In this document: positions 1-64,000 of the stretch, piece after piece
Layout: each line of letters opens with the position of its first letter
How positions within the stretch are numbered: the stretch's first letter is position 1
Virus record (IMG/VR): IMGVR_UViG_3300009509_000009
Location: 15,666-79,665 of that record
Source: a virus
Length of the DNA stretch: 64,000 bases
Strand: one strand, 5' to 3'
Notes under the pieces: model-generated
Told to the model about the DNA's origin: nothing
The model's input: only the letters and a program-made list of their open reading frames with translations
Database searches by the model: none
Made by a program: the position numbers and the translations under genes

Positions 1-513
1 CTGTATCCAGCCTATGCTGGGTACCTCCAGGAACCTATCGATCTCCTTCTTCCACTGCTTCAGGATGTGAACCTTGTCGTTTATGACCAGGGTCGGCTTC
101 CCCCACTTAGCCAGGCAGTGGAGCATGATCACCGTCTTGCCCTTACCACAGCTAAGATTGAGGATGCCGCCGGTGGCGGACACGACATCATCGTAGGCTC
201 GAGTCTGTTCGTCCCTCTCTGGCATGAGGGAATCTAGCTCGATGCTACTACGGATATCTGCCCGCTCGTATTCTGTCGGTCTAAGGTCCACCACGTCATA
301 CGGCAGCTTAGCAGGATCGATCCTGCAGCGTGGTATTCCAAGGTGGTGTCTACTTTCTCTCCAGCACTCTATGTACTCCAGCCTGTCCCCCTTCACGTAG
401 GGAATGCGGAGTGAGCGACGGAGCGTCTCGACGGCAATCCTTTTCTTCGGTAGCCAGAGCCATGTGTCTATGTACCCGAGCTCTGGGTCCCTGTCTGGTA
501 TGGTGTAGATCAT
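1..513 (-). CDS. Superfamily 2 (DEAD/DEAH-like) helicase, N-terminal part, runs off the window edge
   Basis: Not in the ORF track. Hand translation from ATG 513 is open to base 1 and contains Walker A 'GILNLSCGKGKT' and motif Ia-like 'TLVINDKVHILKQW'. Confidence 0.8.
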   Translation of the reverse strand, partial: MIYTIPDRDPELGYIDTWLWLPKKRIAVETLRRSLRIPYVKGDRLEYIECWRESRHHLGIPRCRIDPAKLPYDVVDLRPTEYERADIRSSIELDSLMPERDEQTRAYDDVVSATGGILNLSCGKGKTVIMLHCLAKWGKPTLVINDKVHILKQWKKEIDRFLEVPSIGWIQ

Positions 514-528
514 ACTACTCCAGTAGCA

Positions 529-978
529 TCAATCGAGATCGACGTCTATCAAGTCGTCGTCATCATCGATCTTCACTTTCTTGGCCACCTTCTTCTTGGG
601 CGGCTCTGTTTTGGGTGGCGGATCGGGGTCCTGATCCACTGGGGCTGGCACCCCTCTTGACGAGAACGGGAATCTCCACTCCTGGAAGAACACGCATACC
701 TCGCCGCCCATGGCGCTGATTGCGCCAGAGGCCATGTTCTTGGCTATGCGAGCAGCTGGGTGCTCACCGTCAGCCGGTAGGATGTAGTTCTTGTTGGTGC
801 GGTACCCATAGTCCGCCTGGTTGGCGTTGGGGCTGAACTCTCCCTTCGAGCCGACAGCTGCACCCTTCTGTCGTCTTCGCCTAAGAAAGACGTCCTTGCA
901 TGCGTACTCGTCTATGCACTCGTCGCACACAGGATCGTCTGTCTCCCACTCCTTCCCAAAGCATGGCTTTCTTCCCAC
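529..978 (-). CDS. Hypothetical protein with N-terminal Cys cluster
   Basis: GTG start with AAGGAGG RBS; C-x11-CxxC-x5-C; acidic/basic C-terminus. Confidence 0.7.
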   Translation of the reverse strand: MGRKPCFGKEWETDDPVCDECIDEYACKDVFLRRRRQKGAAVGSKGEFSPNANQADYGYRTNKNYILPADGEHPAARIAKNMASGAISAMGGEVCVFFQEWRFPFSSRGVPAPVDQDPDPPPKTEPPKKKVAKKVKIDDDDDLIDVDLD

Positions 979-1010
979 GTTACCTCCTTTGGCTAAGTGT
1001 CTAGCCTCTC

Positions 1011-1025
1011 CAGTGTTCTTATGAC
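1011..1025 (-). promoter_or_regulatory. Shared minus-strand upstream motif, copy 1 (GTCATAAGAACACTG)
   Basis: Matches 4 other intergenic copies; 33 nt upstream of the start at 978. Confidence 0.6.
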
Positions 1026-1041
1026 GAGGTGGCTGGGTGCT

Positions 1042-1069
1042 TTGCCAAGCGGTTTCGGGGTGGTAGACT
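1042..1069 (+). promoter_or_regulatory. Possible sigma70-like promoter (TTGCCA-16-TAGACT, extended -10 TG)
   Basis: Consensus resemblance upstream of the 1125 gene. Confidence 0.3.
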
Positions 1070-1124
1070 GGAGCGAGCTATTGTAAAAATCGTCGACGAC
1101 TGAGTCGATGCCTATGGAGGAACG

Positions 1125-2345
1125 ATGATCAAGGTAGCCGGGGCTGTAGTGGACCCCTATGATGACGACTTCGCTTCCTTGAAGGACATGGCTGGAGGGC
1201 GGGGGCTCCCAGAGTTCATCAAGCAGGCAGGGATCATGGAGCCTACGGCACTCAAGAACCTGCCTGATCATGCCTTCGCCGTCGTCATTCTTGGAGACGG
1301 TGAGCCCATGAGGAAGTTCGCGTGTGTGGATAAGGCACACACCGCAGTCAACGTGATGTACTTCACAGAGTACGGCGCTGATCTCCCCGCCCCCGTCAAG
1401 GAGAAGGTAGCCACCAATCTCTGCAAAGCCTGCGAACATTTTGGGCTTGAGGCCCCTCCTCACATCAGGAAGGAGGCGGCTGGAGCCAAGAGACTCCTCA
1501 AGCATGACGGCGCAGAGATGATCGTGCCGGCGCGTGAGGGAGAGAAGACTTCAGAGCTCACCGGCACGATGACCATGCCGAACACGAAGCCGGTGCGCGT
1601 CAAGAAGGCGTCAGTACTCGACGAGCCATACGTGCATGTCTCGAGCTTCATTCCCAAGACAGCTTCGACGACTCCCATGGACCCGGGTGTGTACGCTCTG
1701 GACAACGGGCAGCTCCCGCTGCTTGGATTCGACCAGGTCCTCGAGGCTGTGGACTACTTCGACAAGTATGCCATGAAGATGCACCCGAGAAAGCGCCATG
1801 ATTTCGCAGTGAAGGTGGCCGCTCGGGCGGAGCAGCTCGGCATTCCCGTGTCTGAAGATCTCGAGAAGTATGGGTCGCGCAAGTACGCGCAGGCCGGCTC
1901 GATCAAGGTGGCTGTCGAGACGCGAAAGCGCATGTGGCATAGCCTTGGAGACGGGGAGCGGCACGGAATCGGTGGAGAGATGCTCGACCGTCTCTTCGAG
2001 AAAAGAGCGAGCGTCAATCCCGAGGTGTTTGCCGAATCCCTAGCTGAGCTTGACGCGCAGCTCGGCCTGTCCCACTACTGGGATAGCGGCATTCCCGATC
2101 CCTGGTACAGCACGTTCGGGATCGAGAAGAAGGCAGCGTGGTCCTGGAATCAGGGCGGCGAGTACGTCACCGAGGATGAGCTCACGCGGCTGGCACGGGA
2201 AGAGACTGATCTCTTGGAGGATAGATTCGGGAACGACGTGGCTAAGGGGTTGGCAAACAACCCCACGACCGTGTTCGACTCGCTTCCTCTGGATAAGAAG
2301 CGTATCATCGCTCGGATGGCCCAACAGAGGGGCTCTGGTTTGTGA
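1125..2345 (+). CDS. Hypothetical virion-module protein rich in KxA motifs
   Basis: 406 aa, GGAGG RBS; KVAG, KQAG, KEAA, KKAS, KTAS, KRAS, KKAA. Confidence 0.8.
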   Translation: MIKVAGAVVDPYDDDFASLKDMAGGRGLPEFIKQAGIMEPTALKNLPDHAFAVVILGDGEPMRKFACVDKAHTAVNVMYFTEYGADLPAPVKEKVATNLCKACEHFGLEAPPHIRKEAAGAKRLLKHDGAEMIVPAREGEKTSELTGTMTMPNTKPVRVKKASVLDEPYVHVSSFIPKTASTTPMDPGVYALDNGQLPLLGFDQVLEAVDYFDKYAMKMHPRKRHDFAVKVAARAEQLGIPVSEDLEKYGSRKYAQAGSIKVAVETRKRMWHSLGDGERHGIGGEMLDRLFEKRASVNPEVFAESLAELDAQLGLSHYWDSGIPDPWYSTFGIEKKAAWSWNQGGEYVTEDELTRLAREETDLLEDRFGNDVAKGLANNPTTVFDSLPLDKKRIIARMAQQRGSGL

Positions 2346-2383
2346 TCACCCCGGTCAGGGAGATCGGGTAGGAGGAAAGCAAA

Positions 2384-3106
2384 ATGGCAAGTAAGGCAAT
2401 GGCGCAACAGCGTGCAGCGAAGCCCCACCTGACCTCGGGGAAGGGTGGCGTGGCTGGTGAGGTGGACGATCTTCGAGGGGATGTCGACAGCGCCCTCGAG
2501 ACCTTCGAGTCCCGCTCGGGCTATCCAGAGCTCGACTACATCGACGGGGCAGGTCCGGCAGCAGCCGGCGGTGATATGGTCATGGTCGGCAGGCTTCTCC
2601 TGCAAGGTCAGGCCTTCGCCAGCCTGACGCTCGGCGCATCGCTCGACATCATCGCCAGGGTCCCCGGCAGGGCCGGCAACGACTACAGCGTGGAGGTCAT
2701 CGACTCCGGCGGCGTGGGTGGACTGGCAGTGTCGTGGGCAGCAGACAAGCTCACGATCGACCTCGATGGTGCAACCCCCAACGAGGATGCCATCGCCACG
2801 GCCATCAACGACGCCGGCGTTGGGTCCCCGCTGCGAGCGAACTCAGGTGGTGGAGCGGCCTTCGGTACGGTCGCCGAGACCTCGCTGGCCGGCGGAGCTG
2901 GCGACGGCTGGAGCTGTACGGTTGGTGGCTTCGACGCCCCGATCAAGTTCGACACGGGTGCTGCGACGTCCAACGCCAACCTCACCGAGACTCAGGTCAC
3001 CGTTACTGTCCCGGCTTTGGCCCCGATCGTCGCCACCGACAAGGCGCACGTCTCGGTCACGACGGATGGGATCCGGTCCGACCTCGGTGCGGTGGCAGTC
3101 GAGTAG
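2384..3106 (+). CDS. Putative virion structural protein (G/A/T-rich, beta-rich)
   Basis: 240 aa, AGGAGG RBS; composition resembles sheath accessory or decoration domains. Confidence 0.65.
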   Translation: MASKAMAQQRAAKPHLTSGKGGVAGEVDDLRGDVDSALETFESRSGYPELDYIDGAGPAAAGGDMVMVGRLLLQGQAFASLTLGASLDIIARVPGRAGNDYSVEVIDSGGVGGLAVSWAADKLTIDLDGATPNEDAIATAINDAGVGSPLRANSGGGAAFGTVAETSLAGGAGDGWSCTVGGFDAPIKFDTGAATSNANLTETQVTVTVPALAPIVATDKAHVSVTTDGIRSDLGAVAVE

Positions 3107-3111
3107 TAGAG

Positions 3112-4125
3112 GTGGCTGAACGTCAGCATGAGGATGATCTGTATCAGTTGCTTCGAGGCGTGAACAAGAATGAAGTCGCGCCTCGGGGCACTGATGCGGT
3201 TCAGCCTGCCGTCGCCTCTTATGACACCCTCATCGAGCCTCCCATAAAGGATGCTACGCCCGAGGAGGATGAGCCGACCAACGAGCCGACGGATAAAGTG
3301 CCAGAAGAGGACGGTCAGCCGCAGTCCCCAGAGGGTGGAGCCGATTACAAGCCGTTCACCCTTCGATCAGTATTCGCTCATCACGACTCTCACCCACTCC
3401 TGATGGACATGCTTCTCCTAGAGAAGTATGGACTCGACTGGTTGACGTGGGAGCCGGAGACGCTCTGGGATGCGATCTCGGAGGACTTCAAGACCACGGT
3501 AAGCACCAACAATGCCAGCATGATCCAAGCGGCGAAGACGTGCCACCTGGTCGAGACGCCTTGGGTAGCGTGGGAGATCTTCGTACCAGTCTGCCAGGCG
3601 TTCAACAACAACATTCCAAACTTCAGGACGTTCTTCAAACCTACGATTCCGCAGACGATGTTTGCGGTCGAGGTGATGAACTCTATCGACGACCGCAAGT
3701 TCAGCGAGGAGCTGGAGCGGTTCGTTGCTGCAGTCTTCCTGGACGCCAGCGTCTTCTACCTGCCGCCTCCAGTCGACTTCGCCCAGAAGATGGCGATGCA
3801 GATCGAGTATCGCTGTTCCAGATGTGGTAGAGTTGATCTGGATGACGACAACCTCATGTGCGATTCCTGCGGCGCTCCTCAATCGGCGCTCAAGACGATT
3901 CCGAAGTGGGACCCCGAGCCTACGAAGAAGCGTTATGAGCACATACTGTCGCAAGGAGAGGAGCATGATGTGCTGCAGGAGAAGGGGGTTGACGTCCAGG
4001 TTGCCAAGCTGCTGGTCGCCAGGAACTACCTGGATTACAGGAAGAAGCAGCTGGCGGATCAACTAAAGGCGGTCGAGGATGAGCGACTACAACTACGATC
4101 TGGCTCTCGTAGACGGCCAGCTTGA
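3112..4125 (+). CDS. Hypothetical protein with Zn ribbon
   Basis: Probable GTG start at 3112 inside ORF 2734..4125; CSRCG...CDSCG. Confidence 0.75.
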   Translation: MAERQHEDDLYQLLRGVNKNEVAPRGTDAVQPAVASYDTLIEPPIKDATPEEDEPTNEPTDKVPEEDGQPQSPEGGADYKPFTLRSVFAHHDSHPLLMDMLLLEKYGLDWLTWEPETLWDAISEDFKTTVSTNNASMIQAAKTCHLVETPWVAWEIFVPVCQAFNNNIPNFRTFFKPTIPQTMFAVEVMNSIDDRKFSEELERFVAAVFLDASVFYLPPPVDFAQKMAMQIEYRCSRCGRVDLDDDNLMCDSCGAPQSALKTIPKWDPEPTKKRYEHILSQGEEHDVLQEKGVDVQVAKLLVARNYLDYRKKQLADQLKAVEDERLQLRSGSRRRPA

Positions 4126-5050
4126 CGAGTTTCAAAAGATCGCCTTCGTCGGTAGGGTGGCTCGAGCTCTTGGCCGTGGCACGGCTATGAGAGGTGCTGC
4201 CATAGGCGGAGGCATCGGTGCGTTGAGTGGCGGCGCTCTCGGAGCAGCTTCAGCTGACCCTTCACAGGGAACAATGGGCAGGGTTCAGGGAGCTATATCA
4301 GGAGCTCTGTCTGGCGGCATCCTTGGTGCTGGCACCGGTACCGTAGCGACGAAGGCTGGTAGGCAGTGGATAGGACGTGCTGGTAAGGCGCAGGTGCACG
4401 GGCTGACTGGCTGGGTGCCCGGTTCAAGGAAAGCTGGCAAGGGATTCTTCGGACAGCACATGAATCCAGCAGAGAGGGCCAAGGCCCTCGAGGGCCTTGG
4501 CATCACCGCTCCGAAGGGACGACTGTCTCACGGTCAGGCGCTCGGAAAGATTCAGCAGGGCAGGCTTACTGGGAAGCTCCCATCGGGGATGCAGCAGCAG
4601 CTCGCCGATCTCTCCGTGGCACGTCACATGGCTCAGCAACAGCAGGTGAGCAAAGGACTCACGTCCGTACCAGGATTCGTCAAAGGAATGGTGAAGGACC
4701 CGACTGGCACAGCAAAGACTGGCCTCCTCGCCGCCGGCGGACTTGGTACAGCGATGACTCTTGGCTTCAGTGCTCCTGAGGCTATCCAGGCGGCCAAGGA
4801 AAGGGACATCAAGAGGCTCGGAGGATCTCTGGCGGAGACTGGATTCTACGCAATGGGCGGTGGTATCCCCATGCTTGGGTCCATGGCACTCGGAAGTGGT
4901 GTCAGACGTCTGGGGCAGGCTCCTGGCGCTCTGGTGGAGAAGGTGATGGGCCAAGGACCTCAGCCGGGTCAGCCGCAACGAACGATGGGTAGCGGCGCCC
5001 AGAGGGCTGCGGCTCAGAGGGCTGTTCACCACATGACTAGGGAGGGCTGA
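4079..5050 (+). CDS. Gly-zipper protein with DEFQKIA leader (candidate capsid cargo/ejection protein)
   Basis: 'LDEFQKIAF' followed by GAAIGGGIGALSGGALGA-type segments. Confidence 0.7.
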   Translation: MSDYNYDLALVDGQLDEFQKIAFVGRVARALGRGTAMRGAAIGGGIGALSGGALGAASADPSQGTMGRVQGAISGALSGGILGAGTGTVATKAGRQWIGRAGKAQVHGLTGWVPGSRKAGKGFFGQHMNPAERAKALEGLGITAPKGRLSHGQALGKIQQGRLTGKLPSGMQQQLADLSVARHMAQQQQVSKGLTSVPGFVKGMVKDPTGTAKTGLLAAGGLGTAMTLGFSAPEAIQAAKERDIKRLGGSLAETGFYAMGGGIPMLGSMALGSGVRRLGQAPGALVEKVMGQGPQPGQPQRTMGSGAQRAAAQRAVHHMTREG

Positions 5051-5055
5051 GTCTG

Positions 5056-6939
5056 ATGTTTGATTTCAACAGAGCACCAGCTACTCGCCCAACCATGGCC
5101 CCCGGCCGTATTCAGGGTGGCCAACGGCTCCAAGGTGTGAACTACCCGAGCCCGTTCTTCGATGTCGCTCATACGTACCTGCCAACAACCATCAAGCAGA
5201 TGTTTCGGTGGTGCAGGTATTACTACCTCACCAATCCGTTGATCGCCGCAACCGTCAACAAGATGGCGGAGTACCCGATCACTGACATCTTGGTGGACGA
5301 GGACAACAAGGGGCTGAAGCAGAAGTGGGAGGACTTCTTCGAGGACACTCTTCAGCTACGCCCATTCCTGATCGAGGCTGGTCTGTTCTACATGACCTAC
5401 GGCAATGCCATGATCTCGATCAGCCATCCGTTCATCAAGTGGCTCACATGCAAGCATTGTGGCCACAAAGTCCAGGCCAGGAAAGCTCGGTTCCAGTTCA
5501 GAGAAACGAAGTTCTTCCTGCACTGTGATCACTGCGGCACGAGCGGTGACGCCGTAGCCTTTGACCAGTACCTCAGGACTCCTCATAAGCTGAAGCTCAT
5601 CCTGTGGAATCCCGAGGACATCGAGATCAGATACAACGAGCTGACTGGGGAGACCACGTACTACTACACAGTCCCCCAGAAAACCAAGAACGAGATCACT
5701 CTGGGCAAGCGAGATGTGGTAACCACAGTCCCGCAGGTGTTCATCGACTCGGTGAAGTCCCGCAAGGCTGTAATCATTTCGCCTGACAACATCTTCCATC
5801 TCAGACGCCCGTCCATACTGACTGGCAAGAGAGATAGAGGATGGGGTATCCCGATCATCCTTCCTGTTCTGAAGGACGTCTTCTACCTGCAGCTGATGAA
5901 GAAGGCCCAGGAGGCTATCCTACTCGAGCGCATCGTTCCTCTCACAGTGCTGTTCCCACAGCCTGGATCTGGTACATCAGACCCATTCCAGATGGTGAAT
6001 CTGCAGGACTGGAAGAACCAGGTCGTCAAGGAGATCCAGCGTTGGAGGATTGATAGGAACTACATTCCGGTCATGCCGCTGCCACTGGGCAACCAGGTTG
6101 TCGGTGGGGACGGTAGAGCTCTGCTACTCAGCCAAGAGATCAAGATCTGGAGTGATCACATCATCTCTGGAATGGGAGTGCCCAACGAGTTTGTCTTTGG
6201 TGGTCTGCAGTGGTCTGGGTCGAACGTGTCTCTCCGGATGCTCGAGAACCAGTTCATGCGGTACGTGCAGGACCTTGGAAGATTCCTCCGTATCTTCCTG
6301 GTGCCCAAGATCGCTGCGTACCTCGACTGGCCCAAGGTCAACGTCAGGTTCAAGCCGTTCAAGATGGCTGATGATCTACAGCGCAAGGCTCTGTACATGC
6401 AGCTCAACCAAGCTGGTAAGCTCAGCGATACGACACTGCTCAACGACTGCGACTTCAATCCCGAGGATGAGGACGAGCTCATGGCCACTGAGACGGAGCG
6501 TCGTCTCGAGGCTGTCAAGAAGCAACAGCTCGCTGAGGCTGAGATCCAGGGAGAGATGGGTGTCATCCAAGCCAGGTACCAAGCCAAGGCTCAGCAAGTC
6601 ATTGCTGAGGAGCAGGAGCAGATGGCCCGAGGCACGCAGGGCACAGCTCAGGGTGAGCCTGGTGCGGAGATGGGAGGAGGCCCGGCTACAGCTCCGGAGC
6701 AGCAACCCGCTCCTCCTTCAGGAGCTCCACCTCCTCAGATGATGCCTCAGATCATTCAGAGGATGAGAGCCATGAGCCCGGACGCCCAGGTAGGTCTTCT
6801 GAAACAGATCGCTCAGAGGAATCCGGAGATGGCTATGCAGATCGCCGAGGCACTCCAGCCAGGCGAAGAGATGACGCGCGGTGAGCCGCTGCCCGAGACT
6901 CTTCCTCCGAGGAGAGACGCGGCCAGCGCTCTGATATAG
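5056..6939 (+). CDS. Portal protein with Zn-ribbon insertion
   Basis: 627 aa; portal-like N-terminus (CRYYYLTNPLIAATVNKMAEYPI), 'NIFHLRR...RGWGIP', 'IISGMGVP..F.FGG', Q/P-rich tail; structural context. Confidence 0.75.
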   Translation: MFDFNRAPATRPTMAPGRIQGGQRLQGVNYPSPFFDVAHTYLPTTIKQMFRWCRYYYLTNPLIAATVNKMAEYPITDILVDEDNKGLKQKWEDFFEDTLQLRPFLIEAGLFYMTYGNAMISISHPFIKWLTCKHCGHKVQARKARFQFRETKFFLHCDHCGTSGDAVAFDQYLRTPHKLKLILWNPEDIEIRYNELTGETTYYYTVPQKTKNEITLGKRDVVTTVPQVFIDSVKSRKAVIISPDNIFHLRRPSILTGKRDRGWGIPIILPVLKDVFYLQLMKKAQEAILLERIVPLTVLFPQPGSGTSDPFQMVNLQDWKNQVVKEIQRWRIDRNYIPVMPLPLGNQVVGGDGRALLLSQEIKIWSDHIISGMGVPNEFVFGGLQWSGSNVSLRMLENQFMRYVQDLGRFLRIFLVPKIAAYLDWPKVNVRFKPFKMADDLQRKALYMQLNQAGKLSDTTLLNDCDFNPEDEDELMATETERRLEAVKKQQLAEAEIQGEMGVIQARYQAKAQQVIAEEQEQMARGTQGTAQGEPGAEMGGGPATAPEQQPAPPSGAPPPQMMPQIIQRMRAMSPDAQVGLLKQIAQRNPEMAMQIAEALQPGEEMTRGEPLPETLPPRRDAASALI

Positions 6940-6941
6940 GA

Positions 6942-6981
6942 CTAAAAGAAATCGCCGGACCCGTTGGAACGAGCCCGGCGA
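6942..6981 (-). terminator. Intrinsic terminator-like hairpin
   Basis: TCGCCGG...CCGGCGA stem followed on the minus strand by TTTCTTTTAG. Confidence 0.7.
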
Positions 6982-7008
6982 CGTGGGGTTTCCTTGGCTA
7001 CTCTTTAC

Positions 7009-7104
7009 CTACCGTTGTCGACTGGCCGTCTCTTTGACGACGAGGTAGTGGGTCACCCGGGCAAGGTAGGTGCCCACTGCAGCCAGGATGAAAAGCTCAA
7101 CCAT
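7009..7104 (-). CDS. Small 31-aa putative membrane peptide
   Basis: MVELFILAAVGTYLARVTHYLVVKETASRQR; GAGGAGG RBS; not in the ORF track. Confidence 0.5.
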   Translation of the reverse strand: MVELFILAAVGTYLARVTHYLVVKETASRQR

Positions 7105-7234
7105 CGTCGTCCTCCTCTTCATCGTCGTCTTGGCGATCGTCCTGTTGTTCTTGAGCTGGTTGGCTCTGAGAACTCATGGCTAGAAGATCGTTCTCGAGGG
7201 CTGCGAAGAAATCCGGCTTGTTCCACTCTCCCAT
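7097..7234 (-). CDS. Small 45-aa acidic protein
   Basis: MGEWNKPDFFAALENDLLAM...DDDEEEDDDG; AAGGGG RBS; downstream of the shared motif. Confidence 0.55.
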   Translation of the reverse strand: MGEWNKPDFFAALENDLLAMSSQSQPAQEQQDDRQDDDEEEDDDG

Positions 7235-7286
7235 ATCCAATCCCCTTCTTTTCCCTGCGAGAGTTGGAATCTAAGCTGGTGCTCTT

Positions 7287-7301
7287 CAAAGCTCTTATAA
7301 C
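7287..7301 (-). promoter_or_regulatory. Shared minus-strand upstream motif, copy 2 (GTTATAAGAGCTTTG)
   Basis: 53 nt upstream of ATG 7234. Confidence 0.6.
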
Positions 7302-7308
7302 CACTAGA

Positions 7309-7338
7309 TTGACCACCCTGCGGCGAGGCTGCTAAGGT
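7309..7338 (+). promoter_or_regulatory. Possible sigma70-like promoter for the RNAP gene (TTGACC-18-TAAGGT, extended -10 TG)
   Basis: Consensus resemblance 27 nt upstream of ATG 7366. Confidence 0.35.
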
Positions 7339-7365
7339 GAGTAGGCTGGAAACATAGGAGAAAAT

Positions 7366-10300
7366 ATGGCCCGGCTAGACCCTAGAGAGGGGTTCGAGCT
7401 CCTCAAAGACAGGGTGACTACCGAGGTGAAGGCTGCGTTCCCCCAGGAGGGGAACGATCACATTCTCGACATCGAGAATGTGGAGATCCAGGACGAGCTG
7501 GACCCCGAGGATATTGAGGGTCAGAAGAAAGCGAAGCTCGGTGGATCAACCTGGGGAGTCCCCGTGAAAGCAGAGTTCGTCTTGAAGGACAAGGCGAGCG
7601 GCAAGGTCATCAACCGAAGTAAGATCAAGGTGGCGACGATCCCGAAGCATACTCGTCGTCATTCCTTCATAGTCGGTGGATCTGAGTACCAGGTGGACAA
7701 CCAGTGGCGGTTGAAGCCCGGTATCTACACACGTGTCGCGCAGAACGGTCAGCTCGAGTCACGGTTCAACTTCCAGGGCAAGATGAACCTCGATATGATC
7801 TTCGACCCCAAGAGCAGGAAGTTTCAGCTCAAGCACGGTGGGTCGAAGCCGCCGCTCTATCCAATACTCAAGGCGGTTGGCGTTGACGACGACGCGCTAC
7901 AGCAGGCGTGGGGCAAAGAGATCCTCAACGCCAACAAGACAACGCCGAATGGAAAGGCGCTGAACGTAGAGAAGCTAGCGATCGGTTTCGCCAAGAGACT
8001 CGATCCAAACAAAGACGTCAAGAACTTCGACGACGCTGGAGATGTCATTCGTGAATACATGGGTACGGCGGAGCTCAGACCCGACGTGACCAAGCTCACG
8101 CTAGGCAAGGAGTTCAATACCATCACGCCTGAAGCACTCACGAGGACGTCGGGTAGACTTCTTGGTGTAGCTAGAGGCGACAAGCCAGACGTGCGGGATG
8201 CTCTGCAGTTCAAAGATCTTCTCAGCACGGAGGACTTCATCGCTGAGCGTCTTCAGCAAAGCGCCAAGATCATCAAGCGCAGGATACAGAACAACATAGA
8301 TCGAAGGACCACCGTTCGTGAGATCGTGGGGCCAGACATTTTCGATCGACCCGTCAAAGAGTTCTTCTCGAAGACGTCGCTGGCGAATACACCTCAGCAG
8401 GTCAATCCACTCGAGATGTTGTCCGGCCAGCAGCGTACCACTATCACTGGAGAGGGTGGAGTCAAGAGCGCACACAAGATCCAAGAGGACGCAAAGCTAG
8501 TAGATCCGTCACACTTCGGTGTGCTCGACCCACTACACACTCCGGAGTCCGACAAGACAGGAGTGACACTACACCTTGCCATGAGCGCCGTGAAGAAGGG
8601 CAACAAGGCCTTCGTCCCACTGCACAATGTCAAGACTGGAAAGGTAGAGTATCTCGATCCAGAGACGGTCAATGAGAAGATCGTGGCAATGCCGGATGAG
8701 GGTAGGTGGGACAAGGGTAAGTGGGTGCCCAACGCGAAGAAGGTCAAGGCGAGTACGCTGGGCAATGAGATTCGAGACGTCGACTCCTCCAAGGTCCAGT
8801 ACGTCATGAAGAATCCTGGTCAGATGTTCTCTCTCGCCACCAACATGGTTCCGTTCCTCTCCTGCGACTCCCCGAATAGATCATCCATGGCTGGGAAGCA
8901 GATGGAGCAGGCGATCTCGCTGAAGTATAGAGAGCCGCCTCTAGTTCAGGTAGCGCGAGGAGACGGGACCAAGAAGACCTTCGACGAGTTCGTCGGGCGA
9001 TATGCCTCTCATGAATCCCCAGTTGATGGGAAGGTGACCAACATCACTGACACGTTCATGGAGGTCAAGTCGGGGCGCAAGACACACAAGGTCCAGCTGT
9101 ACAAGGACTATCCCCTCAATGACAAGAAGGGTCTTCTCCAGAGTACCCCTACGGTGAAGGTAGGGGACAAGGTGATGAAAGGGCAGACTGTAGCCGATAC
9201 CAACTTCACAAAGGGCGGAGTCTACGCGCCTGGAGTGAACCTCAACATCGGGTACACGCCGTGGAAGGGCTACAACTTCGAGGACGGTGTGGTGATCTCT
9301 GAGTCTGCTGCGAAGAAGCTGACTTCAGAGCACATGCACAAGAAGACCCTGTCCACAAAGGAGGCGAAAGCTCCCGGCAAGGAAGTCTTCATGTCCCACT
9401 TTGCCAGCAGTCTGGACAAGGAGCAGGCAGAGAAGCTGGACAGAGACGGCATCATCAAGCCGGGCATGAGGATCAGAAAGGGCGACACTCTCATCGCTGC
9501 AGTGGCCGACGCCCCGCCCACTACTGAGAATCAGATGTTCAAGAATCTCCACCGATCATTGGTGCAGCCATTCGACAACCGATCTATCACCTGGGAAGAA
9601 GACCAGGAGGGTGAAGTCGTCAATGTCACCAAGAAGGGGAAGAAGATCCAGGTTCACGTCAAGACTGAAGAGCCGATGACTGTTGGCGACAAGATGGTTG
9701 GGCGCCACGGCAATAAGGGAATCGTCACCAAGATCTTGCCAGACAACGAGATGCCGTCGACCAAAGATGGCAAGCCCCTCGAGGTGCTGATGAATCCAAT
9801 CGGTATTGCTGGTCGGATGAACATCGGTCAGGTGCTTGAGACAGCAGCCTCTAAGGTAGCTGAGAAGCGCGGACGCCCGCTCAAGATCACAAACTTTGGA
9901 GTCAGTGATAGCCGCACGGAGATCGAGAATCTGCTGAAGCGGCATGGAGTATCAGATCGAGAGACCATTGTAGATCCAAAAGACGGGACGGAGATAGAGG
10001 GCATCCAGGTTGGAAAGCAGTACATCCTCAAGCTCCAACACCAAGTAGATAAGAAGATGTCTGCTCGAGACAGAGCTGGCTACGATCGTAACTTGATCCC
10101 AAAGGGCGGCGGGAAGCACGGTGCTCAGGCGCTAGGAGCTCTCGGCATGTACGCCATGTTAGCTCACGGGGCTAAGCACAACATCCGTGAGATGCAGACC
10201 TACAAGTCTGATAAGGCGCAGAACGACGATCTTTGGAGCGCCATTCAGACTGGTGAGCCACTGCCTCCTCCGAAGACTACCTTCGGGTATCAGAAGTTCG

Positions 10301-13300
10301 AGTCCTACCTCAAGGGAATGGGCGTCGACACGCAGAAGGATGGGAACTCCCTGAATCTCATACCACTGACTGACAAGCAGGTGGAGGAGATGTCTTCTGG
10401 GGAACTCAAGGATGCGGGGCGGGCTGTTCGAGGGTACAAGATTGGATCGAAGCGCAGAGGCTCAATAGATCCTGAGAAGTCTGGTCTATTCGATCCGCAG
10501 ATCACCGGGGGCTTGGATGGCACCAGGTGGTCTCACATCAACCTAGCAGAGCCAGTGCCAAATCCACTCTTCGAGAAAGCAGTCCGTAGTCTCACCGGGA
10601 TTCGTGGACCTCAGTTCAATCGTCTGATCGAAGGCAAGGACGGCGTCGATAAAGACGGAAAGATAGTTCCTCCGGGTACTCAGGGAGCTCTCTACGGTCC
10701 TCAGTCCATTGGTCTCATGCTGGATAAGGTAGACATCAACAAGGACCTGCAGGCCGCGCAAGCGAAGCTCCCAACCATCAAGAATCGTCAGCCACTGAAT
10801 GAGACACGCCGAAAGATCAAGTACCTGCAGGCCCTGCAGAAGGTTGGCCTGTCCCCTCGTGAAGCGTACATGACCTCGAAGGTTCCAGTTCTTCCTCCAG
10901 CGATGAGGCCTCTATCAATGCTCGAGGACGGAGCTCTGCAGTTCGATGATCTCAACCAGCTCTACAAGGACGTGGCCCTACTTGATCAGCAGATCAAGGA
11001 GATGCCCAGCTTCGCGCCAGACAGCGCGAAGGCAGAGGCTAGGGCTGACGTATACGATCGGATGAAGGCCCTAACTGGTCTTGGTGGCTCCCTCAAGGGA
11101 AGGTACAAGGGGATAGCCGACATCATAGCCGGAGACAATCCGAAAAGTGGTTACGCCCAGGACAAGCTGATCAAGAGGAAGATGGACCTGTCCATGAGGT
11201 CCACTATCGTGCCCGAGCCTTCATTGTCCTTGGACGAAGTAGCCATTCCTCGCAAGGCAGCTATGGAGATCTACAAGCCCTTCATCGTCAGGGAGCTCCG
11301 TATGTCCACGGGTTCCGGACCTCTCACTGCCAAGGAGATGGTGGAGGCCAATCACCCGGCTGCTCGGGAGGCCCTGAACCGAGTGGTTGAGGAGCGACCC
11401 CTCCTCATGAAGCGCGACCCAGTACTCCACAAGTACGGCATTCAGGCCTTCAAGCCTAAGATCGTAGAGGGCAAGGCCATCAAGATACACCCCCTTGTGT
11501 GCTCCGGATTCAACGCAGACTTCGACGGGGACACCATGAGCGCCACAGTACCCATCACCGAGGAGGCTGTGGATGAAGCCCGAAAGATGTTTCCGTCGAA
11601 GATGCTGTTCAATCCAGCCACCAAGGGAGTCATGTACACGCCGGCCCATGAAGCTCAGGTTGGTCTCTACATGATGACGGACGTAAAGAAGAAAACGAAC
11701 TACCAGTTCAAAGATCAAGCCGCCCTCGAGCGCGCAGTGAAAGAGAAGAAGCTGGGTCCTAATGATGCTGCCAAAGTAGGCGGGAACTTCACAACACTAG
11801 ATCGGTTGAGGCTCAACGCCACCCTGCCAACACAACTGCAGGGAGGAAAGCTGCTCACTGATCTAGACTACCGCTTTACCAAGAAGGACCAGGGTCAGTT
11901 CTTCAAGCAGATGGCAGAGACGGACGAGAAGGGTTTCCCGATCAACATAGATAAGATGAAGGACGTGGGAAACCTGAAGGTCACTCATGGAGGGTTCAGC
12001 TTCGGGCTCAGTGACTTCAAAGTACACAAGGACATTCGAGATCCGATCATGCGTGAGGCGGATAGGAGAGCGTCAGCTCTGGATTTGTCCAAGAAGAACG
12101 ACATGAACAAGTTCGTCGACATCTATGAAGGTGCGATGACCAAGATGAAGGATCGGCTGGATGTCAGAGTCAAGGAGCTCAGCACAAAGAACTCTTTGGC
12201 AATGCTCGAGACGGCAGCTGGGATCAAGGGTAAAGGGTACGCCCAGCTCACCACAGCTCCAGGTCTGTTCGTTGACGCAAAGGGAGAGGTAGTCGCCAGT
12301 CCAGTGAGGAAGTCGTACTCTGAGGGTCTCTCCGCTTCTGACTACTGGGCGTCAGTGAGCGGTGGACGCAAAGGAATCATCCAGCGAACGCAGTCTACAG
12401 CCAAGCCAGGCTATCTCACCAAGCTCATGATGAACTCGGTGATGGACACCTTGGTGCAGGAGGACGACTGCGGTACCGATCGTGGGGTCAGTCTCAACAT
12501 AGATGAACCAGACCTTATCGGTAGGTACACTACGGCCCCAATAAAGATCGGAAGCACGACGTTCAAGCCAGGAACTCTGGTCACTGCTGACATCGTCAAC
12601 AAGGCCAAGAATGCTAAGGTCACCAGGATCGTTAGCCGATCTCCGATGCGTTGCAATCACGCACACGGCGTATGCGCGAAGTGCATGGGGCTCAACGAGA
12701 GAGGAGAGCACCACGGGCTCGGAACCAACATCGGCGTGCTGGCTGCCCAGGCTATCGGAGAGCGCGGAACCCAGCTCGCTATGAAGGCGTTCCACTCAGG
12801 CGGGGTGTACGAGGGTAAAGCCGCGCAGGAGAGGTCGATCACTGGTGGTGGGTTCGAGCGCGCCGTCACTCTGCTCTCCATGCCGAAGCAAGTGAAGGGA
12901 TCTGCCAAGCTGGCTATCGCTTCTGGTAAGGTAGAGGCGGTGAAGAAAGATCCAGCGGGTGGGTTCGATGTGAAGATAGGCGGCGTCAAGCACTACATTC
13001 CTGCTGATCGTACACCGCTACCCGATCTGAAGAAGGGTAAGGCTTTCCGAAAAGGTGATCCTCTGACTAAGGGTCCTATCAATCCGAGGGAGCTGCTTCC
13101 TCTTACCAACATGAACAAGGTCCAGGGATACCTGGCTTCGGAGCTACACAGTCTCTATGCCCCAGAAGGAATCAGACGTAGAAACTCCGAGGTCCTCGTC
13201 AGGTCACTATCCAACGTCACCAAGGTCGAGGACTCTGGAGATAGCTCGTCGTGGATCAGGGGAGACTTTGCTCCGACTGCTGTAGTCAACGAGTGGAATC

Positions 13301-13548
13301 GTAAGAACGCCAAGCGCGGGCTGAAACCTGTACAGCACACGCCAGTTCTTCGTGGGGTCAAGACTATCCCCGAAGATGTGCAGACAGATTGGCTAGCCCG
13401 ATTGAATCATGAGAACATCAGGTCTACCCTAGTAGAAGCGGCACAACAGGGTTGGGCGAGTAATCTTCACGGTGATCACCCAATCCCGCCGATGATCGTG
13501 GGTAAGGAGTTCGGCAAGGGAACAAAGGATAAGCCCTGGTCGTACTAA
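7366..13548 (+). CDS. rpoBC: DNA-directed RNA polymerase, fused beta-beta' single chain (2060 aa)
   Basis: Beta motifs: HTPESDKTG, GYNFEDGVVIS, GDKMVGRHGNKG, RMNIGQVLE, YILKLQHQVDKK. Beta' motifs: PVLPPAMRP, LHKYGIQAF, FNADFDGD, DDCGT, AQAIGERGTQLAMKAFHSGG. Confidence 0.97.
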   Translation: MARLDPREGFELLKDRVTTEVKAAFPQEGNDHILDIENVEIQDELDPEDIEGQKKAKLGGSTWGVPVKAEFVLKDKASGKVINRSKIKVATIPKHTRRHSFIVGGSEYQVDNQWRLKPGIYTRVAQNGQLESRFNFQGKMNLDMIFDPKSRKFQLKHGGSKPPLYPILKAVGVDDDALQQAWGKEILNANKTTPNGKALNVEKLAIGFAKRLDPNKDVKNFDDAGDVIREYMGTAELRPDVTKLTLGKEFNTITPEALTRTSGRLLGVARGDKPDVRDALQFKDLLSTEDFIAERLQQSAKIIKRRIQNNIDRRTTVREIVGPDIFDRPVKEFFSKTSLANTPQQVNPLEMLSGQQRTTITGEGGVKSAHKIQEDAKLVDPSHFGVLDPLHTPESDKTGVTLHLAMSAVKKGNKAFVPLHNVKTGKVEYLDPETVNEKIVAMPDEGRWDKGKWVPNAKKVKASTLGNEIRDVDSSKVQYVMKNPGQMFSLATNMVPFLSCDSPNRSSMAGKQMEQAISLKYREPPLVQVARGDGTKKTFDEFVGRYASHESPVDGKVTNITDTFMEVKSGRKTHKVQLYKDYPLNDKKGLLQSTPTVKVGDKVMKGQTVADTNFTKGGVYAPGVNLNIGYTPWKGYNFEDGVVISESAAKKLTSEHMHKKTLSTKEAKAPGKEVFMSHFASSLDKEQAEKLDRDGIIKPGMRIRKGDTLIAAVADAPPTTENQMFKNLHRSLVQPFDNRSITWEEDQEGEVVNVTKKGKKIQVHVKTEEPMTVGDKMVGRHGNKGIVTKILPDNEMPSTKDGKPLEVLMNPIGIAGRMNIGQVLETAASKVAEKRGRPLKITNFGVSDSRTEIENLLKRHGVSDRETIVDPKDGTEIEGIQVGKQYILKLQHQVDKKMSARDRAGYDRNLIPKGGGKHGAQALGALGMYAMLAHGAKHNIREMQTYKSDKAQNDDLWSAIQTGEPLPPPKTTFGYQKFESYLKGMGVDTQKDGNSLNLIPLTDKQVEEMSSGELKDAGRAVRGYKIGSKRRGSIDPEKSGLFDPQITGGLDGTRWSHINLAEPVPNPLFEKAVRSLTGIRGPQFNRLIEGKDGVDKDGKIVPPGTQGALYGPQSIGLMLDKVDINKDLQAAQAKLPTIKNRQPLNETRRKIKYLQALQKVGLSPREAYMTSKVPVLPPAMRPLSMLEDGALQFDDLNQLYKDVALLDQQIKEMPSFAPDSAKAEARADVYDRMKALTGLGGSLKGRYKGIADIIAGDNPKSGYAQDKLIKRKMDLSMRSTIVPEPSLSLDEVAIPRKAAMEIYKPFIVRELRMSTGSGPLTAKEMVEANHPAAREALNRVVEERPLLMKRDPVLHKYGIQAFKPKIVEGKAIKIHPLVCSGFNADFDGDTMSATVPITEEAVDEARKMFPSKMLFNPATKGVMYTPAHEAQVGLYMMTDVKKKTNYQFKDQAALERAVKEKKLGPNDAAKVGGNFTTLDRLRLNATLPTQLQGGKLLTDLDYRFTKKDQGQFFKQMAETDEKGFPINIDKMKDVGNLKVTHGGFSFGLSDFKVHKDIRDPIMREADRRASALDLSKKNDMNKFVDIYEGAMTKMKDRLDVRVKELSTKNSLAMLETAAGIKGKGYAQLTTAPGLFVDAKGEVVASPVRKSYSEGLSASDYWASVSGGRKGIIQRTQSTAKPGYLTKLMMNSVMDTLVQEDDCGTDRGVSLNIDEPDLIGRYTTAPIKIGSTTFKPGTLVTADIVNKAKNAKVTRIVSRSPMRCNHAHGVCAKCMGLNERGEHHGLGTNIGVLAAQAIGERGTQLAMKAFHSGGVYEGKAAQERSITGGGFERAVTLLSMPKQVKGSAKLAIASGKVEAVKKDPAGGFDVKIGGVKHYIPADRTPLPDLKKGKAFRKGDPLTKGPINPRELLPLTNMNKVQGYLASELHSLYAPEGIRRRNSEVLVRSLSNVTKVEDSGDSSSWIRGDFAPTAVVNEWNRKNAKRGLKPVQHTPVLRGVKTIPEDVQTDWLARLNHENIRSTLVEAAQQGWASNLHGDHPIPPMIVGKEFGKGTKDKPWSY

Positions 13549-13558
13549 GGAGACTGTC

Positions 13559-13951
13559 ATGGATGATCAACTGTACAAGGAAGCCATGTACTCTGGATTC
13601 TTCGACGAGCTCGGACTGCTCGAGAAGCAACAGATGTTCGAGAAGCAGGCTGCGGGTCTTGGTACCTTAGTCAAGGGCTTCCGTCAGCTGGGCAAGGATC
13701 CGACGAAGGCCCTCGGTGGTGTTCGTAGAGCCTGGGAGGTCGGTGTTCGTAGAGGAGCTGGTCTGGGTAGAGGACAGGCTGGGCCTCTCCAGGGAGGCGT
13801 GGCGAACAGACTCCGCCAGGCGTGGGGTGGCGTGAAGAACGTCGCCAAGACACCGGCGGGCCAAGCTATTGGAGCTACGGCGCTGGGCGCCGGAGCGCTG
13901 GGCGCCGGGGCCGTGGGAACTGGGTACGCTGCTGGCCGTGCTCAGGGTTAG
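13559..13951 (+). CDS. Small Gly-rich protein with FFDEL...EKQAA leader and C-terminal hydrophobic Gly zipper
   Basis: 130 aa; AAGGAG RBS. Confidence 0.75.
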   Translation: MDDQLYKEAMYSGFFDELGLLEKQQMFEKQAAGLGTLVKGFRQLGKDPTKALGGVRRAWEVGVRRGAGLGRGQAGPLQGGVANRLRQAWGGVKNVAKTPAGQAIGATALGAGALGAGAVGTGYAAGRAQG

Positions 13952-13961
13952 TGAGTCCTGA

Positions 13962-15134
13962 GTGCCACGAGCTCAAGCAAACTCGATCGCTCAGAGCGGT
14001 CTGAATACTCCCAGCATTGAGGAGGGCCGTATCGTCAACGTCGACATGGCCAACTTTACTGCTGACGTGAAAACAAAGACCAGCCAGAGACAGTTGATCG
14101 ACGTACAGTGGTCCAGCCCTTACATGCACTTCGCCAAGGGTGAGGGGATCAACTTCATGCCAGAGGTGGGGGCGATCTGTAAGGTCTGTATGCCGAGTGA
14201 CGGTACCCCGTTCATCATGTGCTTTGTCACTACCTTCGAGCGCGAGCGACCAGCCGATGGTCAGGACTCTGAAACGACTCTGCATCCTGACAGCACCGAG
14301 AGTCAGGAGTCTCCTGCTGAGGTTACGTTCCGATCTGGCAGAGCCAAGATGGAACAGGGTGACATACACCTCAGTACCAGAGACGGCAACGCTCTGTGGC
14401 TGCACAGGGGAGGTGTAGTCGAGCTCGGAGCGAACGGTATAACGAAACGGTTCTACATCCCACTACTCAACACGATCCGTGATGTCTGCGAGAACTATGA
14501 TATGGTCTCGCTGGCAGGAGAGATGAGCTGGACAGTCTCCAGGGATGACAGGAACGCTTCTGGTGATGCTGAGGCCGCGTTCACGCTTGCTTCGAGGAAC
14601 TTTGCTCAGGATGAATTCGCCACGGTCTTCCTCCGAGTTGGGCACGTTGACGATACCAAGAGGTTCCAGCTCCTCATCGCTCCGAACCGCATCAACCCCA
14701 GGACTGGAGAGGTCGACGGGGATGTAGTCTACTCAGTGGAGATCGATGAAGAGGGAAACCTCGACGTCACCGTCAAGAAGAAGGCTACGATCAATATTCA
14801 AGACGAGCTGGCTCTCACTGTGAGCGGGGACGCCAACCTCACGTTCAGCTCAAATCTCAACGAGACGATCAGCGGTGACAGGGATACCCAGATCTCAGGG
14901 AACCACTCTATGCAGGCTACCGGCAGCACAGAGAGGCTGTCAGCGGACAAGACAATCGACGCTCCAAGGATCAAGCTCGGTGGTAGCGCCATGTATCCGG
15001 TGTTGATCATGAGCCCAGCTACCGTCTCATTCCTGATGGGGCATACCCATCCGGTCACTGGTGCTGCTACTGGCCCGCCTGTTGCGACGACCAGCCCCAA
15101 CATGATGACCGCTAGAAAGACGGTGGCTGAGTAA
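13962..15134 (+). CDS. Baseplate central spike (gpV/gp5/VgrG-like)
   Basis: N-terminal OB-fold-like region (EGRIVNVD...FMPEVGAIC), beta-repeat C-terminus, H-x-H tip motif 'GHTHPV'. Confidence 0.75.
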   Translation: MPRAQANSIAQSGLNTPSIEEGRIVNVDMANFTADVKTKTSQRQLIDVQWSSPYMHFAKGEGINFMPEVGAICKVCMPSDGTPFIMCFVTTFERERPADGQDSETTLHPDSTESQESPAEVTFRSGRAKMEQGDIHLSTRDGNALWLHRGGVVELGANGITKRFYIPLLNTIRDVCENYDMVSLAGEMSWTVSRDDRNASGDAEAAFTLASRNFAQDEFATVFLRVGHVDDTKRFQLLIAPNRINPRTGEVDGDVVYSVEIDEEGNLDVTVKKKATINIQDELALTVSGDANLTFSSNLNETISGDRDTQISGNHSMQATGSTERLSADKTIDAPRIKLGGSAMYPVLIMSPATVSFLMGHTHPVTGAATGPPVATTSPNMMTARKTVAE

Positions 15135-15424
15135 TGGCCATGGACATCGACAGTCTGACCGAGGCGATCGTCACCAACTACAGTGCGGAAATGAAAGCCT
15201 CCTTCCCAGAGGTGGTGAAGAGCGTTACTGTAGAACAGATACCGAAGGAAGATGGTAGCTTTGAGTACGAAACCACGCCTCAGATGGGCCCAGTAGAGGT
15301 GGACGAGGCGAAGTTCAGGCCGATGGCGAAGGCAATAGCCAAGGCTGTGATAGAGCACATACAGTCGAGCGCCTACGCCGACGATAACGACGGCACTGCG
15401 GGCGGTGATTGGAGGATCAAATGA
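15134..15424 (+). CDS. Hypothetical protein (spike-associated)
   Basis: 96 aa, coupled to the spike gene. Confidence 0.7.
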   Translation: MAMDIDSLTEAIVTNYSAEMKASFPEVVKSVTVEQIPKEDGSFEYETTPQMGPVEVDEAKFRPMAKAIAKAVIEHIQSSAYADDNDGTAGGDWRIK

Positions 15425-17424
15425 ACCCGGGACTTTTCCTAGAAACTGATCTGGATTTCACGAAGGTGGCGGTGTCGGAGGTGCGAATCTCTGACAACGC
15501 CGACACCTGGCCACAGGAGCTTCTGCAGGAGCTGCTCAAGCAGCATCCGTACCTCGGCCAGTACGACACCAGCCCAGTGATGAGCGAGGTTGATGGAGAG
15601 CGCGGGTTCGGTCTCGGCTACTTCACGGTCTCGAGCAGGTCAGCCAGGATGGCGGTTGGGCCTGGTGGTCAGGCGATGCAGCAGATGGAGGGGGTGAAGT
15701 CCATCCGCATTCCGATCATCGTGGCGGAGAACTCAGCGAAGCCATTCGACGTGTTCATCGGATCTGACGGCACGGCCCAGCCGCTAACCGATGAGCGCAC
15801 GCGCGAGGCTCTGTATCGCCCAAACATGTTCGACACGACCGGGAAGTCACCCTCCACCGACTGGATCTCAGACAGCCTCTATCCTCCGAGCTCGAGCGGA
15901 CGAACTCTTCATGGCGGTCAGGTCATGGAGATGCCCAAGACGAGTGCGGCCAGGTTTGTCATGCCGACTATCGTCCCCACGATCCTCAAGGACGATCTTC
16001 TGGCTGTGGAGGACGAGATCAATAAGACGGCAAACCTCGGACCAGCACTTGTCCAGAACGATGCTGTCTTCCCCTTCATCGATCTCCTCTCCAAGGTGCA
16101 GCCAACCACCGCTCACGATGTGGCCAAGGTAGCCTCAAGGCACATCCCCTATGACCTCGTCCAGGTGGTGCGCGAAGGAGAGCGGTACGTCCTCAAGGTG
16201 GCGAACAGTCAGATGTTCGCACCAGAGGAGCTCGAGGCGGATAGACCTACCATGGTGCAAGAGGCTGGTGAGGATCTCGTTCAAGAGGCTGATGAGAGCG
16301 GAGCTGTGGTGCTCAGCACCAATCCGGTCGTCCACAACAACGTTGAGGACGACGAGGTCGGGGTAGCCACCAAGTTTGGTGAGTACCGCGTGAAGGATGC
16401 TACCACTGGGAAGGAGTACCTGGGGTGGGTCTTCCCCAAGGTACTGGACTACGATGGGACAGAGCTCCCCATGAGCGTCTTCTCCAATGGAGCTGTGTCA
16501 GCTATCCAATCAGAGATCGCTGGTAGCTTCGTAGGAAAGAGCGCGAACATCATCAGGGGTAACCCTGAGGGGCATGGATTCTTCTACCGAGTCACCGCCA
16601 GTGGGAGCGTCGTCGCGTTCATTCCATCTGAGTGCAAAGGATCGTTTGCCGATCCGAAGGGGCAGGGGTACATGATCGAGAGCCTCGGCGGAGCTCAGGT
16701 TGTGGTGCGTCCGACTCAAGGATTCACAGGACTGCAGGCACTCGGTCCCAACGAGTATGCCATTCCAGGCGATGTGAAGTGGGCCCCTCTCGGCGAAGAG
16801 GCCATCGCTCTTCTTGAGAGCCCCGAAGACTTCGCCAAGACGGCTTCGCTCAAGCACCACGCCACTACTGTGCGGATCATCTCCGATGGGTCCTGCTGGT
16901 CATTCAAGGATGGTCCTGGACTCGGTAAGCTGGCCAGTCATCAGCGTGAAGGACTCGATGGAGCAGACGCTCACTTCTTGGCCTGTGCCTTTGGTATGGA
17001 GCCCAACTTCGCTGTAGGTCAGCTCATCAAGGCTGCGAAGTACGGTGAGGTCAACGTCCGAGGATGTAGGCCAATCGGCGTTCCGTCCGATAGGATCGAG
17101 GAGATGAGGAAGATCGCTCGTAAGGAGTGGGAGCAGCTTCCTCCCCGCTACCTTCTGTTGAAGGAGGCCGCCTCGCTCACTGACGTGAGCACTGTGGACA
17201 AGGTCCTGTCGATCGGATTCATCAACCCTGAAAACGTTGGCGTGTTCATCGACTACCTCCCAGACTTCCAGCACTGTGTCAGCAAGCTGGCGGAGATGCT
17301 CATCGCTATCCGCATGGGGATGAAGGATGTTCCGGAGTCTGCGGTGAAGAACGCTATGGAGAGAATGGATGAGGTAGTCAGCGGTCTGCGTAAGCTGGTG
17401 TACAGACAGAGCACTCTCGATTAG
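15421..17424 (+). CDS. Large hypothetical head-module protein rich in KxA motifs
   Basis: ATGA overlap start; KVAV, KTSAA, KTAN, KVAS, KTAS, KLAS, KEAAS. Confidence 0.8.
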   Translation: MNPGLFLETDLDFTKVAVSEVRISDNADTWPQELLQELLKQHPYLGQYDTSPVMSEVDGERGFGLGYFTVSSRSARMAVGPGGQAMQQMEGVKSIRIPIIVAENSAKPFDVFIGSDGTAQPLTDERTREALYRPNMFDTTGKSPSTDWISDSLYPPSSSGRTLHGGQVMEMPKTSAARFVMPTIVPTILKDDLLAVEDEINKTANLGPALVQNDAVFPFIDLLSKVQPTTAHDVAKVASRHIPYDLVQVVREGERYVLKVANSQMFAPEELEADRPTMVQEAGEDLVQEADESGAVVLSTNPVVHNNVEDDEVGVATKFGEYRVKDATTGKEYLGWVFPKVLDYDGTELPMSVFSNGAVSAIQSEIAGSFVGKSANIIRGNPEGHGFFYRVTASGSVVAFIPSECKGSFADPKGQGYMIESLGGAQVVVRPTQGFTGLQALGPNEYAIPGDVKWAPLGEEAIALLESPEDFAKTASLKHHATTVRIISDGSCWSFKDGPGLGKLASHQREGLDGADAHFLACAFGMEPNFAVGQLIKAAKYGEVNVRGCRPIGVPSDRIEEMRKIARKEWEQLPPRYLLLKEAASLTDVSTVDKVLSIGFINPENVGVFIDYLPDFQHCVSKLAEMLIAIRMGMKDVPESAVKNAMERMDEVVSGLRKLVYRQSTLD

Positions 17425-17426
17425 TG

Positions 17427-18293
17427 ATGGATCATCCCTCCCGATACTGGATCAAGTTTCTCTGCTCGAGGGGGAAGCATACCCACGAGGCAATCGAGGC
17501 TATGCTGACTGCTATCGAGCTCGGAGGAGCTGATGCAGACTTCATCAAGAGTGTGGATGATGATCTAGACCTTCCAGAACCGTTCATGCCAAGGGATCTT
17601 CGGCACAGACCGAGCCAAGCGTTTCTGAGGCGTGAGGGAATCTACGAAGCCTGGCACGACACCAAGGCCTTCAACGAAGCGTTCGACATTCTATCCACGA
17701 CAGAGCTTCGTCACATGGTGGAGACCTTCGCGCTGTCTCCACTACGTTCAGATCAAGCAGTCAAGAAGATCAAGCAGAAGACAGGCATCTCGCTCTCCGT
17801 GCAGGCCTATGAGCTGTACCAGCACTACTTCTGGAATAGGTCACTGCTCAGTGGCGCGGCGTGGGGAGAATTCATCCTCCAGCGTGACCAGGCCCACATG
17901 GAGTGGCTGCAGCTTGCAGTTCACGCCAAGGGAGCTCAGGGCGCGCAGATGCTGATGTGGAAGATGGGCGCGGCCGGTAGACTTCACGTTGAGTCTGGCC
18001 GGATGTTCCGTGATATCCGTGACATCAACTACATGTGCATCAAACAGATCGAGCATAGGTTCCCTACAGTTGAGCACTCGAAGATGATGCTCAACTACGC
18101 TCGAGTCTGTGACATCTCTCAGCGTCAGGTTGACGCCAGTGAGAGCGCAACTGAAGATATCGTCAAGACCTTCAACTCGTTCAGGATGAAGCGGGAGGAG
18201 GTCCAACGTACGCCGATCCAGCAGCTGACGGGGGGCAACTTCTCAGAAGCTGAGGATGTGGCGGCTGGCAAGGAAGGCATAGGTGACTACTGA
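17427..18293 (+). CDS. Hypothetical helical protein
   Basis: Coupled ORF of ~288 aa. Confidence 0.75.
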   Translation: MDHPSRYWIKFLCSRGKHTHEAIEAMLTAIELGGADADFIKSVDDDLDLPEPFMPRDLRHRPSQAFLRREGIYEAWHDTKAFNEAFDILSTTELRHMVETFALSPLRSDQAVKKIKQKTGISLSVQAYELYQHYFWNRSLLSGAAWGEFILQRDQAHMEWLQLAVHAKGAQGAQMLMWKMGAAGRLHVESGRMFRDIRDINYMCIKQIEHRFPTVEHSKMMLNYARVCDISQRQVDASESATEDIVKTFNSFRMKREEVQRTPIQQLTGGNFSEAEDVAAGKEGIGDY

Positions 18294-18730
18294 TGGCATA
18301 CCTCAGTCAGGAGCAAGGGGAGAGGATCAAGGAGCTCGATATCCCACACGGTGGCGTTCAGGTTGTTCCTCGGAAAGAAGTCAAGAGTGGCGACCTCCGG
18401 ATGGAGTATCTGGCGAAGGACGGTGATCTGATCATTCATTTCTTCTGGGAGAGGCCGCACCCCACCCAGACGGGTACGAGGTCGCTGGGTGACGGATTCC
18501 CGGAACAACCCATCTTCGCTCCTTGGCCCGACAAGTTCAGGGAGACGGCCTGGAGAAAGCTCGTTGAGCACTTCAGGATGGAGGGCAGGGAGACCAATGT
18601 CGACGTGGTGTGGGTTCCGGAGCTGTTCAGCTTCGACGCCACCATCAAGGGCATCGCAATGATCACCAACCCACCCAACTCCTCCATGATCCGGTTCATC
18701 AACGATCTCGTTGAGCATCTCCATAGCTAG
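18293..18730 (+). CDS. Hypothetical protein
   Basis: 145 aa, TGATG coupling. Confidence 0.7.
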   Translation: MAYLSQEQGERIKELDIPHGGVQVVPRKEVKSGDLRMEYLAKDGDLIIHFFWERPHPTQTGTRSLGDGFPEQPIFAPWPDKFRETAWRKLVEHFRMEGRETNVDVVWVPELFSFDATIKGIAMITNPPNSSMIRFINDLVEHLHS

Positions 18731-18756
18731 CTAAAAGGAGGGGCCGCTGCCCCTCC
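18731..18756 (-). terminator. Intrinsic terminator-like hairpin
   Basis: GGAGGGG-CAGCGG-CCCCTCC-TTTTAG on the minus strand. Confidence 0.75.
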
Positions 18757-18779
18757 CGAGTCAACCACTACGGGTGACT

Positions 18780-19187
18780 CTATTTATCTGACCCCTGGTC
18801 AGCTGGCTTCTTCCGCTTCCACTTCTTCCGCTTCTTGTACGGAGCGAGTGATAGTAGGAATCCGTCTCGATCCATCATCATGTGTACTACTCGCTGCTGG
18901 CCGGAGCTTCGAGCTTCCGCCACGATGACGTTGTAGATGAGTTTGGCTGACTCTTTGTCTGATCCCAGAGGGAGGGGCATGCTCACCCTGACGAGGTCAA
19001 GTTCCACCGGTCCGAACTCGATTTCGTGTGCAAGGCAGCAATACCCTCGATCGGTATCGGCCACACCGATCTCTCCCTCCATAACGAAGCTGAGCCGTTT
19101 GAGCGCTACCTTGAGCCACTCAGGGCTGGCTGGTTTGCTCTGCTGGTTCAACGGCTTCCTGGTCTGCTTCCTTCTCGATGGAGCCAC
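18780..19187 (-). CDS. Hypothetical protein
   Basis: 135 aa, second gene of a minus-strand cassette; start uncertain. Confidence 0.55.
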   Translation of the reverse strand: MAPSRRKQTRKPLNQQSKPASPEWLKVALKRLSFVMEGEIGVADTDRGYCCLAHEIEFGPVELDLVRVSMPLPLGSDKESAKLIYNVIVAEARSSGQQRVVHMMMDRDGFLLSLAPYKKRKKWKRKKPADQGSDK

Positions 19188-19839
19188 ACTCGTGAAGGAT
19201 CATGCGGTCTCGGGTAGCCTTGTCGAGATGATTGACGATCGGGATATCATCCTCGTTCTTCCTCACCTCTATCCACCCGAGAGAGGGCGCCAGAACGCTC
19301 TTGACCGCGCTGTCTACTGCAGCGCGTAGATCGTTGATGGTAACGCTGACTGCCGTGGCGACACCCTTGATGGGGGTGTGACCCTCGAACTTGCCGTCGT
19401 CGCCCTCGAACCTGATGAAGCGACTGCCGAAGTCACCGGGGTTCTCGGTGAGGTCGAAGTCTGCCTCTTTCTTGTTCGGGCCAATGATCAGGCCGTTGCG
19501 ATTGTCACCGTCCAACCACACAGTGATGTCTACCAGCTCGCCAGCCTTCTTGCGAGCTGACTTCAGGATGGTAAGTTTTGGCAGCACACCGGTGAACTCC
19601 TGCGCCGCGCCCAACCTCGCCTGCAGCATGGTGCTCTCCATGCTGTTCAGACGCCTCTTACGTCCGACCACTCCTCCCTTCGCGCGCTTCTCCGGCGGTA
19701 CCCCCGCCATCAAGCTGTCTCCAAGCACATCCCGTGGGAGGTACTTGTCCATTTCCCTCAGCTCATCCTTGGTGTATCCCATGGATGTTGCGAGGGGCTC
19801 CAATTGAGCCAATGTGTACTTGACCTTCTTCTTGCCCAT
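19120..19839 (-). CDS. Hypothetical protein
   Basis: 239 aa, AGGAGG RBS. Confidence 0.75.
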   Translation of the reverse strand: MGKKKVKYTLAQLEPLATSMGYTKDELREMDKYLPRDVLGDSLMAGVPPEKRAKGGVVGRKRRLNSMESTMLQARLGAAQEFTGVLPKLTILKSARKKAGELVDITVWLDGDNRNGLIIGPNKKEADFDLTENPGDFGSRFIRFEGDDGKFEGHTPIKGVATAVSVTINDLRAAVDSAVKSVLAPSLGWIEVRKNEDDIPIVNHLDKATRDRMILHECGSIEKEADQEAVEPAEQTSQP

Positions 19840-19877
19840 CTGGTCCTCCTGGCTATTGGCTAAAGGCTCTTCGTCTA

Positions 19878-19892
19878 CAAAGAGCTTATAAC
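19878..19892 (-). promoter_or_regulatory. Shared minus-strand upstream motif, copy 3 (GTTATAAGCTCTTTG)
   Basis: 39 nt upstream of ATG 19839. Confidence 0.6.
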
Positions 19893-19917
19893 CAGGAAGT
19901 GTGGTAAGATCAGTTCG

Positions 19918-21711
19918 ATGTCAGCCATTCTAGAAGATGTTAGGACTCCCAGGATCGAGCCACGGTTCGACTTGGACCTTGAAGACGAGCTCATTGATAG
20001 CTTCATTGATCCTGATGAAGAAGCTGAGATGGCCGAGCTTGACGCTATCATAGATGGCGTTGCTTACAAGCCTCCTGAGAGTCAGCTACCAGAGATCACT
20101 CCCTCTGAATTTACAGAGTTCGCCATCAGGATACCGGTGAAGGGTGACCTCGAGAGGTTCAGCTTCGAGGGCCGTGAGTACCTGCGTGAGATCTATGACA
20201 CACCAGCTCGCCGCATACTCATGAAGTGTGGGCGTCAGACAGAGAAGTCTACCACTCTGGGGAACAAGTGCCTGGCGTACTGTGGGATCAACGGCAACTT
20301 CAATGTGCTGTACGTCAGCGCAACTGCCCAGCAAGCTCAGGTCTTTTCGGTAGACCGGATCAAGAACGTGATCGAGACCTCACCAGAGTTCGCTCATCTG
20401 GTCGACAGGAAGCTCCAGCAGAACGTTCTCTTCAAGCAGTTCAAAAACAGATCCAACATCAGAATCAGGTACGCCTTCCTGTCTGCAGACCGCGTTCGTG
20501 GTATTCCAGCAGACAAGATCTTGATCGATGAGATCCAGGACATCATCACCGATAACATACCAGTCATTGAGGCATGCGCCTTCCACTCTGACTGGAAGAT
20601 CTTCTGCTACTCAGGCACTCCAAAGAGTCTGGATAATACGATCGAGGTATACTGGGCGGACTTCAGCACGCAGAACGAGTGGGTAGTTCCGTGCGAGGCC
20701 TGTGGCGGTACCAGCCGTCGTAAGGACACCTGGCACTGGAACATTCTCGGATCAAGGAACATCGGTAAGAAAGGTCTGGTGTGCGCCAAGTGCAAGAGAT
20801 CGATCAACCCGAGACACCCAGACGCGCAGTGGTCATCCAGGCAGCCAATAACGAAGGAAAATAGGAACCGAGTATCATTCGAGGGCTATCGAATTCCTCA
20901 GCTGATGGTACCGTGGGTAGACTGGGAAGAGGTACTGTCTGCTCGTGAGCGATTCTCCACAGCTCAGTTCAACAACGAGGTCCTCGGACTGTCATACGAT
21001 TCTGGCGTACGACCGCTCACAAGGGCACAGATCAAGTCGTGTTGCAAGGAAGAGATACACTTCACTGACCTAGAAGAGAATGCCCGCAAGTGCCACGGTG
21101 GAGTGTTCGCTGGTATCGACTGGGGTACTGGGGAGAATACCTACACAGTCATCTCACTTGGCGGTTACATGGGAGGATCGTTCCAGATATTCTTCTGCCA
21201 CCGCTTCACTGGTGACGATCTTGAACCCAGAATGCAGCTGGATAAGATCGCCAAGCTGCTTCACGCAGTGAGGTTCAGGTGCTGTGGTGCTGACTACGGC
21301 GGAGGCTTCGACAAGAACGATTGGCTGATGAGAAACTTCGGCCCAACAAAGTTCGTCAAGTTTCAGTACGCTCCGAACCCGAGTAAGAAGATCTACTGGC
21401 AGCCGAAGCTCGGCCGCTACATCGCCCACCGCACCGAGATCATGAGCGACATTTTCAACGCTCTCAAGCGTAAGCAGATCTGGCTGCCCAACTGGGAGGA
21501 GTTTGTCACTCCGCATGGAGAGGACATCCTCAACATCTTCAGTGAGTGGAACGCCCAGCTCAGAATGCTGCAGTACAAGGTTAGCCCAGGGAAGACAGAC
21601 GACACCTTCCACTCGATTCTATACTGCATGCTTGCCTCTATGATCGGCGGGAAGATGAGACCAGATATTCTGGTTCCAGTTCGTGAGGGCGACGTCCTGT
21701 TTCATGGTTAG
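19918..21711 (+). CDS. terL: Terminase large subunit (lambda gpA-like)
   Basis: Walker A 'MKCGRQTEKST', Walker B 'ILIDEIQD', coupling motif 'SGTP', Zn finger CEAC/CAKC, 'FNNEVLG', nuclease 'AGIDWG'. Confidence 0.9.
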   Translation: MSAILEDVRTPRIEPRFDLDLEDELIDSFIDPDEEAEMAELDAIIDGVAYKPPESQLPEITPSEFTEFAIRIPVKGDLERFSFEGREYLREIYDTPARRILMKCGRQTEKSTTLGNKCLAYCGINGNFNVLYVSATAQQAQVFSVDRIKNVIETSPEFAHLVDRKLQQNVLFKQFKNRSNIRIRYAFLSADRVRGIPADKILIDEIQDIITDNIPVIEACAFHSDWKIFCYSGTPKSLDNTIEVYWADFSTQNEWVVPCEACGGTSRRKDTWHWNILGSRNIGKKGLVCAKCKRSINPRHPDAQWSSRQPITKENRNRVSFEGYRIPQLMVPWVDWEEVLSARERFSTAQFNNEVLGLSYDSGVRPLTRAQIKSCCKEEIHFTDLEENARKCHGGVFAGIDWGTGENTYTVISLGGYMGGSFQIFFCHRFTGDDLEPRMQLDKIAKLLHAVRFRCCGADYGGGFDKNDWLMRNFGPTKFVKFQYAPNPSKKIYWQPKLGRYIAHRTEIMSDIFNALKRKQIWLPNWEEFVTPHGEDILNIFSEWNAQLRMLQYKVSPGKTDDTFHSILYCMLASMIGGKMRPDILVPVREGDVLFHG

Positions 21712-21856
21712 CTAAGAGGAACGGACGGGTGTAGAACTGGGACGCTGTAAAGCCATCCCTGTTCTACGATCCCGTCCCTTCAACCAGGTCCGTCGACGAT
21801 CCCTCTCGGTTTCCTCTTTTCAGATCGCTGCCGATCCTAGCCGTAGAACCTGGTTG
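21712..21856 (-). other. Structured intergenic/3'UTR element (two long stems)
   Basis: GGACGGG/CCCGTCC and GTAGAAC/GTTCTAC nested stem (21723-21777); CAACCAGGT/ACCTGGTTG stem (21781-21856). Confidence 0.55.
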
Positions 21857-21875
21857 GTACTGCTCGGTGCCGAAC

Positions 21876-22451
21876 TCAAGCGGCTTTGCGTCCGCGCTTC
21901 TTTGCGGCCGGCTGCTTGGTCGTGGACTGCTTGGTTTTTCTGGCTGCACGCTTCTTGGGGGTGGGGGTGGGGACGTCGGTGATCTGGGTGCCGAGCGCTT
22001 CGACGTCTTCCTTCACGGACTCGAGCTCTGCGTTCAGCTCCTTCTTGAGCGCCTCCTTCAGGCCGCTTCGGAGAGTGTTGATCTCTCCTTGGAGCTGGGT
22101 CTCCTGCGCCTTCATCACCTTCTCGGCCTCGAGGGCGAAGCTGTTGATGGCGCTCACGGTGTTCTTGTCGAGCTGTCGGGTAACGCCGGCTGCGGCGCCA
22201 AAGCCCATGACGGCGCCCGACGTCGAACCGATCGTGATTCCGAGCCAGTCAGCCAACTCCAAGAGGCGCCCGGTGCTCCAGCCCAACAGCGCGCCGAGTC
22301 CCGCACCGCCGATCGTTCCCAGCAGATACACGAACCAGTATCTGCCCAACGAACTCCCAAAGGTCAGCTCCTTGGCCGTCTTCTCGGCGATCTTGCTGAT
22401 CTCCTTCTCGGTCTTCTCCTCTTTCTTCTCTGTCTTCGTCTCGTCTGACAT
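21876..22451 (-). CDS. Putative membrane protein (two Gly-rich hydrophobic helices, coiled coil, basic tail)
   Basis: 191 aa, AGGAGG RBS. Confidence 0.75.
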   Translation of the reverse strand: MSDETKTEKKEEKTEKEISKIAEKTAKELTFGSSLGRYWFVYLLGTIGGAGLGALLGWSTGRLLELADWLGITIGSTSGAVMGFGAAAGVTRQLDKNTVSAINSFALEAEKVMKAQETQLQGEINTLRSGLKEALKKELNAELESVKEDVEALGTQITDVPTPTPKKRAARKTKQSTTKQPAAKKRGRKAA

Positions 22452-22493
22452 TGTCTTCCTCCTGACCTAATAGGTTAGGTCGCAATCTGGGTT

Positions 22494-22508
22494 CAATGAT
22501 CTTATGAC
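22494..22508 (-). promoter_or_regulatory. Shared minus-strand upstream motif, copy 4 (GTCATAAGATCATTG)
   Basis: 43 nt upstream of ATG 22451. Confidence 0.6.
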
Positions 22509-22531
22509 TGGAGGAAGGTCGGTTTTGCAGG

Positions 22532-23275
22532 TTAGAGGGCTGCCAGACGGCCCCTACTGCCTGTCTTCTTCATCTGGCGGGCCAGGTCATCGAAGGCGTC
22601 GATATCATTCGAGGCGAGGTGCTGAAGGAGCTTCTGGCTTGGCCCGAGCTCTGCGGCTCGCTCTACGAACAGTACTGCGATAGTGGACAGGTTCTTTCTG
22701 GCGACGACCAGGAGGTCACGAATGCGTTGAAGCTCGAGATTTGTTTTTAGGTCTTGGTGGGTAGCCACGAACTTGGTGGCCCTCATGCACAGCTGGTAGA
22801 AAGTCTGCCAAGAGTGATCTACTTTTAGCATATCATTCAGCCGATCGATCTCTAGCTCTGTGATCTTGATAAAGATCTCGCAGAAACTGAGAAGCCTGTC
22901 TGTAGGCCAGGAATCTTCCCCGAGCTCCATCTCTACCACCTGGTAAAGTTGGATGAGCTGGTCGTCCTCCATCTTAGTGAACCTCGATGCCACGAGACCG
23001 TTGACCTCGAAGAGCATGTTCAGGGCCTCTTTGAGGCGTTCGACTTCTCGCTCGAGGAATAGTAGGCGACGTATCATATCGCCAGGAGCAATCTCTCCTG
23101 CTATGTTCAGTCGATGGATCTCTGCGACGTCAGCAGTGCGTACATAGCAGCTGTCGCCCTCGTACTTCCTGCGAATGAGGCCTTGGTCGCATAGGTCATG
23201 GACCTTCTTCTGGGGGCAGTTGAGGATCCCCGCTGCCTTTGAAACTGGAATGAACTCTTTAGGGTTGCTTCCCAT
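22532..23275 (-). CDS. Helix-turn-helix (excisionase/MerR-like) DNA-binding protein
   Basis: N-terminal 'IPVSKAAGILNCPQKKVHDLCDQGLI' followed by coiled coil. Confidence 0.7.
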   Translation of the reverse strand: MGSNPKEFIPVSKAAGILNCPQKKVHDLCDQGLIRRKYEGDSCYVRTADVAEIHRLNIAGEIAPGDMIRRLLFLEREVERLKEALNMLFEVNGLVASRFTKMEDDQLIQLYQVVEMELGEDSWPTDRLLSFCEIFIKITELEIDRLNDMLKVDHSWQTFYQLCMRATKFVATHQDLKTNLELQRIRDLLVVARKNLSTIAVLFVERAAELGPSQKLLQHLASNDIDAFDDLARQMKKTGSRGRLAAL

Positions 23276-23362
23276 GCGATCCTCTATATGCTAGTTTTTA
23301 TAGTAGCAGTAGTGGGAGTAGACACCAAGTACTCGGTGTCACGCCCGTAAGGGGCGCCAGCT

Positions 23363-24274
23363 ATGAGGAACAGGCGCATGATCGGAACTGAGACAGCACC
23401 CTTCACGATGGGTGACCATTCTCATCGTGAGGTGGCACCTGATCGGCTGCGTCTTCTTGGAAAGCAAGCTAGCGCTTTGTATTCCCAGAGGAACATGCCG
23501 TTGACTGAGGCGGTGGTCCAGGTTCTGGGTTCGGAACAGAATCTGGGTCCGGAGCACGTGCGGAGGGTCGTTGAGTTCGCCAACACCTACGCCTTCGACA
23601 GCGACTTCGACAAGCAGGCTGGAGATCACAGGGTCGTGAACTTCAACGACGGCCCGGCGGATCCATCAAGTGTCATGAAGGAGCTGCGTGATGGCTCGAC
23701 CCCCTCGGTCTATGGTGCCCCTGCTCCTGTGAGCGAGCCTTCGGGTTACGTTCCAGGGGCTGAAGGCGCTCTGGCTGAGGCGTTCGGTCAAAACGTGAAG
23801 ACGGCTGCGGCGAACGGAGGCTATCCGTTTGAGAACCCACACGGAGACATGTTCGCTCTCTACGATACGGTGAGGGCTGCTCGAGATCAGATCCACGCGG
23901 AACTGTCTGAGCTGGAAGTGGCGTATGACAGCGCCGCTGACTCCCTCTTCAAGGAGGCTCGCCAGGTGATCCTGGATGGGAACTCCCCGGCCGACGTGTC
24001 TTCTGTCGTCGCTTCCGCTGCTCCCAGTGTGGACTTCGTGAAGCTGGCGCTGAAGCTCATCTCGAACCGGATGGAGTACGAGCGCATCCCTGTGAGGGAG
24101 GGTCTGAACAAGACGGCTTCTGTGCGCCTGGCCAATCCACAGCACCCGCTGTACAGGGCCACGGTCGAGTTCGTCAAGGTGGCTGGTGCTCGCTTCCATC
24201 GTGTTGCTGCGCTCGAGCACCTCAACGAGCAGATCGCTGAGGTCAGGCGAGAGATGAAGAAGGTGATGCAATGA
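23363..24274 (+). CDS. Hypothetical head-module protein with KxA motifs
   Basis: KQAS, KQAG, KTAAA, KTAS, KVAG; start could be 23408. Confidence 0.75.
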   Translation: MRNRRMIGTETAPFTMGDHSHREVAPDRLRLLGKQASALYSQRNMPLTEAVVQVLGSEQNLGPEHVRRVVEFANTYAFDSDFDKQAGDHRVVNFNDGPADPSSVMKELRDGSTPSVYGAPAPVSEPSGYVPGAEGALAEAFGQNVKTAAANGGYPFENPHGDMFALYDTVRAARDQIHAELSELEVAYDSAADSLFKEARQVILDGNSPADVSSVVASAAPSVDFVKLALKLISNRMEYERIPVREGLNKTASVRLANPQHPLYRATVEFVKVAGARFHRVAALEHLNEQIAEVRREMKKVMQ

Positions 24275-24627
24275 GTCTGATCGCTGCTGACCACCTGGTT
24301 CGTCAGGAACTCCAGAAGGCTGCCACGGCCGCTGATGTCGGCCGTGGCATCATTGGTGCCGTCAAAGGTACTGGTCGTGTGATCCAGAAGGGATTCTCAG
24401 AGGCTGGTCGTCAGGCCGCCCAAGAGCTTGGTGGTGGAGCGGGCGGCAAGCTGGTTGGTGGAGCTATCACTGCAGCTCCGGCTCTCGCCGCTGGTGGAGC
24501 GGCTGCTTACGGAATCAATGAGATGGCCGGCGATCCGCTTGGTCGTTACGTGGCTCGGAAGCGTCAGCAGCTCGCCAACAGAATCCAGGGCTCTCAGGTC
24601 TACCAGCAGGGAGGAGTGTACTACTGA
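24271..24627 (+). CDS. Small Gly-zipper protein with QELQKAA leader
   Basis: 118 aa, ATGA coupling. Confidence 0.75.
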   Translation: MSLIAADHLVRQELQKAATAADVGRGIIGAVKGTGRVIQKGFSEAGRQAAQELGGGAGGKLVGGAITAAPALAAGGAAAYGINEMAGDPLGRYVARKRQQLANRIQGSQVYQQGGVYY

Positions 24628-25079
24628 TGGGCGCAATCAGAGACTTCCTCGAGCACGAGGGTATGATCGAAAAAACAGCTGCGGCTCCTCTGTCCTGGAG
24701 AGAAGCCGCACACAAAGCTGGGGTCATGGCTGCTGGTACAGCTCTCACCTACGGAGTCATGGAGGCTATCAGCGCCGCCAAGAATGCTGTCAACAGGACT
24801 CGTGGCTACCGAGCCATGATCGACACCAACCCAGAGCTCAAGGAGATGGATGCCGAGGGCGTCAAGGCCATGTACAACATGATGCACAAGACCGCCCCGA
24901 CTCTTGCTCAGAACCCCTACATAGCTGGGGGCTTCGTCAAGCGAATCGAGCACGGCAAGAAGTGGATGGATCCGCGCATTGTGTCCGACTTGGCTGAGAC
25001 CGAGGCGAAGATGCAGCGCACTGGCTACGGACCACTGACCGGCTTCCCATTCGAGGTCGGCAAGGCCATGGCTGGCTGA
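24627..25079 (+). CDS. Small protein with EKTAA leader and hydrophobic helix
   Basis: 150 aa, GGAGG RBS. Confidence 0.75.
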   Translation: MGAIRDFLEHEGMIEKTAAAPLSWREAAHKAGVMAAGTALTYGVMEAISAAKNAVNRTRGYRAMIDTNPELKEMDAEGVKAMYNMMHKTAPTLAQNPYIAGGFVKRIEHGKKWMDPRIVSDLAETEAKMQRTGYGPLTGFPFEVGKAMAG

Positions 25080-25089
25080 TTCCTCTATC

Positions 25090-27099
25090 ATGATCATAAA
25101 GCAGTGCCAGTTTAGTGGGCGGGATGATAGTGGAGTGCACGTGCACCTCCTCCATCCTGGCTACGACAACGAGCACCTGGTCAAGGTAGCTGCGGCGTCG
25201 CCTCCCCAGCTTGAGCGAGTCCTCAAGCTGGTGCGGTCAATGCCCAAGACAAACAGTTCTCTTCCAGTTCTGGTAAGCGCCATGGGGGCTGGAGAGTACT
25301 GGGGGTCGAACTCCAACGGAGACTACTTCCCAGAGTCCTCATTGATCCACACTCCACCAAACTGGTTGGGTCTGTCTCTGGACCTGCAACGGCAATTGGG
25401 AGCTAGGTGGGAGTGGGGATACCCGACGTTCTACAACGCCCACGCCTTCCAGCACCACGTGAACAAGGATCCAGCTCGAGCATTCGGCGATGTCGTCTAC
25501 GCGATGTGGGATCCACAGATGAAGCGAGTGCTTCTGGTCATCAACATCGACCGGGAGAAGGCGCGAGTCATGGGTGCCATCAGCGTGGTGGACAAGATCG
25601 AGAACGGGGAGTTCCCTGATGTCTCGATGGGCTGCAAGGTGCCCTACGATGTCTGCACCATTTGCGCCGACTGGTCGCGCATCACACAGAACCCAAAGAA
25701 GGACCTCGCTGAGCACAGGAAGCGTCCCATTCGTGGGCTCTCCACCACGCGCCACGAGTACTGTCAGCATCTGCAGGCAGAGCTGAACAAGATCTATCCT
25801 GACGGCCGTAAGGTCGCCATGATCAATCTGCACCCCAAGTTCTTTGATCTTAGCTTCGTATTCATCGGAGCCGACAAGACCTCGAAGGTGATGGCGAAGC
25901 TGGCTGGCGCTCAGATGTGTCCCATCCGCTCTAACGCCAGGATGTGCAAGAAGGGATGTTTCGACTGTGCTATTCCCTCGAGCCATGTGTACGAGGTATG
26001 GTCAAGAGAGAAGACAGCCGAAAGGGCTGAGAGATCTGGTGCTGTGGCAGTCTCTATGAGTAAAGAGGAACCAACTGCATATGATCGTATGCGCGCTGAA
26101 GCTACCTCCAGAGGTCTAACTCCTCATCAGCACGCTATGAAGATGGGCCGTAAGGAGTGGCTGACGCGCATAAATAAGGCGCGGAAAGAGGATGCAGCTT
26201 CGGGGAGACCCTGGCTCGGTGATAAAAAGATCGAGAAGAAGGCGGTCACCTTTCCAGGTATGGAAAGGGAGCTCCGAGACGAGAGGGATGAGATGGGCCC
26301 ACTCGAGGAGCTGTTTGGGATCGATAAGCAATCTGCTGCAGAGATCGCTAAGAAAGCGGAGATCATCAAGCAGATAAGATCTAACTTCTCGAAGAGCCTG
26401 CCAGGAATGACAGCTGAAGAACCCAACATTCCTAACGACGTTCTCAACGCCATGTCTCAATGTCCCAGAGAAGCTCTCGGTACGGCTGGCAGTATGGGAA
26501 TCGTTCTCAAGCCCAGAGAGTTTCAGAGGACCATAATCATAGCTCGAGGCAGGCCTGACTTGGCTGACCAGCTCGACGATGCTGGAGCTTGCTTCAGTCC
26601 AGGAGCTCCTCCATCGAGGGACTTCAGCATCTCAGATAAGATCATTCCGCGCCTACTACAGGCGCTGGCACCATTGATAGGAGAACGGAGCTGTTTCGGC
26701 CCGCCCGTTCACCGAAGAGTCATACGGATGACGATCATCAAGAGGCCGGAGTCACCGCTTGAGCTTGAGGGTAATCCGCTTCTAGACAAGCTGAGCGCAG
26801 ATTATTCTGCGTACCGACAGCAGCTTCTGTACAAGCAGGCAGCTCTAGTTGACCAGCTCATCCACGAGCACCCTTGGGTAACGTCCGCTATCCTCGGACC
26901 CCAAATTGAAGGATCGTTTGGAGGGGGTCTTGTCAAGGCGGGGGGTAGTGTGGTGGAATCAATGCTTGGAATGCTCTCGATCGACTATCTAAACCAGGCA
27001 CACCTTCCGAAACCGATCTCGGAGTTCGTTTCGGATCATTGTGACCTGGCCGGATTGAAGTCGGCAGGGGAGCTCGCTTCGTGCGGTAGGGTAGCGTAG
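25090..27099 (+). CDS. Putative prohead (capsid maturation) protease with Zn-binding insert and C-terminal extension
   Basis: 'NSNGDYF...HAFQHHVNKDP..AFGDV...DVSMGCKVPYDVCTIC...FFDLSFVFIGAD' pattern consistent with HK97/assemblin-fold Ser-His proteases; upstream of the capsid genes. Confidence 0.65.
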   Translation: MIIKQCQFSGRDDSGVHVHLLHPGYDNEHLVKVAAASPPQLERVLKLVRSMPKTNSSLPVLVSAMGAGEYWGSNSNGDYFPESSLIHTPPNWLGLSLDLQRQLGARWEWGYPTFYNAHAFQHHVNKDPARAFGDVVYAMWDPQMKRVLLVINIDREKARVMGAISVVDKIENGEFPDVSMGCKVPYDVCTICADWSRITQNPKKDLAEHRKRPIRGLSTTRHEYCQHLQAELNKIYPDGRKVAMINLHPKFFDLSFVFIGADKTSKVMAKLAGAQMCPIRSNARMCKKGCFDCAIPSSHVYEVWSREKTAERAERSGAVAVSMSKEEPTAYDRMRAEATSRGLTPHQHAMKMGRKEWLTRINKARKEDAASGRPWLGDKKIEKKAVTFPGMERELRDERDEMGPLEELFGIDKQSAAEIAKKAEIIKQIRSNFSKSLPGMTAEEPNIPNDVLNAMSQCPREALGTAGSMGIVLKPREFQRTIIIARGRPDLADQLDDAGACFSPGAPPSRDFSISDKIIPRLLQALAPLIGERSCFGPPVHRRVIRMTIIKRPESPLELEGNPLLDKLSADYSAYRQQLLYKQAALVDQLIHEHPWVTSAILGPQIEGSFGGGLVKAGGSVVESMLGMLSIDYLNQAHLPKPISEFVSDHCDLAGLKSAGELASCGRVA

Positions 27100-27180
27100 G
27101 GGCGTCATGGACTCTCGAAGATCGCTTCTCACCGTCAATAGGCCTTTTGAAGGGTAAATGACAACGAGGAGAAAAGAACA

Positions 27181-28065
27181 ATGGATCCTAACAACATGCC
27201 CGATCCTTTCCTGAGCCAGTACTACGGTACCAACGTGCCCGAGCCGATCGAAGGCGACAGCCTCGAGAAGATGGCCCAGCTTCATCTCCTGGAGAAGCTG
27301 GCAGAGGACGAGCAGATCGACCTCACCCAGTACTCCGACGAGGAGATTCTCGCCATGACCGATCAGGTCTTTGGTGAAGGCAATGGGGGCTACGAGCCCC
27401 AGTACGGTGACGGCGACTACGAGAAGATCGCCGCCGCCCGATTCGAGGAGGCCGACTATCTCGGTCGCGTGATGGCCCACTCCATGTGGAACGAGCTCGA
27501 AGCCATCCAGAAGGCAGCCGCTCGAGGCGGTCAGATGTGGGAGGGTGGAGAAGCAGCAGGCGAGAAGGCTTGGCAGGAGCAAACGAAGAAGGTCAAGGAT
27601 CTGAAGAGCGAGGCCGTCAGCGCCGCCAAGGAGCGACACTGGGCCAACAAGCCCTCCGCCGCTGGCAAGGGCTACAGCGGTGCCCGTTCCGTCGGCAAAG
27701 CTGAGGGAGCAGCTCGAGGCGCTCTCCACAAGCTGAAGAGGCCAGGCGCCAAGGGCAAGGCCGCTCTCGTCGCCGGCGGAGCCGCTGCTCTCACCGGCGG
27801 AGCTATCCTCGGAGCCCGCGCGCTGAAGAAGAGGCAGGAGCAGCAGAAGACGGCCTCGGCTCTCGACACTCTCGCCGACTCCCGCGCCTTCGACATCCTG
27901 GCCGAGTATGGCTACGTCACCGAGCGGGGAGATGTCATCCCTCCCGACGGCGAGCCCGGAACTCCCTGGGATGTGCCGTTCCAGAAGACGGCCTCGGTGG
28001 AGCTGGACAACGCGGTCGAGGACCTGGCGTGGGGCAAGCTCTACGACCTGGGATACCTCGGGTAG
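27181..28065 (+). CDS. Head-module protein rich in KxA motifs (scaffold/core candidate)
   Basis: EKMAQ, EKLAE, EKIAAA, QKAAA, QKTAS x2; high GC3. Confidence 0.8.
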   Translation: MDPNNMPDPFLSQYYGTNVPEPIEGDSLEKMAQLHLLEKLAEDEQIDLTQYSDEEILAMTDQVFGEGNGGYEPQYGDGDYEKIAAARFEEADYLGRVMAHSMWNELEAIQKAAARGGQMWEGGEAAGEKAWQEQTKKVKDLKSEAVSAAKERHWANKPSAAGKGYSGARSVGKAEGAARGALHKLKRPGAKGKAALVAGGAAALTGGAILGARALKKRQEQQKTASALDTLADSRAFDILAEYGYVTERGDVIPPDGEPGTPWDVPFQKTASVELDNAVEDLAWGKLYDLGYLG

Positions 28066-28074
28066 CATGAGCTC

Positions 28075-28371
28075 ATGTCGGGCCTGGGTGTGAGAACGGT
28101 GGAAGCTATGATGGACGAGCTACAGAAGATCGCTAAGTTTTCTGTTTCAGCTCCGTCCATCAAGGCTCCACCTGCACCTGGAGGAGATGGATCGGTGCTG
28201 AAGGCAACTCCAGCGTCGCCTGTCTCCCCGAAAGCGATCTCTGCCAAGGCTCTGAAGTCCACGAACCTAACGAAGACGAACTACACCAACGTCTCCACTG
28301 AGGTGCCAGCACCACAGATCGGTCAGACGATGGAACAGAAGGCTTTGCAGCCTCCTGTAGTTCGGTCATAG
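28075..28371 (+). CDS. Small Pro/Ser/Thr-rich protein with MDELQKIA leader
   Basis: 98 aa. Confidence 0.65.
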   Translation: MSGLGVRTVEAMMDELQKIAKFSVSAPSIKAPPAPGGDGSVLKATPASPVSPKAISAKALKSTNLTKTNYTNVSTEVPAPQIGQTMEQKALQPPVVRS

Positions 28372-28381
28372 GAGGTAGCCG

Positions 28382-29533
28382 ATGAGGTTTACGCTACAGC
28401 AGATGGTAAAGGCTGCAATGCGTGGGTCTCAGGCCGATGCCATGCAGAAGATCGCCGAGGAGGCAAACGACTCGGGAGCATGTGAGGCCTGTGGAGAATC
28501 CGCGCCCCCCGGCAGCAAGCTGTGCCGGGAGTGTGCCGCCAAAGCTGCCAAAGCGGAGGCCGTGCGCGGCGGCGACAGCGAAGAGGAGGGGGAGGAGAAA
28601 ACTTCGGCCCTCCGAGTTGAGAAGCTGGCGTCTGCAGTCGAAGAGGTCCTGTACAACTTCGACAACATGGACTGGAGTCTGTGGCACCAGTTCAAGCTCG
28701 CCGCAAGCGTGCCGACCGCTTCGCCTGGCACCGGCCCCGGGGCCGGACCTACGGCGACACCAACAACGGACAAGACTCCGACTCCTGGAGTTCAGGCGAC
28801 GGAGTTTGGGGAGGCCAAGAAGGACAAGCCTCCCATGAATCCGCCGATGGAGACACCTGTGGGTGGGGGCAAAGGCGCCCCGAATGCCATGGCGGACAAC
28901 GTCGACGATCTTCGGGCGGCCTACCCGGAGCAAGGTGTGATGAAGCAGGGCGGCATGCGCTCCCTGTATCAGAACATCATGCTCCGAAAGGTTGGAGCTG
29001 ACTCGGAGAGCCCGGCGTCCGTTTCAGGACCCAAGTTCACCACGCTTCCTGAGGATCAGCCTTCTCAGATGAAGCGCCCACCGGAGGTCACCTCTCAGGA
29101 GGCGATGGTCGCAAGCAACCAAGCTGCGATCGACGCCACCAAGCGGCAAGCGGCAGAGGTACCGAAGAGGCGGATGGGTGAGGTGATCGAGGAGCCAGCC
29201 CAGAGTGCGGCGTCCGACAAGGCGCTTGATGCGAATCTGGGTTCGGCTACGGTGGACCAAGCAGGGGCGAAGATCGCTGCTGCTCGTGTCCTCCTGCAGA
29301 AGGTAGCGTCCCAGGGATGCTCCTGCGGAGCAGATCATCCCAGCAACGGAAGCTGCAACTTCTGCAAGCTCGCCGCACGCATCGAACAACGAAAGGGAGC
29401 TCGTATGGGCAAGGCCTCGCAGATGGCAGGAGCGGCACCGATGCCGACCCCGCCGACTGCACCTGGCTCATCGGCTGGCGCAGCTCCTCCGCCACCGGTA
29501 CCAGGCAGTCCAATGCCTGGGACGGGGATGTAG
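28382..29533 (+). CDS. Head-module protein with KxA motifs, two Zn fingers and Pro-rich linkers
   Basis: QKIAE, EKTSA, EKLAS, KLAAS, KIAAA, QKVAS; CEAC..CREC and CSC..CNFC. Confidence 0.8.
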   Translation: MRFTLQQMVKAAMRGSQADAMQKIAEEANDSGACEACGESAPPGSKLCRECAAKAAKAEAVRGGDSEEEGEEKTSALRVEKLASAVEEVLYNFDNMDWSLWHQFKLAASVPTASPGTGPGAGPTATPTTDKTPTPGVQATEFGEAKKDKPPMNPPMETPVGGGKGAPNAMADNVDDLRAAYPEQGVMKQGGMRSLYQNIMLRKVGADSESPASVSGPKFTTLPEDQPSQMKRPPEVTSQEAMVASNQAAIDATKRQAAEVPKRRMGEVIEEPAQSAASDKALDANLGSATVDQAGAKIAAARVLLQKVASQGCSCGADHPSNGSCNFCKLAARIEQRKGARMGKASQMAGAAPMPTPPTAPGSSAGAAPPPPVPGSPMPGTGM

Positions 29534-29543
29534 AAAGGAGAGC

Positions 29544-29912
29544 ATGATGGATAAGATCGCAGCACACGATGCGTTCGCCGCGCTCTCCGAAGTGCCTGGC
29601 ACTCTCAGGGCACAGCAGACCCGCATCCGGGAGCTCACGAGTGAGAACCATGAGCTTCGGGAGAAGGTCGCCAGCTACGAGGTTCGTGACCGAGTCGAGA
29701 AGATCGCCTCTGAGATGGAGGAGAAGGGAATCGACGCTGGTCTGAGCCACGAGGAGAAGCTGGAGATGCTCCAGAAGAAGGCGTCCGAGGGAACCCTCGA
29801 CGTCGTGGAGCACGCGGTGAAGCTGGCGGCTTCGGGAAGCCCCTTCGGAGAGTTGGGCGACCGTCCCAGCGCAGGAGGTAGTTTGGTGGGCTACCTTCTC
29901 GAGGATGAGTAG
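29544..29912 (+). CDS. Scaffold-like coiled-coil protein
   Basis: 122 aa with five KxA sites, just upstream of the capsid genes. Confidence 0.7.
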   Translation: MMDKIAAHDAFAALSEVPGTLRAQQTRIRELTSENHELREKVASYEVRDRVEKIASEMEEKGIDAGLSHEEKLEMLQKKASEGTLDVVEHAVKLAASGSPFGELGDRPSAGGSLVGYLLEDE

Positions 29913-29945
29913 GACTGCCACCATCAACCAAGAGGAGACTGAAAG

Positions 29946-30404
29946 ATGGCTGAGAGGATTCAGACCTTCAAGCTGGTGACGGCAGTTCAAGGCCTCATCA
30001 CCAGGGATTTCGAGGTGAACGATCCCAACTATGTCGTGCCGGGTCACGCCGACGCGATCGTGATGGGTGAGTTCGTCGAGCTGAACGCAGCGTACAAGAT
30101 CATCCCGAGCTCGGGCGCTGGGCTTCAGTTCGCAGTGTGGGTCGAGGAAGGGCGATCCGACGTTCAGGCGATTCGTCAGATGACGACGCTGTTCGGCGGC
30201 ACCTACGAGGCCGACACCCTCATCTTCGACTCGGGCGCCGCTCCCGCACTGGGCGCGAAGCTCGAGGTCAACAACGCGCTGACCTACAACGGACGGACGG
30301 TCTCTGGCCTCCGGACCCTCGTCGGCGCCGAGCAGGTCGGGTGGGTCACCCGTACCGAAGACGTCAACAACGGCTACCTGAGGTTCCTCCAGACCCTCGT
30401 GTAG
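29946..30404 (+). CDS. Putative capsid decoration/cement protein
   Basis: 152 aa beta-rich protein immediately before the major capsid gene; high GC3. Confidence 0.6.
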   Translation: MAERIQTFKLVTAVQGLITRDFEVNDPNYVVPGHADAIVMGEFVELNAAYKIIPSSGAGLQFAVWVEEGRSDVQAIRQMTTLFGGTYEADTLIFDSGAAPALGAKLEVNNALTYNGRTVSGLRTLVGAEQVGWVTRTEDVNNGYLRFLQTLV

Positions 30405-30428
30405 TGGAGACAAAGGAAGGAGAGATCA

Positions 30429-31553
30429 ATGAGTGTTCCCGCAAGAGTGTTGAACGAGCTCTTCTCCCAGAAACTCTCCACAGGAGAGGGCAAGGAGAAG
30501 ATCGCTGAGTACGGTGGCGCTTACATCCGAGACAGGCTGCGTGAGGTTTCGTACGCTCGCCAGATCCTGCCGCCGGAGAACGTCACCAGAACCGACTGCC
30601 AACGGTCAGTCAACCACGACACCCTCGTGAAGGTCATCGACGTGGAGCCGGAGAGCCGGGCCATGGCGATCACCTTCCGTGGTCAGCCCACCGCGCGGTT
30701 CATCCGTGCGCCCCGTGCCGAGGTTCCCTTCTTCACGATCTCCTCGGAGAAATTCGAGAAGACCGAGCAGGAGCTCCTCGCGTACGAGATGCCCATCACC
30801 AAGGTCATCGAGGACAACACGGTGAAGGACATCCAAGAGGTGGAGGACCGTGAGTTCACGATCCACATCGAGGCTGCCGTCCAGGCCCTTCAGGCCGAGG
30901 CGAACAGCGCCGCCACCTCTCCCGAGCTGTCCTCGAACACCATCGGGACCACCGTCGAGTTCTCGGTCACGAAGGGTGAGATCGCTCGCAACTTCACCGG
31001 GACCCCCGACGCCACGGTCCATCCGCTTCAGAGGCCGGACATCGTTCGTCTCTGCAAGCTCCTCGATGGGAATCGGCTCCGCTCGGAGCGGATCCTCATG
31101 ACCGAGGTGGAGTTCGACGACATCAACCAGTGGACCGTCGAAGACTTCGGCGACAAGATGCAGTCCGAGACCACCGTCGACGGGTACAAGTACTCGACGC
31201 TGTTGGGCAAGGCGTTCGTCCGCACGATCAAGACGGACATCCTCCGCCCCGGCAACGTGTACGTGTTCACTCGTCCCGAGTTCTTCGGGAAGTTCTACAT
31301 CCTCAACCAGGTGAAGTTCTACATCGACAAGATTGCGAACCTGATCACCTGGCAGTCCTGGGAAGACATCGCCATGTCGGTGATCAACATCGCTTCGGTG
31401 CGGAAGCTCGAGCTCTACTCGGCCGACGCCTCGAATGCCGACGCCCAGGGCCTCAGGGATGCGAACTTCATCCCGGTGATCGAGGAGGACCTCGGCGCGA
31501 TCAACAACCGCGTCGATAAGGGATGGGTGTTCCCGCAGGTGCAGAGCTTCTAG
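30429..31553 (+). CDS. Major capsid protein (HK97 fold)
   Basis: 374 aa; highly biased codons; 'IRDRLREVSYARQILPP', 'KDIQEVEDREF'; followed by a terminator; N-terminal EKIA. Confidence 0.75.
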   Translation: MSVPARVLNELFSQKLSTGEGKEKIAEYGGAYIRDRLREVSYARQILPPENVTRTDCQRSVNHDTLVKVIDVEPESRAMAITFRGQPTARFIRAPRAEVPFFTISSEKFEKTEQELLAYEMPITKVIEDNTVKDIQEVEDREFTIHIEAAVQALQAEANSAATSPELSSNTIGTTVEFSVTKGEIARNFTGTPDATVHPLQRPDIVRLCKLLDGNRLRSERILMTEVEFDDINQWTVEDFGDKMQSETTVDGYKYSTLLGKAFVRTIKTDILRPGNVYVFTRPEFFGKFYILNQVKFYIDKIANLITWQSWEDIAMSVINIASVRKLELYSADASNADAQGLRDANFIPVIEEDLGAINNRVDKGWVFPQVQSF

Positions 31554-31589
31554 CCTACATCTGCTACGAGATGCCGATCACGAAGTGAC

Positions 31590-31627
31590 GGGGCGGCGGT
31601 GCTTGGCGGCGCCGTCGCCCCTTTTAG
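31590..31627 (+). terminator. Intrinsic terminator after the capsid gene
   Basis: GGGGCGGCGGTGC...GCGCCGTCGCCCC-TTTTAG. Confidence 0.8.
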
Positions 31628-31640
31628 TTTGGAGGTCGCC

Positions 31641-32132
31641 ATGAGTCTTTTCATCTGCAATACCGTCCGCCGGCAGCATACGCGCCAGAAGCGGATGGCG
31701 ACCGGCTTCCGTCACCGGTTCAAGCAGATCATCTGCAACGGGAAGCTCCGACTCGTCCGCAATCGGCCTGTGCCGCTCAGCGAGGAGCTCCTGGAGAAGC
31801 ACTACGAAGAGTTGCGCGGCCTCCAGGAAGCTGGCGTGCTCGAGATTCGTGTCGACGGGCACAACGGTCCCGTCTACGACTTTGGTTCACCCCCTCCCAA
31901 GGAGACGAAGGATGATGAGCCCAAAGACGCGGAAGAAGCTCCGGATGCTCCAGAGGAGGAGATGGACGCAGAACCCGAGCTCGAAGCCGAAGACGAGTCA
32001 GAAGAGGAAGAAGTAGACATCGATCGGCTCCGCAAGGCTGAGCTCGTTGAGTATGCGGCCGAGCGGCTTGACGAAGATCCCGCAGAGCTCGAGAAGCTCA
32101 CCATGGCGGAGATCAAGGAGATGCTGCGATGA
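31641..32132 (+). CDS. Hypothetical protein with acidic linker and C-terminal HeH/Rho-N-like helix pair
   Basis: GGAGG RBS before ATG 31641; 'LRKAELVEYA...LTMAEIKE'. Confidence 0.7.
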   Translation: MSLFICNTVRRQHTRQKRMATGFRHRFKQIICNGKLRLVRNRPVPLSEELLEKHYEELRGLQEAGVLEIRVDGHNGPVYDFGSPPPKETKDDEPKDAEEAPDAPEEEMDAEPELEAEDESEEEEVDIDRLRKAELVEYAAERLDEDPAELEKLTMAEIKEMLR

Positions 32133-32491
32133 GGGTCTTCAACCTTTCAGATGCGACTCCTCCGTACAAGCCTGAGCGGAGAGCGCGCAATCTGAAGATC
32201 AAAGGCGTCGTGATCAAGCCAGGAGAATCCGGCGACGTTCCCGACACCGTTCCCACTTCGGAATTCTCTGGGCTGATCGTGTCCAACATGGTCAGCGTGG
32301 ATGTGGTTCCGGATTGGTACGCATTCGCCAAGAAGCAGGTCGAGCTCAAGAAGGTTGATGTCGAGGAAGAGCTGGTTGTCGAACTCCCTGACTCTGATGA
32401 AGAGGAAGCTATGGCTGAGGAAGACGACGAGCTCGAGCCCGAGCAACTGGAAGGACCGAAGAGGCCGAAGAAGCGGCGTAAGAGGAGCTGA
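32129..32491 (+). CDS. Hypothetical protein
   Basis: 120 aa, coupled. Confidence 0.7.
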   Translation: MRVFNLSDATPPYKPERRARNLKIKGVVIKPGESGDVPDTVPTSEFSGLIVSNMVSVDVVPDWYAFAKKQVELKKVDVEEELVVELPDSDEEEAMAEEDDELEPEQLEGPKRPKKRRKRS

Positions 32492-33012
32492 TGACACTGC
32501 AGGGCGTAGAGGATATCTCCAGGATCGCTGGTGCCAGCGACGAGTTCAACCAGTTCGTCGCTGACACTAGGCTATTCCTACGAGACTTTCCTGAGCTCAA
32601 TCGCTTGGTGGCGGGAGTGGAGTCGTCCGACAGGATGATCGCATTCTGTGCCATCGAAGCGATCTCGGACTTCAACTCCACTCCCCCTCACCTCGGCATG
32701 TACGGATTCTCCAGTTTCGTGAGCAACGGGTGGATCCACATGTTGAGGCTCGGTACTCTTTGCAACCTGCTCACTTCGGTGGGCCTGTTACAGACCCGCA
32801 ACCACCTTCCGTTCTCAGACGGAGGCCTCAATGTCTCCGTGTCTGACAAGACCCCTTTGCTGCAGAGCTGGATTCAGCTTATCTGCAACAAGTGGGAACG
32901 TCAGGTACAATTGGTAAAGGTGGCCAAGAACATCTCACAGCTCCTGGATGGTAGCGGCGGCATCGCCAGCGAGCTCTTCGATATCCACGGCTACTACGCC
33001 GAGGTTTACTAG
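32491..33012 (+). CDS. Putative head-tail adaptor/neck protein
   Basis: 173 aa after the capsid gene; 'RLFLRD..ELNRL', 'FSDGGLNVS'. Confidence 0.55.
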   Translation: MTLQGVEDISRIAGASDEFNQFVADTRLFLRDFPELNRLVAGVESSDRMIAFCAIEAISDFNSTPPHLGMYGFSSFVSNGWIHMLRLGTLCNLLTSVGLLQTRNHLPFSDGGLNVSVSDKTPLLQSWIQLICNKWERQVQLVKVAKNISQLLDGSGGIASELFDIHGYYAEVY

Positions 33013-33020
33013 GAGGGCAT

Positions 33021-33482
33021 ATGGCCTCTTGGGAAAAGCGTAAGTTCGGATCCTCGCAGGAGCTCGAGGAGTATCTCAATGGCGCCCTCATCAGCAGCCT
33101 CAATCTGCACGATGGCGCGTTCATGGACGGTCAGACGTTCGTGTTTGAGGTAGACGGTGGTGGCGACACCACGGTCAACTTCCCTGCCAAGAGCAGGAAG
33201 TGGACTCTCCAGGAGATCATCGACCAGATCAACGCCTCTGAAGCCGGTCTTGCTCATATCAGGACTGAAGTAAGACCGGGCTCCAACAAACCGATCCGGA
33301 AGCTCAAGCTGCAGAAGGACCTGACTTCGTTCGTGGTCAAGAACACAGGTACTGCCAACGATGAACTTGGATTCCCCACCGGCTCCAACACACCAGCAGT
33401 GTATGTCGCTCCGGCTGATCTCGAGTTCATCAAGCAGGTCCCCGGAGAACAGGACAGCTGGATCGTCTGGAGGTACGCATAA
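33021..33482 (+). CDS. Hypothetical structural protein (sheath-domain-like)
   Basis: 'TLQEIIDQIN...ANDELGF' resembles repeats in the sheath protein. Confidence 0.65.
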   Translation: MASWEKRKFGSSQELEEYLNGALISSLNLHDGAFMDGQTFVFEVDGGGDTTVNFPAKSRKWTLQEIIDQINASEAGLAHIRTEVRPGSNKPIRKLKLQKDLTSFVVKNTGTANDELGFPTGSNTPAVYVAPADLEFIKQVPGEQDSWIVWRYA

Positions 33483-35971
33483 TGTCAGTCTTCGACAAGC
33501 TCGTTGAGGAGCGGTATGAGATTCCGTTCAGCACGCGAGCGGCATACTTCAATGCGATCATGCAGCCCTTCGGAGTTCCTCCAGAACCCGTGTTCACCAA
33601 AGAGGCTCAAGCGGGCATGTTGAAGATCGCTCTGGTCCTCAACAAAGCCAAGGACGAAGCCGAAGCTATCCAGGCCATGCAGAGAGAGGCCCTGAAGGAC
33701 CCCAACGTTCAGCAGGCTATGGACTATCAGCAGGCTTTGGCCGAGCGCGAAGATGCCATGGCTCAGCTCGAGCAGATGAACCAACAGGTCATCGAGGCTG
33801 AGACGAGAGCTCAAGAGGCAGAGCAGCGAGCCATGCAGGCTGAGCAGGGGGCAGAAGAGACCGGCATGCAGGCTCAAGAACTTCAAGCTCAGCTCGAGCA
33901 GGAGCAGCAGGGCAGGCAAGAGGCCACTGCGATGGCCGTGCAGGCTCGTGATCAGAGTCTGCAGGAGCAGATCTCACTTCAGGAGCAGAAACAGACCATC
34001 GCGCAGCAGGCTGAAGCATTCCAGCAGCAAGCCAATATGCTCAGCCAACAGCTTCGTCAAACAGCGGCTATGCCGACAGCACCGGCAGCTCCTCCCCCTG
34101 GTGGGGCTCCTGGTGCGGAGGAGATGCCTCCACCAGCCACTGCGGATGCTGCTCAAGAACAGCAGGAAGCTGCAAATGCGGAGCAGGAAGCCGCCGTCCA
34201 AGGTGAGCAAGCTCAGCAGGCTACTGCTGAAGATCAGGCGAAGCAAGAGCAGATGGCTGCCCAGGGTGGCGGTCCAAGCCCCGAAGAGGAGGCAGCGGCC
34301 CAAGAGGAGCAGGCTGCTGCTCAAGAGCAGGCCATGGCGCAGGAACAGCAGATGGCCGAACAACAGGCCATGGCTGAACAGGCCATGCAGTCGGCAGCAA
34401 TGCCTAAGCAAGGGATGGCTCTCTTCTTCCAGAAAGCGGCGATGTTGAAGAGGGCCCAAGGAGAAGATGTGGTTCCGCCGGCTCCGCCGGTTGCTTCAGC
34501 CCCCGCTCAAGAGAGTCCTCTAGAAGACGAGGACGATGAGGAGGAATACGACGAGGTAGGAGAACTCCTGGATGAGATCGTCGACATCAGAGAAAGACTC
34601 ATCCAGCTTGGTCTCACTCCAGAGGAGATCTCTGAGTACATAGACCTTGTTGATCAAGGGGATGAAGAAGCTGCCGATGAAGGACTCCAAGAGGCTATGC
34701 AGTCTGAGGGTCCTGTGAAAGCAGCGGCAGCCAGGATCAGTCTCACGAGACTATTCCATCTCAACAAGACTGCGTCAGCTGCTATGTCCCCCCAAACTCG
34801 AGGAGCTATCATCGGCGCGGCCATCGGCGCCCTCGGTGGCGTAGCCTCTGGTCTCGTCCCTGGTGCTCTGGCTGGAAAGAGCGACTCTCCTGGAGCTCCT
34901 ACAGGCGGTGCTCTTCGTGGAGGAGCCTCCGGAGCCATGGCTGGCGCCGTGAGCGGAGCCACGGGTGGAGCTCTCCTTGGACATGCTCTCGGGAGCGGGG
35001 AAGTTGGGAAGCAGATGGGCAAGGCCATTGGCGGTGGCGCTCTGGTTCTTGGTGCTCCGATCGCCGGGGCTCTCAGTGGTCTTCGCAGCGCAAGATCACA
35101 GGACTACCGAGTCAAGCAGGCCGCCATGGAGAAGGCCGCCGCCAATTTCGGGCTCGGCCCGAAGTCACTCAACCTGGCCAAGCCCGGCACCAGAGTGCAA
35201 GCCCGCATGACCAACGCTCGCAATGTTGGTAAGCCCACCGGCAAGCCGGGGAACATCGGCCAGCTCACTGAGTCGGCCTTCATGCCGAAGACCGGATCGG
35301 AGAAGTGCTCCGAGATGGGGAAGTGCTCTGGCTGTGGCAAGATGGCCAAGCTCTCTGAGATGGGGAAGTGTGGCATGTGCGGCGCCAAGCACGCAGCGAT
35401 GAGCAAGAGCGCTGCGGGGGTCATGGTTTCCCCAAAAGGATCACGCCGCCTCACTGAACAAGAGGAGGCGGCACTCCTTATGAATGCAGAGCGACTCCCC
35501 AAAGAGATCATCGCTGATGTGAACCGTGGGCTCGCTGGGACCATGCAGGACATGATGCCAAAGACCGCCGGTGAGGTCACCAACAGGCTGCTTCGGTTGG
35601 CCAAGCGCAAGGCTGTTGGTGCGGGAGTTGGTGCAGTAGCTGGCGGCGGTGTTGGTGCTGCCGAGGTTGCGGGCCACGAGATCAAACATAAAGGCAAGGG
35701 CAAGGACGTTCCGTCTGATAAGGAGCTCAAGGTTGAGGGAAAGCTCCACGCAGCGAAGCTCAAGGCTCAGAGTGATCCGTCCTACGCCAATAAGATCAAC
35801 GTCGCTCGGCTTCGGCTGAAGCGAGACATAGAGCAGACCTCGAGGGAGAATCCCAAGGGTCATATTGCTCGACGAGCTGCGGAAGGTGCAATCGTTGGTG
35901 CGATTGCCGAAGGACACGCACGCGGCCTTGGAAGAAAAGGACTTGAGGCTCTGAAAGGGGCTGGGCGTTAG
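33482..35971 (+). CDS. Multi-segment low-complexity protein (Q/A/E coiled coil, acidic, Gly zippers, Zn knuckle) separated by KxA sites
   Basis: 829 aa; KEAQ, KIAL, KAAM, KAAAA, KTAS, KQAA, KSAA, KTAG. Confidence 0.8.
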   Translation: MSVFDKLVEERYEIPFSTRAAYFNAIMQPFGVPPEPVFTKEAQAGMLKIALVLNKAKDEAEAIQAMQREALKDPNVQQAMDYQQALAEREDAMAQLEQMNQQVIEAETRAQEAEQRAMQAEQGAEETGMQAQELQAQLEQEQQGRQEATAMAVQARDQSLQEQISLQEQKQTIAQQAEAFQQQANMLSQQLRQTAAMPTAPAAPPPGGAPGAEEMPPPATADAAQEQQEAANAEQEAAVQGEQAQQATAEDQAKQEQMAAQGGGPSPEEEAAAQEEQAAAQEQAMAQEQQMAEQQAMAEQAMQSAAMPKQGMALFFQKAAMLKRAQGEDVVPPAPPVASAPAQESPLEDEDDEEEYDEVGELLDEIVDIRERLIQLGLTPEEISEYIDLVDQGDEEAADEGLQEAMQSEGPVKAAAARISLTRLFHLNKTASAAMSPQTRGAIIGAAIGALGGVASGLVPGALAGKSDSPGAPTGGALRGGASGAMAGAVSGATGGALLGHALGSGEVGKQMGKAIGGGALVLGAPIAGALSGLRSARSQDYRVKQAAMEKAAANFGLGPKSLNLAKPGTRVQARMTNARNVGKPTGKPGNIGQLTESAFMPKTGSEKCSEMGKCSGCGKMAKLSEMGKCGMCGAKHAAMSKSAAGVMVSPKGSRRLTEQEEAALLMNAERLPKEIIADVNRGLAGTMQDMMPKTAGEVTNRLLRLAKRKAVGAGVGAVAGGGVGAAEVAGHEIKHKGKGKDVPSDKELKVEGKLHAAKLKAQSDPSYANKINVARLRLKRDIEQTSRENPKGHIARRAAEGAIVGAIAEGHARGLGRKGLEALKGAGR

Positions 35972-35993
35972 GCCAGGAAGATAGGAGATCAAG

Positions 35994-37304
35994 ATGCTCA
36001 ACCAGTGGCTGAATGATCTGGCGCAGGAGGAACACGAGAAGACGGCCTCCGCCCAGTTCGAGGAAGTTCTCAAGGACATGGACATCCCTGAGCTCAGGGC
36101 GTTCTTGGACATCGGCAAGGAGAAGACGGCGTTTGATCCCCGCCTGGCGCTTGCCTCTGGAGCTCGAGGAGCTCTTGGCGGAGCCGTTGGTGGCGGCCTT
36201 CTCGGCGCTGCTGGGGGAGCTCTCGGTGCCGAACAGGGTCAGCGTGGAGAGGGCGCCATTGCTGGTCTCCGACGCGGGGCGGCCATTGGAGCCATTGGTG
36301 GTGGCCTCGCATCTGGCATAGCGGGCGGCGTAGCTGGTAAGGGTTCCGCCTACGATCCTGCCGCACAGCGTCAGATGCAGGAAGACTTGATCGACGAGCA
36401 GCTGAGCCGCATAAACGCGGGAAAGGAACCCATGGGCATTGGCGAGACCATGCGGAAGATGAGGAGTAGGATCAGCCCTCGAGACATGAAGATCCAACAA
36501 GCTGACATGGCCGCTCAACTCGCTTCTCGAGCTGGTGCTGCTGGCGCTGGATATCACGCTGGTGCTACCCTACCAGATCAAGAGGTAGCCAAAGAAGCAT
36601 CGGCCATGTTCGCTGCCGCTGATGCCGCCGGACGGTCACTGGCCCACTCTATCGCCAAAGAGGCCAAGGTGGATCCAGAGGTGCAGGCAGCTGCGATCAG
36701 AGGCGGAGCTATCGGGGGTGGGCTCGAGGGCGCTGCCCGAGGAATCCTGCACGGCGGGGGTATTCCAGGGGCTGCCATTGGCGGTGGTTTTGGCGCTGGA
36801 TTCGGAGCGCTTGGTGGCCGTATACATGAGTCTGACTTTGCTGAGCGTCACCCGATTGCTGGTCGGTGGGTGGCTCCCGTTCTGGTAGGCGGCCTTGGTG
36901 GAACCGCTGGGGCTTACCTCGGAGCAGAGGGAGCCAGGGCCAAGCAACGAGGAGACCTTGAGGCCGTCGAGCAGGAGGCTGCGGCTGCAGCTCCTGGCGG
37001 AGGTATGGCCGGCACCCTCGGAGCAGGCGCTGGATCTCTTGCCAGGAAGGCCAGAGAGGCTAAGAGAGAAGCAGAGGCAGCCTACGGCTCGGCCAAGACC
37101 GCCTCGTTCCGTGGTGCCATCCAGAAGCTGGCTGCAGAGGGCAGGCTCCGCACCTTCACTGAGAAGACGGCAGCCATGACTCCGAATGACGTCGCCAAGG
37201 TACAGGCTGTCAGCGACGCCATGAAGAAGACAAAGGGCATGTCCCTTCAGCAGCGCAAGCAGGTCATGAAGGGCGTCGGCAAGGCCATTCCTGGCGGCAA
37301 GTAG
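35994..37304 (+). CDS. Gly-zipper protein with multiple KxA sites
   Basis: 436 aa; EKTAS, EKTAF, KEASA, KTAS, KLAA, EKTAA. Confidence 0.8.
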   Translation: MLNQWLNDLAQEEHEKTASAQFEEVLKDMDIPELRAFLDIGKEKTAFDPRLALASGARGALGGAVGGGLLGAAGGALGAEQGQRGEGAIAGLRRGAAIGAIGGGLASGIAGGVAGKGSAYDPAAQRQMQEDLIDEQLSRINAGKEPMGIGETMRKMRSRISPRDMKIQQADMAAQLASRAGAAGAGYHAGATLPDQEVAKEASAMFAAADAAGRSLAHSIAKEAKVDPEVQAAAIRGGAIGGGLEGAARGILHGGGIPGAAIGGGFGAGFGALGGRIHESDFAERHPIAGRWVAPVLVGGLGGTAGAYLGAEGARAKQRGDLEAVEQEAAAAAPGGGMAGTLGAGAGSLARKAREAKREAEAAYGSAKTASFRGAIQKLAAEGRLRTFTEKTAAMTPNDVAKVQAVSDAMKKTKGMSLQQRKQVMKGVGKAIPGGK

Positions 37305-37310
37305 GGATTG

Positions 37311-38192
37311 ATGATCGAAGTCACCAACCTGAAAGTGTACTCCTTGAGTAAGGATCATCTGGACCTTACTTGGGAGATCGCTGATACCAACCTCGATCCC
37401 CACGATTTCACGTTCACGGTCGAGAGGAGTGAGGCTCAGTATGGCCCGTTTGATCAGATCAGTGAGCCGTTCAGCGACAAGTACAATTTTAGGGACGTGA
37501 TCGTCAATCTCATGAGTCGGTGGAGGACATACTTCTACCGCATTCGTGTCACTCGCAAGCTCGACAGCAAAGAAGCGGTGTCGAGCTCGGCTAGCCTTGG
37601 AGCTAAGCCGGACTTGATCGCCTGGGAGGTTCGTCGACAAGAAACCATTCTGTTCCGTGAGCACATCGGGAGGAGATGTTGGACCTTCCCGGCGAAGACT
37701 TTTGGCCAGCGCTGTAGATGCTTCGATAAGGTTACTGGACAGCGGTTGGTGTCTCAGTGTGAGACCTGTTACGACACCAGCTATGTCGGCGGCTACCTTG
37801 ATCCTGTTGAGATGTACATCCAATTCGATCCAAGTCCAAAGCATATCGAGCCTGAGCAGCTTCAGGAAACTGAGCAGCAGAACACTACGGCTCGTACGCT
37901 GTACTTTCCAGTGCTGAAACCAAGGGATATAATCGTTGAGAGTGAGAACCGGAGGTGGAGAATTGAGCGCGTTTCTACCACCCGTAGGATGCAAGCAGTC
38001 CTCCACCAAGAGCTAGTTCTCCATGAGATTCCAGGGACTGACATTGAGTTCAAGATCCCGATCAACATCGACGATCTAAAGAACTTCGAGGCCAGTCCAG
38101 AACGCGAGTTCACCAATCCGCAGGACCTCGAGGTCCACGACGACGCGAACTGGTTGACCCGCACTTTGAGGTCGCACGGGTACGAGGGCTGA
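37311..38192 (+). CDS. Putative neck/head-closure protein (FN3-like N-terminus, Zn-binding)
   Basis: 'LTWE...FTVERSE..GPF', 'RCRC...CETCYDTSYVGGY', 'RDIIVE..NRRWRI'. Confidence 0.6.
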   Translation: MIEVTNLKVYSLSKDHLDLTWEIADTNLDPHDFTFTVERSEAQYGPFDQISEPFSDKYNFRDVIVNLMSRWRTYFYRIRVTRKLDSKEAVSSSASLGAKPDLIAWEVRRQETILFREHIGRRCWTFPAKTFGQRCRCFDKVTGQRLVSQCETCYDTSYVGGYLDPVEMYIQFDPSPKHIEPEQLQETEQQNTTARTLYFPVLKPRDIIVESENRRWRIERVSTTRRMQAVLHQELVLHEIPGTDIEFKIPINIDDLKNFEASPEREFTNPQDLEVHDDANWLTRTLRSHGYEG

Positions 38193-38665
38193 TGTACTAC
38201 CTGTTCTCATCGTTCAGCGACGAGCTGATCAAGATAGCCCAACAGGAGCCTGGGTTTCCTGATCCTCGTATGGTGGAGATCGCTCAGCGCCAGCAGAGTA
38301 CCCCAAAGCAGAAGTACCTCAACAAAGAGGTTCTGAAACAGTTCGGAAAGAACACTCTGGCTATTGGAGCTGGTACTGCCGCTGGTGAGGGCCTGGCCAC
38401 ACTCACGAATATGGGTTTGGAGGCCGGGGCGAAGCGTCTCGGTCATAAGCTCCACCCCGCAGTACCTCACGTGGTTCGAGGAGTAACCATCCCAGTCATG
38501 GGTGCTGGTTCCCTGATGGCCTACAGGGCAATGAGGCAGAGAGCTGATGAGAAGCTGGAGGAGGCACGTCAGCGCTCCGCAGCTGAGAAGGGTGAGAAGC
38601 CCACAGACGTGAGCCTCGAAGACTGGGAGAAGATCAATCCTGGTTATGGTGGAGGTGCTTTGTGA
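38192..38665 (+). CDS. Small protein with FSDELIKIA leader and Gly-rich hydrophobic helices
   Basis: 157 aa. Confidence 0.75.
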   Translation: MYYLFSSFSDELIKIAQQEPGFPDPRMVEIAQRQQSTPKQKYLNKEVLKQFGKNTLAIGAGTAAGEGLATLTNMGLEAGAKRLGHKLHPAVPHVVRGVTIPVMGAGSLMAYRAMRQRADEKLEEARQRSAAEKGEKPTDVSLEDWEKINPGYGGGAL

Positions 38666-39501
38666 CGACTGGTTCCGTCCAGACCTCGAGGTTCAGCTTC
38701 GAGAATATGATCAGTTGGGACGAGAATCCACTGTTTGTGGCGACACGCACCTGCATTGTGTTCCTGCAGTCCCTGTTCTCCTACGCTCCGAAAGGACAAT
38801 TTCACTGGAGCGAGGATGACGAGCTCTCCGACATCATCATCACCGACGATGCTCCCATCAAGCAGGAGGTCGTCGAGAAAAGACCTACGATTGTTACTGT
38901 CAGATCGGCAACGGCTTTCGCAGGCATCGGACTGGATCAGCTTGCGTACCTCGATCTCAAGACGGGGGCTGAGGCACACACTGATCTGATCTCAGGAAAT
39001 CTAACCTTCAACTGCATGTCTCGGGTAAAGGTTCAGGCCGAGTACCTTGGGTGGCAGGTAGCCAGGCACATCTGGTTGTTCAAGCACTACCTAATGAAGC
39101 AAGGCTTTCATAAGATCGGTGAACAGATTCAGATGCTGTCCCCATCTCCACCAAAGGCTCTCATTCAAGGAGATACGGAATCCGAGATTGTCAACGTAGC
39201 CATCATTGTTCCATTCCACTTTCAGTGGCAGGACATCATCGCTGAAGAGGATCTCACAGTGATGCAGGCTGTGGAGACGAACATGCAGGTGTTCATGAAG
39301 GACGTTATCAGGCCCGATACTACCACCCGTCTTCCCTTACGGGGCACGGCCCCGTATGCTGTAAGAGACGTGTACAAGAGCGGTAAGATACAACCGCCCT
39401 CAATCAGGGGGCGTCGCATGGTCCCGGTTCAGTATCCGGGCTCCCAGCCATCTGATCCGCCACTGTCGTTCACCGTGAAGACCGGTGAGGTTGGGGAATA
39501 G
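38662..39501 (+). CDS. Putative tail completion/terminator protein
   Basis: 279 aa directly before the sheath gene; 'RPTIVTVRS'. Confidence 0.5.
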   Translation: MTTGSVQTSRFSFENMISWDENPLFVATRTCIVFLQSLFSYAPKGQFHWSEDDELSDIIITDDAPIKQEVVEKRPTIVTVRSATAFAGIGLDQLAYLDLKTGAEAHTDLISGNLTFNCMSRVKVQAEYLGWQVARHIWLFKHYLMKQGFHKIGEQIQMLSPSPPKALIQGDTESEIVNVAIIVPFHFQWQDIIAEEDLTVMQAVETNMQVFMKDVIRPDTTTRLPLRGTAPYAVRDVYKSGKIQPPSIRGRRMVPVQYPGSQPSDPPLSFTVKTGEVGE

Positions 39502-39511
39502 GAGAGGACCA

Positions 39512-42500
39512 ATGTCGCAGATACCCGAACTTCCGCAGCCAGGCGTAGAGGTCATCCAGGAATTCCAGGCTGTGTCGCCGTCCGTCGTGGTGCCGACACT
39601 GGTGCCTTGCGTTGTCGGCGTGTGCAACGAGATCAGAGAGCTGTACGATTCAGACGGCAATCTGAACTCCGACATCCTGGTGAGCGGTGCTGCCGTTGCC
39701 ACGGCTCCCAATGCGGAGCCGTACAACCTGGCCAACAAGAGCATCGAGCTCCGGATCAATGGAGGGGTCATCCAGACCTTCAGCTTCGATGGCACTGCCA
39801 CGGCGCTGTCGGCACAGGACCTCGCGTCTTTGATCATTGCCGCTGTTCCAGCGCCTGTGAACTTCTCTGCCTACGTGTCCGAGGACAGCGTCGGAGACAA
39901 GTACATCCAGTTCAGGACCACAGGCAGTGGGGCCGACAAGACGATCCAGATCATCGATGACGATGGCTCTGCCGTCCTTGGCTTCGGTCTCAACTACACC
40001 TACTACGGTCTGGGGAGCTACAAGCAGGATGGTGTCTTCCTGGCTCAGTCGAGCTTTCCAGATCCTCGTGGCAACCTCGAGGAGCTGAACATCGACGAGG
40101 ACTCCATTCGGATCTTCGTGGACCTCAGCACCACGGTGGTTGAGCTGCTCAAGACCGAGAGCTTCCTCCGTAGAGGTTCCACCATCGCTCCTGTCGATGA
40201 CAGCGATGGGGACCAGCTCACTCCGTACGTGGCGATGAGCGGAGAAGACTTCAAGGCGCTTCCGAGCTCGGCCATCGTGACCGGCACGAGAGATCTCAAT
40301 AGTCTTCGGCAAGAGATCAACCAGCAGGTGCTGGCGATTCAGCTCGATGGCGGAGACAAGCAGTTCATCAAGTTCTATGGCGCTGGGATCATCTCCGATG
40401 CCGCAGCCGGTTGGGTCTGGGGCAACATCACTGGCAACGACCTCGTCTTCACTGTCAACGGAGTTGCGGTGAGTGTGACGACAATCGTTGCCGGTACTCT
40501 CCAAGCCCTCGTCACCGAGATCAACGTTGCCTCTCAGGCTGCGGTAGGCGCCAACATCGCCTACGAGTCGGACGCTGCTGGAACCGAGCAGACTGCGGGC
40601 ACGGGCACTCATCTCGGGATCATCTACGGCGCAGTTCCGACGTACAACATCGACAAGGACGCGGCGGTAGTGGTGCAGGACACCAGCACTGCAGCTCTGC
40701 TCGATGAGATCTTCGGCAGTCTGCGGCCCACTGGTACTGGTGACAGCATCGCAGCTGACACGCCGGTGGCAGGAACGGCCACGCTCACAGACGCTGGAGC
40801 AACCTTCACCGCAGACATGATCGGAAAGAACGTCATCCTAGCTGGAGCTCCGACGGGCGCCAACGATGGTACGTTCCCGATCACCGGGGTTCCCAGCCCA
40901 ACCACACTCGAGTACACGAACGCCGCAGCTGTGTCTGAGGCTGCACCTGCAGTCACCTGGCAAATCTCAGGGGACATCGAGCAGCCTCTGTGGGGAGACC
41001 ACACAACTGTCGCTGGTGGCGCTCTGGCTGGTGGTCCATACGAGAACATCGACATCGAGGCTCAGATCGATGCCATGTTCGGCACGAGCTTCGCTTCGAT
41101 GGGCGTCTCAAACGTCCTGACTCTCACCAGCCCCAAGAGCGGGAGTGAATCGAAGATCGAGATCCTTGCAACGCCTGACAGCACGACAACGTGTCTCACG
41201 CAGCTTGGTATCTCGGCGGGCGTGACCGATGGCAATCCATTTGCTGCTAGGGTAGGCGACTACGTCTACGCAGATGGAACCCTCATCGGTATGATCATCG
41301 AGGTCCACCCAGCAGCTACCAGCGGTCGGCTCAAGCTCGACAGAGAGGTGAGCACGAGCGCCAGCTGGGCGAGCTGGTACATCGTGGCCAAGAACCTCGA
41401 TACCGTTCTCTCGAGCCAGTGGGGCGTGACAGTCCCGAATCCTGACTTCAGGCTCGACAACAACGGAGACGTGATCATCAAGCACGACTTCCTCAGGGAC
41501 ACGACCGGGGCTCCCATCGTCACAGCGTCTGTTCCCCTCTACGCGATGTACAGTGCTCTGAGGCTGGACGTCACCGCTGAGGCAGAGAGTCCGTCGCTTC
41601 TGGCCTTCGACACGACCACCGAGCTCGACGCTGCTCTCGATCCTGTCAGCCCCGATAACCCGCTGAGCTACGGTCTCTTCTGCGCCATCGGCAATGCCGG
41701 CTCTGTCCAGGTCACTGGACTTGGTGTCAGCGAGACAACGGCCGACAAGCCCTACGGCACGGTGCTCGGCTACACGAAGGCCTTCGAGTTCCTCGAGAGT
41801 GAAGAGATCTACGCGCTGGCGTGCATGACGTCGGACGCAGACATCGCCTCTCTCGGTCAGGTCCACGTCAACGCCATGAGTGAGCCTGAGATGAAGGGTG
41901 AGCGGGTGCTCATCATGCACCTCGGGAACCCAACTCGGAAGGTCGACGACATCGCCGTTTCGGGCAACGACGGTGACTCAGTCGCCGGAGGACCTCCGTA
42001 CAAGTTCGACACCAAGATCGCCACTCTGTCCCAGGCTCTTCTGGCTCTGGGAATCGATCCGACGAGCGCGTTCACCGCAGACGAGGGAGTGTTCCTCGAT
42101 CTGGCGAACGACGACAAGATGTACAACATCATCGGTCCGGTCGAGAGTGGTACGATCGTGAAGCTCAACTTCGCGTTCAATCCGACTCAGAACACAGACT
42201 CCTTCTACTCCGAGGATACGGGAGACTGGACCACCAACCTGCCGTTGGTGAGTGCGAGCTTCTCCGTCAAGCGGCGTGGTGCTTTGGTCGCCAGCAAGAA
42301 TGAGGAGATCGAAGCTATCTACTACACCGGCAAGGCCTTCCAGGACAGGCGGGTGTGGATGATGCAGCTCGACAAGCTCAAGGCCACGATCAACGGCATC
42401 GAGCAGCTCATCGAGGGCTTCTTCCTGTGCGCTGCGAAGGCTGGACAGGTCGGAGGACTGAGTCCTTCCCAGCCCCTCACCAACTTCCCCATCGCCGTGT

Positions 42501-42937
42501 TCACCGGAGTCACAGGGACCAAGGACAGGTACAACACGGTGCAGCTCAATCAGGGCGCTGCAGGTGGAGCTGACTGGATCATCCAGCAGGCTGCCAACGC
42601 GCCGCTCGTCTCGAGGCACCAGGTCACAACCGACCTGACCAGCATCGAGAAGAGGGAGCAGTCGATCGTCAAGGCGGTCGACTACTGTGCCAAGTTCTAC
42701 CGCGTCACCCTGACCCCATATGTGGGCCGGTACAACATCACCCCGGTCTACCTCGACACGCTGTCGACGGTGGTGCAGGGCATCGGGCGCTGGCTGGTGG
42801 AGGAGGGCGCTGTCGTCGCTGACGCGGACCTCAACAACCTGATTCAGAGCGAGGATAGCCCAGACACGGTGCTGATCGACGTCAGCCTCGAGGTCTGGTA
42901 CCCGGGGAACTACCTCCGGCTCACTCTGATCGTGTAG
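39512..42937 (+). CDS. Tail sheath protein
   Basis: ATG 39512 with GGAGAGG RBS; 'PGVEVIQE' N-terminus; C-terminus 'RHQVTTD...REQSIVKAVD...YPGNYLRLTL'. Confidence 0.85.
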   Translation: MSQIPELPQPGVEVIQEFQAVSPSVVVPTLVPCVVGVCNEIRELYDSDGNLNSDILVSGAAVATAPNAEPYNLANKSIELRINGGVIQTFSFDGTATALSAQDLASLIIAAVPAPVNFSAYVSEDSVGDKYIQFRTTGSGADKTIQIIDDDGSAVLGFGLNYTYYGLGSYKQDGVFLAQSSFPDPRGNLEELNIDEDSIRIFVDLSTTVVELLKTESFLRRGSTIAPVDDSDGDQLTPYVAMSGEDFKALPSSAIVTGTRDLNSLRQEINQQVLAIQLDGGDKQFIKFYGAGIISDAAAGWVWGNITGNDLVFTVNGVAVSVTTIVAGTLQALVTEINVASQAAVGANIAYESDAAGTEQTAGTGTHLGIIYGAVPTYNIDKDAAVVVQDTSTAALLDEIFGSLRPTGTGDSIAADTPVAGTATLTDAGATFTADMIGKNVILAGAPTGANDGTFPITGVPSPTTLEYTNAAAVSEAAPAVTWQISGDIEQPLWGDHTTVAGGALAGGPYENIDIEAQIDAMFGTSFASMGVSNVLTLTSPKSGSESKIEILATPDSTTTCLTQLGISAGVTDGNPFAARVGDYVYADGTLIGMIIEVHPAATSGRLKLDREVSTSASWASWYIVAKNLDTVLSSQWGVTVPNPDFRLDNNGDVIIKHDFLRDTTGAPIVTASVPLYAMYSALRLDVTAEAESPSLLAFDTTTELDAALDPVSPDNPLSYGLFCAIGNAGSVQVTGLGVSETTADKPYGTVLGYTKAFEFLESEEIYALACMTSDADIASLGQVHVNAMSEPEMKGERVLIMHLGNPTRKVDDIAVSGNDGDSVAGGPPYKFDTKIATLSQALLALGIDPTSAFTADEGVFLDLANDDKMYNIIGPVESGTIVKLNFAFNPTQNTDSFYSEDTGDWTTNLPLVSASFSVKRRGALVASKNEEIEAIYYTGKAFQDRRVWMMQLDKLKATINGIEQLIEGFFLCAAKAGQVGGLSPSQPLTNFPIAVFTGVTGTKDRYNTVQLNQGAAGGADWIIQQAANAPLVSRHQVTTDLTSIEKREQSIVKAVDYCAKFYRVTLTPYVGRYNITPVYLDTLSTVVQGIGRWLVEEGAVVADADLNNLIQSEDSPDTVLIDVSLEVWYPGNYLRLTLIV

Positions 42938-42946
42938 GAGGGGCCC

Positions 42947-44095
42947 TTGGCGCGCAAGTATTCAGATTGGGCGATCAAGAAGCTAGCTGCTAGGCGTGAG
43001 CGCACTGGTGGCTACTTCACCAATCCCGTAGTGGAAGGCGACCCCGAGGCCATCTACAGCCCCGGCGTCGTCGGCCACGAAGCGGGTCACGCTAAGCTAC
43101 ACACCATTCCTGTGTTGGGGGACATGCTCACGTACGCGCCGATCGTTGCTCCTATGATCGCTGGTGGTATTGCCGCCAGGGGAGCTGGTCCTAACGAAGC
43201 GGCTCAGCAAGCAGCAGCCCAGAAGGCGGTAGAAAAGCTATCCCCATATCTCACTGGAACTCGCCTCGCTGATGAAGCTGGATCATCTCTTATCAGCCTC
43301 AGCAACCTCAAGAAGGATGTTGAGGCCGGGAAGATGTCCAAGGAAGACTATGCCGCTGCTCAACGCGGTCTTCTGTCAGCCTTTGGCACCTATGGCGTTG
43401 GGGCCGCCACGCAACACAAACTTATTGATCCGGGAGCCGCTGGTGCGTTAGGCATGGCTGCTACCGCAGGCACTCTCCTCTCTGAGAGAGGAGGCATGAC
43501 CGCCGAACAGGCTGCGAAAAAGGTACACGAGATCGCTCCTGGAACTGACGTGTACGCGATCAACGCGCCAATCGGTGGCGGATCTATGTATATCCCTAAG
43601 GCAAGAACACCGCTGGGTGGCTTGGCACACAGGGCTCTGTTTGCTGCGGTACTCCCTCAGAAGGAGATCACCAGGCTGAGCGAGCGTGGTGGTATTGTCA
43701 CGGCCCCTGTTCACCTTGGTACTGCTGGTGTAGGCATTGCGCAGAGCATGGCCAACCAGATCAGTCCTCTCGGTCCACTAACTCCGATGCTCACCTATCC
43801 TGGTGAGATCAGAAAAGGCCGCAGAGTCATTGTTCCAGAGCTTGAAGAACAGAAGGGCGACGTTCTTGATCCAGAAAAGGCGTATCGTCTTGCAGAGGGA
43901 GGGGCTGGAGACAAGCTACGGGCGGCGGCGTACTCGTTCCGACATCCGCTGGCTATGGCTGGCCAGGTCCTCAAAGGCGGGCCGAAAGACAAGGGTAGGA
44001 AAGAGGCACCTCCGAAGGAGGAGCTTCCGAAAGAGAAAGCAGCTTCAGCCTCCCCGCACGTTCAGTATCTTCGCATGATGCTGACGGAGGCGTAG
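42947..44095 (+). CDS. Putative zincin metallopeptidase-like protein
   Basis: 'GHEAGHA' plus downstream 'LADEAGSS'; hydrophobic segments; KLAA and EKAASAS. Confidence 0.55.
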   Translation: MARKYSDWAIKKLAARRERTGGYFTNPVVEGDPEAIYSPGVVGHEAGHAKLHTIPVLGDMLTYAPIVAPMIAGGIAARGAGPNEAAQQAAAQKAVEKLSPYLTGTRLADEAGSSLISLSNLKKDVEAGKMSKEDYAAAQRGLLSAFGTYGVGAATQHKLIDPGAAGALGMAATAGTLLSERGGMTAEQAAKKVHEIAPGTDVYAINAPIGGGSMYIPKARTPLGGLAHRALFAAVLPQKEITRLSERGGIVTAPVHLGTAGVGIAQSMANQISPLGPLTPMLTYPGEIRKGRRVIVPELEEQKGDVLDPEKAYRLAEGGAGDKLRAAAYSFRHPLAMAGQVLKGGPKDKGRKEAPPKEELPKEKAASASPHVQYLRMMLTEA

Positions 44096-44126
44096 GCTAC
44101 GTGATACAACAAGTGAGGAGGCTCTG

Positions 44127-44879
44127 ATGGCCGGTTTCGCACAATGGAATCCCCTGAACCACTTCGTTCAGGGTGGGATGCCCGACGGGCGCTTCGTCTC
44201 CGGAGCCTTGACTCTGGTCGCCGCTGGTCCACCTCGTCTGGCCCAGATGGGAGGTAGCGTTCAGAGCGCTGCCAATGCGATCAACGACGAGGCGGCGGAT
44301 ATCGTCTTCCCGATCGGGATCACCCAGAACATCAACATGTCCCAGAACAAGACCTTCATGAGGATCTGGGAGCTGGGATCCGAACGCAGCTACTTCATCG
44401 GTGGCCGCACAGTCGGGCAGTTGGCTCTCTCGAGAGTCTACTACCACGGCCCATCACTTCTGCGAGTGCTCTACGCCTACTACAGGGACGAGCGCGGCAG
44501 GGTCCAGGTCCCGTGGGTCTTCCCGAATCTGGGCGCCACTCAGATGTTCAACGAGCACGATGTGATCGTGCCTCCTGGCTACGAGAACCTGTTCCTGAAC
44601 CTGGCATCAGACCTGTTCAACCAGCCCATCGGGCTCTTGGTCTACGTCAGGGACTCGAACCTCAAGACCATGGGGGCCATCTACCTCGAGGCCTGCTACA
44701 TCCCGAACCACACGTGGGCGACGGATGCACAGGGCACCATCGTGCAAGAGACCGTGGCAGTTCAGTACGAGCGTGTCATGCCGGTCAACGTCTCGGCAGT
44801 CACTCTCGTTACGGGGCTAGCCAAGTCCACGGGTGGCGCTGAGTCGGGCGGCGGCTTCCACCTCACCCTCGGCTTCTAG
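44127..44879 (+). CDS. Tail tube protein
   Basis: 'IGITQNINMSQNK...IWELGSERSYF', 'IYLEACYI', 'ETVAVQYER'. Confidence 0.7.
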   Translation: MAGFAQWNPLNHFVQGGMPDGRFVSGALTLVAAGPPRLAQMGGSVQSAANAINDEAADIVFPIGITQNINMSQNKTFMRIWELGSERSYFIGGRTVGQLALSRVYYHGPSLLRVLYAYYRDERGRVQVPWVFPNLGATQMFNEHDVIVPPGYENLFLNLASDLFNQPIGLLVYVRDSNLKTMGAIYLEACYIPNHTWATDAQGTIVQETVAVQYERVMPVNVSAVTLVTGLAKSTGGAESGGGFHLTLGF

Positions 44880-44894
44880 ACCCGGAGGTGGGTG

Positions 44895-45779
44895 ATGCTG
44901 CAAGACCAGAGGTTGATGGCTGACGTCCTTGTGGAGATGTCCAATGGGCACTTTCGCAAGCTGGCGTCCCTGTCTGCCAGGACGAGGGGAGCCGTCGAGC
45001 TCGGCAAGGTCGCTGCAGCGCGCTTCTCTCCTCCTACAGAGGATGAGTACCTCCAGAAGATGGCGGCTTCTCAGCTGGGAGAAGCGTACCTTGAGAAGTT
45101 GGCTCGAGCTGTCATCAACGAGGAGGTCTCCTGGGACGACCTTTCTGACCTGGAGAAGACTGCCCTCGGCATTGGTGGTATCGGCAGAGCCCTCAAGGGC
45201 GTTGGCCAGTTCTTCACCAAGGGCAAGACTGTCAGGATGGCTGGTGGCCCAGGAAGCGCCTCGGGGGGCATAGGGGCTCGTCTCCGGAGCGCTTGGAACA
45301 GGGGCACAGGCCAGCAGTGGAAGAACCTGGCCGGCAGCAAGGGCGGAGGCCCTGGTATCTCAGGGCCAAGGACGCAGACCTTCAAGGGCGGCACGAGGCC
45401 CGCAGGGGCTGGAGCAGGCCCGTACAGAGGGGCTGCAGCTCAGGGACCAGCCACGGCGGTACGACCTCCTCCCCAGCAGGCCGGCGCTCAGATGCGCCAG
45501 AGGTTCCAGCAGCTCAACCAGGGAGCTCAGCCACTGCAGGGTAACAGAGCGGTCCAGAGGGCCTCTGCAGCGGCCGGAGGAACTCCAGGTGCCAGGAAGC
45601 CTCTTCTCTCCTGGAGGACGAAGGCGGGCCTGGGAGCCGCAGCTGTGGGCGCCGGAGGCCTCTACCTCGGAGGCAAGGCTCTGGACACGGCCAACACCTT
45701 CCTCCATCAGCAACAGCCGGGAGCCTACCAGTACGGTATGGGGGCTCCAACCCCCTTCATGCAGCCCCAAGGCATGTAG
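44895..45779 (+). CDS. Gly/Arg-rich protein with KxA-rich leader and C-terminal hydrophobic helix
   Basis: KLAS, KVAAA, KMAAS, KLAR, EKTAL in the first 92 aa. Confidence 0.75.
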   Translation: MLQDQRLMADVLVEMSNGHFRKLASLSARTRGAVELGKVAAARFSPPTEDEYLQKMAASQLGEAYLEKLARAVINEEVSWDDLSDLEKTALGIGGIGRALKGVGQFFTKGKTVRMAGGPGSASGGIGARLRSAWNRGTGQQWKNLAGSKGGGPGISGPRTQTFKGGTRPAGAGAGPYRGAAAQGPATAVRPPPQQAGAQMRQRFQQLNQGAQPLQGNRAVQRASAAAGGTPGARKPLLSWRTKAGLGAAAVGAGGLYLGGKALDTANTFLHQQQPGAYQYGMGAPTPFMQPQGM

Positions 45780-45791
45780 CTCGGCGATTTA

Positions 45792-45884
45792 GTCATAGTG
45801 AACAGTTGTTCACGTATGACGCCGGCGTTTGACATACTGCGTCAAATACCCCTAACGCATCGAACTGACCCAAACGGGGTATTT
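45792..45884. repeat. Cluster of inverted repeats at a convergent boundary
   Basis: GTCATAGTGAAC/GTTCACGTATGAC; TTTGAC/GTCAAA; AAATACCCC/GGGGTATTT. Confidence 0.7.
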
Positions 45885-45903
45885 CGTTCGTTGACATGAC
45901 CAG

Positions 45904-45927
45904 CTAAGGTTGGAGCCCGAAGGCTCC
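45904..45927 (-). terminator. UUCG-tetraloop hairpin ending a minus-strand cassette
   Basis: GGAGCC-TTCG-GGCTCC-AACCTTAG on the minus strand. Confidence 0.6.
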
Positions 45928-45936
45928 TCGAGGGCC

Positions 45937-46353
45937 TCAGCCCTCCCGGTGGATGCGGTCGACGAACTCCTCGGCGGCGTTGACGTCGTCTCTGAGCCTC
46001 TTCCAGGTGATGGACAGCTCGTCCTTCCACGCCATGTGAGCTCGGACAATGGCTGCGTGGAGCATCCGCTCGATGAACTTCCGCTCGGCCGGCGTAGTCA
46101 TCTGCATGAGGTTGGGCGCCTCGTCGTCCTCGTAGAAGCGGAAGCACGGGCGCTTGTAGTGGGGGAGGGTGGAGCAGAGGAGCCAATCCATAATGGATCT
46201 GTATTGCTCCTCGGGGCTAGGCCTCTTGATCATCCGCAAGGCCTTCTGGTAGTCGCGCTCCTTCTCGAGGAGACGCTCGAGCTCGGGGAAACATTCGTTG
46301 CTGGCCGGCTCTTGTATCTGTAGTGGTTGACACGACTGGCGGAACATCGACAT
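45937..46353 (-). CDS. Hypothetical protein
   Basis: 138 aa, GGAGGAGG RBS. Confidence 0.75.
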   Translation of the reverse strand: MSMFRQSCQPLQIQEPASNECFPELERLLEKERDYQKALRMIKRPSPEEQYRSIMDWLLCSTLPHYKRPCFRFYEDDEAPNLMQMTTPAERKFIERMLHAAIVRAHMAWKDELSITWKRLRDDVNAAEEFVDRIHREG

Positions 46354-46407
46354 TGATACCTCCTCCCTCTACGGGATCAGTAGGAAAAAGAGTCCGTACT
46401 GCGACCT

Positions 46408-46422
46408 CAAAGATCTTATTAC
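46408..46422 (-). promoter_or_regulatory. Shared minus-strand upstream motif, copy 5 (GTAATAAGATCTTTG)
   Basis: 55 nt upstream of ATG 46353. Confidence 0.6.
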
Positions 46423-46432
46423 TAGGGACGAT

Positions 46433-46984
46433 CTACTTTTTCTTCCACCACTCGTCGACCTTAGAAAGATCCAGCGGCTCATCTACGAGCTTGAATCCAT
46501 CGTCAGTGGCGAGCATGGCTACTGGGATAGCTTCGACGTCTTCGTCGAACTCATCAACATGATCGTCGAATCCTTCTCCAGGGCCACCAAGGTCCTCTTC
46601 CTCGGGTGGTATGGCTGGTAGGGCGCCGGCAGCCAGGCGAGCTCTTTCCTCAGCTCTGCCACTGAGCCAATCTTCTGCGAGTCGTTCGAGGTCCTCGTTG
46701 ATTTCAGCTCCCTCGAGAACATCTTGCAGATATTGATGATCGAGACGATCCCACATCTCTGGATTCTCTAGAGCCTGTCTTGCGAATTCCTCTGGCTCGA
46801 GCTGATGCTCTCTTAGCAGACTGAATGGTCTCTCCTTGGGAGTCTTTGGAGTGGGACCCGCTGGCTTGAGTGAGTCGAACACTTCCTGGGCAAACTCTCC
46901 TGGCTCGAGCGGCCTCAGATAGGCGCGCGATTCACTTAGATCAGCTTCAGGGTCTATTTGACCCTCCCAGAAATGACGTGCCAC
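46433..46984 (-). CDS. Acidic hypothetical protein
   Basis: 183 aa. Confidence 0.65.
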   Translation of the reverse strand: MARHFWEGQIDPEADLSESRAYLRPLEPGEFAQEVFDSLKPAGPTPKTPKERPFSLLREHQLEPEEFARQALENPEMWDRLDHQYLQDVLEGAEINEDLERLAEDWLSGRAEERARLAAGALPAIPPEEEDLGGPGEGFDDHVDEFDEDVEAIPVAMLATDDGFKLVDEPLDLSKVDEWWKKK

Positions 46985-46986
46985 AG

Positions 46987-47223
46987 TTAGAGCTTATCAG
47001 ACGGGTGATCTGCTAGCCAGCGGTGCATCCAGCAGATATTCTCCGGATCAGCTTCAGAGACCATCTGCATCTTCACCCGGTGCTGTTCAATGAGTACCTG
47101 AATCAGCTCTCCTACGGTGAAGCGCTTGCCTATCTTGTCCTCGAGGCGCTTGCACTCCTGCTCGAGGAACGAGGCTTGGTCTCTGGTGATGTTGAGAGCT
47201 ACGCGGCGCACTCTGCCTCCCAT
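46987..47223 (-). CDS. Small ribbon-helix-helix-like protein
   Basis: 'RRVALNITRDQASFL...TVGELIQVLI'. Confidence 0.55.
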   Translation of the reverse strand: MGGRVRRVALNITRDQASFLEQECKRLEDKIGKRFTVGELIQVLIEQHRVKMQMVSEADPENICWMHRWLADHPSDKL

Positions 47224-47744
47224 GTGGTGAGGGCTGCCTTGACTCTGGCTGGTCTGTCTTGAGGTCGGCCCTCTTCAACCTCCTTCATGCGCGCATTGAT
47301 CTGAGCCCTCACGATGTGCTCTGGGATTCCGTAACCCCCGAACTGGACAACGCGACCCATCATCCACTCCTCGTCCCTCTTCCTGCCCGGGAAGCAGAGT
47401 ATCTCGGCCTGGACACTCTCACTCTCGTAGTACATCCGGAAGTTCTTGGAGAGCAGATACCAGATCGGCATATGCCACACTAAGAACTGAAGCCTGTGCG
47501 TGAGCTCGTGGCAAGACAGTGATGATGGCTCATCGTCTTCTGTCATGTGCCCGCTGTAGATTATTCCCCACAGCGTAGTGGTGTAGTCCTTCATGAACTT
47601 CTCCTTAGGGAAGTCCACGATCTTGAGCTTGGTGAGGAAGGCCAGGAGAGAGCCGATAGCTTGCATGAGCCACGACTCCTCCTTTGGCACCACCTTCACC
47701 TTGGCTACTGATCTGCTGAAGTACTTGATGAATGACTCTGGCAT
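47199..47744 (-). CDS. HExxH metallopeptidase-like protein
   Basis: 'YTTTLWGIIY...CHELTH...RMYYESE'. Confidence 0.6.
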   Translation of the reverse strand: MPESFIKYFSRSVAKVKVVPKEESWLMQAIGSLLAFLTKLKIVDFPKEKFMKDYTTTLWGIIYSGHMTEDDEPSSLSCHELTHRLQFLVWHMPIWYLLSKNFRMYYESESVQAEILCFPGRKRDEEWMMGRVVQFGGYGIPEHIVRAQINARMKEVEEGRPQDRPARVKAALTTWEAECAA

Positions 47745-47830
47745 GGTTCACCTCTAAAGAAGCGTCGGTGTCCTCTCACTCGTGGAGCGCCCCACTCGAT
47801 TCCACCTGACTTCAGGTCCCTGCATAGTTC

Positions 47831-48067
47831 TTATGCCGTCTTGCGTCTCTTCTTTGCTGGCTCTTTCTTGGGCTTCTCATCTGCGGCAAGGATACGATCT
47901 ATGCGTTTCTTTGTTCGCTTGTTGTCGATGAGCTGCCTGTAGGCAGAGATGGCCTCCTCGCAGAACTCCTGCATAGCCGTCTCCCCATGAAGCACTAGGC
48001 CCACCTTCTGCCCGCTCAGTAACGTGACAAAGCATGTCTCCCCCTCCACGATGAATCTGTTTCCCAT
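47831..48067 (-). CDS. Hypothetical protein
   Basis: GGAGG RBS before ATG 48067. Confidence 0.65.
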   Translation of the reverse strand: MGNRFIVEGETCFVTLLSGQKVGLVLHGETAMQEFCEEAISAYRQLIDNKRTKKRIDRILAADEKPKKEPAKKRRKTA

Positions 48068-48099
48068 CAGACCTCCTCTCAATGTGAGGAGAAGTCCGA

Positions 48100-48711
48100 T
48101 CATGCGTGCTCTTCGCCACCATCATCCTCCTCGTCTTCTTCGTCCTCCGTATCAAGGTCCGGATCTCCTCTGAATAGGTTTCCGTCCTTGACTTCTTGTA
48201 TCAACATCTGCGAGATCGTCTGCTTGAACTTGTTGATTCGATCGATGTCGAGCTTCTCTATGGCTGGTAGCTTCTCGACCTCGTCTGCAAATCGTTCAGC
48301 GAACGCAGCTCGCACGTCTTCGTCAGCGAAGTACCACTCCTTCTCACCAGTGCTGGTGTGGAGTCTGATGTCGAGAGTCTCGTCGTCGTCTATGAGAAGG
48401 GTAAAGGAGGGACAGAGGTCGCACGTGACCTTGGGCCCTGCCTTCTTCAGCAGCTTTCTGGGGTCTTTGGAAGCCATATCTAAGTCCAACCTCCCTCTAG
48501 AGAGCTTATACCAGCTGTTCACAGCCGAGATCGCTCTTTGGTATAAGCATCTTGACGGGATATCCGGCATTACTTCTCGATCTTTAGGCTCCATTAGATC
48601 ACGAAAATGGTAGAAATGACAAATCTTGCTGATTGTCAAGTCATTTGATGGAGTATTGGAGGTCGGTAGGACGCCGAGCTCGAGCTCGAGAGGAAGGTCT
48701 GAGGCGCTCAT
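48100..48711 (-). CDS. Hypothetical protein
   Basis: ~203 aa, acidic tail. Confidence 0.65.
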   Translation of the reverse strand: MSASDLPLELELGVLPTSNTPSNDLTISKICHFYHFRDLMEPKDREVMPDIPSRCLYQRAISAVNSWYKLSRGRLDLDMASKDPRKLLKKAGPKVTCDLCPSFTLLIDDDETLDIRLHTSTGEKEWYFADEDVRAAFAERFADEVEKLPAIEKLDIDRINKFKQTISQMLIQEVKDGNLFRGDPDLDTEDEEDEEDDGGEEHA

Positions 48712-48741
48712 CAGACTCTCTTCTCGGGGTGCAAATAAAGT

Positions 48742-48789
48742 TCTTGACATCGAGAACGATCTTATGCTTAGATCAAGTTCAAGTCAAGA
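48742..48789. promoter_or_regulatory. Imperfect palindrome in a divergent intergenic region
   Basis: TCTTGAC..GAAC.GATCT / AGATC..GTTC..GTCAAGA, with a CATAAG core on the minus strand. Confidence 0.5.
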
Positions 48790-48844
48790 TCGATCTCACA
48801 GAAACCTGCCTTAGGGGAACCAAGGAGAGCCAAGGAGAGCAAGC

Positions 48845-49600
48845 ATGTCAGATGATGAACTGAGTCCGATTGAGAGGCTCAAGCAGCAGATGAACGAAGC
48901 CAAGGACGATGGGTCCAGTGGCGAAACCACCAAAGCTCCAGAGGAGAAGGAGACTACAGTGAAGTCCACCGCCAGCAAGAAGAAGGCTCCCGCCAAGAAG
49001 AAGCCGGTCAAGGCAGCCAAGCCCGCCAAGAAGAAAGCAGCGGCGAAGAAGCCCGCTGCAGATGAGGCAGCTCCGGCCAAGAAGCCTCGCGTGGCCAAGA
49101 AGAAGGGCACTGCGAAGGCGGCCAAGTCGGCGGCCAAGCCGGCGGCCAAGCCTGCCAAGAAGCCGGCCAAGAAGGCGGCTGCAAAGAAAGCTCCCGCCAA
49201 GAAGGCGGCTGCGAAGAAGGCTCCAGCCAAGAAGACCAGCAAGCCGCCCGTCAAGGCGACCGGGTCGACGAGGGAGATGGTTCGTGACCGAAAGGGCGAC
49301 GGCCTCACCCCCATCGAGCGAAAGATCATCAAGTTCATCGCCGACAGCGACGAGCCGCTCTCTGTGGTGAGCATCGGACGTCGGATGTTCGGACAGGACT
49401 GTCCCAGCGAGGGCGAGAACTCCTTCCGCACCGTCCGCAACGCTCTTCGCTTCCCCGTGAAGTACGGGATGGTCGACATGGTCAAGGACCAGCGCGGCCT
49501 CTACAGAATCGGGGCAGCCTACAAGCGGTCCAAGGGCAACCTCACCAAGCTCGCCGAGCGCTACCGAGACCGGGTGGCCAAGGAGCGCAAGGCTTCCTGA
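48845..49600 (+). CDS. Histone H1-like Lys/Ala/Pro-rich DNA-binding protein with C-terminal winged-helix-like domain
   Basis: KKAAAKKAPAKK repeats; 'LTPIERKIIKFI...GLYRI'. Confidence 0.8.
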   Translation: MSDDELSPIERLKQQMNEAKDDGSSGETTKAPEEKETTVKSTASKKKAPAKKKPVKAAKPAKKKAAAKKPAADEAAPAKKPRVAKKKGTAKAAKSAAKPAAKPAKKPAKKAAAKKAPAKKAAAKKAPAKKTSKPPVKATGSTREMVRDRKGDGLTPIERKIIKFIADSDEPLSVVSIGRRMFGQDCPSEGENSFRTVRNALRFPVKYGMVDMVKDQRGLYRIGAAYKRSKGNLTKLAERYRDRVAKERKAS

Positions 49601-49626
49601 GTACAGCAGCTGCACCGTTCCCCACT

Positions 49627-49671
49627 GGCCCGGGGGTGGCTTAGGCTGCCTCCGGGCCTTGTTGTTCTTAG
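49627..49671 (+). terminator. Intrinsic terminator
   Basis: GGCCCGGGGGTGGC-TTAG-GCTGCCTCCGGGCC-TTGTTGTTCTTAG. Confidence 0.75.
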
Positions 49672-49679
49672 GAGATCAC

Positions 49680-50513
49680 ATGGCATATGAGGGACCCATT
49701 CCCCTGACTGACGACTTCATGGAGGAGCTGTTTGGGGGTGCAGAACTGATACGAAGGGTGTATCATCGCTCCATGTCTGAAGAGCACAAGCCCAAGGCCG
49801 AAGAGACCAAGAAAGAAACGATCAACAGACCGATAATTCCTAACGGACCGATGAGGAGGCCGCCCGAGGCCTCACCATTATGGATCTGTAATGCCAAGTC
49901 CGAACACAAGAAGGATCTACACTACGACCTTCGTGGTAAGATCGTGGAGGCGGACCAGTGTCATTGCGTGAAGTGCATGCTAGCTCACTACCCACTATTG
50001 AGTGTGGGTGAGCCAGTAGCTGTTCATCCTCAGTACACGCTAGAGGTTCTGAAGGAGTCAGGAGTAGTGGGGCTCTATAAACCCCACATACCAGTGAGAT
50101 GTCCTTGCGCTGTTTGTGGCAAGGAAGTCGAGTCGTGCCTCGAGGACGTCTACGAGACATCAGAGATCGTCCATCTTTCGTGTATGTCGTTCGACGACAG
50201 AGAGGCGCTGAGGAACGTTGGCTACACGCTGGACTATCTGATCAGAAAGAGGAGAGAAGATGAAAGTCAAAGAGTTCATGAAGAAGATGGGCCTCGCAAT
50301 CAGGGTGGAGAGCCCGGAGCCGAGACTGTCGGAGAGCTACTACAAGGTGATGGTGGAGAGGAGCATCAAGGGGTACAAGAAGCCCCAGAAAGTGCCGGTG
50401 AACGACCCAAGGGCGAAGGGGTACACCATGACCCTGAGCCACCCCAAGACGCAGAAGAGCGTGACTCTGCCTCACTTCACTCCTCCGGGAGAGACGACGC
50501 CTCCGACGGGTGA
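49680..50513 (+). CDS. Cys-rich hypothetical protein (C-terminus overlaps the next gene)
   Basis: AGGAG RBS; CHCVKC, CPCAVC. Confidence 0.65.
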   Translation: MAYEGPIPLTDDFMEELFGGAELIRRVYHRSMSEEHKPKAEETKKETINRPIIPNGPMRRPPEASPLWICNAKSEHKKDLHYDLRGKIVEADQCHCVKCMLAHYPLLSVGEPVAVHPQYTLEVLKESGVVGLYKPHIPVRCPCAVCGKEVESCLEDVYETSEIVHLSCMSFDDREALRNVGYTLDYLIRKRREDESQRVHEEDGPRNQGGEPGAETVGELLQGDGGEEHQGVQEAPESAGERPKGEGVHHDPEPPQDAEERDSASLHSSGRDDASDG

Positions 50514-50649
50514 AGAGTTCCTCGAGTTCACCGTGAGCGCCGTCAATGGGGGCTTCCCTGAGTCTCAGCCCGTGCAGAGTAATGCTCTGGTGATCAAGCA
50601 TTGGCTGGGCAGCGACAAGTATGAGGAGCTGATTGGCTGCGAGGTGTAG
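50260..50649 (+). CDS. Hypothetical protein
   Basis: 129 aa, GAGGAG RBS, typical codon usage. Confidence 0.7.
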   Translation: MKVKEFMKKMGLAIRVESPEPRLSESYYKVMVERSIKGYKKPQKVPVNDPRAKGYTMTLSHPKTQKSVTLPHFTPPGETTPPTGEEFLEFTVSAVNGGFPESQPVQSNALVIKHWLGSDKYEELIGCEV

Positions 50650-50650
50650 C

Positions 50651-51007
50651 GTGCTGTTCAGTCCAAAGAAGGTGGTCGAGGCCACAGAGGTCAACGAACG
50701 CACGCTGATCTACTTAGCTGAGAAGGGAGTCATCGGCGTAGCAGTTGAGCCCCAGGGTCGTGGCACGAGCCGTCAGTACTCCAAGTTCAACATCTTTCAG
50801 ATCCTCCTCGTCCGTGCTCTTAGGCGATCGGGGATTGAGTTCGGCAGGATAAAAAATTACCTGCAAGAACACGAGAAACGTATCTGGGAGCTAATGCGAG
50901 GAGACGAGGTTGAGTACGTGATCACCATCAGTGATCATGGCGAGATAAGGATCAACCTCACGAACCTGCGCGAGTCCTTCGACCGCGCCATGGAGATGTT
51001 GGGATGA
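50651..51007 (+). CDS. MerR-family HTH regulator
   Basis: 'FSPKKVVEATEVNERTLIYLAEKGVI...GRGTSRQYS...LRRSGI'. Confidence 0.75.
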   Translation: MLFSPKKVVEATEVNERTLIYLAEKGVIGVAVEPQGRGTSRQYSKFNIFQILLVRALRRSGIEFGRIKNYLQEHEKRIWELMRGDEVEYVITISDHGEIRINLTNLRESFDRAMEMLG

Positions 51008-51915
51008 AGAGAGTGTGCTTCTACCACAGGGCTGACAAAGACGGCCACTGCAGCGGTGCCATCGTGGCCAACCACTTCGGAAAACACAACGTCGAGATGA
51101 TCGGGTGGAACTACGGAGAGGAGTTCCCCTGGGACAAGATCGATAAGGACACCCAGGTGTTCATGGTCGATCTCAGCCTGCAACCGTGGGACAAGATGGT
51201 CAGGCTCATGGGCGAGTGCAAGCAGCTCGTCTGGATTGACCACCACAAAAGCGCCATTGACGAGTACGTCAAGTGGCGTGAGACGTCGGGTCAGGGTGAC
51301 CACATCGTTGAGGTCAGCACCAAGCATGCAGCCTGCGAGCTCGTGTGGAACTACTTCTACGGTGGCGAGCTCGAGGACCTCGACGATGATAAGGAGATGC
51401 CGGCCACTGTGCGCCTCATTGGTCGCTACGACATCTGGGAGTGGGAGAACGTACCCAACGCCCTCGAGTTCCAGTACGGGCTGCGCATCTACGACACCAA
51501 TCCAGAGAACCAGGAGCTGTGGGGACAGCTGCTCGCCGCCGGCACCATGCTCATTCCCCGCATCGTCGAGGAGGGTAGGACGATTCTCAAGTACAAGCAG
51601 GTGCAGGACAAGATCCACATCAACTCAGCTGGCTTCGAGCTCGAGTTCCGTGGCCTGCGCTTCCTCGCCATCAACGAGATGTTCAACAACAGCCAGCTCT
51701 TCGATTCGCGCTTCGATCCCGAGAAGCACGACGCCATGCTCACCTTCGGCTACCGCAAGGGAAAGTGGCACCTCGGCTTCTACTCGCCCAAGAAGATGTG
51801 CGCTGATCGTGGCATCGACCTCGGCGCCATCGCCAAGGAGCTTGGAGGCGGAGGACATCCTGGTGCTGCTGGGTGTCAGGTTGAGGAGCTGCCATTCGAG
51901 TTACCACGGAGGTGA
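51004..51915 (+). CDS. DHH/DHHA1 family phosphoesterase
   Basis: 'YHRADKDG', 'MVDLS', 'WIDHH', 'GGGGHPGAAG'. Confidence 0.9.
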   Translation: MKRVCFYHRADKDGHCSGAIVANHFGKHNVEMIGWNYGEEFPWDKIDKDTQVFMVDLSLQPWDKMVRLMGECKQLVWIDHHKSAIDEYVKWRETSGQGDHIVEVSTKHAACELVWNYFYGGELEDLDDDKEMPATVRLIGRYDIWEWENVPNALEFQYGLRIYDTNPENQELWGQLLAAGTMLIPRIVEEGRTILKYKQVQDKIHINSAGFELEFRGLRFLAINEMFNNSQLFDSRFDPEKHDAMLTFGYRKGKWHLGFYSPKKMCADRGIDLGAIAKELGGGGHPGAAGCQVEELPFELPRR

Positions 51916-51918
51916 TCT

Positions 51919-52758
51919 ATGGCCAAGGAGAAGACCGCCAACAGGCCGAACAAGGAGGCTCTAGACCGCGTGTGGGACATCCTGTGTAGGCCGGCTGTGG
52001 ACTTAGACATGACGGTGGAGGAGGTACGTCGCGTTCTGCTAAGTGGGATGACGGTTGAGAACGATAAGGGAATCTACAACCCATGTCCAGCGTGCGGAAT
52101 GAACAATACCGCGTACAAGATCAGTTTGAGAAGGGACAACGCTGATCAATTCCTACGATTCGTCCATCGTTATCTAGACCTGAAGAAGAAATACCCAGAC
52201 GACCCAGAGAAACATTGGATAGACTGCCCAAAATTCTTCAAGATGGAAGACCAGAAGCAGAGAGACTTCACCAAGCTGAAACGTTGGGGACTGATCATAG
52301 CTCACCCGACCAAGGCTGGTCATTGGCTGCCCACAATGTTGGGGATCAAGTACGCATTCGGCATGTTCCCTATTCCGAAGTGGGTGTGTTCCTTCCACGA
52401 CATCGTAATTGGATACACGAGTGATTGGGTATTCATCGATGACGTGCTGGCTATGCCCCCGGGGTGGTCGTTCGACACGCACGTTCGTGCAGGAGCTGAG
52501 GCCCTTCAGGACCTCGACGAAGGACAGATGGTCTACATGAATCTCCTAAAGAGAAAGTCAGGAGCTATAAGAAATAGGACGAAGACGAGTTCTGACTGGG
52601 ATGATCTATTCAAGTATATGTATGACGCGGACCTCATAGAGAAGGTCGCTGTAGAGGAGATCAAACCAGGACCAAAGTTAGAAGTGGGTGATGGTCAGCC
52701 CGAACCCGATCCAGACTTTGGTAGACCAAGAAAACCAAAACAGCTTTACCTGTTCTGA
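51919..52758 (+). CDS. Hypothetical protein (CPAC Zn motif, possible winged helix)
   Basis: 279 aa, GGAGG RBS. Confidence 0.7.
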   Translation: MAKEKTANRPNKEALDRVWDILCRPAVDLDMTVEEVRRVLLSGMTVENDKGIYNPCPACGMNNTAYKISLRRDNADQFLRFVHRYLDLKKKYPDDPEKHWIDCPKFFKMEDQKQRDFTKLKRWGLIIAHPTKAGHWLPTMLGIKYAFGMFPIPKWVCSFHDIVIGYTSDWVFIDDVLAMPPGWSFDTHVRAGAEALQDLDEGQMVYMNLLKRKSGAIRNRTKTSSDWDDLFKYMYDADLIEKVAVEEIKPGPKLEVGDGQPEPDPDFGRPRKPKQLYLF

Positions 52759-52772
52759 AGGAGGACTGAACC

Positions 52773-53030
52773 ATGCTTTGACCGCATTGTGTTCTCTGGG
52801 CGGTGCTCGGAGCAATACCAGTGATCGGATCAATCATAACCTGGTGGAGGATCAGACGTGCTAAGGCTCACGACAATCATCAGCGGAGGGCAGACAGGAG
52901 CAGACCGTGGTGGTCTGAGAGCGGCAATAGCCTGTGGGCTCGAGCACGGGGGTTGGTGTCCAAAGGGTCGACGCGCCGAGGATGGAAGAATTCCCTCGAT
53001 GTACCGCCTGATGGAAGATACTACCACTGA
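52773..53030 (+). CDS. Candidate small selenoprotein (M-L-U-P-H-C plus TM helix)
   Basis: AAGGAGG-8nt-ATG CTT TGA CCG CAT TGT, in frame with ORF 52803..53030; SECIS-like hairpin follows. Confidence 0.55.
52786..52816 (+). promoter_or_regulatory. Bacterial SECIS-like hairpin
   Basis: ATTG-[TGTT bulge]-CTCTGGGC-GGT-GCTCGGAG-CAAT; apical GGU loop starts 20 nt after the UGA. Confidence 0.5.
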
Positions 53031-53349
53031 CTATCGATCTCGAACCAGGCTCAACATCAGAGCAGCGGACTCTACCTTGATCTTCAACTACGGGAAGCTG
53101 AAGGGGGGAACGCTGTTCACAGTCAACAGCTGCGAGGAGCTCGAGAAGCATTACCTCGTGGTAGACCTAGACATGGGACCTAGCGAACTCGTGGCAAGCC
53201 GAAGCGTCGAGCACTACTTCCTTGCCGCAGATCCGAGAGTGGTCAATATAGCTGGGCCAAGAGAGTCCAAGGTCCCTGGCATTGAGATCACCGTGGAGGG
53301 ACTTCTTGCTCATGTGTTGGGCGTGGTGCTCAAGGAGGAGATCGGATGA
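52858..53349 (+). CDS. SLOG-superfamily / putative molybdenum-carrier-like protein
   Basis: 'IISGGQTGADRGGL', 'GGWCPKGR', 'RTRLNI', 'NIAGPRES'. Confidence 0.85.
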   Translation: MLRLTTIISGGQTGADRGGLRAAIACGLEHGGWCPKGRRAEDGRIPSMYRLMEDTTTDYRSRTRLNIRAADSTLIFNYGKLKGGTLFTVNSCEELEKHYLVVDLDMGPSELVASRSVEHYFLAADPRVVNIAGPRESKVPGIEITVEGLLAHVLGVVLKEEIG

Positions 53350-53654
53350 ACCAGTGCATCAGATGCAGGGTGGTGCGAGATACCAAGGCCTCGCTCTGTC
53401 CTGTGTGCATGAAGGAGATCAACGAGCTCGGTCTTTGGAACAGGAGGACTGAGCATATCATCTGGGGTCTTACCATCCTGCGACTGTATGGTGAGGTCAC
53501 AAGTGACGCTCAGCATGACGAGCTCACTGCTGGGCTGCCTGATGGCTTCACCCCGACTGACGCAGACCATCAGCTCATCATCCTCAGTGAGGACGACGGC
53601 GGTCTCAACTGGCACTACGACGAGGACGAAGGCTACTACGGCTTCTTCACCTGA
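53346..53654 (+). CDS. Hypothetical protein
   Basis: 102 aa; CxxC...CxxC N-terminus. Confidence 0.7.
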   Translation: MNQCIRCRVVRDTKASLCPVCMKEINELGLWNRRTEHIIWGLTILRLYGEVTSDAQHDELTAGLPDGFTPTDADHQLIILSEDDGGLNWHYDEDEGYYGFFT

Positions 53655-53663
53655 GGAGGGACC

Positions 53664-53972
53664 ATGCTGACCAGAGAAGAGTGGGTACGACTAGGCAACA
53701 AGATCGGCGAGACCGTAGCCGAGAAGAACAAAGCCTACGGTGACTCAGTCCGCAAGACAGCGAGGATGATGCACATCCTCTATCCGGACGTACCTGAAGA
53801 GACGATCTCGAAGATCCTGCTCACCGTCCGGATACTAGACAAACTGAGCAGGATCGCAAACGACCCGGGGTTCAACGATGAGGATCCAGCCCTCGACATC
53901 TGTGGGTATGGGCTACTCTTCCACGACCTCATCACCAATGGCCTAGAGCCAGAGAAAGGTACTGATCAATGA
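53664..53972 (+). CDS. DUF1599-like (nucleotide-modification-associated, all-alpha) protein
   Basis: 'EKNKAYGDS...RILDKLSRI...DICGY'. Confidence 0.7.
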   Translation: MLTREEWVRLGNKIGETVAEKNKAYGDSVRKTARMMHILYPDVPEETISKILLTVRILDKLSRIANDPGFNDEDPALDICGYGLLFHDLITNGLEPEKGTDQ

Positions 53973-54685
53973 CCAAGAAGGATTTCACCTCGATCATCTT
54001 CGTGCTCGACAAAAGCGCATCCATGTCCACCAAGCGTGAGCAGGCGGTCAGCAGCTTCGACGAGTTCGTGTTGGACCAGAAGAACCAGAAGGGCGAGTGC
54101 TCGATGACACTCGTCATGTTCGACACGAACTACGGAGTCATCCTAGTCAACGAGCCCATCGAGAAGGTCAAGCCCCTCGAGGAGATTGGCTACGCCCCCG
54201 GGGGCAACACCGCCCTCATCGATTCGGTGGCCAGAGCCATCAACGAGGCTGGTGACGTGTTCGCTCGCATGAAAGAGGGTGAGCGTCCCGACAACGTGGT
54301 GCTCGTGATTCTCACTGACGGCGAGGAGAACAGCTCCAAGGAGGTCACCAACCAGGAGCTGCAGCAGCTCATCGACCACCAGGTGGACAAGTACGATTGG
54401 AAGATCGTCTATCTCCACCAGGGTGCAGGCGCCTTCGCTCAGGCCAACAAGATGGGCATGAAGGCCATGCACTCCAACTACTTCGTCGGCGAGGTCAAGA
54501 CCGGCGGTGGTCTGGGAGTCCGCAAGGCCATGAGGGCAGCCTCCTACGCCGTGGCCTCCACACGCTCGAGCGACAGCAAGAGCATGGACAAGGGCGGCAC
54601 TGAGGACCTCCTCAGTGATGACGATGCCTACGACCGCTACCGCAGCAAGCAGGCCGTCACGTCCAGCACGAGAGGTAACCAATGA
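53969..54685 (+). CDS. vWA domain protein
   Basis: MIDAS 'FVLDKSASM', 'GNTALID', 'ILTDGEENSSKE'. Confidence 0.9.
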   Translation: MTKKDFTSIIFVLDKSASMSTKREQAVSSFDEFVLDQKNQKGECSMTLVMFDTNYGVILVNEPIEKVKPLEEIGYAPGGNTALIDSVARAINEAGDVFARMKEGERPDNVVLVILTDGEENSSKEVTNQELQQLIDHQVDKYDWKIVYLHQGAGAFAQANKMGMKAMHSNYFVGEVKTGGGLGVRKAMRAASYAVASTRSSDSKSMDKGGTEDLLSDDDAYDRYRSKQAVTSSTRGNQ

Positions 54686-55260
54686 GCAGCAAGGAGACCA
54701 CAGCAGAGGGCCTGCAGCACGATGTCGACGTCCTCACAGAGCACAATGGTGAGCTCCACGACCAGCTCGAGGCCCTCAAGGACGACCACACCGACCTGAA
54801 GGAGGCCAACCAGGCTCTCCAGGATGAGCTCGAGGAGCTCAGGCTCGTACACTCTCAGTGTGTGGACCTCGGCAAGTTCCAGGAGGACATCGTAACCAGG
54901 GACAAGCGCATCCAAGAGCTCGAGGCAGAGCTGGAGGACTACAGGCAGACTGTGGGCGCCATCCACGTGCTCGTCGACCTTCACACTCACAAGCACCCAG
55001 CTCCTCCCCAGAAGACGGCAGAGGAGTTCTATGATCAGTTCGGCCCACTCGTGGGAGCTGGCAGCGAGGTCAGGGACTGGTTCGTTGACAACTGGCCCAA
55101 GATCGTGAAGCTCGTGACCATGGCTATCGACGCCGGCCTCGAGGAAGACCTCAAGAAGCGTGGCATCGCCATCATCGACCCGGGCGGCAAGCTAGTCGAG
55201 CTCGACAAGGCCCTCAATGTGGCTCGAGGACACACAATACAGGTGCGCGCCGATGTCTGA
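54682..55260 (+). CDS. Coiled-coil hypothetical protein
   Basis: 192 aa with heptad pattern. Confidence 0.7.
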   Translation: MSSKETTAEGLQHDVDVLTEHNGELHDQLEALKDDHTDLKEANQALQDELEELRLVHSQCVDLGKFQEDIVTRDKRIQELEAELEDYRQTVGAIHVLVDLHTHKHPAPPQKTAEEFYDQFGPLVGAGSEVRDWFVDNWPKIVKLVTMAIDAGLEEDLKKRGIAIIDPGGKLVELDKALNVARGHTIQVRADV

Positions 55261-55459
55261 CTACATTGAGGAGCCGACCAACCCAGGTCTGGACGATGGC
55301 AAGTGTGCGCTGTGTCTCAAGCCAGGACTCACAGAAGAGGATCGCTGCTACGGATGCGGCTACACGATCTGTGAGGACTGCAACGTGAACGCGGGGCTCA
55401 TGGGTCCACACCTCGTGGCGGAGCATCAGGACGAAGAGGAGGAAGACATTGAGTGGTAG
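55253..55459 (+). CDS. Small Zn-finger protein
   Basis: CALC, CYGC, CEDC. Confidence 0.6.
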   Translation: MSDYIEEPTNPGLDDGKCALCLKPGLTEEDRCYGCGYTICEDCNVNAGLMGPHLVAEHQDEEEEDIEW

Positions 55460-55503
55460 TGGTGGGCTGCTCAGTGATCGATCTAGCAAGAAAGGAGATG
55501 AAT

Positions 55504-55863
55504 ATGAGGTACCATACGCAGAACATCAACTTCCTGAAGACTGGAGCTGAGATCAAGGAGAAGGCCAAGCTACTCGTCGAGAAGCGCAGGGCCAAGGTGG
55601 AGGAGCGCAAGCGCCTCGTTGCTGAGCAGGCCAAGGCCCTCGGCATCGAGAGTGTGGAGGACGCCCTGACTCGAGCGGAGGAGATTGGCCTCGAGCTCAC
55701 AGACCCAGACCAGAACATCGCCCACTCCAAGATGCTCTCCAACCGCAGCAAGGTGAAGGAGGAGCAGGCTGAGATTCGTCAGCTCGAGACCTTGATTCGC
55801 AACTTGGACGAGGACAGGTCGTTCGAGTTGACGTTCGATGATCTTGAGTACTACGGATTCTAA
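55504..55863 (+). CDS. Hypothetical protein
   Basis: AAGGAG RBS; start at 55498 or 55504. Confidence 0.7.
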   Translation: MRYHTQNINFLKTGAEIKEKAKLLVEKRRAKVEERKRLVAEQAKALGIESVEDALTRAEEIGLELTDPDQNIAHSKMLSNRSKVKEEQAEIRQLETLIRNLDEDRSFELTFDDLEYYGF

Positions 55864-55865
55864 CC

Positions 55866-56564
55866 ATGGCCCTGCTCAAGGACAACCCTGACGGGACCAA
55901 GAGTGGCTACAAACGCCCTCGGAGCGTCCAGCAGATCTTCAGTCGAAGCATCAGATGGGAGACATCTCTTCACCACACAACTCCAGAGGGGGTGGAAGTA
56001 GCCAACGAAGAGATCGAGCCAGTCAACGCAAGCCAAGCAGCTCATGATCGTATGGAGCTCCGTCGCTATGCACAGGACATGGAGCGCAGGTGGTTCACCG
56101 AGAAGTGCAACGGGGAGAAATACCTCGATCTTCAGAGAGCCAAGGAGAAGACAGTAGAGGGTCTGAAGGAGGAGCTTCGCATCAAGGAGCAGGAGTACGA
56201 CGGCCTTCAGATCTGGGTGGAGGGGGCCAAGAAGAAGATCGCCCATCTTGAGAACAAGCTCGAAGAGGGAGTCTGTCACAAGTGCAGGGAGCGTGAGCGG
56301 ATCGTGGCCTCGCTCCCACAGGATGGGTCTCGAGGTCAGAAGGATGCGTGGGATGAACTCCTGGATCGCATCAGCACGCTTGAGCATGAGAGGAATGCCG
56401 CCCAGAACGAGATCAACAAGCTCGATGGGAGACTCAAGAACTGCTATACGCAGAATGATCTTCGTGGCAGGCATCTTACTATTCTTGAAAGAAAGCTCGA
56501 GGAGCTCGGTGTGAATTGGAGGGAGCTGATTCATGAAAGCAAAGCATCTGATCCCAGGCACTAA
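55866..56564 (+). CDS. Coiled-coil hypothetical protein
   Basis: 232 aa. Confidence 0.65.
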   Translation: MALLKDNPDGTKSGYKRPRSVQQIFSRSIRWETSLHHTTPEGVEVANEEIEPVNASQAAHDRMELRRYAQDMERRWFTEKCNGEKYLDLQRAKEKTVEGLKEELRIKEQEYDGLQIWVEGAKKKIAHLENKLEEGVCHKCRERERIVASLPQDGSRGQKDAWDELLDRISTLEHERNAAQNEINKLDGRLKNCYTQNDLRGRHLTILERKLEELGVNWRELIHESKASDPRH

Positions 56565-56769
56565 GTTCACGGTGGACCCTCCTGATCCAGAGTCTCCCGT
56601 ACGCATCTGCCTGACCAACAACGAAGAGCAGGGACTCCGATTCGGATGGCCGAACAGCCTGGAGTACTGGTGCTTCATGGGCGAGGAGGTTGAGGTGGAG
56701 CCCATCGAAGGAGTCTGGGACATCTCGAATCACCAAATGATCAAGAAGCACAAGGAGTCTGGACCATGA
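56533..56769 (+). CDS. Hypothetical protein
   Basis: 78 aa, GGAG RBS. Confidence 0.6.
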   Translation: MKAKHLIPGTKFTVDPPDPESPVRICLTNNEEQGLRFGWPNSLEYWCFMGEEVEVEPIEGVWDISNHQMIKKHKESGP

Positions 56770-57221
56770 AGTGGGAGACGGAGTGCTCGAAGTGTGGCTC
56801 GATCAAGTACAACAAGTACTGTGTCGAGTGTCTTCGCATGCTCAGAAGGAACAGGAGGCTGGACACCAAGAGGCGGCTGGCTTCAAATCCTTCGTGCATC
56901 AACTGTGGAGACGACGCCAAGTTCGAGTACTTCATCGTGCCCCCACACAAAGCGAAGGACAGTCCCCCTGCGAGATGGTGCCCACTCTGTGATCGATGTT
57001 GGGACAACTGGCTCGAACAGGGGGACTACCCTCCGCTGCTCACAGGTCCATTCCTCCATGACTGCAGCTCAATCGACAGGCCACTCATGCAGGACGAGAG
57101 GGACGCGCTCAAGTATGGAAGGAGAGCGTTCTCACATGACGCCAGCACTGGTCTACTAACAATGGACTGGCGTAGATCAGGAAGACCCAAGCGGGCATAC
57201 AAGAAGGACGAGGAACCATGA
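56766..57221 (+). CDS. Cys-rich hypothetical protein
   Basis: Four CxxC pairs; ATGA coupling. Confidence 0.65.
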   Translation: MKWETECSKCGSIKYNKYCVECLRMLRRNRRLDTKRRLASNPSCINCGDDAKFEYFIVPPHKAKDSPPARWCPLCDRCWDNWLEQGDYPPLLTGPFLHDCSSIDRPLMQDERDALKYGRRAFSHDASTGLLTMDWRRSGRPKRAYKKDEEP

Positions 57222-57400
57222 GCATCACGAGGCAGAACACTGTCTGGTGCGATGGCTGTAACCAGTGGGAGCAGAGATCGTATTCGGTGAAGCACATCAG
57301 GATGGAGCTCAAGAGGAAGGGGTGGACCAACATCAGAGTCGATGGCAAGGTCTGTGACTTCTGCCCGGAGTGCTCCAAGAACAGAGAGAAGAAGGCATGA
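57218..57400 (+). CDS. Small Zn-ribbon protein
   Basis: CDGC...GW...DFCPEC. Confidence 0.7.
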   Translation: MSITRQNTVWCDGCNQWEQRSYSVKHIRMELKRKGWTNIRVDGKVCDFCPECSKNREKKA

Positions 57401-58866
57401 GCTTCTATCCAGAGATGTGTGGTCTGTGCTTCTCGAGGCCAAGCGCGCATGTAACTGAAGAGGGCCTCTTCATCTGTGGCCCGTGTCACAAATCGATCGA
57501 GGCCATCAAGAAGGAGAGCCCCAACGTTGTAGACCGCAAGCGTAAGGACCCAAGCGCGCTCTGCTGTAAGTGCGGCATCTGTTGTGTCGTCTTGAGCGCG
57601 AAAGTAGAAGATGAAGAAGCCAAGAAGTTCCACCAGCAGGCACTCAATGATGGGATAGGTCCTCAGAACTTTGGTGACGTCTTCACCCTCGAGGAGATAG
57701 GTCCACACTCTGGTGATCTAGTCTTCCGTTTTCCCTGTGAATACCTCAGAGGGAAGACGCTCGATTTCGTCTCATGCGCCGGTTATCATCTAGATCGTCC
57801 AGCAGTATGCCGATCTTATCTCTGTAAAGTGGCGATCAAATACAGCCTAGGTTTGATCACGATCGAGGAGGCGCAATTCACTCTTCGCTCCAGTTTTCTG
57901 TCAGGCCATCTTGATCTCTTCAACTGGACTCATCCAACCGGCGATGATCCGGACGCTTTAGAGCAGGAGGTCGATGAGCAGAAGCTGATCTTCTACAACC
58001 ATCTGAACGAACAGGCGCAGCGGATGATAGAGTCTGGCACTCCACGAGATCTCGTTGGAATGGTCGTCTCTGCTCAGATCACTCCGGTCCTCGACTTCAA
58101 GAACGCGGCGTGCCACGTCCTCTTCAACATGCACATGCAAGCGTTTGATCGAGAGTACATCGAGCCCCGAGTCTACATCGAGGCGGACGAGGTCGACAGC
58201 TGGCCTCCCGAGAAACAAGTCTTCGCAACTCAGATCATCAGACAGGTCCTCGCCGAGCTCCGAGATCTGTTCGCAACAAAGAACGAGCTCGCTCAGATAG
58301 AAGGAGAACGTGATGGGCAAAGCAGACGATCACAAGAACAAAGCGGCAGAGATGGCGGGCAAGCCTCCGAAGAAGAGCAAGCCGAAGCCGGGGACAGCGG
58401 TGACGACGTCGATCTCGGTGGACGAGAAGGAGTGCAACATAGCGGACAACATCCTGAGGGTGCTCGAGCAGGAGAAGGGAGCGGAGATACTGCGGATGCT
58501 GCGGGTGAACAGGATCAGCGTCCTGCGCCTGGCGATGGGGATGGGCTTGAAGGAGCTCATCAAGAAGGTGGAGAGCGGCGAGTCGATCCTGTGAGAGTCG
58601 CTTGCTGCCGTGAGCCCAAGCTCCGAGGCGGTCGCTGTGACAACTGTGGTCAGTGGTCTGAAGAGGCAGAGCTGAAGCCAGTCGATGTTCTCCAAGGCAA
58701 CCCAAACAGACAGATCATCGAGGACATCATGGGCATGATAGCAGAGAACTGCACGTGCCCGGGTGAGTGCCCAGTACATGATGATCCAAGAGACAAAGAG
58801 CCGTTCGACCTCGAGTCCGACGGTGTAGATGATCTGGACTTTGGATTGGAGGAAGATGATGGATAA
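57397..58866 (+). CDS. YkgJ-like CxxCxxCC cysteine-cluster protein (ORF reads through a nested gene)
   Basis: 'CCKCGICC', 'PCEYL', 'RPAVCRSY'. Confidence 0.65.
   Translation: MSFYPEMCGLCFSRPSAHVTEEGLFICGPCHKSIEAIKKESPNVVDRKRKDPSALCCKCGICCVVLSAKVEDEEAKKFHQQALNDGIGPQNFGDVFTLEEIGPHSGDLVFRFPCEYLRGKTLDFVSCAGYHLDRPAVCRSYLCKVAIKYSLGLITIEEAQFTLRSSFLSGHLDLFNWTHPTGDDPDALEQEVDEQKLIFYNHLNEQAQRMIESGTPRDLVGMVVSAQITPVLDFKNAACHVLFNMHMQAFDREYIEPRVYIEADEVDSWPPEKQVFATQIIRQVLAELRDLFATKNELAQIEGERDGQSRRSQEQSGRDGGQASEEEQAEAGDSGDDVDLGGREGVQHSGQHPEGARAGEGSGDTADAAGEQDQRPAPGDGDGLEGAHQEGGERRVDPVRVACCREPKLRGGRCDNCGQWSEEAELKPVDVLQGNPNRQIIEDIMGMIAENCTCPGECPVHDDPRDKEPFDLESDGVDDLDFGLEEDDG
58313..58594 (+). CDS. Small basic protein nested in ORF 57397..58866 (ribbon-helix-helix-like)
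   Basis: AAGGAG RBS; typical codon usage; 'TTSISVDE...RISVLRLAM'. Confidence 0.6.
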   Translation: MGKADDHKNKAAEMAGKPPKKSKPKPGTAVTTSISVDEKECNIADNILRVLEQEKGAEILRMLRVNRISVLRLAMGMGLKELIKKVESGESIL

Positions 58867-59209
58867 GCGACGTACAGGAAGGACTAGAAGAGCGCTTGCT
58901 CAAGCTCTCATCAAGGCGAAGTCTCATGGCATCGGAGTCTTCGTCGTCAGCACAGATCCAATGATCGACCACTGCGACGAGATTCTCTCCGAGTGGCTTG
59001 GTTGGGGGTGGATCAAAGACGTCGACCTGCCTCGGCTTCGTGGGTTCAGGCTCCATCGAACGACCTTCGAGAGGAAGAGCCGAGGACACTGGCATGTCTG
59101 CTCTGCTGGTCGGTGGGGAGACCTCTACATCGTGAAGCACGGCCGCCAGGGCAACACCAAGGTGGCGGTGTTCCTCGATCACCTAGTCACGGAGCCAGAC
59201 GATGGATAG
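58856..59209 (+). CDS. Hypothetical protein
   Basis: GGAGG RBS; 'RRTGRT' N-terminus. Confidence 0.6.
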   Translation: MMDKRRTGRTRRALAQALIKAKSHGIGVFVVSTDPMIDHCDEILSEWLGWGWIKDVDLPRLRGFRLHRTTFERKSRGHWHVCSAGRWGDLYIVKHGRQGNTKVAVFLDHLVTEPDDG

Positions 59210-60473
59210 GCACGAAGCAAACAGACAGCTCTGCAAGATGCAGGGAGAGGTAGCCGATCGCTTGGAGCTCAAGACCATCTGCACCTGTGGCGACACAGCA
59301 GAGTGGGTAGGCGAGGTCCCGGACGAAGTGATCTCAGAGCTATGGACTCTCATCGCCGACGGCTACCTCTTCAGGCATCTCAGAGAGATCATCAGCAAGG
59401 AGAGGCCAAAGGGAAGGCGCCTCAACCTCGAGGAGCTCAGTCCAAACAAGACCATCATTGGCGAGGACGAAGTCGCCATCGGCGTGGCCAACGTAGAGAG
59501 CCTCTCCAAGCTCGAGCTCTACAAGGATGGGCCGATCTCTATGGGCTGTGGGTCTCCGAAGCCCTGCTCGATCTGCGAGGGAAAGGAGCCAGACTTCGTT
59601 CCTGGTAAGGAGCCTGGAGAGGTCGTCATGAAGGCGCGCAGATTGATTGATGCGATGGACGACCCAGACCCAGTGACAGCGATGCTCGACATCGCAACAG
59701 AGCGAGCAAAGGAGCGAGAGAATGAAGATAGGGATCGTGCCGGCGAGCAAGCTGACCACAAAGAGCCTCTCAGCGAGTCACTACCTGGAGGGCGAGGACA
59801 GGTGGGTGGACAGGGACGTGACGGTGAGGATCAAGGGGAAGTCAGCTACGTGGCTCCGGAAGATGCAGATGAGGGAGCTATCACACAACTTGGGCGCGAA
59901 GTCTCTGACCCAGATGGTGCAGGAGATCGTAGATTCGGCTCGGCGGTCATCGACGGAGAAATCAACCCGATCCCAGTAGCCGGCGTTGGTGGTCTGATGC
60001 TCAAGGCAGTAGGGCCGCCCAAGAAGTCTCCTGGATATCCTCCACGCACTGATCTCCCTGAGATCGCTGTGCCTCCATTCGAGGGAGGAAGGACAGGAGG
60101 AGAGTACATCGAGCCAGAGCTCGCCAAACCAGCTGAGTCAGTCCGACCAGTCACAAGGAAGCTCATACAGAAGATGGTGCTTGAGGGAACATTTGATCTT
60201 CTCGGATCAGAGTTCTATGAGGGCCAGCTCGTGGAGCTCCAGCCCGTAGAGGGAGGTCCGAAGTTCATAGTCACAGCCAAGGAGCTCGCTCGTCTTCAGC
60301 AGGAGATCCACAACAAGTTCGTTGAGGGCCTGCGGAAGGCCCCAGGGATCGAGGTCGAGGAGTGCAAGGTGAGCTACTCGCCCAGCATTCCAGTGTGTGA
60401 GAAGTGCGGTCGGCACATGGACTACCTGGGCAACCACGACTTCATCTGTTGGAAGTGCTCGAGGACGGAATGA
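59202..60473 (+). CDS. Hypothetical protein (ORF reads through a nested gene)
   Basis: 423 aa; possible internal start near 59997. Confidence 0.55.
   Translation: MDRHEANRQLCKMQGEVADRLELKTICTCGDTAEWVGEVPDEVISELWTLIADGYLFRHLREIISKERPKGRRLNLEELSPNKTIIGEDEVAIGVANVESLSKLELYKDGPISMGCGSPKPCSICEGKEPDFVPGKEPGEVVMKARRLIDAMDDPDPVTAMLDIATERAKERENEDRDRAGEQADHKEPLSESLPGGRGQVGGQGRDGEDQGEVSYVAPEDADEGAITQLGREVSDPDGAGDRRFGSAVIDGEINPIPVAGVGGLMLKAVGPPKKSPGYPPRTDLPEIAVPPFEGGRTGGEYIEPELAKPAESVRPVTRKLIQKMVLEGTFDLLGSEFYEGQLVELQPVEGGPKFIVTAKELARLQQEIHNKFVEGLRKAPGIEVEECKVSYSPSIPVCEKCGRHMDYLGNHDFICWKCSRTE
59722..59979 (+). CDS. Small protein nested in ORF 59202..60473
   Basis: AAGGAG RBS; protein-like 85 aa. Confidence 0.55.
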   Translation: MKIGIVPASKLTTKSLSASHYLEGEDRWVDRDVTVRIKGKSATWLRKMQMRELSHNLGAKSLTQMVQEIVDSARRSSTEKSTRSQ

Positions 60474-60682
60474 CGATCCTGTATGAGCCTTCTGATTACA
60501 GCACAGTGTTCACCGTCGAGGAGCTCGGCCAGATGCTCCACATCAGCAGTCTGCGGGTCATTCATGGCTGGCTCCGAGACGGAACACTGAGAGGCAAGAA
60601 GATCGGTAGACAGTGGCTTGTCACTCGAGCAGAGTTCAAGCGCTTCGTGGCGCCGGAGGAGGATGATGAGCAAGAAGAGTGA
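60470..60682 (+). CDS. Excisionase-like HTH (HTH_17) DNA-binding protein
   Basis: 'FTVEELGQMLHIS...WLRDGTLRGKKIGRQWLV'. Confidence 0.85.
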   Translation: MTILYEPSDYSTVFTVEELGQMLHISSLRVIHGWLRDGTLRGKKIGRQWLVTRAEFKRFVAPEEDDEQEE

Positions 60683-61088
60683 GCAGTCGCTTGACTCCAT
60701 ACTGGACAGCCTGTCTCCCGAAGATCGCCAGTGGCTAGAAGCTGAGCTACTGATCTACAGCAACGCTTGGCTGTACAGAGAAGATGAAGATCAGCCCTAT
60801 AGAGTCTTGAGCTCTAAGCGCATGCTCGAGATTCAGAAGGAGGAGCTCGAGAAGGTCAAGCGCGCAGAGTACAGAGCCCAGGGCCTGTGCGAGGAATGCG
60901 GCGAGAACCCCTGTCACATCTACTGCAAGCTGCAGACCTACAGAGCCAAGAAGGTAGTTCCACAGATCAATCCAGTCTACCCGAGCGCAGAGGTGATCAG
61001 AGCCTTTGGTGTTTGTTCAAACTGCGGCACACAGCTGATCGGCAACTGGTGTCACGGATGCGGGAGAGAATGGGATGCAGAAAGATAA
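60663..61088 (+). CDS. Zn-finger hypothetical protein
   Basis: CEECG, CSNCG, CHGCG. Confidence 0.65.
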   Translation: MMSKKSEQSLDSILDSLSPEDRQWLEAELLIYSNAWLYREDEDQPYRVLSSKRMLEIQKEELEKVKRAEYRAQGLCEECGENPCHIYCKLQTYRAKKVVPQINPVYPSAEVIRAFGVCSNCGTQLIGNWCHGCGREWDAER

Positions 61089-61395
61089 GTGTGATCTGGA
61101 TGACTGGAGCAGGCTCATGCACTGGCTTCTGGAGAACTGCGATAGAGTGTGGAGGGGTTCGGAGCTCTTTGAGGAAGCAGCTGAAGCCCTGAAGCTCAAT
61201 CAAGAGATGGTGACCAGGATGATCCGAACGAATCGCCTGGCCCAGTGCTCGTTCCATGTGCCAGCAACTATGCCTGGCGTTAGGGTTGTGCGAGATCTTC
61301 CAATGGCAAAGGTCCCGTACTACACAATCGACAAGGGACACGTCGAGGAGGGCTTGGTCTTCCTGGACAAAGCGATGATAGATGGGAAGTGGTAA
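61075..61395 (+). CDS. Hypothetical protein
   Basis: 106 aa. Confidence 0.55.
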   Translation: MQKDKCDLDDWSRLMHWLLENCDRVWRGSELFEEAAEALKLNQEMVTRMIRTNRLAQCSFHVPATMPGVRVVRDLPMAKVPYYTIDKGHVEEGLVFLDKAMIDGKW

Positions 61396-61635
61396 ATGGA
61401 GATCGAGATCAACATGACCTGCATTTCGGACCACTGTCCGAAGTGCCACTCGAGCACCGAGTTCGTAGAGGACATCGGAGACGTAGAGATTCCCAGCACG
61501 CTGGAGATTCTCTTCGAGTGTACCTGCGGTCTCAAGTATGTGAGGAAGATCAAGCTGGAAGTCGTTGAGCCGTGCATCCACTGTATGGATGCCCCAGAAG
61601 GAGGCACCTGCATCTATTGCGGTGCGGGCGGCTGA
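61396..61635 (+). CDS. Small Zn-ribbon protein
   Basis: CPKC, CTCG, CIHC, CIYC. Confidence 0.65.
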   Translation: MEIEINMTCISDHCPKCHSSTEFVEDIGDVEIPSTLEILFECTCGLKYVRKIKLEVVEPCIHCMDAPEGGTCIYCGAGG

Positions 61636-62189
61636 TGAACCTCACAGAGAAGCGCTTCTACTCTGAGCTGTACTCAACAGTTAGAGGGAGGGCTAGGAAG
61701 AGAAAGCTCAAGTGGGACTTGAGTCGTAGTCGGTTCGATCAAATAGTAGCTAGAGCAGATGGACGGTGTGAGGTGACTGGGATACCATTTTCCTTCGATC
61801 ACGTCCGTGGGGTTTCCAGACGACCGTGGGTACCGTCGTTAGATCGCAAGAACTCGAGAAAGGGCTACACGAAAGAGAATGTCCGCCTTGTCTGTGTGGC
61901 TGCCAACCTGGCTATGAACGAATGGGGTGTTTCTGTACTAAAGAGGTTGGCGGACAGCATGACCGAGAAGGATATCACCGGAGAGCTTCTCACAGAGCTG
62001 CAATCCACTAGAGACATCAGAGCCGAACTAGACGCGAAGCCAAGGAGGCTCGTTCAGATAATAGACAAGGAGATCGACAACATGGTTGATGGGGTGGACT
62101 TCTTTACGGCTCCGTGTCGTTGTGTGCTGTTCACCAACACCGCAGCGAACATGATCAAAGATCGATACAGAGAGGAGAACAGCGGCTGA
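61635..62189 (+). CDS. HNH-like (beta-beta-alpha metal) endonuclease-domain protein
   Basis: 'CEVTG...PSLDRKNSRKGYTKENVRLVC..AN'. Confidence 0.7.
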   Translation: MNLTEKRFYSELYSTVRGRARKRKLKWDLSRSRFDQIVARADGRCEVTGIPFSFDHVRGVSRRPWVPSLDRKNSRKGYTKENVRLVCVAANLAMNEWGVSVLKRLADSMTEKDITGELLTELQSTRDIRAELDAKPRRLVQIIDKEIDNMVDGVDFFTAPCRCVLFTNTAANMIKDRYREENSG

Positions 62190-62341
62190 TGGATAGCGAG
62201 ACTTGGGTAAAGCTGATCGGCATAGTGGTAGCTCTGGCTATCTCAATCGCAGTCATGATCGGAAGATACAACTGCTGTCTGGATGCCGGCTACACTCATG
62301 ATCAGTGCGTGTACGACATCGCCTGCAGTAGCGGGGACTGA
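62189..62341 (+). CDS. Small membrane protein
   Basis: Single hydrophobic helix, Cys-rich tail. Confidence 0.6.
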   Translation: MDSETWVKLIGIVVALAISIAVMIGRYNCCLDAGYTHDQCVYDIACSSGD

Positions 62342-62559
62342 TGGACTTCGATCTAACCAAAGAGGAGAAGAACGCTATAGCGACTCTGAAGCGTCTCGCT
62401 AAGAGATGGCCCAAGTCGCTATGGCTCTTCGCCAACAGAGAGCTCACCGTTCTTAGAAGGAATGAGGACGGAGAGCAAGCCATGACGCCTTCGGGTCGAG
62501 TAGATCAGGACTACGTCGTAGAGACGATCGATCTGCCAGCAGATGGAGGTGGGTGGTGA
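62341..62559 (+). CDS. Hypothetical protein
   Basis: 72 aa; 'LAKRWPKSLWLF...DGGGW'. Confidence 0.75.
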   Translation: MDFDLTKEEKNAIATLKRLAKRWPKSLWLFANRELTVLRRNEDGEQAMTPSGRVDQDYVVETIDLPADGGGW

Positions 62560-62759
62560 GCCACGTTCACGAAGCAACGCATGTCACCAGCACAGACAAC
62601 ACCACATGGGAGGTGTGCTGGTGTGGCGCGACGAGGAGCAGAGACAGGAGAGGCACGTTGGGATGGTCGGGCTGGCACGCATGCAAGCTCTGCATCCTTC
62701 CCTGGATGGTAAAGGAGGTACTCGGTGAGGTACGTGAGGGAGGTCCACGTTCGTTGTAG
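62553..62759 (+). CDS. Hypothetical protein
   Basis: GGAGG RBS; CWCG, CKLC. Confidence 0.55.
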   Translation: MVSHVHEATHVTSTDNTTWEVCWCGATRSRDRRGTLGWSGWHACKLCILPWMVKEVLGEVREGGPRSL

Positions 62760-62943
62760 CAGGATCAACCCGAACAAGAAGAAGGGCCAATCCAAGATCA
62801 CAGTGCGGAAGCTGTGGTGGCCGCTGAGCGAAGCTGAAGTAGGAAAGAAGATCTTCTTCAAGGGCCATGAGTGGACCATTGACGAGATCATACACAACCC
62901 ATGGGAGAAGGAAGATGGACGAAGTGCAACTGAGCGAGCATGA
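62725..62943 (+). CDS. Hypothetical protein
   Basis: AAGGAGG RBS, GTG start. Confidence 0.6.
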   Translation: MRYVREVHVRCSRINPNKKKGQSKITVRKLWWPLSEAEVGKKIFFKGHEWTIDEIIHNPWEKEDGRSATERA

Positions 62944-63394
62944 GAAGGACGTGGCGGATCACAAGGACAAGGTCACTCGGGCCCTGTTCATCATAGCCAG
63001 AGCTCTTGAGGATCGAGCCAACACGCATGACGACAGCAAGATGGACGAGCCTGAGTTCAGCGCCTACTCAGAGACGATCCCGAAGCTCAAGGGCCTGCAG
63101 TATGGCACCGAGGAACACAAGGCTGTGCTGAAGCAGATGAAGCCGGCGGTCGAGCATCACTACTCGATGAACCGTCACCACCCAGAGTTCTTCGATGGTG
63201 GCCGTGAGGCTGGCGTCTGGGACATGAACCTCGTCGACTTCATCGAGATGATCTGCGATTGGAAGGCGGCCTCCATGAGAGGCGGAGACAACAAGGCCTT
63301 CTACAAGAGCTTGGACATCAACAAGGAGAAGTTCAGGCTAGAAAGCCAGGTAGTGGCGCTCATCGCCAACACGGCTGAGATGCTGGAGTTCTGA
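62915..63394 (+). CDS. HD-like domain protein (DUF5662-like)
   Basis: 'HDDSK', 'HHY..NRHHPE', 'EMICDW.AA'. Confidence 0.75.
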   Translation: MDEVQLSEHEKDVADHKDKVTRALFIIARALEDRANTHDDSKMDEPEFSAYSETIPKLKGLQYGTEEHKAVLKQMKPAVEHHYSMNRHHPEFFDGGREAGVWDMNLVDFIEMICDWKAASMRGGDNKAFYKSLDINKEKFRLESQVVALIANTAEMLEF

Positions 63395-63395
63395 G

Positions 63396-63659
63396 ATGAC
63401 TAACGGACTAAAGCACAAGTACAATATCACGAAGGCGGACGGCTCCCCAGCCAAGGGGCGCTATTTCGTCCTCAAGATCGACTCGAAGGACTCAGCACAT
63501 CGTAAGGCCTGTCAGGCGGCGGCGCTTATGTACGCAGAGATGATCCAGGAGCACATTCCTATGTTGGCCAAGAACATCCGAGATTCCATAAGCCAGAATA
63601 GGCGAGAGAACTCTTGGGATCTCTGGGATGCCTACTTGGGGCGTGTCGATGGTCGATGA
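63396..63659 (+). CDS. Hypothetical protein
   Basis: 'GLKHKY..KADG...YFVLKID' pattern. Confidence 0.7.
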   Translation: MTNGLKHKYNITKADGSPAKGRYFVLKIDSKDSAHRKACQAAALMYAEMIQEHIPMLAKNIRDSISQNRRENSWDLWDAYLGRVDGR

Positions 63660-63909
63660 CTGGGAGTGGTGGAACTGGGCGCTCTTCATCTCTGGCTGCA
63701 TCCTCTCCTCGGTGCTGGGCGAGTGGCATGTCCGCAAGCTCAACAGGAAGAAGGAGAATTTCTATGGGATGGACATCACCACAGACAACATGATCAGACT
63801 CATCGAGTGGACGATCGATAGATGGGTTGCTCGAGCTGTTAGGACCCTCACGGCCACGCTGGCATTCTGCTTCGCCTGCTGGTGGGCCTGGAGAGCGGTA
63901 TTCGGATGA
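63649..63909 (+). CDS. Two-TM membrane protein
   Basis: Two hydrophobic helices. Confidence 0.6.
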   Translation: MVDDWEWWNWALFISGCILSSVLGEWHVRKLNRKKENFYGMDITTDNMIRLIEWTIDRWVARAVRTLTATLAFCFACWWAWRAVFG

Positions 63910-64000
63910 GCCAAAGAGACAAAGCAGCGAAGAAGGAGCGCCATAGGCATGGACACGCCTTTGGCCCGAACAATGATCAGAGGAAGGCGCATGGGCACGC
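63906..64000 (+). CDS. Hypothetical protein, truncated by the window end
   Basis: ATGA coupling; frame open to the end. Confidence 0.5.
   Translation, partial: MSQRDKAAKKERHRHGHAFGPNNDQRKAHGH

Follow-up and report, generated by a model that had tools for sequence, protein, structure and literature searches.

The 15-base motif GTHATAAGNNCWYTG is the downstream half of a three-part promoter-like element, which an unbiased profile resolves in full as nGCAAA-N17-nATAAG-N5-TG. On sequence evidence, we consider it probable (about 70%) that these elements are promoters of a phage sigma factor, probably working with the phage's own fused beta-beta' RNA polymerase (RNAP), and that they drive non-structural genes. 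That the element is a promoter, and likewise its sigma reader, core enzyme, start site and timing, is what we infer from the observations below. The elements would represent a promoter class common to ~180-kb phages with a bacterial-type beta-beta' RNAP, and the contig studied here is a 43%-complete fragment of such a phage.

The window, i.e., the whole stretch of 64,000 nucleotides that was analysed, holds exactly five matches to the motif in a pattern search, the same five as the whole 79,665-bp record, while 100 dinucleotide shuffles gave zero matches (0 expected by chance). All five are intergenic and on the minus strand (leftward), and each lies 32-54 nt before a minus-strand start codon that is preceded by a GGAGG-type ribosome-binding site (RBS). 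The five copies and their placement upstream of an RBS and start codon, as reported in the preliminary description, are thereby confirmed.

1011-1045, minus strand: putative promoter site 1, GCAAA box at 1041-1045, GTCATAAG at 1018-1025, predicted start G at 1011, PWM score 24.7
7287-7321, minus strand: putative promoter site 2, partial box GCAGG at 7317-7321, GTTATAAG core, PWM score 19.3
6951-7234, minus strand: site-2 transcription unit, two micro-ORFs and a terminator
19878-19892, minus strand: putative promoter site 3, GTTATAAGCTCTTTG, without a -35-like box, below the family PWM threshold
22494-22528, minus strand: putative promoter site 4, GCAAA box at 22524-22528, GTCATAAG core, PWM score 23.8
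46408-46442, minus strand: putative promoter site 5, GAAAA box at 46438-46442, GTAATAAG core, PWM score 19.5

Site 1 heads a 16-kb leftward replication/recombination operon (helicase, DnaB, primase, PolA, UvsX-like, Cas4-type exonuclease, RusA). Site 2 is located between the portal and RNAP genes, and its unit comprises a 45-aa acidic micro-ORF (7097-7234), a 37-aa hydrophobic micro-ORF (7009-7122) and a terminator with a 14-bp stem and T tail (6982-6951). Site 3 heads a leftward island of two genes (18780-19839) and is separated by 26 nt from the ATG of TerL, which is encoded on the opposite strand; the gap between TerL and this island is 78 nt and leaves no room for a second promoter. Sites 4 and 5 are found upstream of a 191-aa gene (21876-22451) and a 136-aa gene (45937-46347), respectively. 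PHROGs and Pfam searches with the genes downstream of the sites were uninformative except for a weak HTH_17 match.

Three further sites emerge in the window:

47823-47857, minus strand: putative promoter site 6, GGCATAAGAACTATG at 47823-47837, GCAAA box at 47853-47857, PWM score 28.6
48498-48512, minus strand: candidate site 7, GGTATAAGCTCTCTA, A instead of G at the predicted start
48540-48554, plus strand: candidate site 8, GGTATAAGCATCTTG, core score 15.5, without the box

The two weaker CATAAGA cores mentioned previously fare differently. The one at 47823-47837 (site 6) has the highest family-matrix score in the record and lies upstream of the genes at 47199-47744 and 46987-47223; the one near 48762 fails the family pattern and sits within a sigma70-like TTGACT-N17-TAAGAT. 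Sites 7 and 8 had been overlooked. Site 7 is 20 nt upstream of an ATG at 48477, and site 8 is arranged back-to-back with it, facing the rightward small-gene arm that starts at 48845. Since the window has a single plus-strand site and complete relatives use either strand, the notion of a class confined to the minus strand has to be given up.

The complete element reads G-C/A-A-A-R, 15 (+/-1) nt, G-n-n-A-T-A-A-G, 5 nt, T-G. In sigma70 numbering, the -35-like box occupies -34 to -30 and the spacer measures 17 bp; the first G of the core falls at -14, like the G of an extended -10 element, ATAAG spans -11 to -7, and the final TG would supply a pyrimidine-purine start site at -1/+1. The preliminary description had noted that the core lacks the final T of a sigma70 -10 element, and indeed G is invariant at -7, where sigma70 needs T. 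Its statement that there is no shared -35 box does not hold: GCAAA stands exactly 15 nt upstream of the motif at sites 1, 4 and 6, GAAAA does so at site 5, and the box is strongly conserved across the family; sites 2 and 3 are without a good -35-like box. A family-wide search with the core only reveals the box between positions -20 and -16 relative to the first G of the motif, with A in 81/88 sites at -18 and in 80/88 at -17. When box and core are searched for, TG not being required, the predicted -1 is T at 64/89 sites and the predicted +1 is G at 73/89, and the sites found with box and core are leftward in 79 cases and rightward in none. The gap measures 15 nt at 105 sites across the family, 14 nt at 23 and 16 nt at 34. 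The sites thus have two elements at a fixed spacing, as is characteristic of sigma70-family promoters, the 15-nt gap corresponding to 17 bp between hexamers, and this points to a sigma70-family architecture rather than a single -10-like box. Positions flanking the element show no conservation; hence, shared ancestry alone does not explain the signal.

The motif is kept in more than 90 related contigs as well as in Salmonella phage Arash and Vibrio phage D181. In these relatives nearly all copies are intergenic, point in the same direction as the following gene and occupy syntenic sites; in oriented relatives, the pattern G..ATAAG.{5}TG has 102 leftward and 10 rightward matches. A genome-wide scan, as the preliminary description had proposed, returned intergenic, strand-correct matches: with a PWM trained on other loci, 13/13 matches were intergenic in one complete genome (G1) and 9/9 in another (G2), against 0 and 1 in reversed-sequence controls, and 57/62 overall in four genomes with an intergenic fraction of 5-12%. 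A de novo search for enriched upstream k-mers put TATAAG and GGTATA first in G1 and Arash. Three positions are conserved and syntenic, namely the head of the replication operon, the portal-RNAP gap and the region upstream of TerL. Equivalents of site 1 lie ~4 kb left of the portal gene in two relatives (L015, L018). Site 2 is retained in eight (L015, L018, L021, L022, L023, L024, L026, L028), and the pair of acidic and hydrophobic ORFs and the terminator of its unit recur in relatives. The leftward counterpart of site 3 upstream of TerL is syntenic in four (L003, L004, L005, L008). This comparative evidence also bears out the proposal of a single gene class marked by the motif, with the helicase/replication operon among its members. 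When cultured phages were searched for near-identical DNA with a 7-kb stretch, no match was obtained.

In Arash, the word GGTATAAG is present 30 times on the reverse strand and once on the forward strand (2-3 in controls). These sites lie upstream of non-structural genes and tRNAs and carry T-G/A at the same offset, the predicted start position being A in 8/31; the -35-like box of Arash is weak. D181 has 36 reverse and 7 forward motif matches. At -13/-12, the Arash sites have GGT in 27/27 cases and those of D181 mostly GTT, with a mixture in metagenomic genomes, which is suggestive at most. The promoters are unmentioned in the lineage-defining paper (PMC7481178) and the Arash paper (PMC10585845), and a full-text literature search for GGTATAAG returned primer sequences only.

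The preliminary description had assigned the motif to the encoded RNAP or a phage specificity factor. The promoter-like character stands, since the element is lineage-conserved, intergenic, strand-correct, syntenic and unlike host sigma70 promoters, but the likely specificity factor, a phage sigma70-family protein, is absent from this fragment: searches of the 43%-complete contig with Sigma70_r2 and r4 found no sigma gene. We attribute this to truncation of the contig and not to absence from the phage. A sigma gene is present in 5/5 complete relatives and in 16/20 further relatives, including 7/8 that are at least 90% complete, so that 12/13 relatives of at least 90% completeness carry it. Judged by synteny, the gene would be expected in the source phage ~50 kb left of the portal gene, ~30 kb past the left end of the contig. 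The sigma of the lineage is a predicted divergent member of the sigma70 family with regions 2, 3 and 4 and with FliA/WhiG as its best family. Its best NCBIfam match is FliA/WhiG and it matches Pfam Sigma70_r3; the alignment includes a C-terminal HTH. An AF2 model matches full-length sigma factors, the top ones being SigD, sigmaS, SigB and WhiG, with a SigD model first. The FliA/WhiG label is soft because the match is below the family cut-off (44.6 vs 189.6 bits) and RpoS/RpoD matches are similarly strong. This factor most likely recognises the element.

The candidate core enzyme for these promoters is encoded in the window:

7366-13548, plus strand: fused beta-beta' multisubunit-type RNAP, 2060 aa (Pfam Rpb2_6, E 9e-61; Rpb1_2, E 2e-27; PHROGs matches)

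Its beta' part aligns to bacterial beta' residues 178-515 (E 3e-57), including the clamp-helix region, and thus keeps the segment that docks sigma region 2 in bacteria. Among cultured phages, sigma homologs occur only in Arash (gp10) and the Vibrio phages D69, D148 and D181, which are exactly the top matches of the RNAP. Mass spectrometry of Arash virions detected beta (with the most spectra of any protein), beta' and the sigma gp10 (PMC10585845); the proteome lists 116 'virion' proteins, and carry-over of abundant proteins is possible according to its authors (PMC10585845). Co-inheritance and virion proteomics are what the pairing of sigma and phage core rests on, and they suggest that the sigma most probably partners the fused beta-beta' enzyme.

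Alternatively, the same promoters and the same sigma might serve to redirect the host core, comparable to T4 gp55 and SPO1 gp28, with the phage beta-beta' enzyme using other signals. To our knowledge, all characterised phage sigma70-family factors act with the host core, and the link between this sigma and the phage enzyme is indirect. In a survey of jumbo phages, those with a sigma have no RNAP and are thought to recruit the host core (PMC7824862). We nevertheless regard this arrangement as unlikely: in cultured phages the sigma is confined to genomes with this RNAP type, it is near-core in the lineage, it accompanies beta and beta' in Arash virions, the clamp-helix region is retained, and k-mer enrichment yields no second motif of comparable strength that the phage enzyme could use.

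Recognition by an unmodified host holoenzyme, either as weak extended -10 sigma70 promoters or through an alternative host sigma such as sigma28, is improbable. G-14, A-11, T-10, A-9 and A-8 do match TGnTATAAT at a 17-bp spacing from the box, and the register resembles sigma28 promoters. However, the invariant G at -7 replaces the T required by sigma70, the box is GCAAA and not TTGACA, and 0/5 sites pass a sigma70 scan, which does not fit housekeeping sigma70 promoters (TTGACA-N17-TATAAT); the GCCG of sigma28 promoters is absent as well. Furthermore, the same non-canonical consensus is found in phages of Salmonella, Vibrio and sediment hosts, in genomes of 41-64% GC, and this constancy indicates a phage-borne reader. 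That the element is no promoter at all, and instead an operator for a phage DNA-binding regulator, such as the weak HTH_17 protein (22532-23275) encoded beside site 4, or a processing or translation signal of the 5' leader, is very improbable. In favour of this view are the constant position 26-55 nt ahead of start codons, the neighbouring HTH_17 gene and a mild enrichment of TAG/TAA and purines downstream of the motif. Against it, the element is strictly directional and without dyad symmetry, it is bipartite with a spacer that is best at 17 bp and tolerates +/-1, as sigma recognition typically does, it heads divergent units that need a promoter and have no space for another, and part of it would be upstream of any transcript holding the rest.

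Promoters read by the phage sigma, probably together with the phage core, would drive several sets of genes: the 16-kb replication/recombination operon, the four small islands that run leftward within the structural region, the genes transcribed leftward between 45.9 and 48.5 kb and, probably, those of the rightward arm. For the rightward structural genes, host sigma70-type promoters are a lead, based on three candidates:

1042-1069: TTGCCA-16-TAGACT
upstream of the RNAP gene: TTGACC-18-TAAGGT
in relatives: conserved TTGnnn-17-(TGn)TAGAGT, found by eye

Strict pattern counts for sigma70-type promoters of these genes were not above chance.

Given that beta, beta' and sigma were each detected in the Arash virion, transcription of the units headed by the element could be initiated by an injected holoenzyme. 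The stronger version, in which the virion packages a complete bacterial-type holoenzyme (fused beta-beta' plus sigma) that reads GCAAA-N17-nATAAG-N5-TG after injection without host help, is put forward tentatively, at slightly less than even odds. If true, a cellular-type core and a true sigma would be joined for the first time in a phage transcription system, which would also provide a minimal sigma-dependent RNAP, lacking alpha and omega, whose sigma selects G over T at -7. Phage-specific promoters and phage sigma factors are already known kinds. An overview of large phages distinguishes RNAP-encoding phages without sigma from sigma-encoding phages without RNAP (PMC7824862), and the present lineage combines both, unlike this published split. 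The predicted sigma-type consensus is common to uncultured sediment phages and cultured Salmonella and Vibrio phages. It opens questions for the bench in the Arash/Salmonella system: whether a fused, alpha-less bacterial-type RNAP uses a sigma, how a sigma70-family protein reads G at -7, and whether an injected holoenzyme starts infection. The consensus can also be used to annotate transcription units across a widespread, otherwise opaque phage group.

Among known promoter classes, sigma28 (FliA/WhiG/SigD) promoters have the consensus TAAAGTTT-N11-GCCGATAA, also written TAAA-N15-GCCGATAA. Like these, the phage element is bipartite with an A-rich -35 and an ATAA-containing -10. When the two are aligned at ATAA, the final two A's of the sigma28 TAAA fall on the invariant AA of the box, the distance from AA to ATAA being identical (20 nt), and the best family and the top fold match of the phage sigma point the same way. 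In contrast to sigma28 promoters, the box is GCAAR and not TAAAG, G-n-n replaces GCCG, an invariant G follows ATAA, the TG start is conserved, the reader is phage-encoded and the core may be the phage enzyme. The element does not match the sigma28/FliA consensus, as GCCGATAA and TAAA are lacking: GCCG and the leading T are missing, and what the two have in common, in the same register, is limited to the ATAA core and the AA of the box. Extended -10 sigma70 promoters share the five positions and the spacer named above and a predicted start 7 nt after the hexamer, but differ in the T at -7, in the T at -15, which is unconserved here, and in the -35 element.

T4 gp55, with TATAAATA, and SPO1 gp28 and gp33/34 are phage sigma factors acting on the host core. 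In these phages, too, a phage-specific promoter class is set by a sigma70-family protein that the phage itself encodes and that separates gene classes, but they encode no RNAP, T4 late promoters are without a -35 element, and the consensus is unrelated. N4-type virion RNAP promoters contain a hairpin-forming inverted repeat; the present sites have no common inverted repeat, TTATAA being palindromic only in sites 2 and 3, and were not assigned to this type. Baculovirus late promoters have TAAG cores, and their likeness to ATAAG is taken to be a coincidence, with no common geometry or lineage.

The promoters of jumbo-phage multisubunit RNAPs include phiKZ late T-3ATG+1, AR9 late A-11ACA-N6-T-A/G+1 and AT-rich early boxes at -10 (PMC7598289). 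They resemble the present class in being phage-specific, with a short element at about -11 to -7, T at -1 and a purine at +1, and virion-packaged enzymes are proposed to read the early ones. Those enzymes are, however, highly divergent, split into four to five subunits and operate without a sigma70-family factor and without a -35 element. The -35-like box and the sigma70-family gene do not fit a phiKZ/AR9-type promoter, and the lineage described here is set apart by a bacterial-type fused enzyme, a true sigma70-family gene and a -35-like box.

A pattern search of the window with GTHATAAGNNCWYTG returned five matches, all on the minus strand and exactly those listed in the preliminary description, whereas none of 100 dinucleotide-preserving shuffles of the window contained one. 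The window, bases 15666-79665, belongs to one record of 79,665 bp, whose remainder holds no additional exact GTHATAAGNNCWYTG match. A simple gene map and the intergenic sequences agree with the placement first described: all five sites are intergenic, and a minus-strand start codon with a GGAGG-type RBS follows each after 32-54 nt. The sites, their units and the surrounding genes are:

1011-1025, minus: site 1, heading a leftward 16-kb operon (helicase, DnaB, primase, PolA-type polymerase, UvsX-like recombinase, Cas4-type exonuclease, resolvases)
7287-7301, minus: site 2, heading the unit at 6951-7234, minus (45-aa acidic ORF, 37-aa hydrophobic ORF, strong terminator)
19878-19892, minus: site 3
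22494-22508, minus: site 4
46408-46422, minus: site 5
Sites 2-5: all head small leftward islands embedded in the otherwise rightward structural region
Structural region, rightward: portal, 2060-aa fused beta-beta' RNAP, TerL, major capsid protein, tail sheath

The helicase operon belongs to the motif-headed class, as first proposed. The record is classed as linear by IMG/VR with a CheckV completeness of 43% and is a fragment; complete relatives measure 178-195 kb, some with terminal repeats. Left of the window (genome positions 1-660), the record end enters a minus-strand reading frame that is open and very acidic, which fits truncation.

Conservation was assessed in 93 related IMG/VR loci found by TerL and portal searches. 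TerL identity to these relatives is 48-59% and portal identity 45-69%, GC ranges from 41 to 64% (13 TerL loci with computed GC), and synteny is kept. With the loci turned to the window's orientation, there are 102 leftward and 10 rightward matches to G..ATAAG.{5}TG, and 45 and one, respectively, to a stricter form; 33 of these 46 stricter matches are intergenic, although intergenic DNA makes up only ~11%. Syntenic equivalents lie ~4 kb left of portal, where they head the replication operon; in the portal-RNAP gap, followed by the same pair of acidic and hydrophobic micro-ORFs and a terminator; and immediately upstream of TerL, on the strand opposite to it. Genome-wide scans with a weight matrix trained on other loci only gave the intergenic matches that had been expected: 13 of 13 in G1 and 9 of 9 in G2, both complete related genomes, and 5 of 6 in this record (reversed-sequence controls 0, 1 and 0). 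In complete genomes the sites form blocks on both strands, so the minus-strand character belongs to the region and not to the element. The class is therefore not minus-strand by nature, and the window itself has a candidate plus-strand site at 48540-48554. De novo enrichment in upstream regions of G1 and the cultured Salmonella phage Arash yields TATAAG and GGTATA as top k-mers. G2 (L110-L118) has a second enriched word, (G)AGGTTTAGTGAT, in ~13 upstream regions, which could represent a conserved region for translation initiation or some other signal.

An information profile of 88 non-identical leftward sites, chosen by the downstream motif alone, revealed a second element, G-C/A-A-A-R, exactly 15 nt upstream, with its central A's in 81/88 and 80/88 sites and no information at the 15 intervening positions. 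The earlier statement that a shared -35 box is absent is thereby overturned. Reciprocally, when 89 sites were chosen by box and core (ATAAG), with TG not required, the two positions five nt past ATAAG were T in 64 and G in 73, and the sites in oriented loci were leftward in 79 cases and rightward in none. Box, core and TG predict one another. Spacing is sharply peaked at 15 nt (105 sites); gaps of 14 nt (23) and 16 nt (34) are tolerated. Among the window's sites, 1 and 4 have a GCAAA box, site 5 has GAAAA, site 2 GCAGG, and site 3 no box. Two weaker cores had also been noted: the one at 47823-47837 (minus) does have a GCAAA box, whereas the one near 48762 is TTGACT-17-TAAGAT in a sigma70 scan. 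A box-less motif copy, GCTATAAGAAGATTG, lies within coding sequence at genome position 1204 (minus); the replication operon's last called gene follows after 151 nt.

In sigma70 numbering, nGCAAA occupies -35 to -30, followed by a 17-bp spacer, G at -14 and ATAAG at -11 to -7; after five bases that are free to vary, T occupies -1 and G +1. Such a layout is that of a sigma70-family promoter carrying an extended-minus-10-like G. Unlike housekeeping sigma70 promoters, the element has G rather than T at the critical -7, which bears out the earlier remark on the missing final T, and its -35 hexamer differs as well. The sigma28 consensus is TAAAGTTT-N11-GCCGATAA; with ATAA as the anchor, the box's near-invariant AA coincides with the last two A's of TAAA, and the remaining sigma28 positions are not shared. 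Over +1 to +25 of the leaders predicted for 94 family sites (median length 34 nt), positions +2 to +10 are purine-rich and TAG/TAA is enriched 3-4-fold at +10 to +20, e.g., TTAGCC or TTAGAT at window sites 1-3.

The same element is found in cultured phages. Arash contains 30 reverse-strand copies of GGTATAAG and a single forward-strand one (control counts 2-3), and what follows them are non-structural genes and tRNA clusters; at the same offset these sites have T in 27/31 and G in 23/31 or A in 8/31, and the A-rich upstream box is weaker. In Vibrio phage D181 there are 36 matches on the reverse and 7 on the forward strand, mostly GTTATAAGTAAnnTR. The RNAPs of phages sharing the consensus are only ~32% identical and their hosts are unrelated, which argues for a phage-borne reader. 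Arash (OQ632216.1) also carries CTAAAATA(C) upstream of plus-strand structural genes at 137630, 139406, 142676 and 173498 (plus), twice in direct back-to-back arrangement with GGTATAAG in reverse complement. This word is a candidate for a second (late) class of promoters, but has only 5 copies.

Sigma domain searches of the 43%-complete record found none. A conserved sigma70-family protein of 250-340 aa is present in all five complete relatives first examined and in 16 of 20 further relatives, among them 7 of the 8 that are at least 90% complete. In G001 and G007, the relatives in which this was checked, its gene lies ~50 kb left of portal; the equivalent position in this phage would be ~30 kb past the left end of the record. 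In NCBIfam the FliA/WhiG subfamily scores best (E 1.4e-11, well below cut-off), Pfam detects region 3, and the alignment shows a C-terminal helix-turn-helix resembling region 4.2. Structural comparison of an AlphaFold model (pLDDT 73) gives matches to full-length sigma factors across 240-250 columns; a B. subtilis SigD model, sigmaS, SigB, SigA and WhiG rank highest. The relative G004 has a second, 185-aa sigma beside the lineage sigma (L095:1495-2052, plus), which is much more FliA-like (TIGR02479, E 1.5e-34; regions 2 and 4 only) and is flanked by promoter-motif copies.

Among 50,697 phage records, sigma homologs occur only in Arash (gp10) and Vibrio phages D69, D148 and D181, which are also the best matches of the window RNAP. 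The beta' part of this RNAP aligns to bacterial beta' residues 178-515 (E 3e-57), a stretch including the clamp-helix segment where sigma region 2 docks in bacteria. As in the window, the Arash portal gene adjoins the RNAP gene; mass spectrometry of Arash virions detected beta' and sigma gp10, with RNAP beta giving the most spectra of all proteins, and promoters go unmentioned (PMC10585845).

The motif is best interpreted as one half, covering the -10 region and start site, of a promoter class that belongs to the lineage itself. Its most likely reader is the phage sigma acting with the fused beta-beta' enzyme. The original proposal, a promoter for the encoded RNAP or a phage specificity factor, gains from conservation, sigma-type geometry and the phage sigma of relatives; the sigma is absent from the fragment, and the reader is one that we infer. 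The main rival is that the phage sigma redirects host core, as, to our knowledge, all characterised phage sigmas do. A sigma70 consensus scan picked 0/5 sites, and reading by host holoenzyme alone fits the data poorly, as does a non-promoter role.

Under the reading by phage sigma and phage enzyme, the class would serve non-structural genes, namely the replication operon and leftward islands; none of the window's structural-gene blocks has the motif in front. The Arash virion proteome (PMC10585845) suggests injection of the holoenzyme, in which case motif-headed units would be the first transcribed, a timing that we infer. The rightward arm of small genes is probably served through the plus-strand site at 48540-48554. 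This site stands back-to-back with 48498-48512 (minus) in a 367-nt divergent control region (48478-48844) with several TTGACA/TTGACT boxes and an inverted repeat, AAATGAC...GTCATTT, which looks like the main switch region between leftward genes and rightward arm.

The portal-RNAP micro-operon (window 6951-7234, minus) is conserved in L018, L021, L022, L023, L024, L026 and L028 and encodes a strongly acidic 40-50-aa protein, then a hydrophobic peptide of ~30-40 aa, before a strong bidirectional terminator, with a leftward predicted promoter in front in every case. In relatives, the predicted leftward promoter upstream of TerL precedes a 120-240-nt stretch that has no ORF of at least 70 aa and ends at a hairpin:

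L003:9694-9913, minus: ORF-less stretch
L005:8171-8410, minus: ORF-less stretch
L004:9770-9943, minus: ORF-less stretch
L008:8229-8386, minus: ORF-less stretch

This stretch, which shares GGAAGATAGCCATCACACCATTC in L003 and L005, could be a unit for a small RNA or a micro-peptide; the window has two inserted genes (18780-19839) instead.

The lineage matches the RNAP-encoding Caudovirales clade of a paper that is confined to phylogeny (PMC7481178). In a jumbo-phage survey, RNAP-encoding jumbo phages are stated to be without sigma and sigma-encoding ones without RNAP (PMC7824862), whereas this clade has both. Promoters of phage multisubunit RNAPs, T-3ATG+1 in phiKZ and A-11ACA-N6-T-A/G+1 in AR9, resemble the present element in their short -11 to -7 element and T-1/purine+1 start, but those systems operate without a -35 element and without a sigma70-family factor (PMC7598289).

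Follow-up and report, generated by a model that had tools for sequence, protein, structure and literature searches.

A shared N-terminal leader ending in K-x-A on unrelated phage head-module proteins: a candidate removable capsid-targeting propeptide

Why do several unrelated proteins of an uncultured soil/sediment phage carry a similar short sequence near their N-termini? These proteins are encoded in the window, the whole 64,000-nucleotide stretch of DNA analyzed here, for which a sequence-only reading had proposed a modular, acidic leader that ends in a KxA cut site and loads small Gly-rich proteins into the head. The explanation that we consider best, at a probability of roughly 55%, is that the shared N-terminus is a propeptide resembling the capsid-targeting sequence (CTS) of phage T4 and is cut at K-x-A by the protease encoded at position 25090; we infer both the cleavage and the targeting. 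Because K-x-A is common to the tag and to the flanks of the protease, the tag is most likely a cut-off head-packing signal that obeys a different cutting rule from that of T4.

All seven motifs quoted in the sequence-only reading are present in plus-strand ORFs at the starts it gave, and these ORFs, named here by their start positions (Table 1), are real genes, with positive codon-usage scores and syntenic orthologs in IMG/VR relatives. The putative protease gene lies inside the head module, adjoining the genes for the scaffold-like and major head proteins, in the order 25090 (protease), 27181 (scaffold-like), 28075, 28382, 29544, 29946, and 30429 (major head protein). The same gene order is found from gp222 to gp226 of Salmonella phage Arash.

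Table 1. Features of the window that carry the motif or give its genomic context.
Feature	Coordinates	Strand	Motif or basis
406-aa protein, conserved N-terminal site at about aa 30	1125..2345	+	PEFIKQAG in window; PDFIKTAS in relatives
323-aa basic protein, weaker leader at aa 1-22	4079..5050 (leader nt 4079-4144)	+	LDEFQKIA; PSSM 9.4 bits
Portal-like protein (context, without the motif)	5056..6939	+	phrog_64, 1.5e-6
Fused beta/beta' RNA polymerase (context)	7366..13548	+	Pfam Rpb2_6 9e-61, Rpb1_2 2e-27
130-aa very basic Gly/Ala-rich protein, leader at aa 1-32	13559..13951 (leader nt 13559-13654)	+	PSSM 13.9 bits
303-aa multi-site protein, 4 core sites	23363..24274	+	homologue of Arash virion protein gp220 (hhalign 92%)
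118-aa basic Gly/Ala-rich protein, core only	24271..24627	+	QELQKAA at aa 12-18
150-aa protein with its own leader flavor	24627..25079	+	homologue of Arash virion protein gp221 (hhalign 96.8%)
669-aa protein, N-terminal domain of predicted prohead-protease fold at aa ~18-260	25090..27099 (domain nt ~25141-25869)	+	fold match to T4 gp21 / herpes assemblin
294-aa acidic scaffold-like protein, six core sites	27181..28065	+	LEKMA, LEKLA, YEKIAAA, IQKAAA, QKTAS (twice)
98-aa Pro/Ala/Ser-rich basic protein, extended leader at aa 1-20	28075..28371 (leader nt 28075-28134)	+	MMDELQKIA
383-aa multi-site protein	28382..29533	+	MVKAA, MQKIAE, VEKLAS, LQKVAS
122-aa coiled-coil-like protein, three sites	29544..29912	+	MDKIAA, REKVAS, VEKIAS
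Major head protein	30429..31553	+	phrog_2522, 8e-13
436-aa protein, N-terminal HEKTASA and KEKTAF, two C-terminal sites	35994..37304	+	core regex
157-aa protein, extended leader at aa 1-16	38192..38665 (leader nt 38192-38239)	+	FSDELIKIA; Gly/Ala-rich hydrophobic segment
295-aa protein, 4 core sites between aa 37 and 90	44892..45779	+	LGKVAAA, LQKMAAS, LEKLAR, LEKTAL

The motif has two tiers. The core tier, hydrophobic-x-(E/Q)-K-x-A-(A/S), occurs in many head-module proteins, in multiple copies in the scaffold-like ones, and is conserved out to the cultured phages Arash (Salmonella) and G (Bacillus). The extended tier is an N-terminal leader of the form ~A-F-F-D-E-L-x-K-I-A, present on 28075, 38192, and 13559 and, more weakly, on 4079. 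The six proteins originally listed do share an N-terminal motif; the extended leader is found on only four of them, with 24271 and 24627 carrying the core alone. In an unbiased enumeration of gapped tripeptides over the first 50 aa of 93 proteins, the six top-ranked were KIA, E..K.A, F.K.A, K.A.A, L.K.A, and EK.A. The core regex matched 45 sites in 35 structural proteins, versus 7.2±2.6 in 1,000 shuffles, and 14 structural proteins had a core site within the first 50 aa, versus 0.96±0.96 in shuffles; no excess was found in the 58 other (non-structural) proteins (5 sites versus 4.4 expected). A PSSM trained solely on the 28075-family leaders of relatives recovered 38192 (27.9 bits), 13559, and 4079, all with matches at residues 6 to 12, and three or more proteins at ≥9 bits were obtained in 0 of 1,000 shuffles. 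The presumed significance of the motif is thus borne out, the top-ranked tripeptides, core regex, and PSSM all exceeding shuffles. Two-tier sequence logos and the cross-family PSSM test set the extended leader apart: its positions -7 to -2 are informative, and internal core sites carry no such information.

Conservation of the motif extends across ~10 amphipathically spaced residues; the residue after the Ala is biased to A/S/G, and the motif is kept in orthologs otherwise diverged past BLAST detection. Its K lies between aa 13 and 30 of the six listed proteins, and their orthologs have it at a similar position. The leaders, about 15 to 32 aa long, are acidic as claimed down to a net charge of -4, and some are neutral (up to 0). 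Two further candidate sites were discarded: EVKAAF at the N-terminus of the RNA polymerase was counted as chance because orthologs do not keep it, reading EAISSNF or EAVAESF, and the site in ORF 15134 is not conserved in orthologs.

Among the leader-bearing proteins, 28075 has MMDELQKIAK at aa 12 to 21 (A-F-F-D/E-E-L-x-K-I/V-A/G in orthologs), and 38192 has FSDELIKIAQ at aa 8 to 17. The leader of 13559, encoded immediately downstream of the RNA polymerase gene, reads FFDELGLLEKQQMFEKQAA at aa 14 to 32, that is, FFDELGLLEK and then FEKQAA; 4079, whose gene lies upstream of the portal-like gene, combines LDEFQKIAF at aa 15 to 23 with glycine-zipper segments. Of the two core-only proteins, 24271 has RQELQKAA at aa 11 to 18, with orthologs reading ...R/L-x-K-x-A-G, and 24627 has DFLEHEGMIEKTAA at aa 6 to 19, the window copy reading AIRDFLE...MIEKTAA and the family consensus N-P-V-E-E-F-L...E-K-x-A. 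The AF2 model of 24627 has a leader helix at aa 4 to 9, and the motif site falls within a low-confidence stretch (residues 10 to 23) that is probably a flexible linker. The mature parts are basic, with a pI of 9.4 to 12.0 (10.1 for 28075, 11.8 for 4079, and 12.0 for 13559), and Gly/Ala-rich hydrophobic segments are present in five of the six listed proteins. As had been stated, the sequences behind the leader are mutually unrelated (hhalign probability ≤3% for all 15 pairs of mature-part profiles).

The restriction to small Gly-rich proteins does not hold: 4079 has 323 aa, 28075 is rich in Pro, Ala, and Ser, and the core is a general head-module motif that also occurs in larger proteins outside the original list, with several copies in the scaffold-like ones. 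For that reason, the earlier interpretation is only partly supported. For example, 27181 contains the internal copy WNELEAIQKAAA; its orthologs keep DLEKTAAAEL...KLAEE, and Arash gp223, in the equivalent position, has five sites. Arash gp220 has eight. In 29544, DRIEKIAR is kept in relatives, and a site occurs in the first 60 aa of 42 of 44 distinct orthologs, while MKKTASS of 35994 is kept in the single detectable ortholog. The major head protein 30429 carries GKEKIAEY at aa 21 to 28, a possible maturation site: the motif is found in 44 of 46 distinct orthologs, but the residues ahead of K-I-A are conserved as well. The Arash MCP has LVKEAGA at almost the same place.

The proposed modularity of the leader is confirmed in relatives, where the leader begins 94 ORFs (92 on the structural strand) whose unrelated cargo falls into up to 27 clusters, an SNF2 helicase and a DUF5661-like protein among them. 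A 15-aa leader stands directly ahead of the conserved start of the helicase as an add-on relative to the Arash homologue, and K-x-A/S/G is at a fixed register in 32 of 50 distinct helicase orthologs; for a leader sufficient to direct foreign proteins into the prohead, the helicase with and without it is a natural analogy only. The extended leader was not detected in Arash, where the motif reaches 7.8 per 1,000 aa in the head-core cluster versus roughly 0.4 to 2 elsewhere. Arash virions contain all of gp220 to gp225, RNA polymerase subunits, and the homologue of the SNF2 helicase (PMC10585845); their purity is uncertain because the preparation comprises 116 proteins (PMC10585845). Neither the Arash paper (PMC10585845) nor the phage G paper (PMC12484599) describes the motif or a cleavage rule. 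A removable CTS-like propeptide is favored by the confinement of the motif excess to the structural module, by the motif-dense Arash head-core cluster with its virion proteins, and by the modularity of the leader across cargo clusters, the helicase included.

The candidate enzyme is 25090. Its AF2 model (pLDDT 75) matches 5jbl with a Foldseek probability of 0.90 and a VIA-align Z of 8.7 (rmsd 3.0, 139 of 165 aligned), and the herpesvirus proteases of VZV (Z 5.3), HCMV (3.7), and KSHV (2.8). Judged by this model, the N-terminal domain is a prohead protease of the gp21/assemblin fold. The relation to gp21 is at the fold level only: a 20-member family alignment gave no Pfam or PDB-sequence match, and the sole hhalign segment is non-significant. 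The placing of S179 on gp21 S140 in that segment speaks for the CTS-like propeptide, and the lack of significant sequence similarity to gp21 against it. H122/H123 and S179, the candidate catalytic residues, are invariant with T4-like spacing; the triad may be Ser-His-His, as in assemblin, or Ser-His-Asp. H209 is invariant within the clade of the window, and no matching His was seen by eye, without formal alignment, in phage G. Inteins lie directly after DVSMG in three orthologs.

K-x-A occurs at both edges of the protease domain, at aa 32 to 34 (LVKVAAA) and at the domain end, aa 270 to 272 (AKLAG), where the family consensus is GADKTAKxMxKIA(S/E/G). Among 81 diverse representatives of the family, 78 have K-x-A 12 to 45 aa upstream of the catalytic core (chance 0.31). 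Equivalent boundary sites are found in the homologues Arash gp222 (37.5% identity), annotated only as "structural protein," and phage G gp19 (25% identity), annotated as head maturation protease. The lineage is very large and mostly uncultured: its proteases form at least 2,300 clusters at 50% identity, and both Salmonella phage Arash and megaphage G belong to it. This host range, from Salmonella to Bacillus, argues for a phage-encoded rather than a host protease. The boundary sites fit K-x-A as the candidate cut site. The motif enriched in the window is K-x-A, not x-x-E, which predicts a rule other than cutting after Glu.

In the mechanism that we propose, the tag, acidic or neutral and probably helical, would dock the protein to the assembling prohead core, and its end, hydrophobic-x-(E/Q)-K-x-A followed by A/S/G, would be the recognition site of the phage's own prohead protease. 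On the model of the P3-x-P1 pattern seen in the superfamily (L-x-E, A-x-E, V-x-A|S), the cut would most likely follow the Ala. Upon shell closure, the protease would release itself at the K-x-A sites on either side of its domain, cut up the scaffold-like proteins with several sites (27181, 23363, 28382, and 29544), and trim the leaders. The head would then contain strongly basic mature polypeptides, most of them bearing glycine-zipper segments; this cargo would presumably leave with the DNA at infection. The leader is not universal and cannot be the sole route into the head, because the RNA polymerase has no conserved leader and the Arash helicase is found in virions without one. Furthermore, conservation over ~10 residues exceeds the usual subsite need of a protease and could reflect an exosite instead of targeting, which also counts against a CTS-like role.

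The strongest competitor, which we nevertheless regard as unlikely, is that K-x-A with its extended flank is a protease substrate motif only, that the propeptides serve otherwise, for example by preventing basic, membrane-active cargo from acting inside the cell that produces it, and that head entry relies on other contacts. The core motif is indeed equally common within scaffold-like proteins and at the edges of the protease domain, acidic leaders precede hydrophobic, very basic mature parts, and Arash packages its helicase leaderless. An inhibitory 15-aa tag, however, is of no obvious use to a helicase, yet its register is fixed in orthologs; the information at -7 to -2, unlike that of internal sites, and the recurrence of the extended leader on unrelated cargo are as predicted by a shared docking function.

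It is less probable still that the motif stays on the mature proteins as a helix-forming short linear motif by which those inside the head attach to the shell, portal, or scaffold. Such a role would suit the ~10-residue amphipathic conservation and the major head protein N-terminus, conserved on both sides of K-I-A. Four to eight copies in scaffold-like proteins are, however, typical of proteins degraded to small peptides, and the sites flank the protease domain family-wide, as in the autoprocessing of phiKZ gp175 and SPN3US gp245; the A/S/G bias after Ala and the probably flexible position of the 24627 site likewise speak for cleavage.

A role outside the virion is very improbable. The glycine-zipper proteins would then sit in the membrane of the infected host, with a part in lysis, superinfection exclusion, or a similar process, and their common N-terminus would be a helix for regulation or membrane targeting, as the Gly/Ala-rich hydrophobic segments and a weak, sub-threshold Pfam match of a 4079 ortholog to "Glycine zipper 2TM" (19.6 bits versus a cut-off of 24.2) could suggest. 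The motif, however, is also present on scaffold-like proteins, the protease, and a soluble helicase; the genes sit within the head module on the structural strand; Arash gp221, the 24627 homologue, and the Gly-rich gp224 are virion proteins; and no signal-peptide-like hydrophobic core was seen ahead of the motif in the N-termini of the window proteins. Finally, the idea that the motif reflects chance, biased composition, or N-termini inherited in common through gene duplication is rejected by the shuffle tests with non-structural genes at chance level, by conservation beyond BLAST-detectable similarity, and by the lack of homology among mature parts, even though K, A, E, and L are frequent in this genome and two candidate sites proved non-conserved.

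Returning to the removable CTS-like propeptide, a bolder extension can be offered tentatively, at somewhat less than even odds: the gp21-fold protease of this lineage may have moved from a Glu rule to a Lys-x-Ala|(Ala/Ser) rule, and one sub-clade may have built from it a portable ~10-residue encapsidation tag (AFFDELxKIA) for cargo ranging from glycine-zipper membrane-active peptides to an SNF2 helicase, amounting to programmable protein delivery beside the virion RNA polymerase. If true, the analysis would put a name to the head protease, so far without annotation, of a phage lineage abundant in the environment (gp222 in Arash), predict a novel cleavage rule within the gp21/assemblin superfamily, and provide a sequence rule to spot capsid-carried, probably injected proteins, including enzymes and candidate membrane-channel formers. 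In that case, the short tag might also find use in filling such capsids with foreign proteins, for which the T4 CTS has already served, and the system would be an example of a cut site extended into a longer, clade-specific address label.

The cultured phages Arash and G have homologous protease domains with K-x-A at both boundaries and multi-site neighbors; Arash differs in having no detectable extended leader. In T4, CTS tags are 10- to 20-aa N-terminal propeptides ending at a cut site (PMC5694885), carried by the internal proteins IPI-III and Alt and removed by the prohead protease gp21 (Mullaney & Black 1996, as cited in PMC5694885). In the window, as in T4, otherwise unrelated basic proteins, presumably head-internal, share a short N-terminal tag. 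The tag ends at the putative cut motif of a protease of the gp21 fold, whose gene neighbors those for the scaffold and the major head protein, and the scaffold holds many copies of that motif. Unlike the T4 motif, L/I-x-E, that of the window ends in K-x-A; the leader is longer and differs in sequence (~AFFDELxKIA versus MKTYQEFIAE for the T4 CTS), and hydrophobic segments of the glycine-zipper type occur in much of the cargo.

In the giant phages phiKZ, 201phi2-1, and SPN3US (gp175/gp245 proteases), a single short motif marks where numerous proteins of the head and of ejection are processed (PMC5694885, PMC10052503), as the sequences suggest for the window. Known gp21-type proteases auto-cleave their own C-termini, among them phiKZ gp175 and SPN3US gp245, and all those characterized cut after Glu (PMC5694885), which would make a K-x-A rule a departure; in 25090, the boundary K-x-A sites are the counterpart seen. 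Further parallels are a virion-packaged RNA polymerase, shown in the window lineage for Arash, and a processed head protein with a transmembrane helix (SPN3US gp47). Unlike 25090, with its Lys/Ala-based motif and a ~370-aa C-terminal region fused behind the protease domain, the giant-phage proteases recognize A/S/G-x-E, and the propeptides often exceed 100 aa.

The herpesvirus assemblin, a maturational protease that cuts (V/L/I)-x-A|S at its R and M sites, belongs to the fold superfamily of the modeled 25090 domain; membership of 25090 in the herpesvirus family is not claimed. Both polypeptides continue into a long C-terminal region after the protease, with a release-type site at the domain end, and the predicted P1 residue in the window is likewise Ala, often followed by Ser. 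Two residues before that Ala, the window motif has Lys, whereas the herpesviruses have an aliphatic residue.

Each of the strings quoted in the sequence-only reading was located near the N-terminus of its named ORF (4079, 13559, 24271, 24627, 28075, and 38192, named by their starts on the plus strand), and the internal copy was found in 27181, a scaffold-like protein with multiple sites. The motif lies above chance in three tests, namely tripeptide enumeration, shuffle counts, and ortholog conservation. In an unbiased enumeration over the first 50 residues of the 93 predicted proteins, the six most over-represented gapped tripeptides were KIA, E..K.A, F.K.A, K.A.A, L.K.A, and EK.A. A core pattern (a hydrophobic residue, zero or one residue, E, Q, D, etc., then K, one of ITVAQLM, and A) occurs at 45 sites in the 35 proteins of the structural module (plus strand, 1125 to 45779) against 7.2 ± 2.6 in 1,000 shuffles, and within the first 50 residues of 14 of them against 0.96 ± 0.96, whereas the other 58 proteins hold 5 sites against 4.4 expected; the pattern was tuned on the same data, so the weight rests on this contrast between modules and on the unbiased enumeration. 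The motif is also retained in orthologs whose remaining residues have diverged past BLAST recognition. Two N-termini that fit the pattern, EVKAAF in the RNA polymerase and EMKASF in ORF 15134, were counted as chance because orthologs do not keep them. In the major head protein, K-I-A is conserved at residues 24 to 26, but the preceding residues are conserved as well, and it is listed only as a possible cleavage site.

Ortholog logos split the motif into two classes. The families of the protease described below, the scaffold-like proteins, 1125 (ORF 1125-2345), 24271, and 24627 carry the core only, in which K is preceded by E or Q (-1) and a hydrophobic residue (-2) and followed by T/V/I, A, and then A/S/G. 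Extra information at -7 to -2 is present in the 28075, 38192, and 13559 families and, more weakly, in that of 4079, giving an extended leader of approximately A-F-F-D-E-L-x-K-I-A/G. To guard against circularity, a leader PSSM was trained solely on the 28075-family leaders of relatives and run against every predicted protein of the window's genome. Apart from 28075 itself, the best matches were 38192 (27.9 bits, residue 6), 13559 (13.9 bits, residue 12), and 4079 (9.4 bits, residue 12); none of 1,000 shuffled proteomes contained three proteins at 9 bits or more. The leader that had been proposed for all six proteins is real and specific on four of them, 4079 being the weaker case; 24271 and 24627 have the short core only.

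The major head protein has counterparts of 70 to 79% identity on over 200 IMG/VR contigs, some measuring 185 to 195 kb, from which loci L001-L160 were drawn as a comparative set. Among the 11,592 ORFs of these 160 loci, the PSSM scan returned 94 N-terminal leader matches of at least 14 bits, 92 of them on the strand of the structural genes. By their mature parts, these 94 ORFs fall into 27 BLAST clusters, an upper bound, since about a dozen of these are singletons of one fast-evolving family, that at the position of 38192. At least ten clearly different kinds of cargo nevertheless remain, which bears out the idea of a modular leader ahead of diverse proteins. Among the further leader-bearing cargo, one protein has a borderline match to DUF5661 that narrowly misses the Pfam threshold (E 8e-6), and another, 197 aa long, contains the segment K-Y-P-I-H-D-S-S-H-A-R-A-A-L. 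Another cargo protein is an SNF2 helicase, the catalytic core of which starts at residue 18, right behind M-L-W-E-A-F-A-D-E-L-I-K-I-S-A. It shares 39% identity (E = 4e-106) with gp217 of the cultured Salmonella phage Arash (OQ632216), a distant relative, in an alignment that opens at residue 19 of the helicase and residue 5 of gp217. K-x-A/S/G stands in fixed register, 5 to 9 residues ahead of a conserved H-Q, in 32 of 50 distinct helicase orthologs, and the Arash-like branch begins straight at the core; judged from these sequences, the leader is an add-on to a conserved enzyme. In relatives, the helicase gene adjoins the portal-like gene, and its product bears the leader in most of the clade; tblastn did not find the helicase in the window's 79.7-kb contig.

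Features of the structural module in the window and leader-bearing or intein-bearing genes in related loci
Feature	Location	Strand	Remarks
Portal-like gene	5056-6939	+	
Fused beta/beta' RNA polymerase	7366-13548	+	2060 aa, one ORF; Pfam Rpb2_6 9e-61, Rpb1_2 2e-27, Rpb1_5 5e-21
gp5-like spike	13962-15134	+	
Large terminase	19918-21711	+	
Major head protein	30429-31553	+	
Sheath-like protein	39485-42937	+	
SNF2 helicase, leader-bearing in most of the clade	L156:11989-13455; also L172-L226		488 aa; Helicase_C 6.5e-17, SNF2-rel_dom 4e-11
Other leader-bearing cargo	L028:4518-5372; L079:18290-18883; L079:11630-12280; L069:7829-9055; L124:2050-3003		
Protease orthologs with inteins	L024:3810-6620; L073:3807-6629; L035:435-3557; L055:2165-5125		Hint + LAGLIDADG homing endonuclease

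No protease was annotated. At the N-terminal end of the 669-aa product of ORF 25090-27099 is a conserved domain, some 260 residues long, in which H122/H123 and S179 are invariant; the serine lies within P-D-V-S-M-G. The family profile gave no protease match against PDB sequences and Pfam. For the AlphaFold model of the domain (pLDDT 75), the top three Foldseek matches (probability 0.90) were all gp21, the capsid assembly protease of T4, and an independent structure aligner placed gp21 far ahead (Z 8.7, rmsd 3.0 Å, 139 of 165 residues), also listing the varicella-zoster (Z 5.3), cytomegalovirus, and KSHV proteases. Alignment of the family with T4 gp21 by hhalign yielded a single 18-column segment, not significant, that sets S179 on gp21 S140, the catalytic serine of that enzyme. 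Inteins interrupt several orthologs, directly after D-V-S-M-G in three and near residue 76 in one; the former spot is typical of inteins in essential active sites. Many of 150 database representatives show two to four matched stretches and lengths of 900 to 1700 aa, suggesting that inteins are common in the family. The family is large: a search of 1.84 billion representatives assigned 2,352 clusters (50% identity) to it at E ≤ 1e-10. A homologue in Bacillus phage G, gp19, is annotated as a head maturation protease (PMC12484599).

A recognizable catalytic-core anchor is present in 81 of the 150 diverse representatives, and in 78 of these 81, K-x-A stands 12 to 45 residues upstream of it (chance 0.31), with the boundary consensus D-x-x-F-E-K-T/I-A-S/A. 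The domain ends in G-A-D-K-T-A-K-x-M-x-K-I-A-S/E/G. Two boundary sites are found also in Arash gp222 (LTKQAAA and VLEKVAN) and phage G gp19 (LVKTAAK and ILEKVAS); the proteases of phiKZ and SPN3US are known to release themselves at the C-terminus (PMC5694885). Scaffold-like neighbors, both in the window (27181, 23363, 28382, and 29544) and in Arash (gp220, gp223, and gp225), carry three to eight motif copies, as expected of proteins degraded to small peptides. In the complete Arash genome, the head-core cluster has 7.8 motif copies per 1000 residues, and most other 10-kb bins have about 0.4 to 2. With hosts as far apart as Salmonella and Bacillus, the conservation of the motif is better explained by a protease that the phages encode than by one of the host. 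Outside the head-core cluster, Arash encodes a 289-aa protein (OQ632216 174466-175335, +) with four core sites (LTKVAG, LEKAAAM, IEKVASQ, and FTKLAE) and a 155-aa protein (172528-172995, -) with the N-terminus M-M-E-K-V-A-S.

We favor, at a probability of roughly 0.55, the reading that the leader is a propeptide resembling the T4 capsid targeting sequence (CTS), which the newly recognized gp21-fold protease, the N-terminal domain of the 25090 protein, would cut at K-x-A. The sequence-only reading, which had proposed a cleaved capsid-targeting leader, is thus partly supported, its observation being confirmed and extended. Cleavage at these sites with no role in targeting is a distinctly less probable account; it fits less easily a strongly constrained tag on many unrelated proteins, which a shared docking function explains more easily than cleavage alone. 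A docking motif that stays uncleaved appears unlikelier still. In the AlphaFold model of 24627, the leader forms a short helix (aa 4 to 9), K-x-A falls within a stretch modelled at low confidence (aa 10 to 23) and probably flexible, and a confident helical body follows; the fold of this mature part matched no solved structure, its sole match being one uncharacterized viral protein. A membrane function outside the virion is improbable. Five of the six mature parts contain hydrophobic stretches of the glycine-zipper type, rich in Gly and Ala, and a 4079 ortholog weakly matches "Glycine zipper 2TM" in Pfam; all six mature parts are strongly basic (pI 9.4 to 12.0), the net charge of the leaders being -4 to 0. 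By hhalign, the 24627 family is a homologue of Arash gp221 (96.8%, E = 2e-10) and the 23363 family one of gp220 (92%). Purified Arash virions yielded 116 proteins, so that the preparation is possibly impure; among them were gp220 to gp225, the subunits of the RNA polymerase, and, in abundance, gp217 (38 unique peptides) (PMC10585845). Comparison by hhalign of Arash gp218-226 with the 4079, 13559, 24271, 28075, and 38192 families gave no homology, and searches of the six small proteins, a scaffold-like protein, and the 25090 protein against Pfam and PHROGs yielded nothing informative. Chance or paralogy of the N-termini is hardly credible; beyond the leader, the six mature-part profiles are unrelated, as had been claimed, with hhalign probabilities of at most 3% for all 15 pairs.

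Across the whole Arash proteome, the extended leader was not detectable (best match 10.9 bits versus a shuffle median of 8.8) and is therefore an elaboration belonging to the clade of the window. RNA polymerase orthologs have no conserved leader, and in Arash the helicase is packaged although it lacks one; thus, the leader is not the sole route into the head. The RNA polymerase fusion gene is flanked by the portal-like gene and the gp5-like spike within the structural module; in Arash, beta and beta' are separate subunits, among the most abundant virion proteins (PMC10585845).

The window sits inside a single contig (G000, 79,665 bp) of an uncultured phage, the head region of which had no nucleotide match by blastn among 50,697 phage records. 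The closest relative, L001, lies on an 88-kb contig. Given that the contigs of relatives reach 195 kb, the genome may be incomplete, with further leader-bearing genes lying outside it. Positions 3112-4125 (+, within the listed ORF 2734-4125) are probably a gene of about 337 aa with a GTG start at 3112, which was preferred to an antisense ORF, 3418-4062, as the gene at this place. The C-terminal zinc ribbon of its product matches PF13248 below the cut-off (E 9e-5); orthologs in L084 and L088 begin R-F-I-E-R-L-Q-K-V-A-G, and the window copy has no clear motif. A 191-aa ORF (21876-22451, -), located after the terminase gene and before the head module, has a Lys/Glu-rich start with I-S-K-I-A-E-K-T-A-K followed by a hydrophobic segment, the sole motif-like N-terminus on the strand opposite to the structural genes.

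As a concept, such targeting and processing are already known from the T4 CTS and from phiKZ and SPN3US; the lineage, its Lys-x-Ala motif, and the extended leader with the cargo behind it are new here. The characterized gp21-type relatives all cut after Glu, at the P3-x-P1 motifs L/I-x-E and A/S/G-x-E (PMC5694885), whereas the putative site here is K-x-A. In the literature that was searched, nothing relevant turned up on Ala-type cleavage by prohead proteases of phages. Herpesvirus assemblin cuts V/L/I-x-A-S between Ala and Ser, and K-x-A shares with it a P3-x-P1 pattern with Ala; by this pattern, a scissile bond directly after the Ala of K-x-A would be the natural reading.

Follow-up and report, generated by a model that had tools for sequence, protein, structure and literature searches.

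The window, a 64,000-nucleotide stretch of DNA, comes from a linear IMG/VR virus record of 79,665 bp that is 43% complete by the CheckV estimate, has a G+C content of 53-61%, and includes tail, head and RNAP genes of a phage. The site described here is a 99-nt gap between a gene encoding a 279-aa protein and a gene encoding a circularly permuted YpsA SLOG protein. A small open reading frame starts in this gap. Its third codon is TGA, and a hairpin follows at once. The last base of the stop codon of the 279-aa gene is also the first base of the Shine-Dalgarno sequence of the small ORF. The features of the locus are these:

51919..52758, plus strand: 279-aa phage gene, stop TGA at 52756-58, no Pfam family, function not assigned.
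52758..52764, plus strand: Shine-Dalgarno sequence AAGGAGG, read directly, with an 8-nt spacer to the ATG.
52773..53030, plus strand: small ORF read through UGA, 85 codons plus stop, encoding M-L-[UGA]-P-H-C, a TM helix and a basic tail.
52779..52781, plus strand: in-frame TGA, codon 3, opposite the first Cys of the CPHC motif of homologues; the next base is C.
52782..52828, plus strand: SECIS-like hairpin according to RNAfold, 20 bp with two bulges, -19 to -20 kcal/mol.
52791..52847, plus strand: predicted TM helix VLWAVLGAIPVIGSIITWW, followed by RIRRAK, from sequence and alignment, with a predicted topology.
52794..52812, plus strand: upper stem CUCUGGGC/GCUCGGAG of the hairpin, 8 bp including two G-U pairs, closing a C-GGU-G loop.
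52843-51, plus strand: ribosome binding site GGTGGAGGA of the SLOG gene, inside the small ORF and ahead of the GTG start at 52858.
52858..53349, plus strand: circularly permuted YpsA SLOG gene, 163 aa, Pfam PF12694, E 3e-49.

An earlier note on this DNA, made from the sequence alone, had called attention to a strong ribosome binding site, AAGGAGG with an 8-nt spacer, ahead of ATG CTT TGA CCG CAT TGT. This can be read directly from the sequence, with ATG at 52773-75, then CTT, TGA at 52779-81, and CCG CAT TGT at 52782-90. After CPHC the frame continues as VLWAVLGAIPVIGSIITWW-RIRR, with a hydrophobic stretch of 19 residues ahead of RIRRAK, and remains open until the TGA at 53028-30. The last 57 codons overlap the SLOG gene in another frame and give an Arg-rich off-frame reading. 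There is no second disabling change in the small ORF; the Shine-Dalgarno sequence, ATG and frame are all intact. The upstream flank of the UGA consists of two codons only, and the 28 residues downstream of it are homologous to database proteins.

To find relatives, the translation of 52773-52907, with the TGA rendered as Cys, was compared by phmmer to 1.84 billion cluster representatives. Three small proteins of 32-41 aa were recovered, each of which lines up with the start of the query from residue 1 on: P0006 (41 aa, beginning MCPHCAFMAFLIALPVVGGLITWWRMRKVKK, E 2.6e-6), P0007 (32 aa, MCPHCALMGLLLSLPVIGAIISWWRIRKLKKD, E 4.7e-6) and P0009 (39 aa, beginning MICPHCVGVALLASIPGVSLLVLWWKLRKMKRK, E 9.7e-4). 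Two other phmmer hits, P0005 and P0008, are repeat proteins and were set aside as spurious. Members of the family share a layout of N-terminal M(I)CPHC, one TM helix, and an end of the form WWR-x-R/K. The four-way alignment is ungapped in its shared part, and its invariant columns are C-P-H-C, a Leu, a Pro, WW, an Arg and a Lys. The window sequence shares every one of these columns except the first Cys, which is the TGA, and is 44-63% identical to the homologues. The length of the N-terminus agrees as well, with M-L-U in the window against M-I-C in P0009. The homologues are 32-41 aa long and stop shortly behind the basic tail, whereas the window frame runs to 85 codons.

The earlier note had placed the TGA exactly at the first Cys of a CxxC motif ahead of a TM helix and had looked to homologues for the residue at codon 3. 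Such homologues exist, and all three (P0006, P0007 and P0009) have Cys opposite the TGA. This placement follows from a BLASTP alignment in which codon 3 was left out altogether, scoring 41 bits with 57-61% identity over 28 ungapped residues.

The family is very sparsely represented. A profile search of 5.8 billion proteins returned P0006, P0007 and P0009 only, each on one metagenomic contig, and Pfam, NCBIfam and PHROGs hold no family for these small proteins. The PHROG family phrog_3913 (E 0.004 with P0009) was discarded, having no match to the window and matching 13 of 14 control genomes as well, so that it is unspecific. ESM Atlas gave sub-threshold leads only. Searches of IMG/VR, JGI metagenomes and GTDB genomes with the family alignment yielded no locus that could be confirmed, and a degenerate DNA pattern allowing TGA, TGC or TGT at the first Cys found zinc-ribbon or out-of-frame chance matches only. 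Among GenBank phages, blastn with 51900-53700 gave no match, and no meaningful hit came from tblastn, whether the query was the peptide or P0006. Neither the rest of the record nor 509 kb of other viral loci with a SLOG gene contains a similar ORF with an N-terminal C/U-x-x-C and a TM helix. Such loci, 80 in number, are at most 47% identical, and their tblastn matches were rejected as off-frame echoes of the conserved GGQTGADR motif. Judged by sequence comparison, the 99-nt spacer carries a real gene, from a very rare and undescribed family of predicted single-pass membrane micro-proteins. The matches to homologues essentially exclude the reading of the small ORF as a chance mini-ORF.

The hairpin 3' of the UGA has a minimum free energy of -20.1 kcal/mol by RNAfold in a 52-nt context, of which the upper stem alone gives -9.6 kcal/mol. 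Its GGU apical triloop, at 52802-04, begins 20 nt after the UGA, just where the earlier note had put it, and the upper stem begins 12 nt after. The upper stem and loop are as that note described them; its outer pairing of ATTG with CAAT around a TGTT bulge differs from the pairing of lowest energy. A published consensus for bSECIS elements gives an apical loop of 3-9 nt and an upper stem of 4-16 bp, a G in the first two loop positions with the core N1-G-[G|U]-N-N2, a distance of 16-37 nt from UGA to apical loop, and an MFE of -7.5 kcal/mol or lower (PMC13188914). Scored by these rules for bacterial SECIS elements, the hairpin agrees with all four constraints, having a 3-nt loop on an 8-bp upper stem, the core C-GGU-G, a distance of 20 nt, and -20.1 kcal/mol. 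The window contains no second copy of it, and a reading as a terminator was ruled out by the lack of a T-run.

Several backgrounds show how unusual the hairpin is. Dinucleotide shuffles average -14.5 +/- 2.8 kcal/mol against -20.1 kcal/mol for the native sequence (z -2.0), and 8 of 200 fold as well. When the same peptide is recoded with synonymous codons, 75 of 3000 sequences (2.5%) fold as well, with a mean of -14.3 kcal/mol. An equally stable hairpin with SECIS geometry follows 34 of the 3102 TGA triplets (1.1%) in the 79.7-kb record, and among 39 intergenic candidates for TGA read-through in the record, only the site at 52782-52828 has one. These p-values are moderate, about 0.01-0.04, and belong to a site originally picked because of its hairpin; the independent evidence is the homologues. 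Comparison of the four family members adds that W9 and G13, the only two residues unique to the window sequence, both fall in the upper stem, which is what a SECIS imposed on coding sequence would give, a soft argument that depends on three homologues. When 52000-53600 was searched with Rfam covariance models at E<=10, nothing relevant came up; no single model captures bacterial SECIS elements well (PMC12013277).

Copies of the region were found in other assemblies. Run X5 has a 1534-nt contig that does not differ from the window anywhere in 52400-53400 (1001 nt). In run X19, from another study and from mangrove, a 403-nt contig matches 52759-53073 with four differences, three of them without a listed position and none listed at 52779-81. 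The runs of three further studies contain 99-100% of sampled 31-mers of 51900-53700. Contigs of run X15 cover parts of the region, the TGA not among them, and run X14 gave no matching contig. No RNA runs are listed among the 20 runs that contain 51900-53700. The TGA is thus confirmed in independent assemblies (runs X5 and X19), and its presence in contigs of other studies means that it is not an assembly slip. The other copies compared are near-identical, at least about 98.7%; the family has one known TGA-bearing sequence. Ahead of 52759 the X19 contig extends for 88 nt that bear no relation to the window, this flank ending ...GCTGATGCTGGATG directly before AGGAGG. This one low-depth contig hints that the cassette from the Shine-Dalgarno sequence onward occurs in a second genomic context; the junction may be a mosaic junction or may reflect a chimeric contig.

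Near-identical copies occur in runs from seven studies, covering marine sediment, soil, mangrove and samples coded 'organism A', and this is a widespread sediment phage. Four runs labelled 'organism A' contain the stretch, which might point to a host or to an enrichment. The three named habitats abound in Sec-using Desulfobacterota, which bears on the host only circumstantially.

The 279-aa protein has a weak match to phrog_2693 and one relative, P0002, at 66% identity; searched singly or as an alignment, it found nothing in IMG/VR or JGI contigs. The SLOG N-terminus, MLRLTTIISGGQTGAD, is common to relatives at 85% and 69% identity, and its MLRL is kept in both P0010, the 85% identical SLOG, and P0011. 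The JGI/IMG annotation gives a SLOG product of only 116 aa (P0004). The full 163-aa product from GTG 52858 is called in Logan assemblies and is supported by P0010 and P0011. P0002 and P0010 probably lie on one Logan contig, a length of 47,081 bp being the longest listed for each, and synteny is probably kept in this related phage (66% protein identity for the 279-aa gene, 85% for SLOG). The protein collection contains no small CPHC protein from this relative; a TGA there too would fit, and suppression by the gene caller through overlap with SLOG fits equally. Further along, an ORF of 102 aa at 53346-53654, which overlaps the stop codon of SLOG (ATGA), probably encodes a zinc ribbon, given its two pairs of C-x-x-C (CIRC...CPVC); it has no Pfam or PHROG family. 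A DHH/DHHA1 phosphoesterase (phrog_4771, E 1e-34) is encoded at 51004-51915 and a 238-aa phrog_7371 protein at 53969-54685. Together with the cpYpsA SLOG gene, these look like a nucleotide-signal-processing or counter-defence neighbourhood.

We favor the reading that the UGA at codon 3 is decoded as selenocysteine, with a probability of roughly 0.55. The earlier note had proposed a small membrane-anchored U-x-x-C peptide made with the Sec system of the host, and the homologues, the hairpin and the independent assemblies make that the best single reading of the locus. It falls short of being established because a single TGA-bearing sequence is known, and because a recent mutation of TGY to TGA would explain everything except the hairpin and the exact position. 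For these two features the chances can be estimated. The position is the first Cys of a C-x-x-C motif, the usual site at which Sec takes the place of Cys. Of the paths by which a single step creates a nonsense codon in the gene, 1 of 14-15 reaches codon 3 (~5-7%). For a random nonsense mutation, the joint chance of the position (~0.05-0.07) and the hairpin (~0.01-0.025) would be about 1e-3, while under Sec decoding both are expected. Counted against Sec are the low prior for a phage selenoprotein, the missing family-type early stop, and the run of 57 codons into SLOG. The 43%-complete record has no tRNA-Sec, selA, selB or selD, so that Sec decoding would depend wholly on host machinery. With Sec at codon 3, a distance of 10 nt separates the start codon from the base of the stem, which falls within the footprint of initiation. 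The lower stem would have to melt before initiation, and we know of no natural precedent for a Sec codon so near a start codon.

It is possible, if somewhat doubtful, that the gene is broken instead. By this account a recent transversion of TGT or TGC to TGA at codon 3 left a product of Met-Leu only, and the hairpin is a coincidence of G+C-rich sequence coding for a TM helix. A single substitution suffices, and it could be young, the Shine-Dalgarno sequence, ATG and frame having not yet decayed among copies at least about 98.7% identical. Nor is stable folding anything unusual in sequence coding for this peptide, as the average of -14.3 kcal/mol for the recodings indicates. TGA is the commonest stop of this phage, ending 41 of 78 long ORFs, both neighbors included, and would be acting in its ordinary role. 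The untidy loss of the family-type stop with its long SLOG overlap, and the lack of Sec machinery in the phage record, fit a broken gene too. What this account needs, however, is two coincidences, a stop falling on the redox Cys (~5-7%) and a full bSECIS hairpin behind it (1-2.5%), and it must accommodate the same TGA across several studies and habitats, apparently in a second genomic context.

Expression of the gene by a route other than Sec is improbable. It could occur through leaky near-cognate read-through of UGA-C, inserting Trp or Cys, or through re-initiation at GTG 52803 after the two-codon ORF, which would produce a TM peptide without the CPHC motif. In E. coli a C after the UGA makes for weak termination, and the in-frame GTG 52803 is where the 75-aa ORF of the mechanical ORF list begins. 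This GTG has no Shine-Dalgarno sequence, however, and starting there would cut the TM helix to about 15 residues and lose the only invariant motif. Plain leakiness would give very low yields and leaves the hairpin unexplained.

Very improbable is the absence of any gene, with a structured intergenic RNA next to a chance Shine-Dalgarno sequence and two-codon mini-ORF. In a variant, the Shine-Dalgarno sequence possibly serves a frame of 28 codons that starts at TTG 52778, ends at TAA 52862-64, and overlaps the SLOG start. Codon log-odds do not separate the frames, the TTG 52778 frame (+0.4) scoring as well as the CPHC frame (-3.1). Most strong sites with a Shine-Dalgarno sequence and ATG outside coding sequence in the record are true gene starts, and about a third of such sites in the record are not. 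At 22722-22730 the sequence CAGGAGG-N6-ATG CGT TGA makes a second strong Shine-Dalgarno sequence with a two-codon ORF, encoding M-R-stop; it lies within the region of a minus-strand ORF and is probably there by chance. Because of this example, a Shine-Dalgarno sequence with a mini-ORF is by itself weak evidence. Against the absence of a gene, three independent proteins match the CPHC frame from residue 1, with E down to 2.6e-6, and no similar ORF is present elsewhere in the record or in the 509 kb of SLOG-bearing loci. An altered code in which every UGA is read as an amino acid (code 4 or code 25) has next to no likelihood, since nothing beyond the open frame speaks for it, while TGA ends 41 of 78 long ORFs, the protein ends of both neighbors agree with those of their relatives, and G+C is 53-61%.

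If the UGA is decoded as selenocysteine, ribosomes would start at ATG 52773 by way of AAGGAGG. With the UGA in the A site, the lower stem would be melted, the ribosome covering about the first 12-13 nt downstream. The 8-bp upper stem and the C-GGU-G loop, 12-20 nt downstream, would stay folded and recruit the SelB-GTP-Sec-tRNA(Sec) complex of the host. The product, M-L-U-P-H-C followed by the TM helix, would insert with its basic tail in the cytoplasm, by the positive-inside rule, and would place a selenol/thiol pair at the outer face of the inner membrane, towards the periplasm. The U/CPHC end would then be a redox or metal-binding center at the membrane surface, thiol/selenol-disulfide exchange or binding of soft metals being the most natural guess by analogy. 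We infer the decoding as Sec, the topology and the chemistry from the features described above.

The earlier note had also suggested that UGA decoding acts as a selenium-sensitive control on the overlapping SLOG gene. Nothing specific speaks for this idea; SLOG is equipped with a separate GGAGGA ribosome binding site and a GTG start, with MLRL conserved. Any link to SLOG is speculative and would depend on SelB bound close to the start, or on ribosomes that pass over the SLOG ribosome binding site. A dual role can be imagined, given a SECIS that starts 10 nt behind the ATG and a small ORF that crosses the SLOG ribosome binding site and start: the locus would both encode a periplasm-facing U-P-H-C selenopeptide and form a SelB- and selenium-dependent gate on initiation of the micro-protein and translation of SLOG. 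We consider this unlikely. Were it true, the phage could read the selenium or redox state of its host.

As in E. coli fdhF-type genes, an in-frame UGA stands opposite the Cys of homologues, at the first position of C-x-x-C, and is followed at once by a hairpin whose small G-G/U apical loop lies 20 nt beyond the codon. In fdhF, the loop residues G23-U24 lie about 20 nt after the U of UGA and the upper stem begins about 11 nt after the codon; in the window the upper stem begins 12 nt and the loop 20 nt after the UGA. Unlike fdhF-type genes, this is a phage gene with Sec at codon 3, a SECIS that overlaps the initiation region, no bulged U on the 5' arm, and a single UGA-bearing member. Compared with the rest of the CPHC family, both the TGA at the first Cys and the 57-codon C-terminal extension are peculiar to the window, its relatives stopping at 32-41 residues.

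The active site of DsbA, Cys-Pro-His-Cys, is identical to the family motif, and the motif is predicted to face the periplasm in the family as well. Unlike in DsbA, there is no thioredoxin fold, and the motif sits at the extreme N-terminus of a single TM helix, so that the likeness is at the level of the motif only. The peptide amounts to six residues and a TM helix and has no Pfam or NCBIfam match. Thanbichler and Boeck reportedly found in 2002 that SelB binds to a SECIS-like element in the leader of E. coli selAB, an element that represses initiation. The window resembles that leader in having a SelB-type hairpin near a translation start, where SelB binding could also gate initiation. It differs in that its hairpin follows an in-frame UGA in an ORF supported by homologues, and a regulatory role here is speculative.

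Phrase searches of a literature library found no description of a selenoprotein encoded by a bacteriophage. A 2026 review of prokaryotic selenoproteomes never mentions phages (PMC13188914), and a marine survey reports selenoprotein families with few or no viral sequences (PMC9402790). Recoding of UGA as Sec is itself known; novel here would be its occurrence in a phage, the family of micro-proteins, and a Sec codon in third position. For annotation, the consequence is that gene callers miss the gene, and the spacer would be filed as non-coding. If the gene is broken, the locus still defines a previously unnamed family of CPHC micro-proteins. If the UGA is read as Sec, the locus would represent a new and very small selenoprotein family with a membrane-tethered U-P-H-C motif, encoded in a compact 60-nt cassette of the form SD-ATG-N3-UGA-SECIS. 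It would then point to a Sec-using host, and to sediment phages able to use the SelB system of that host.
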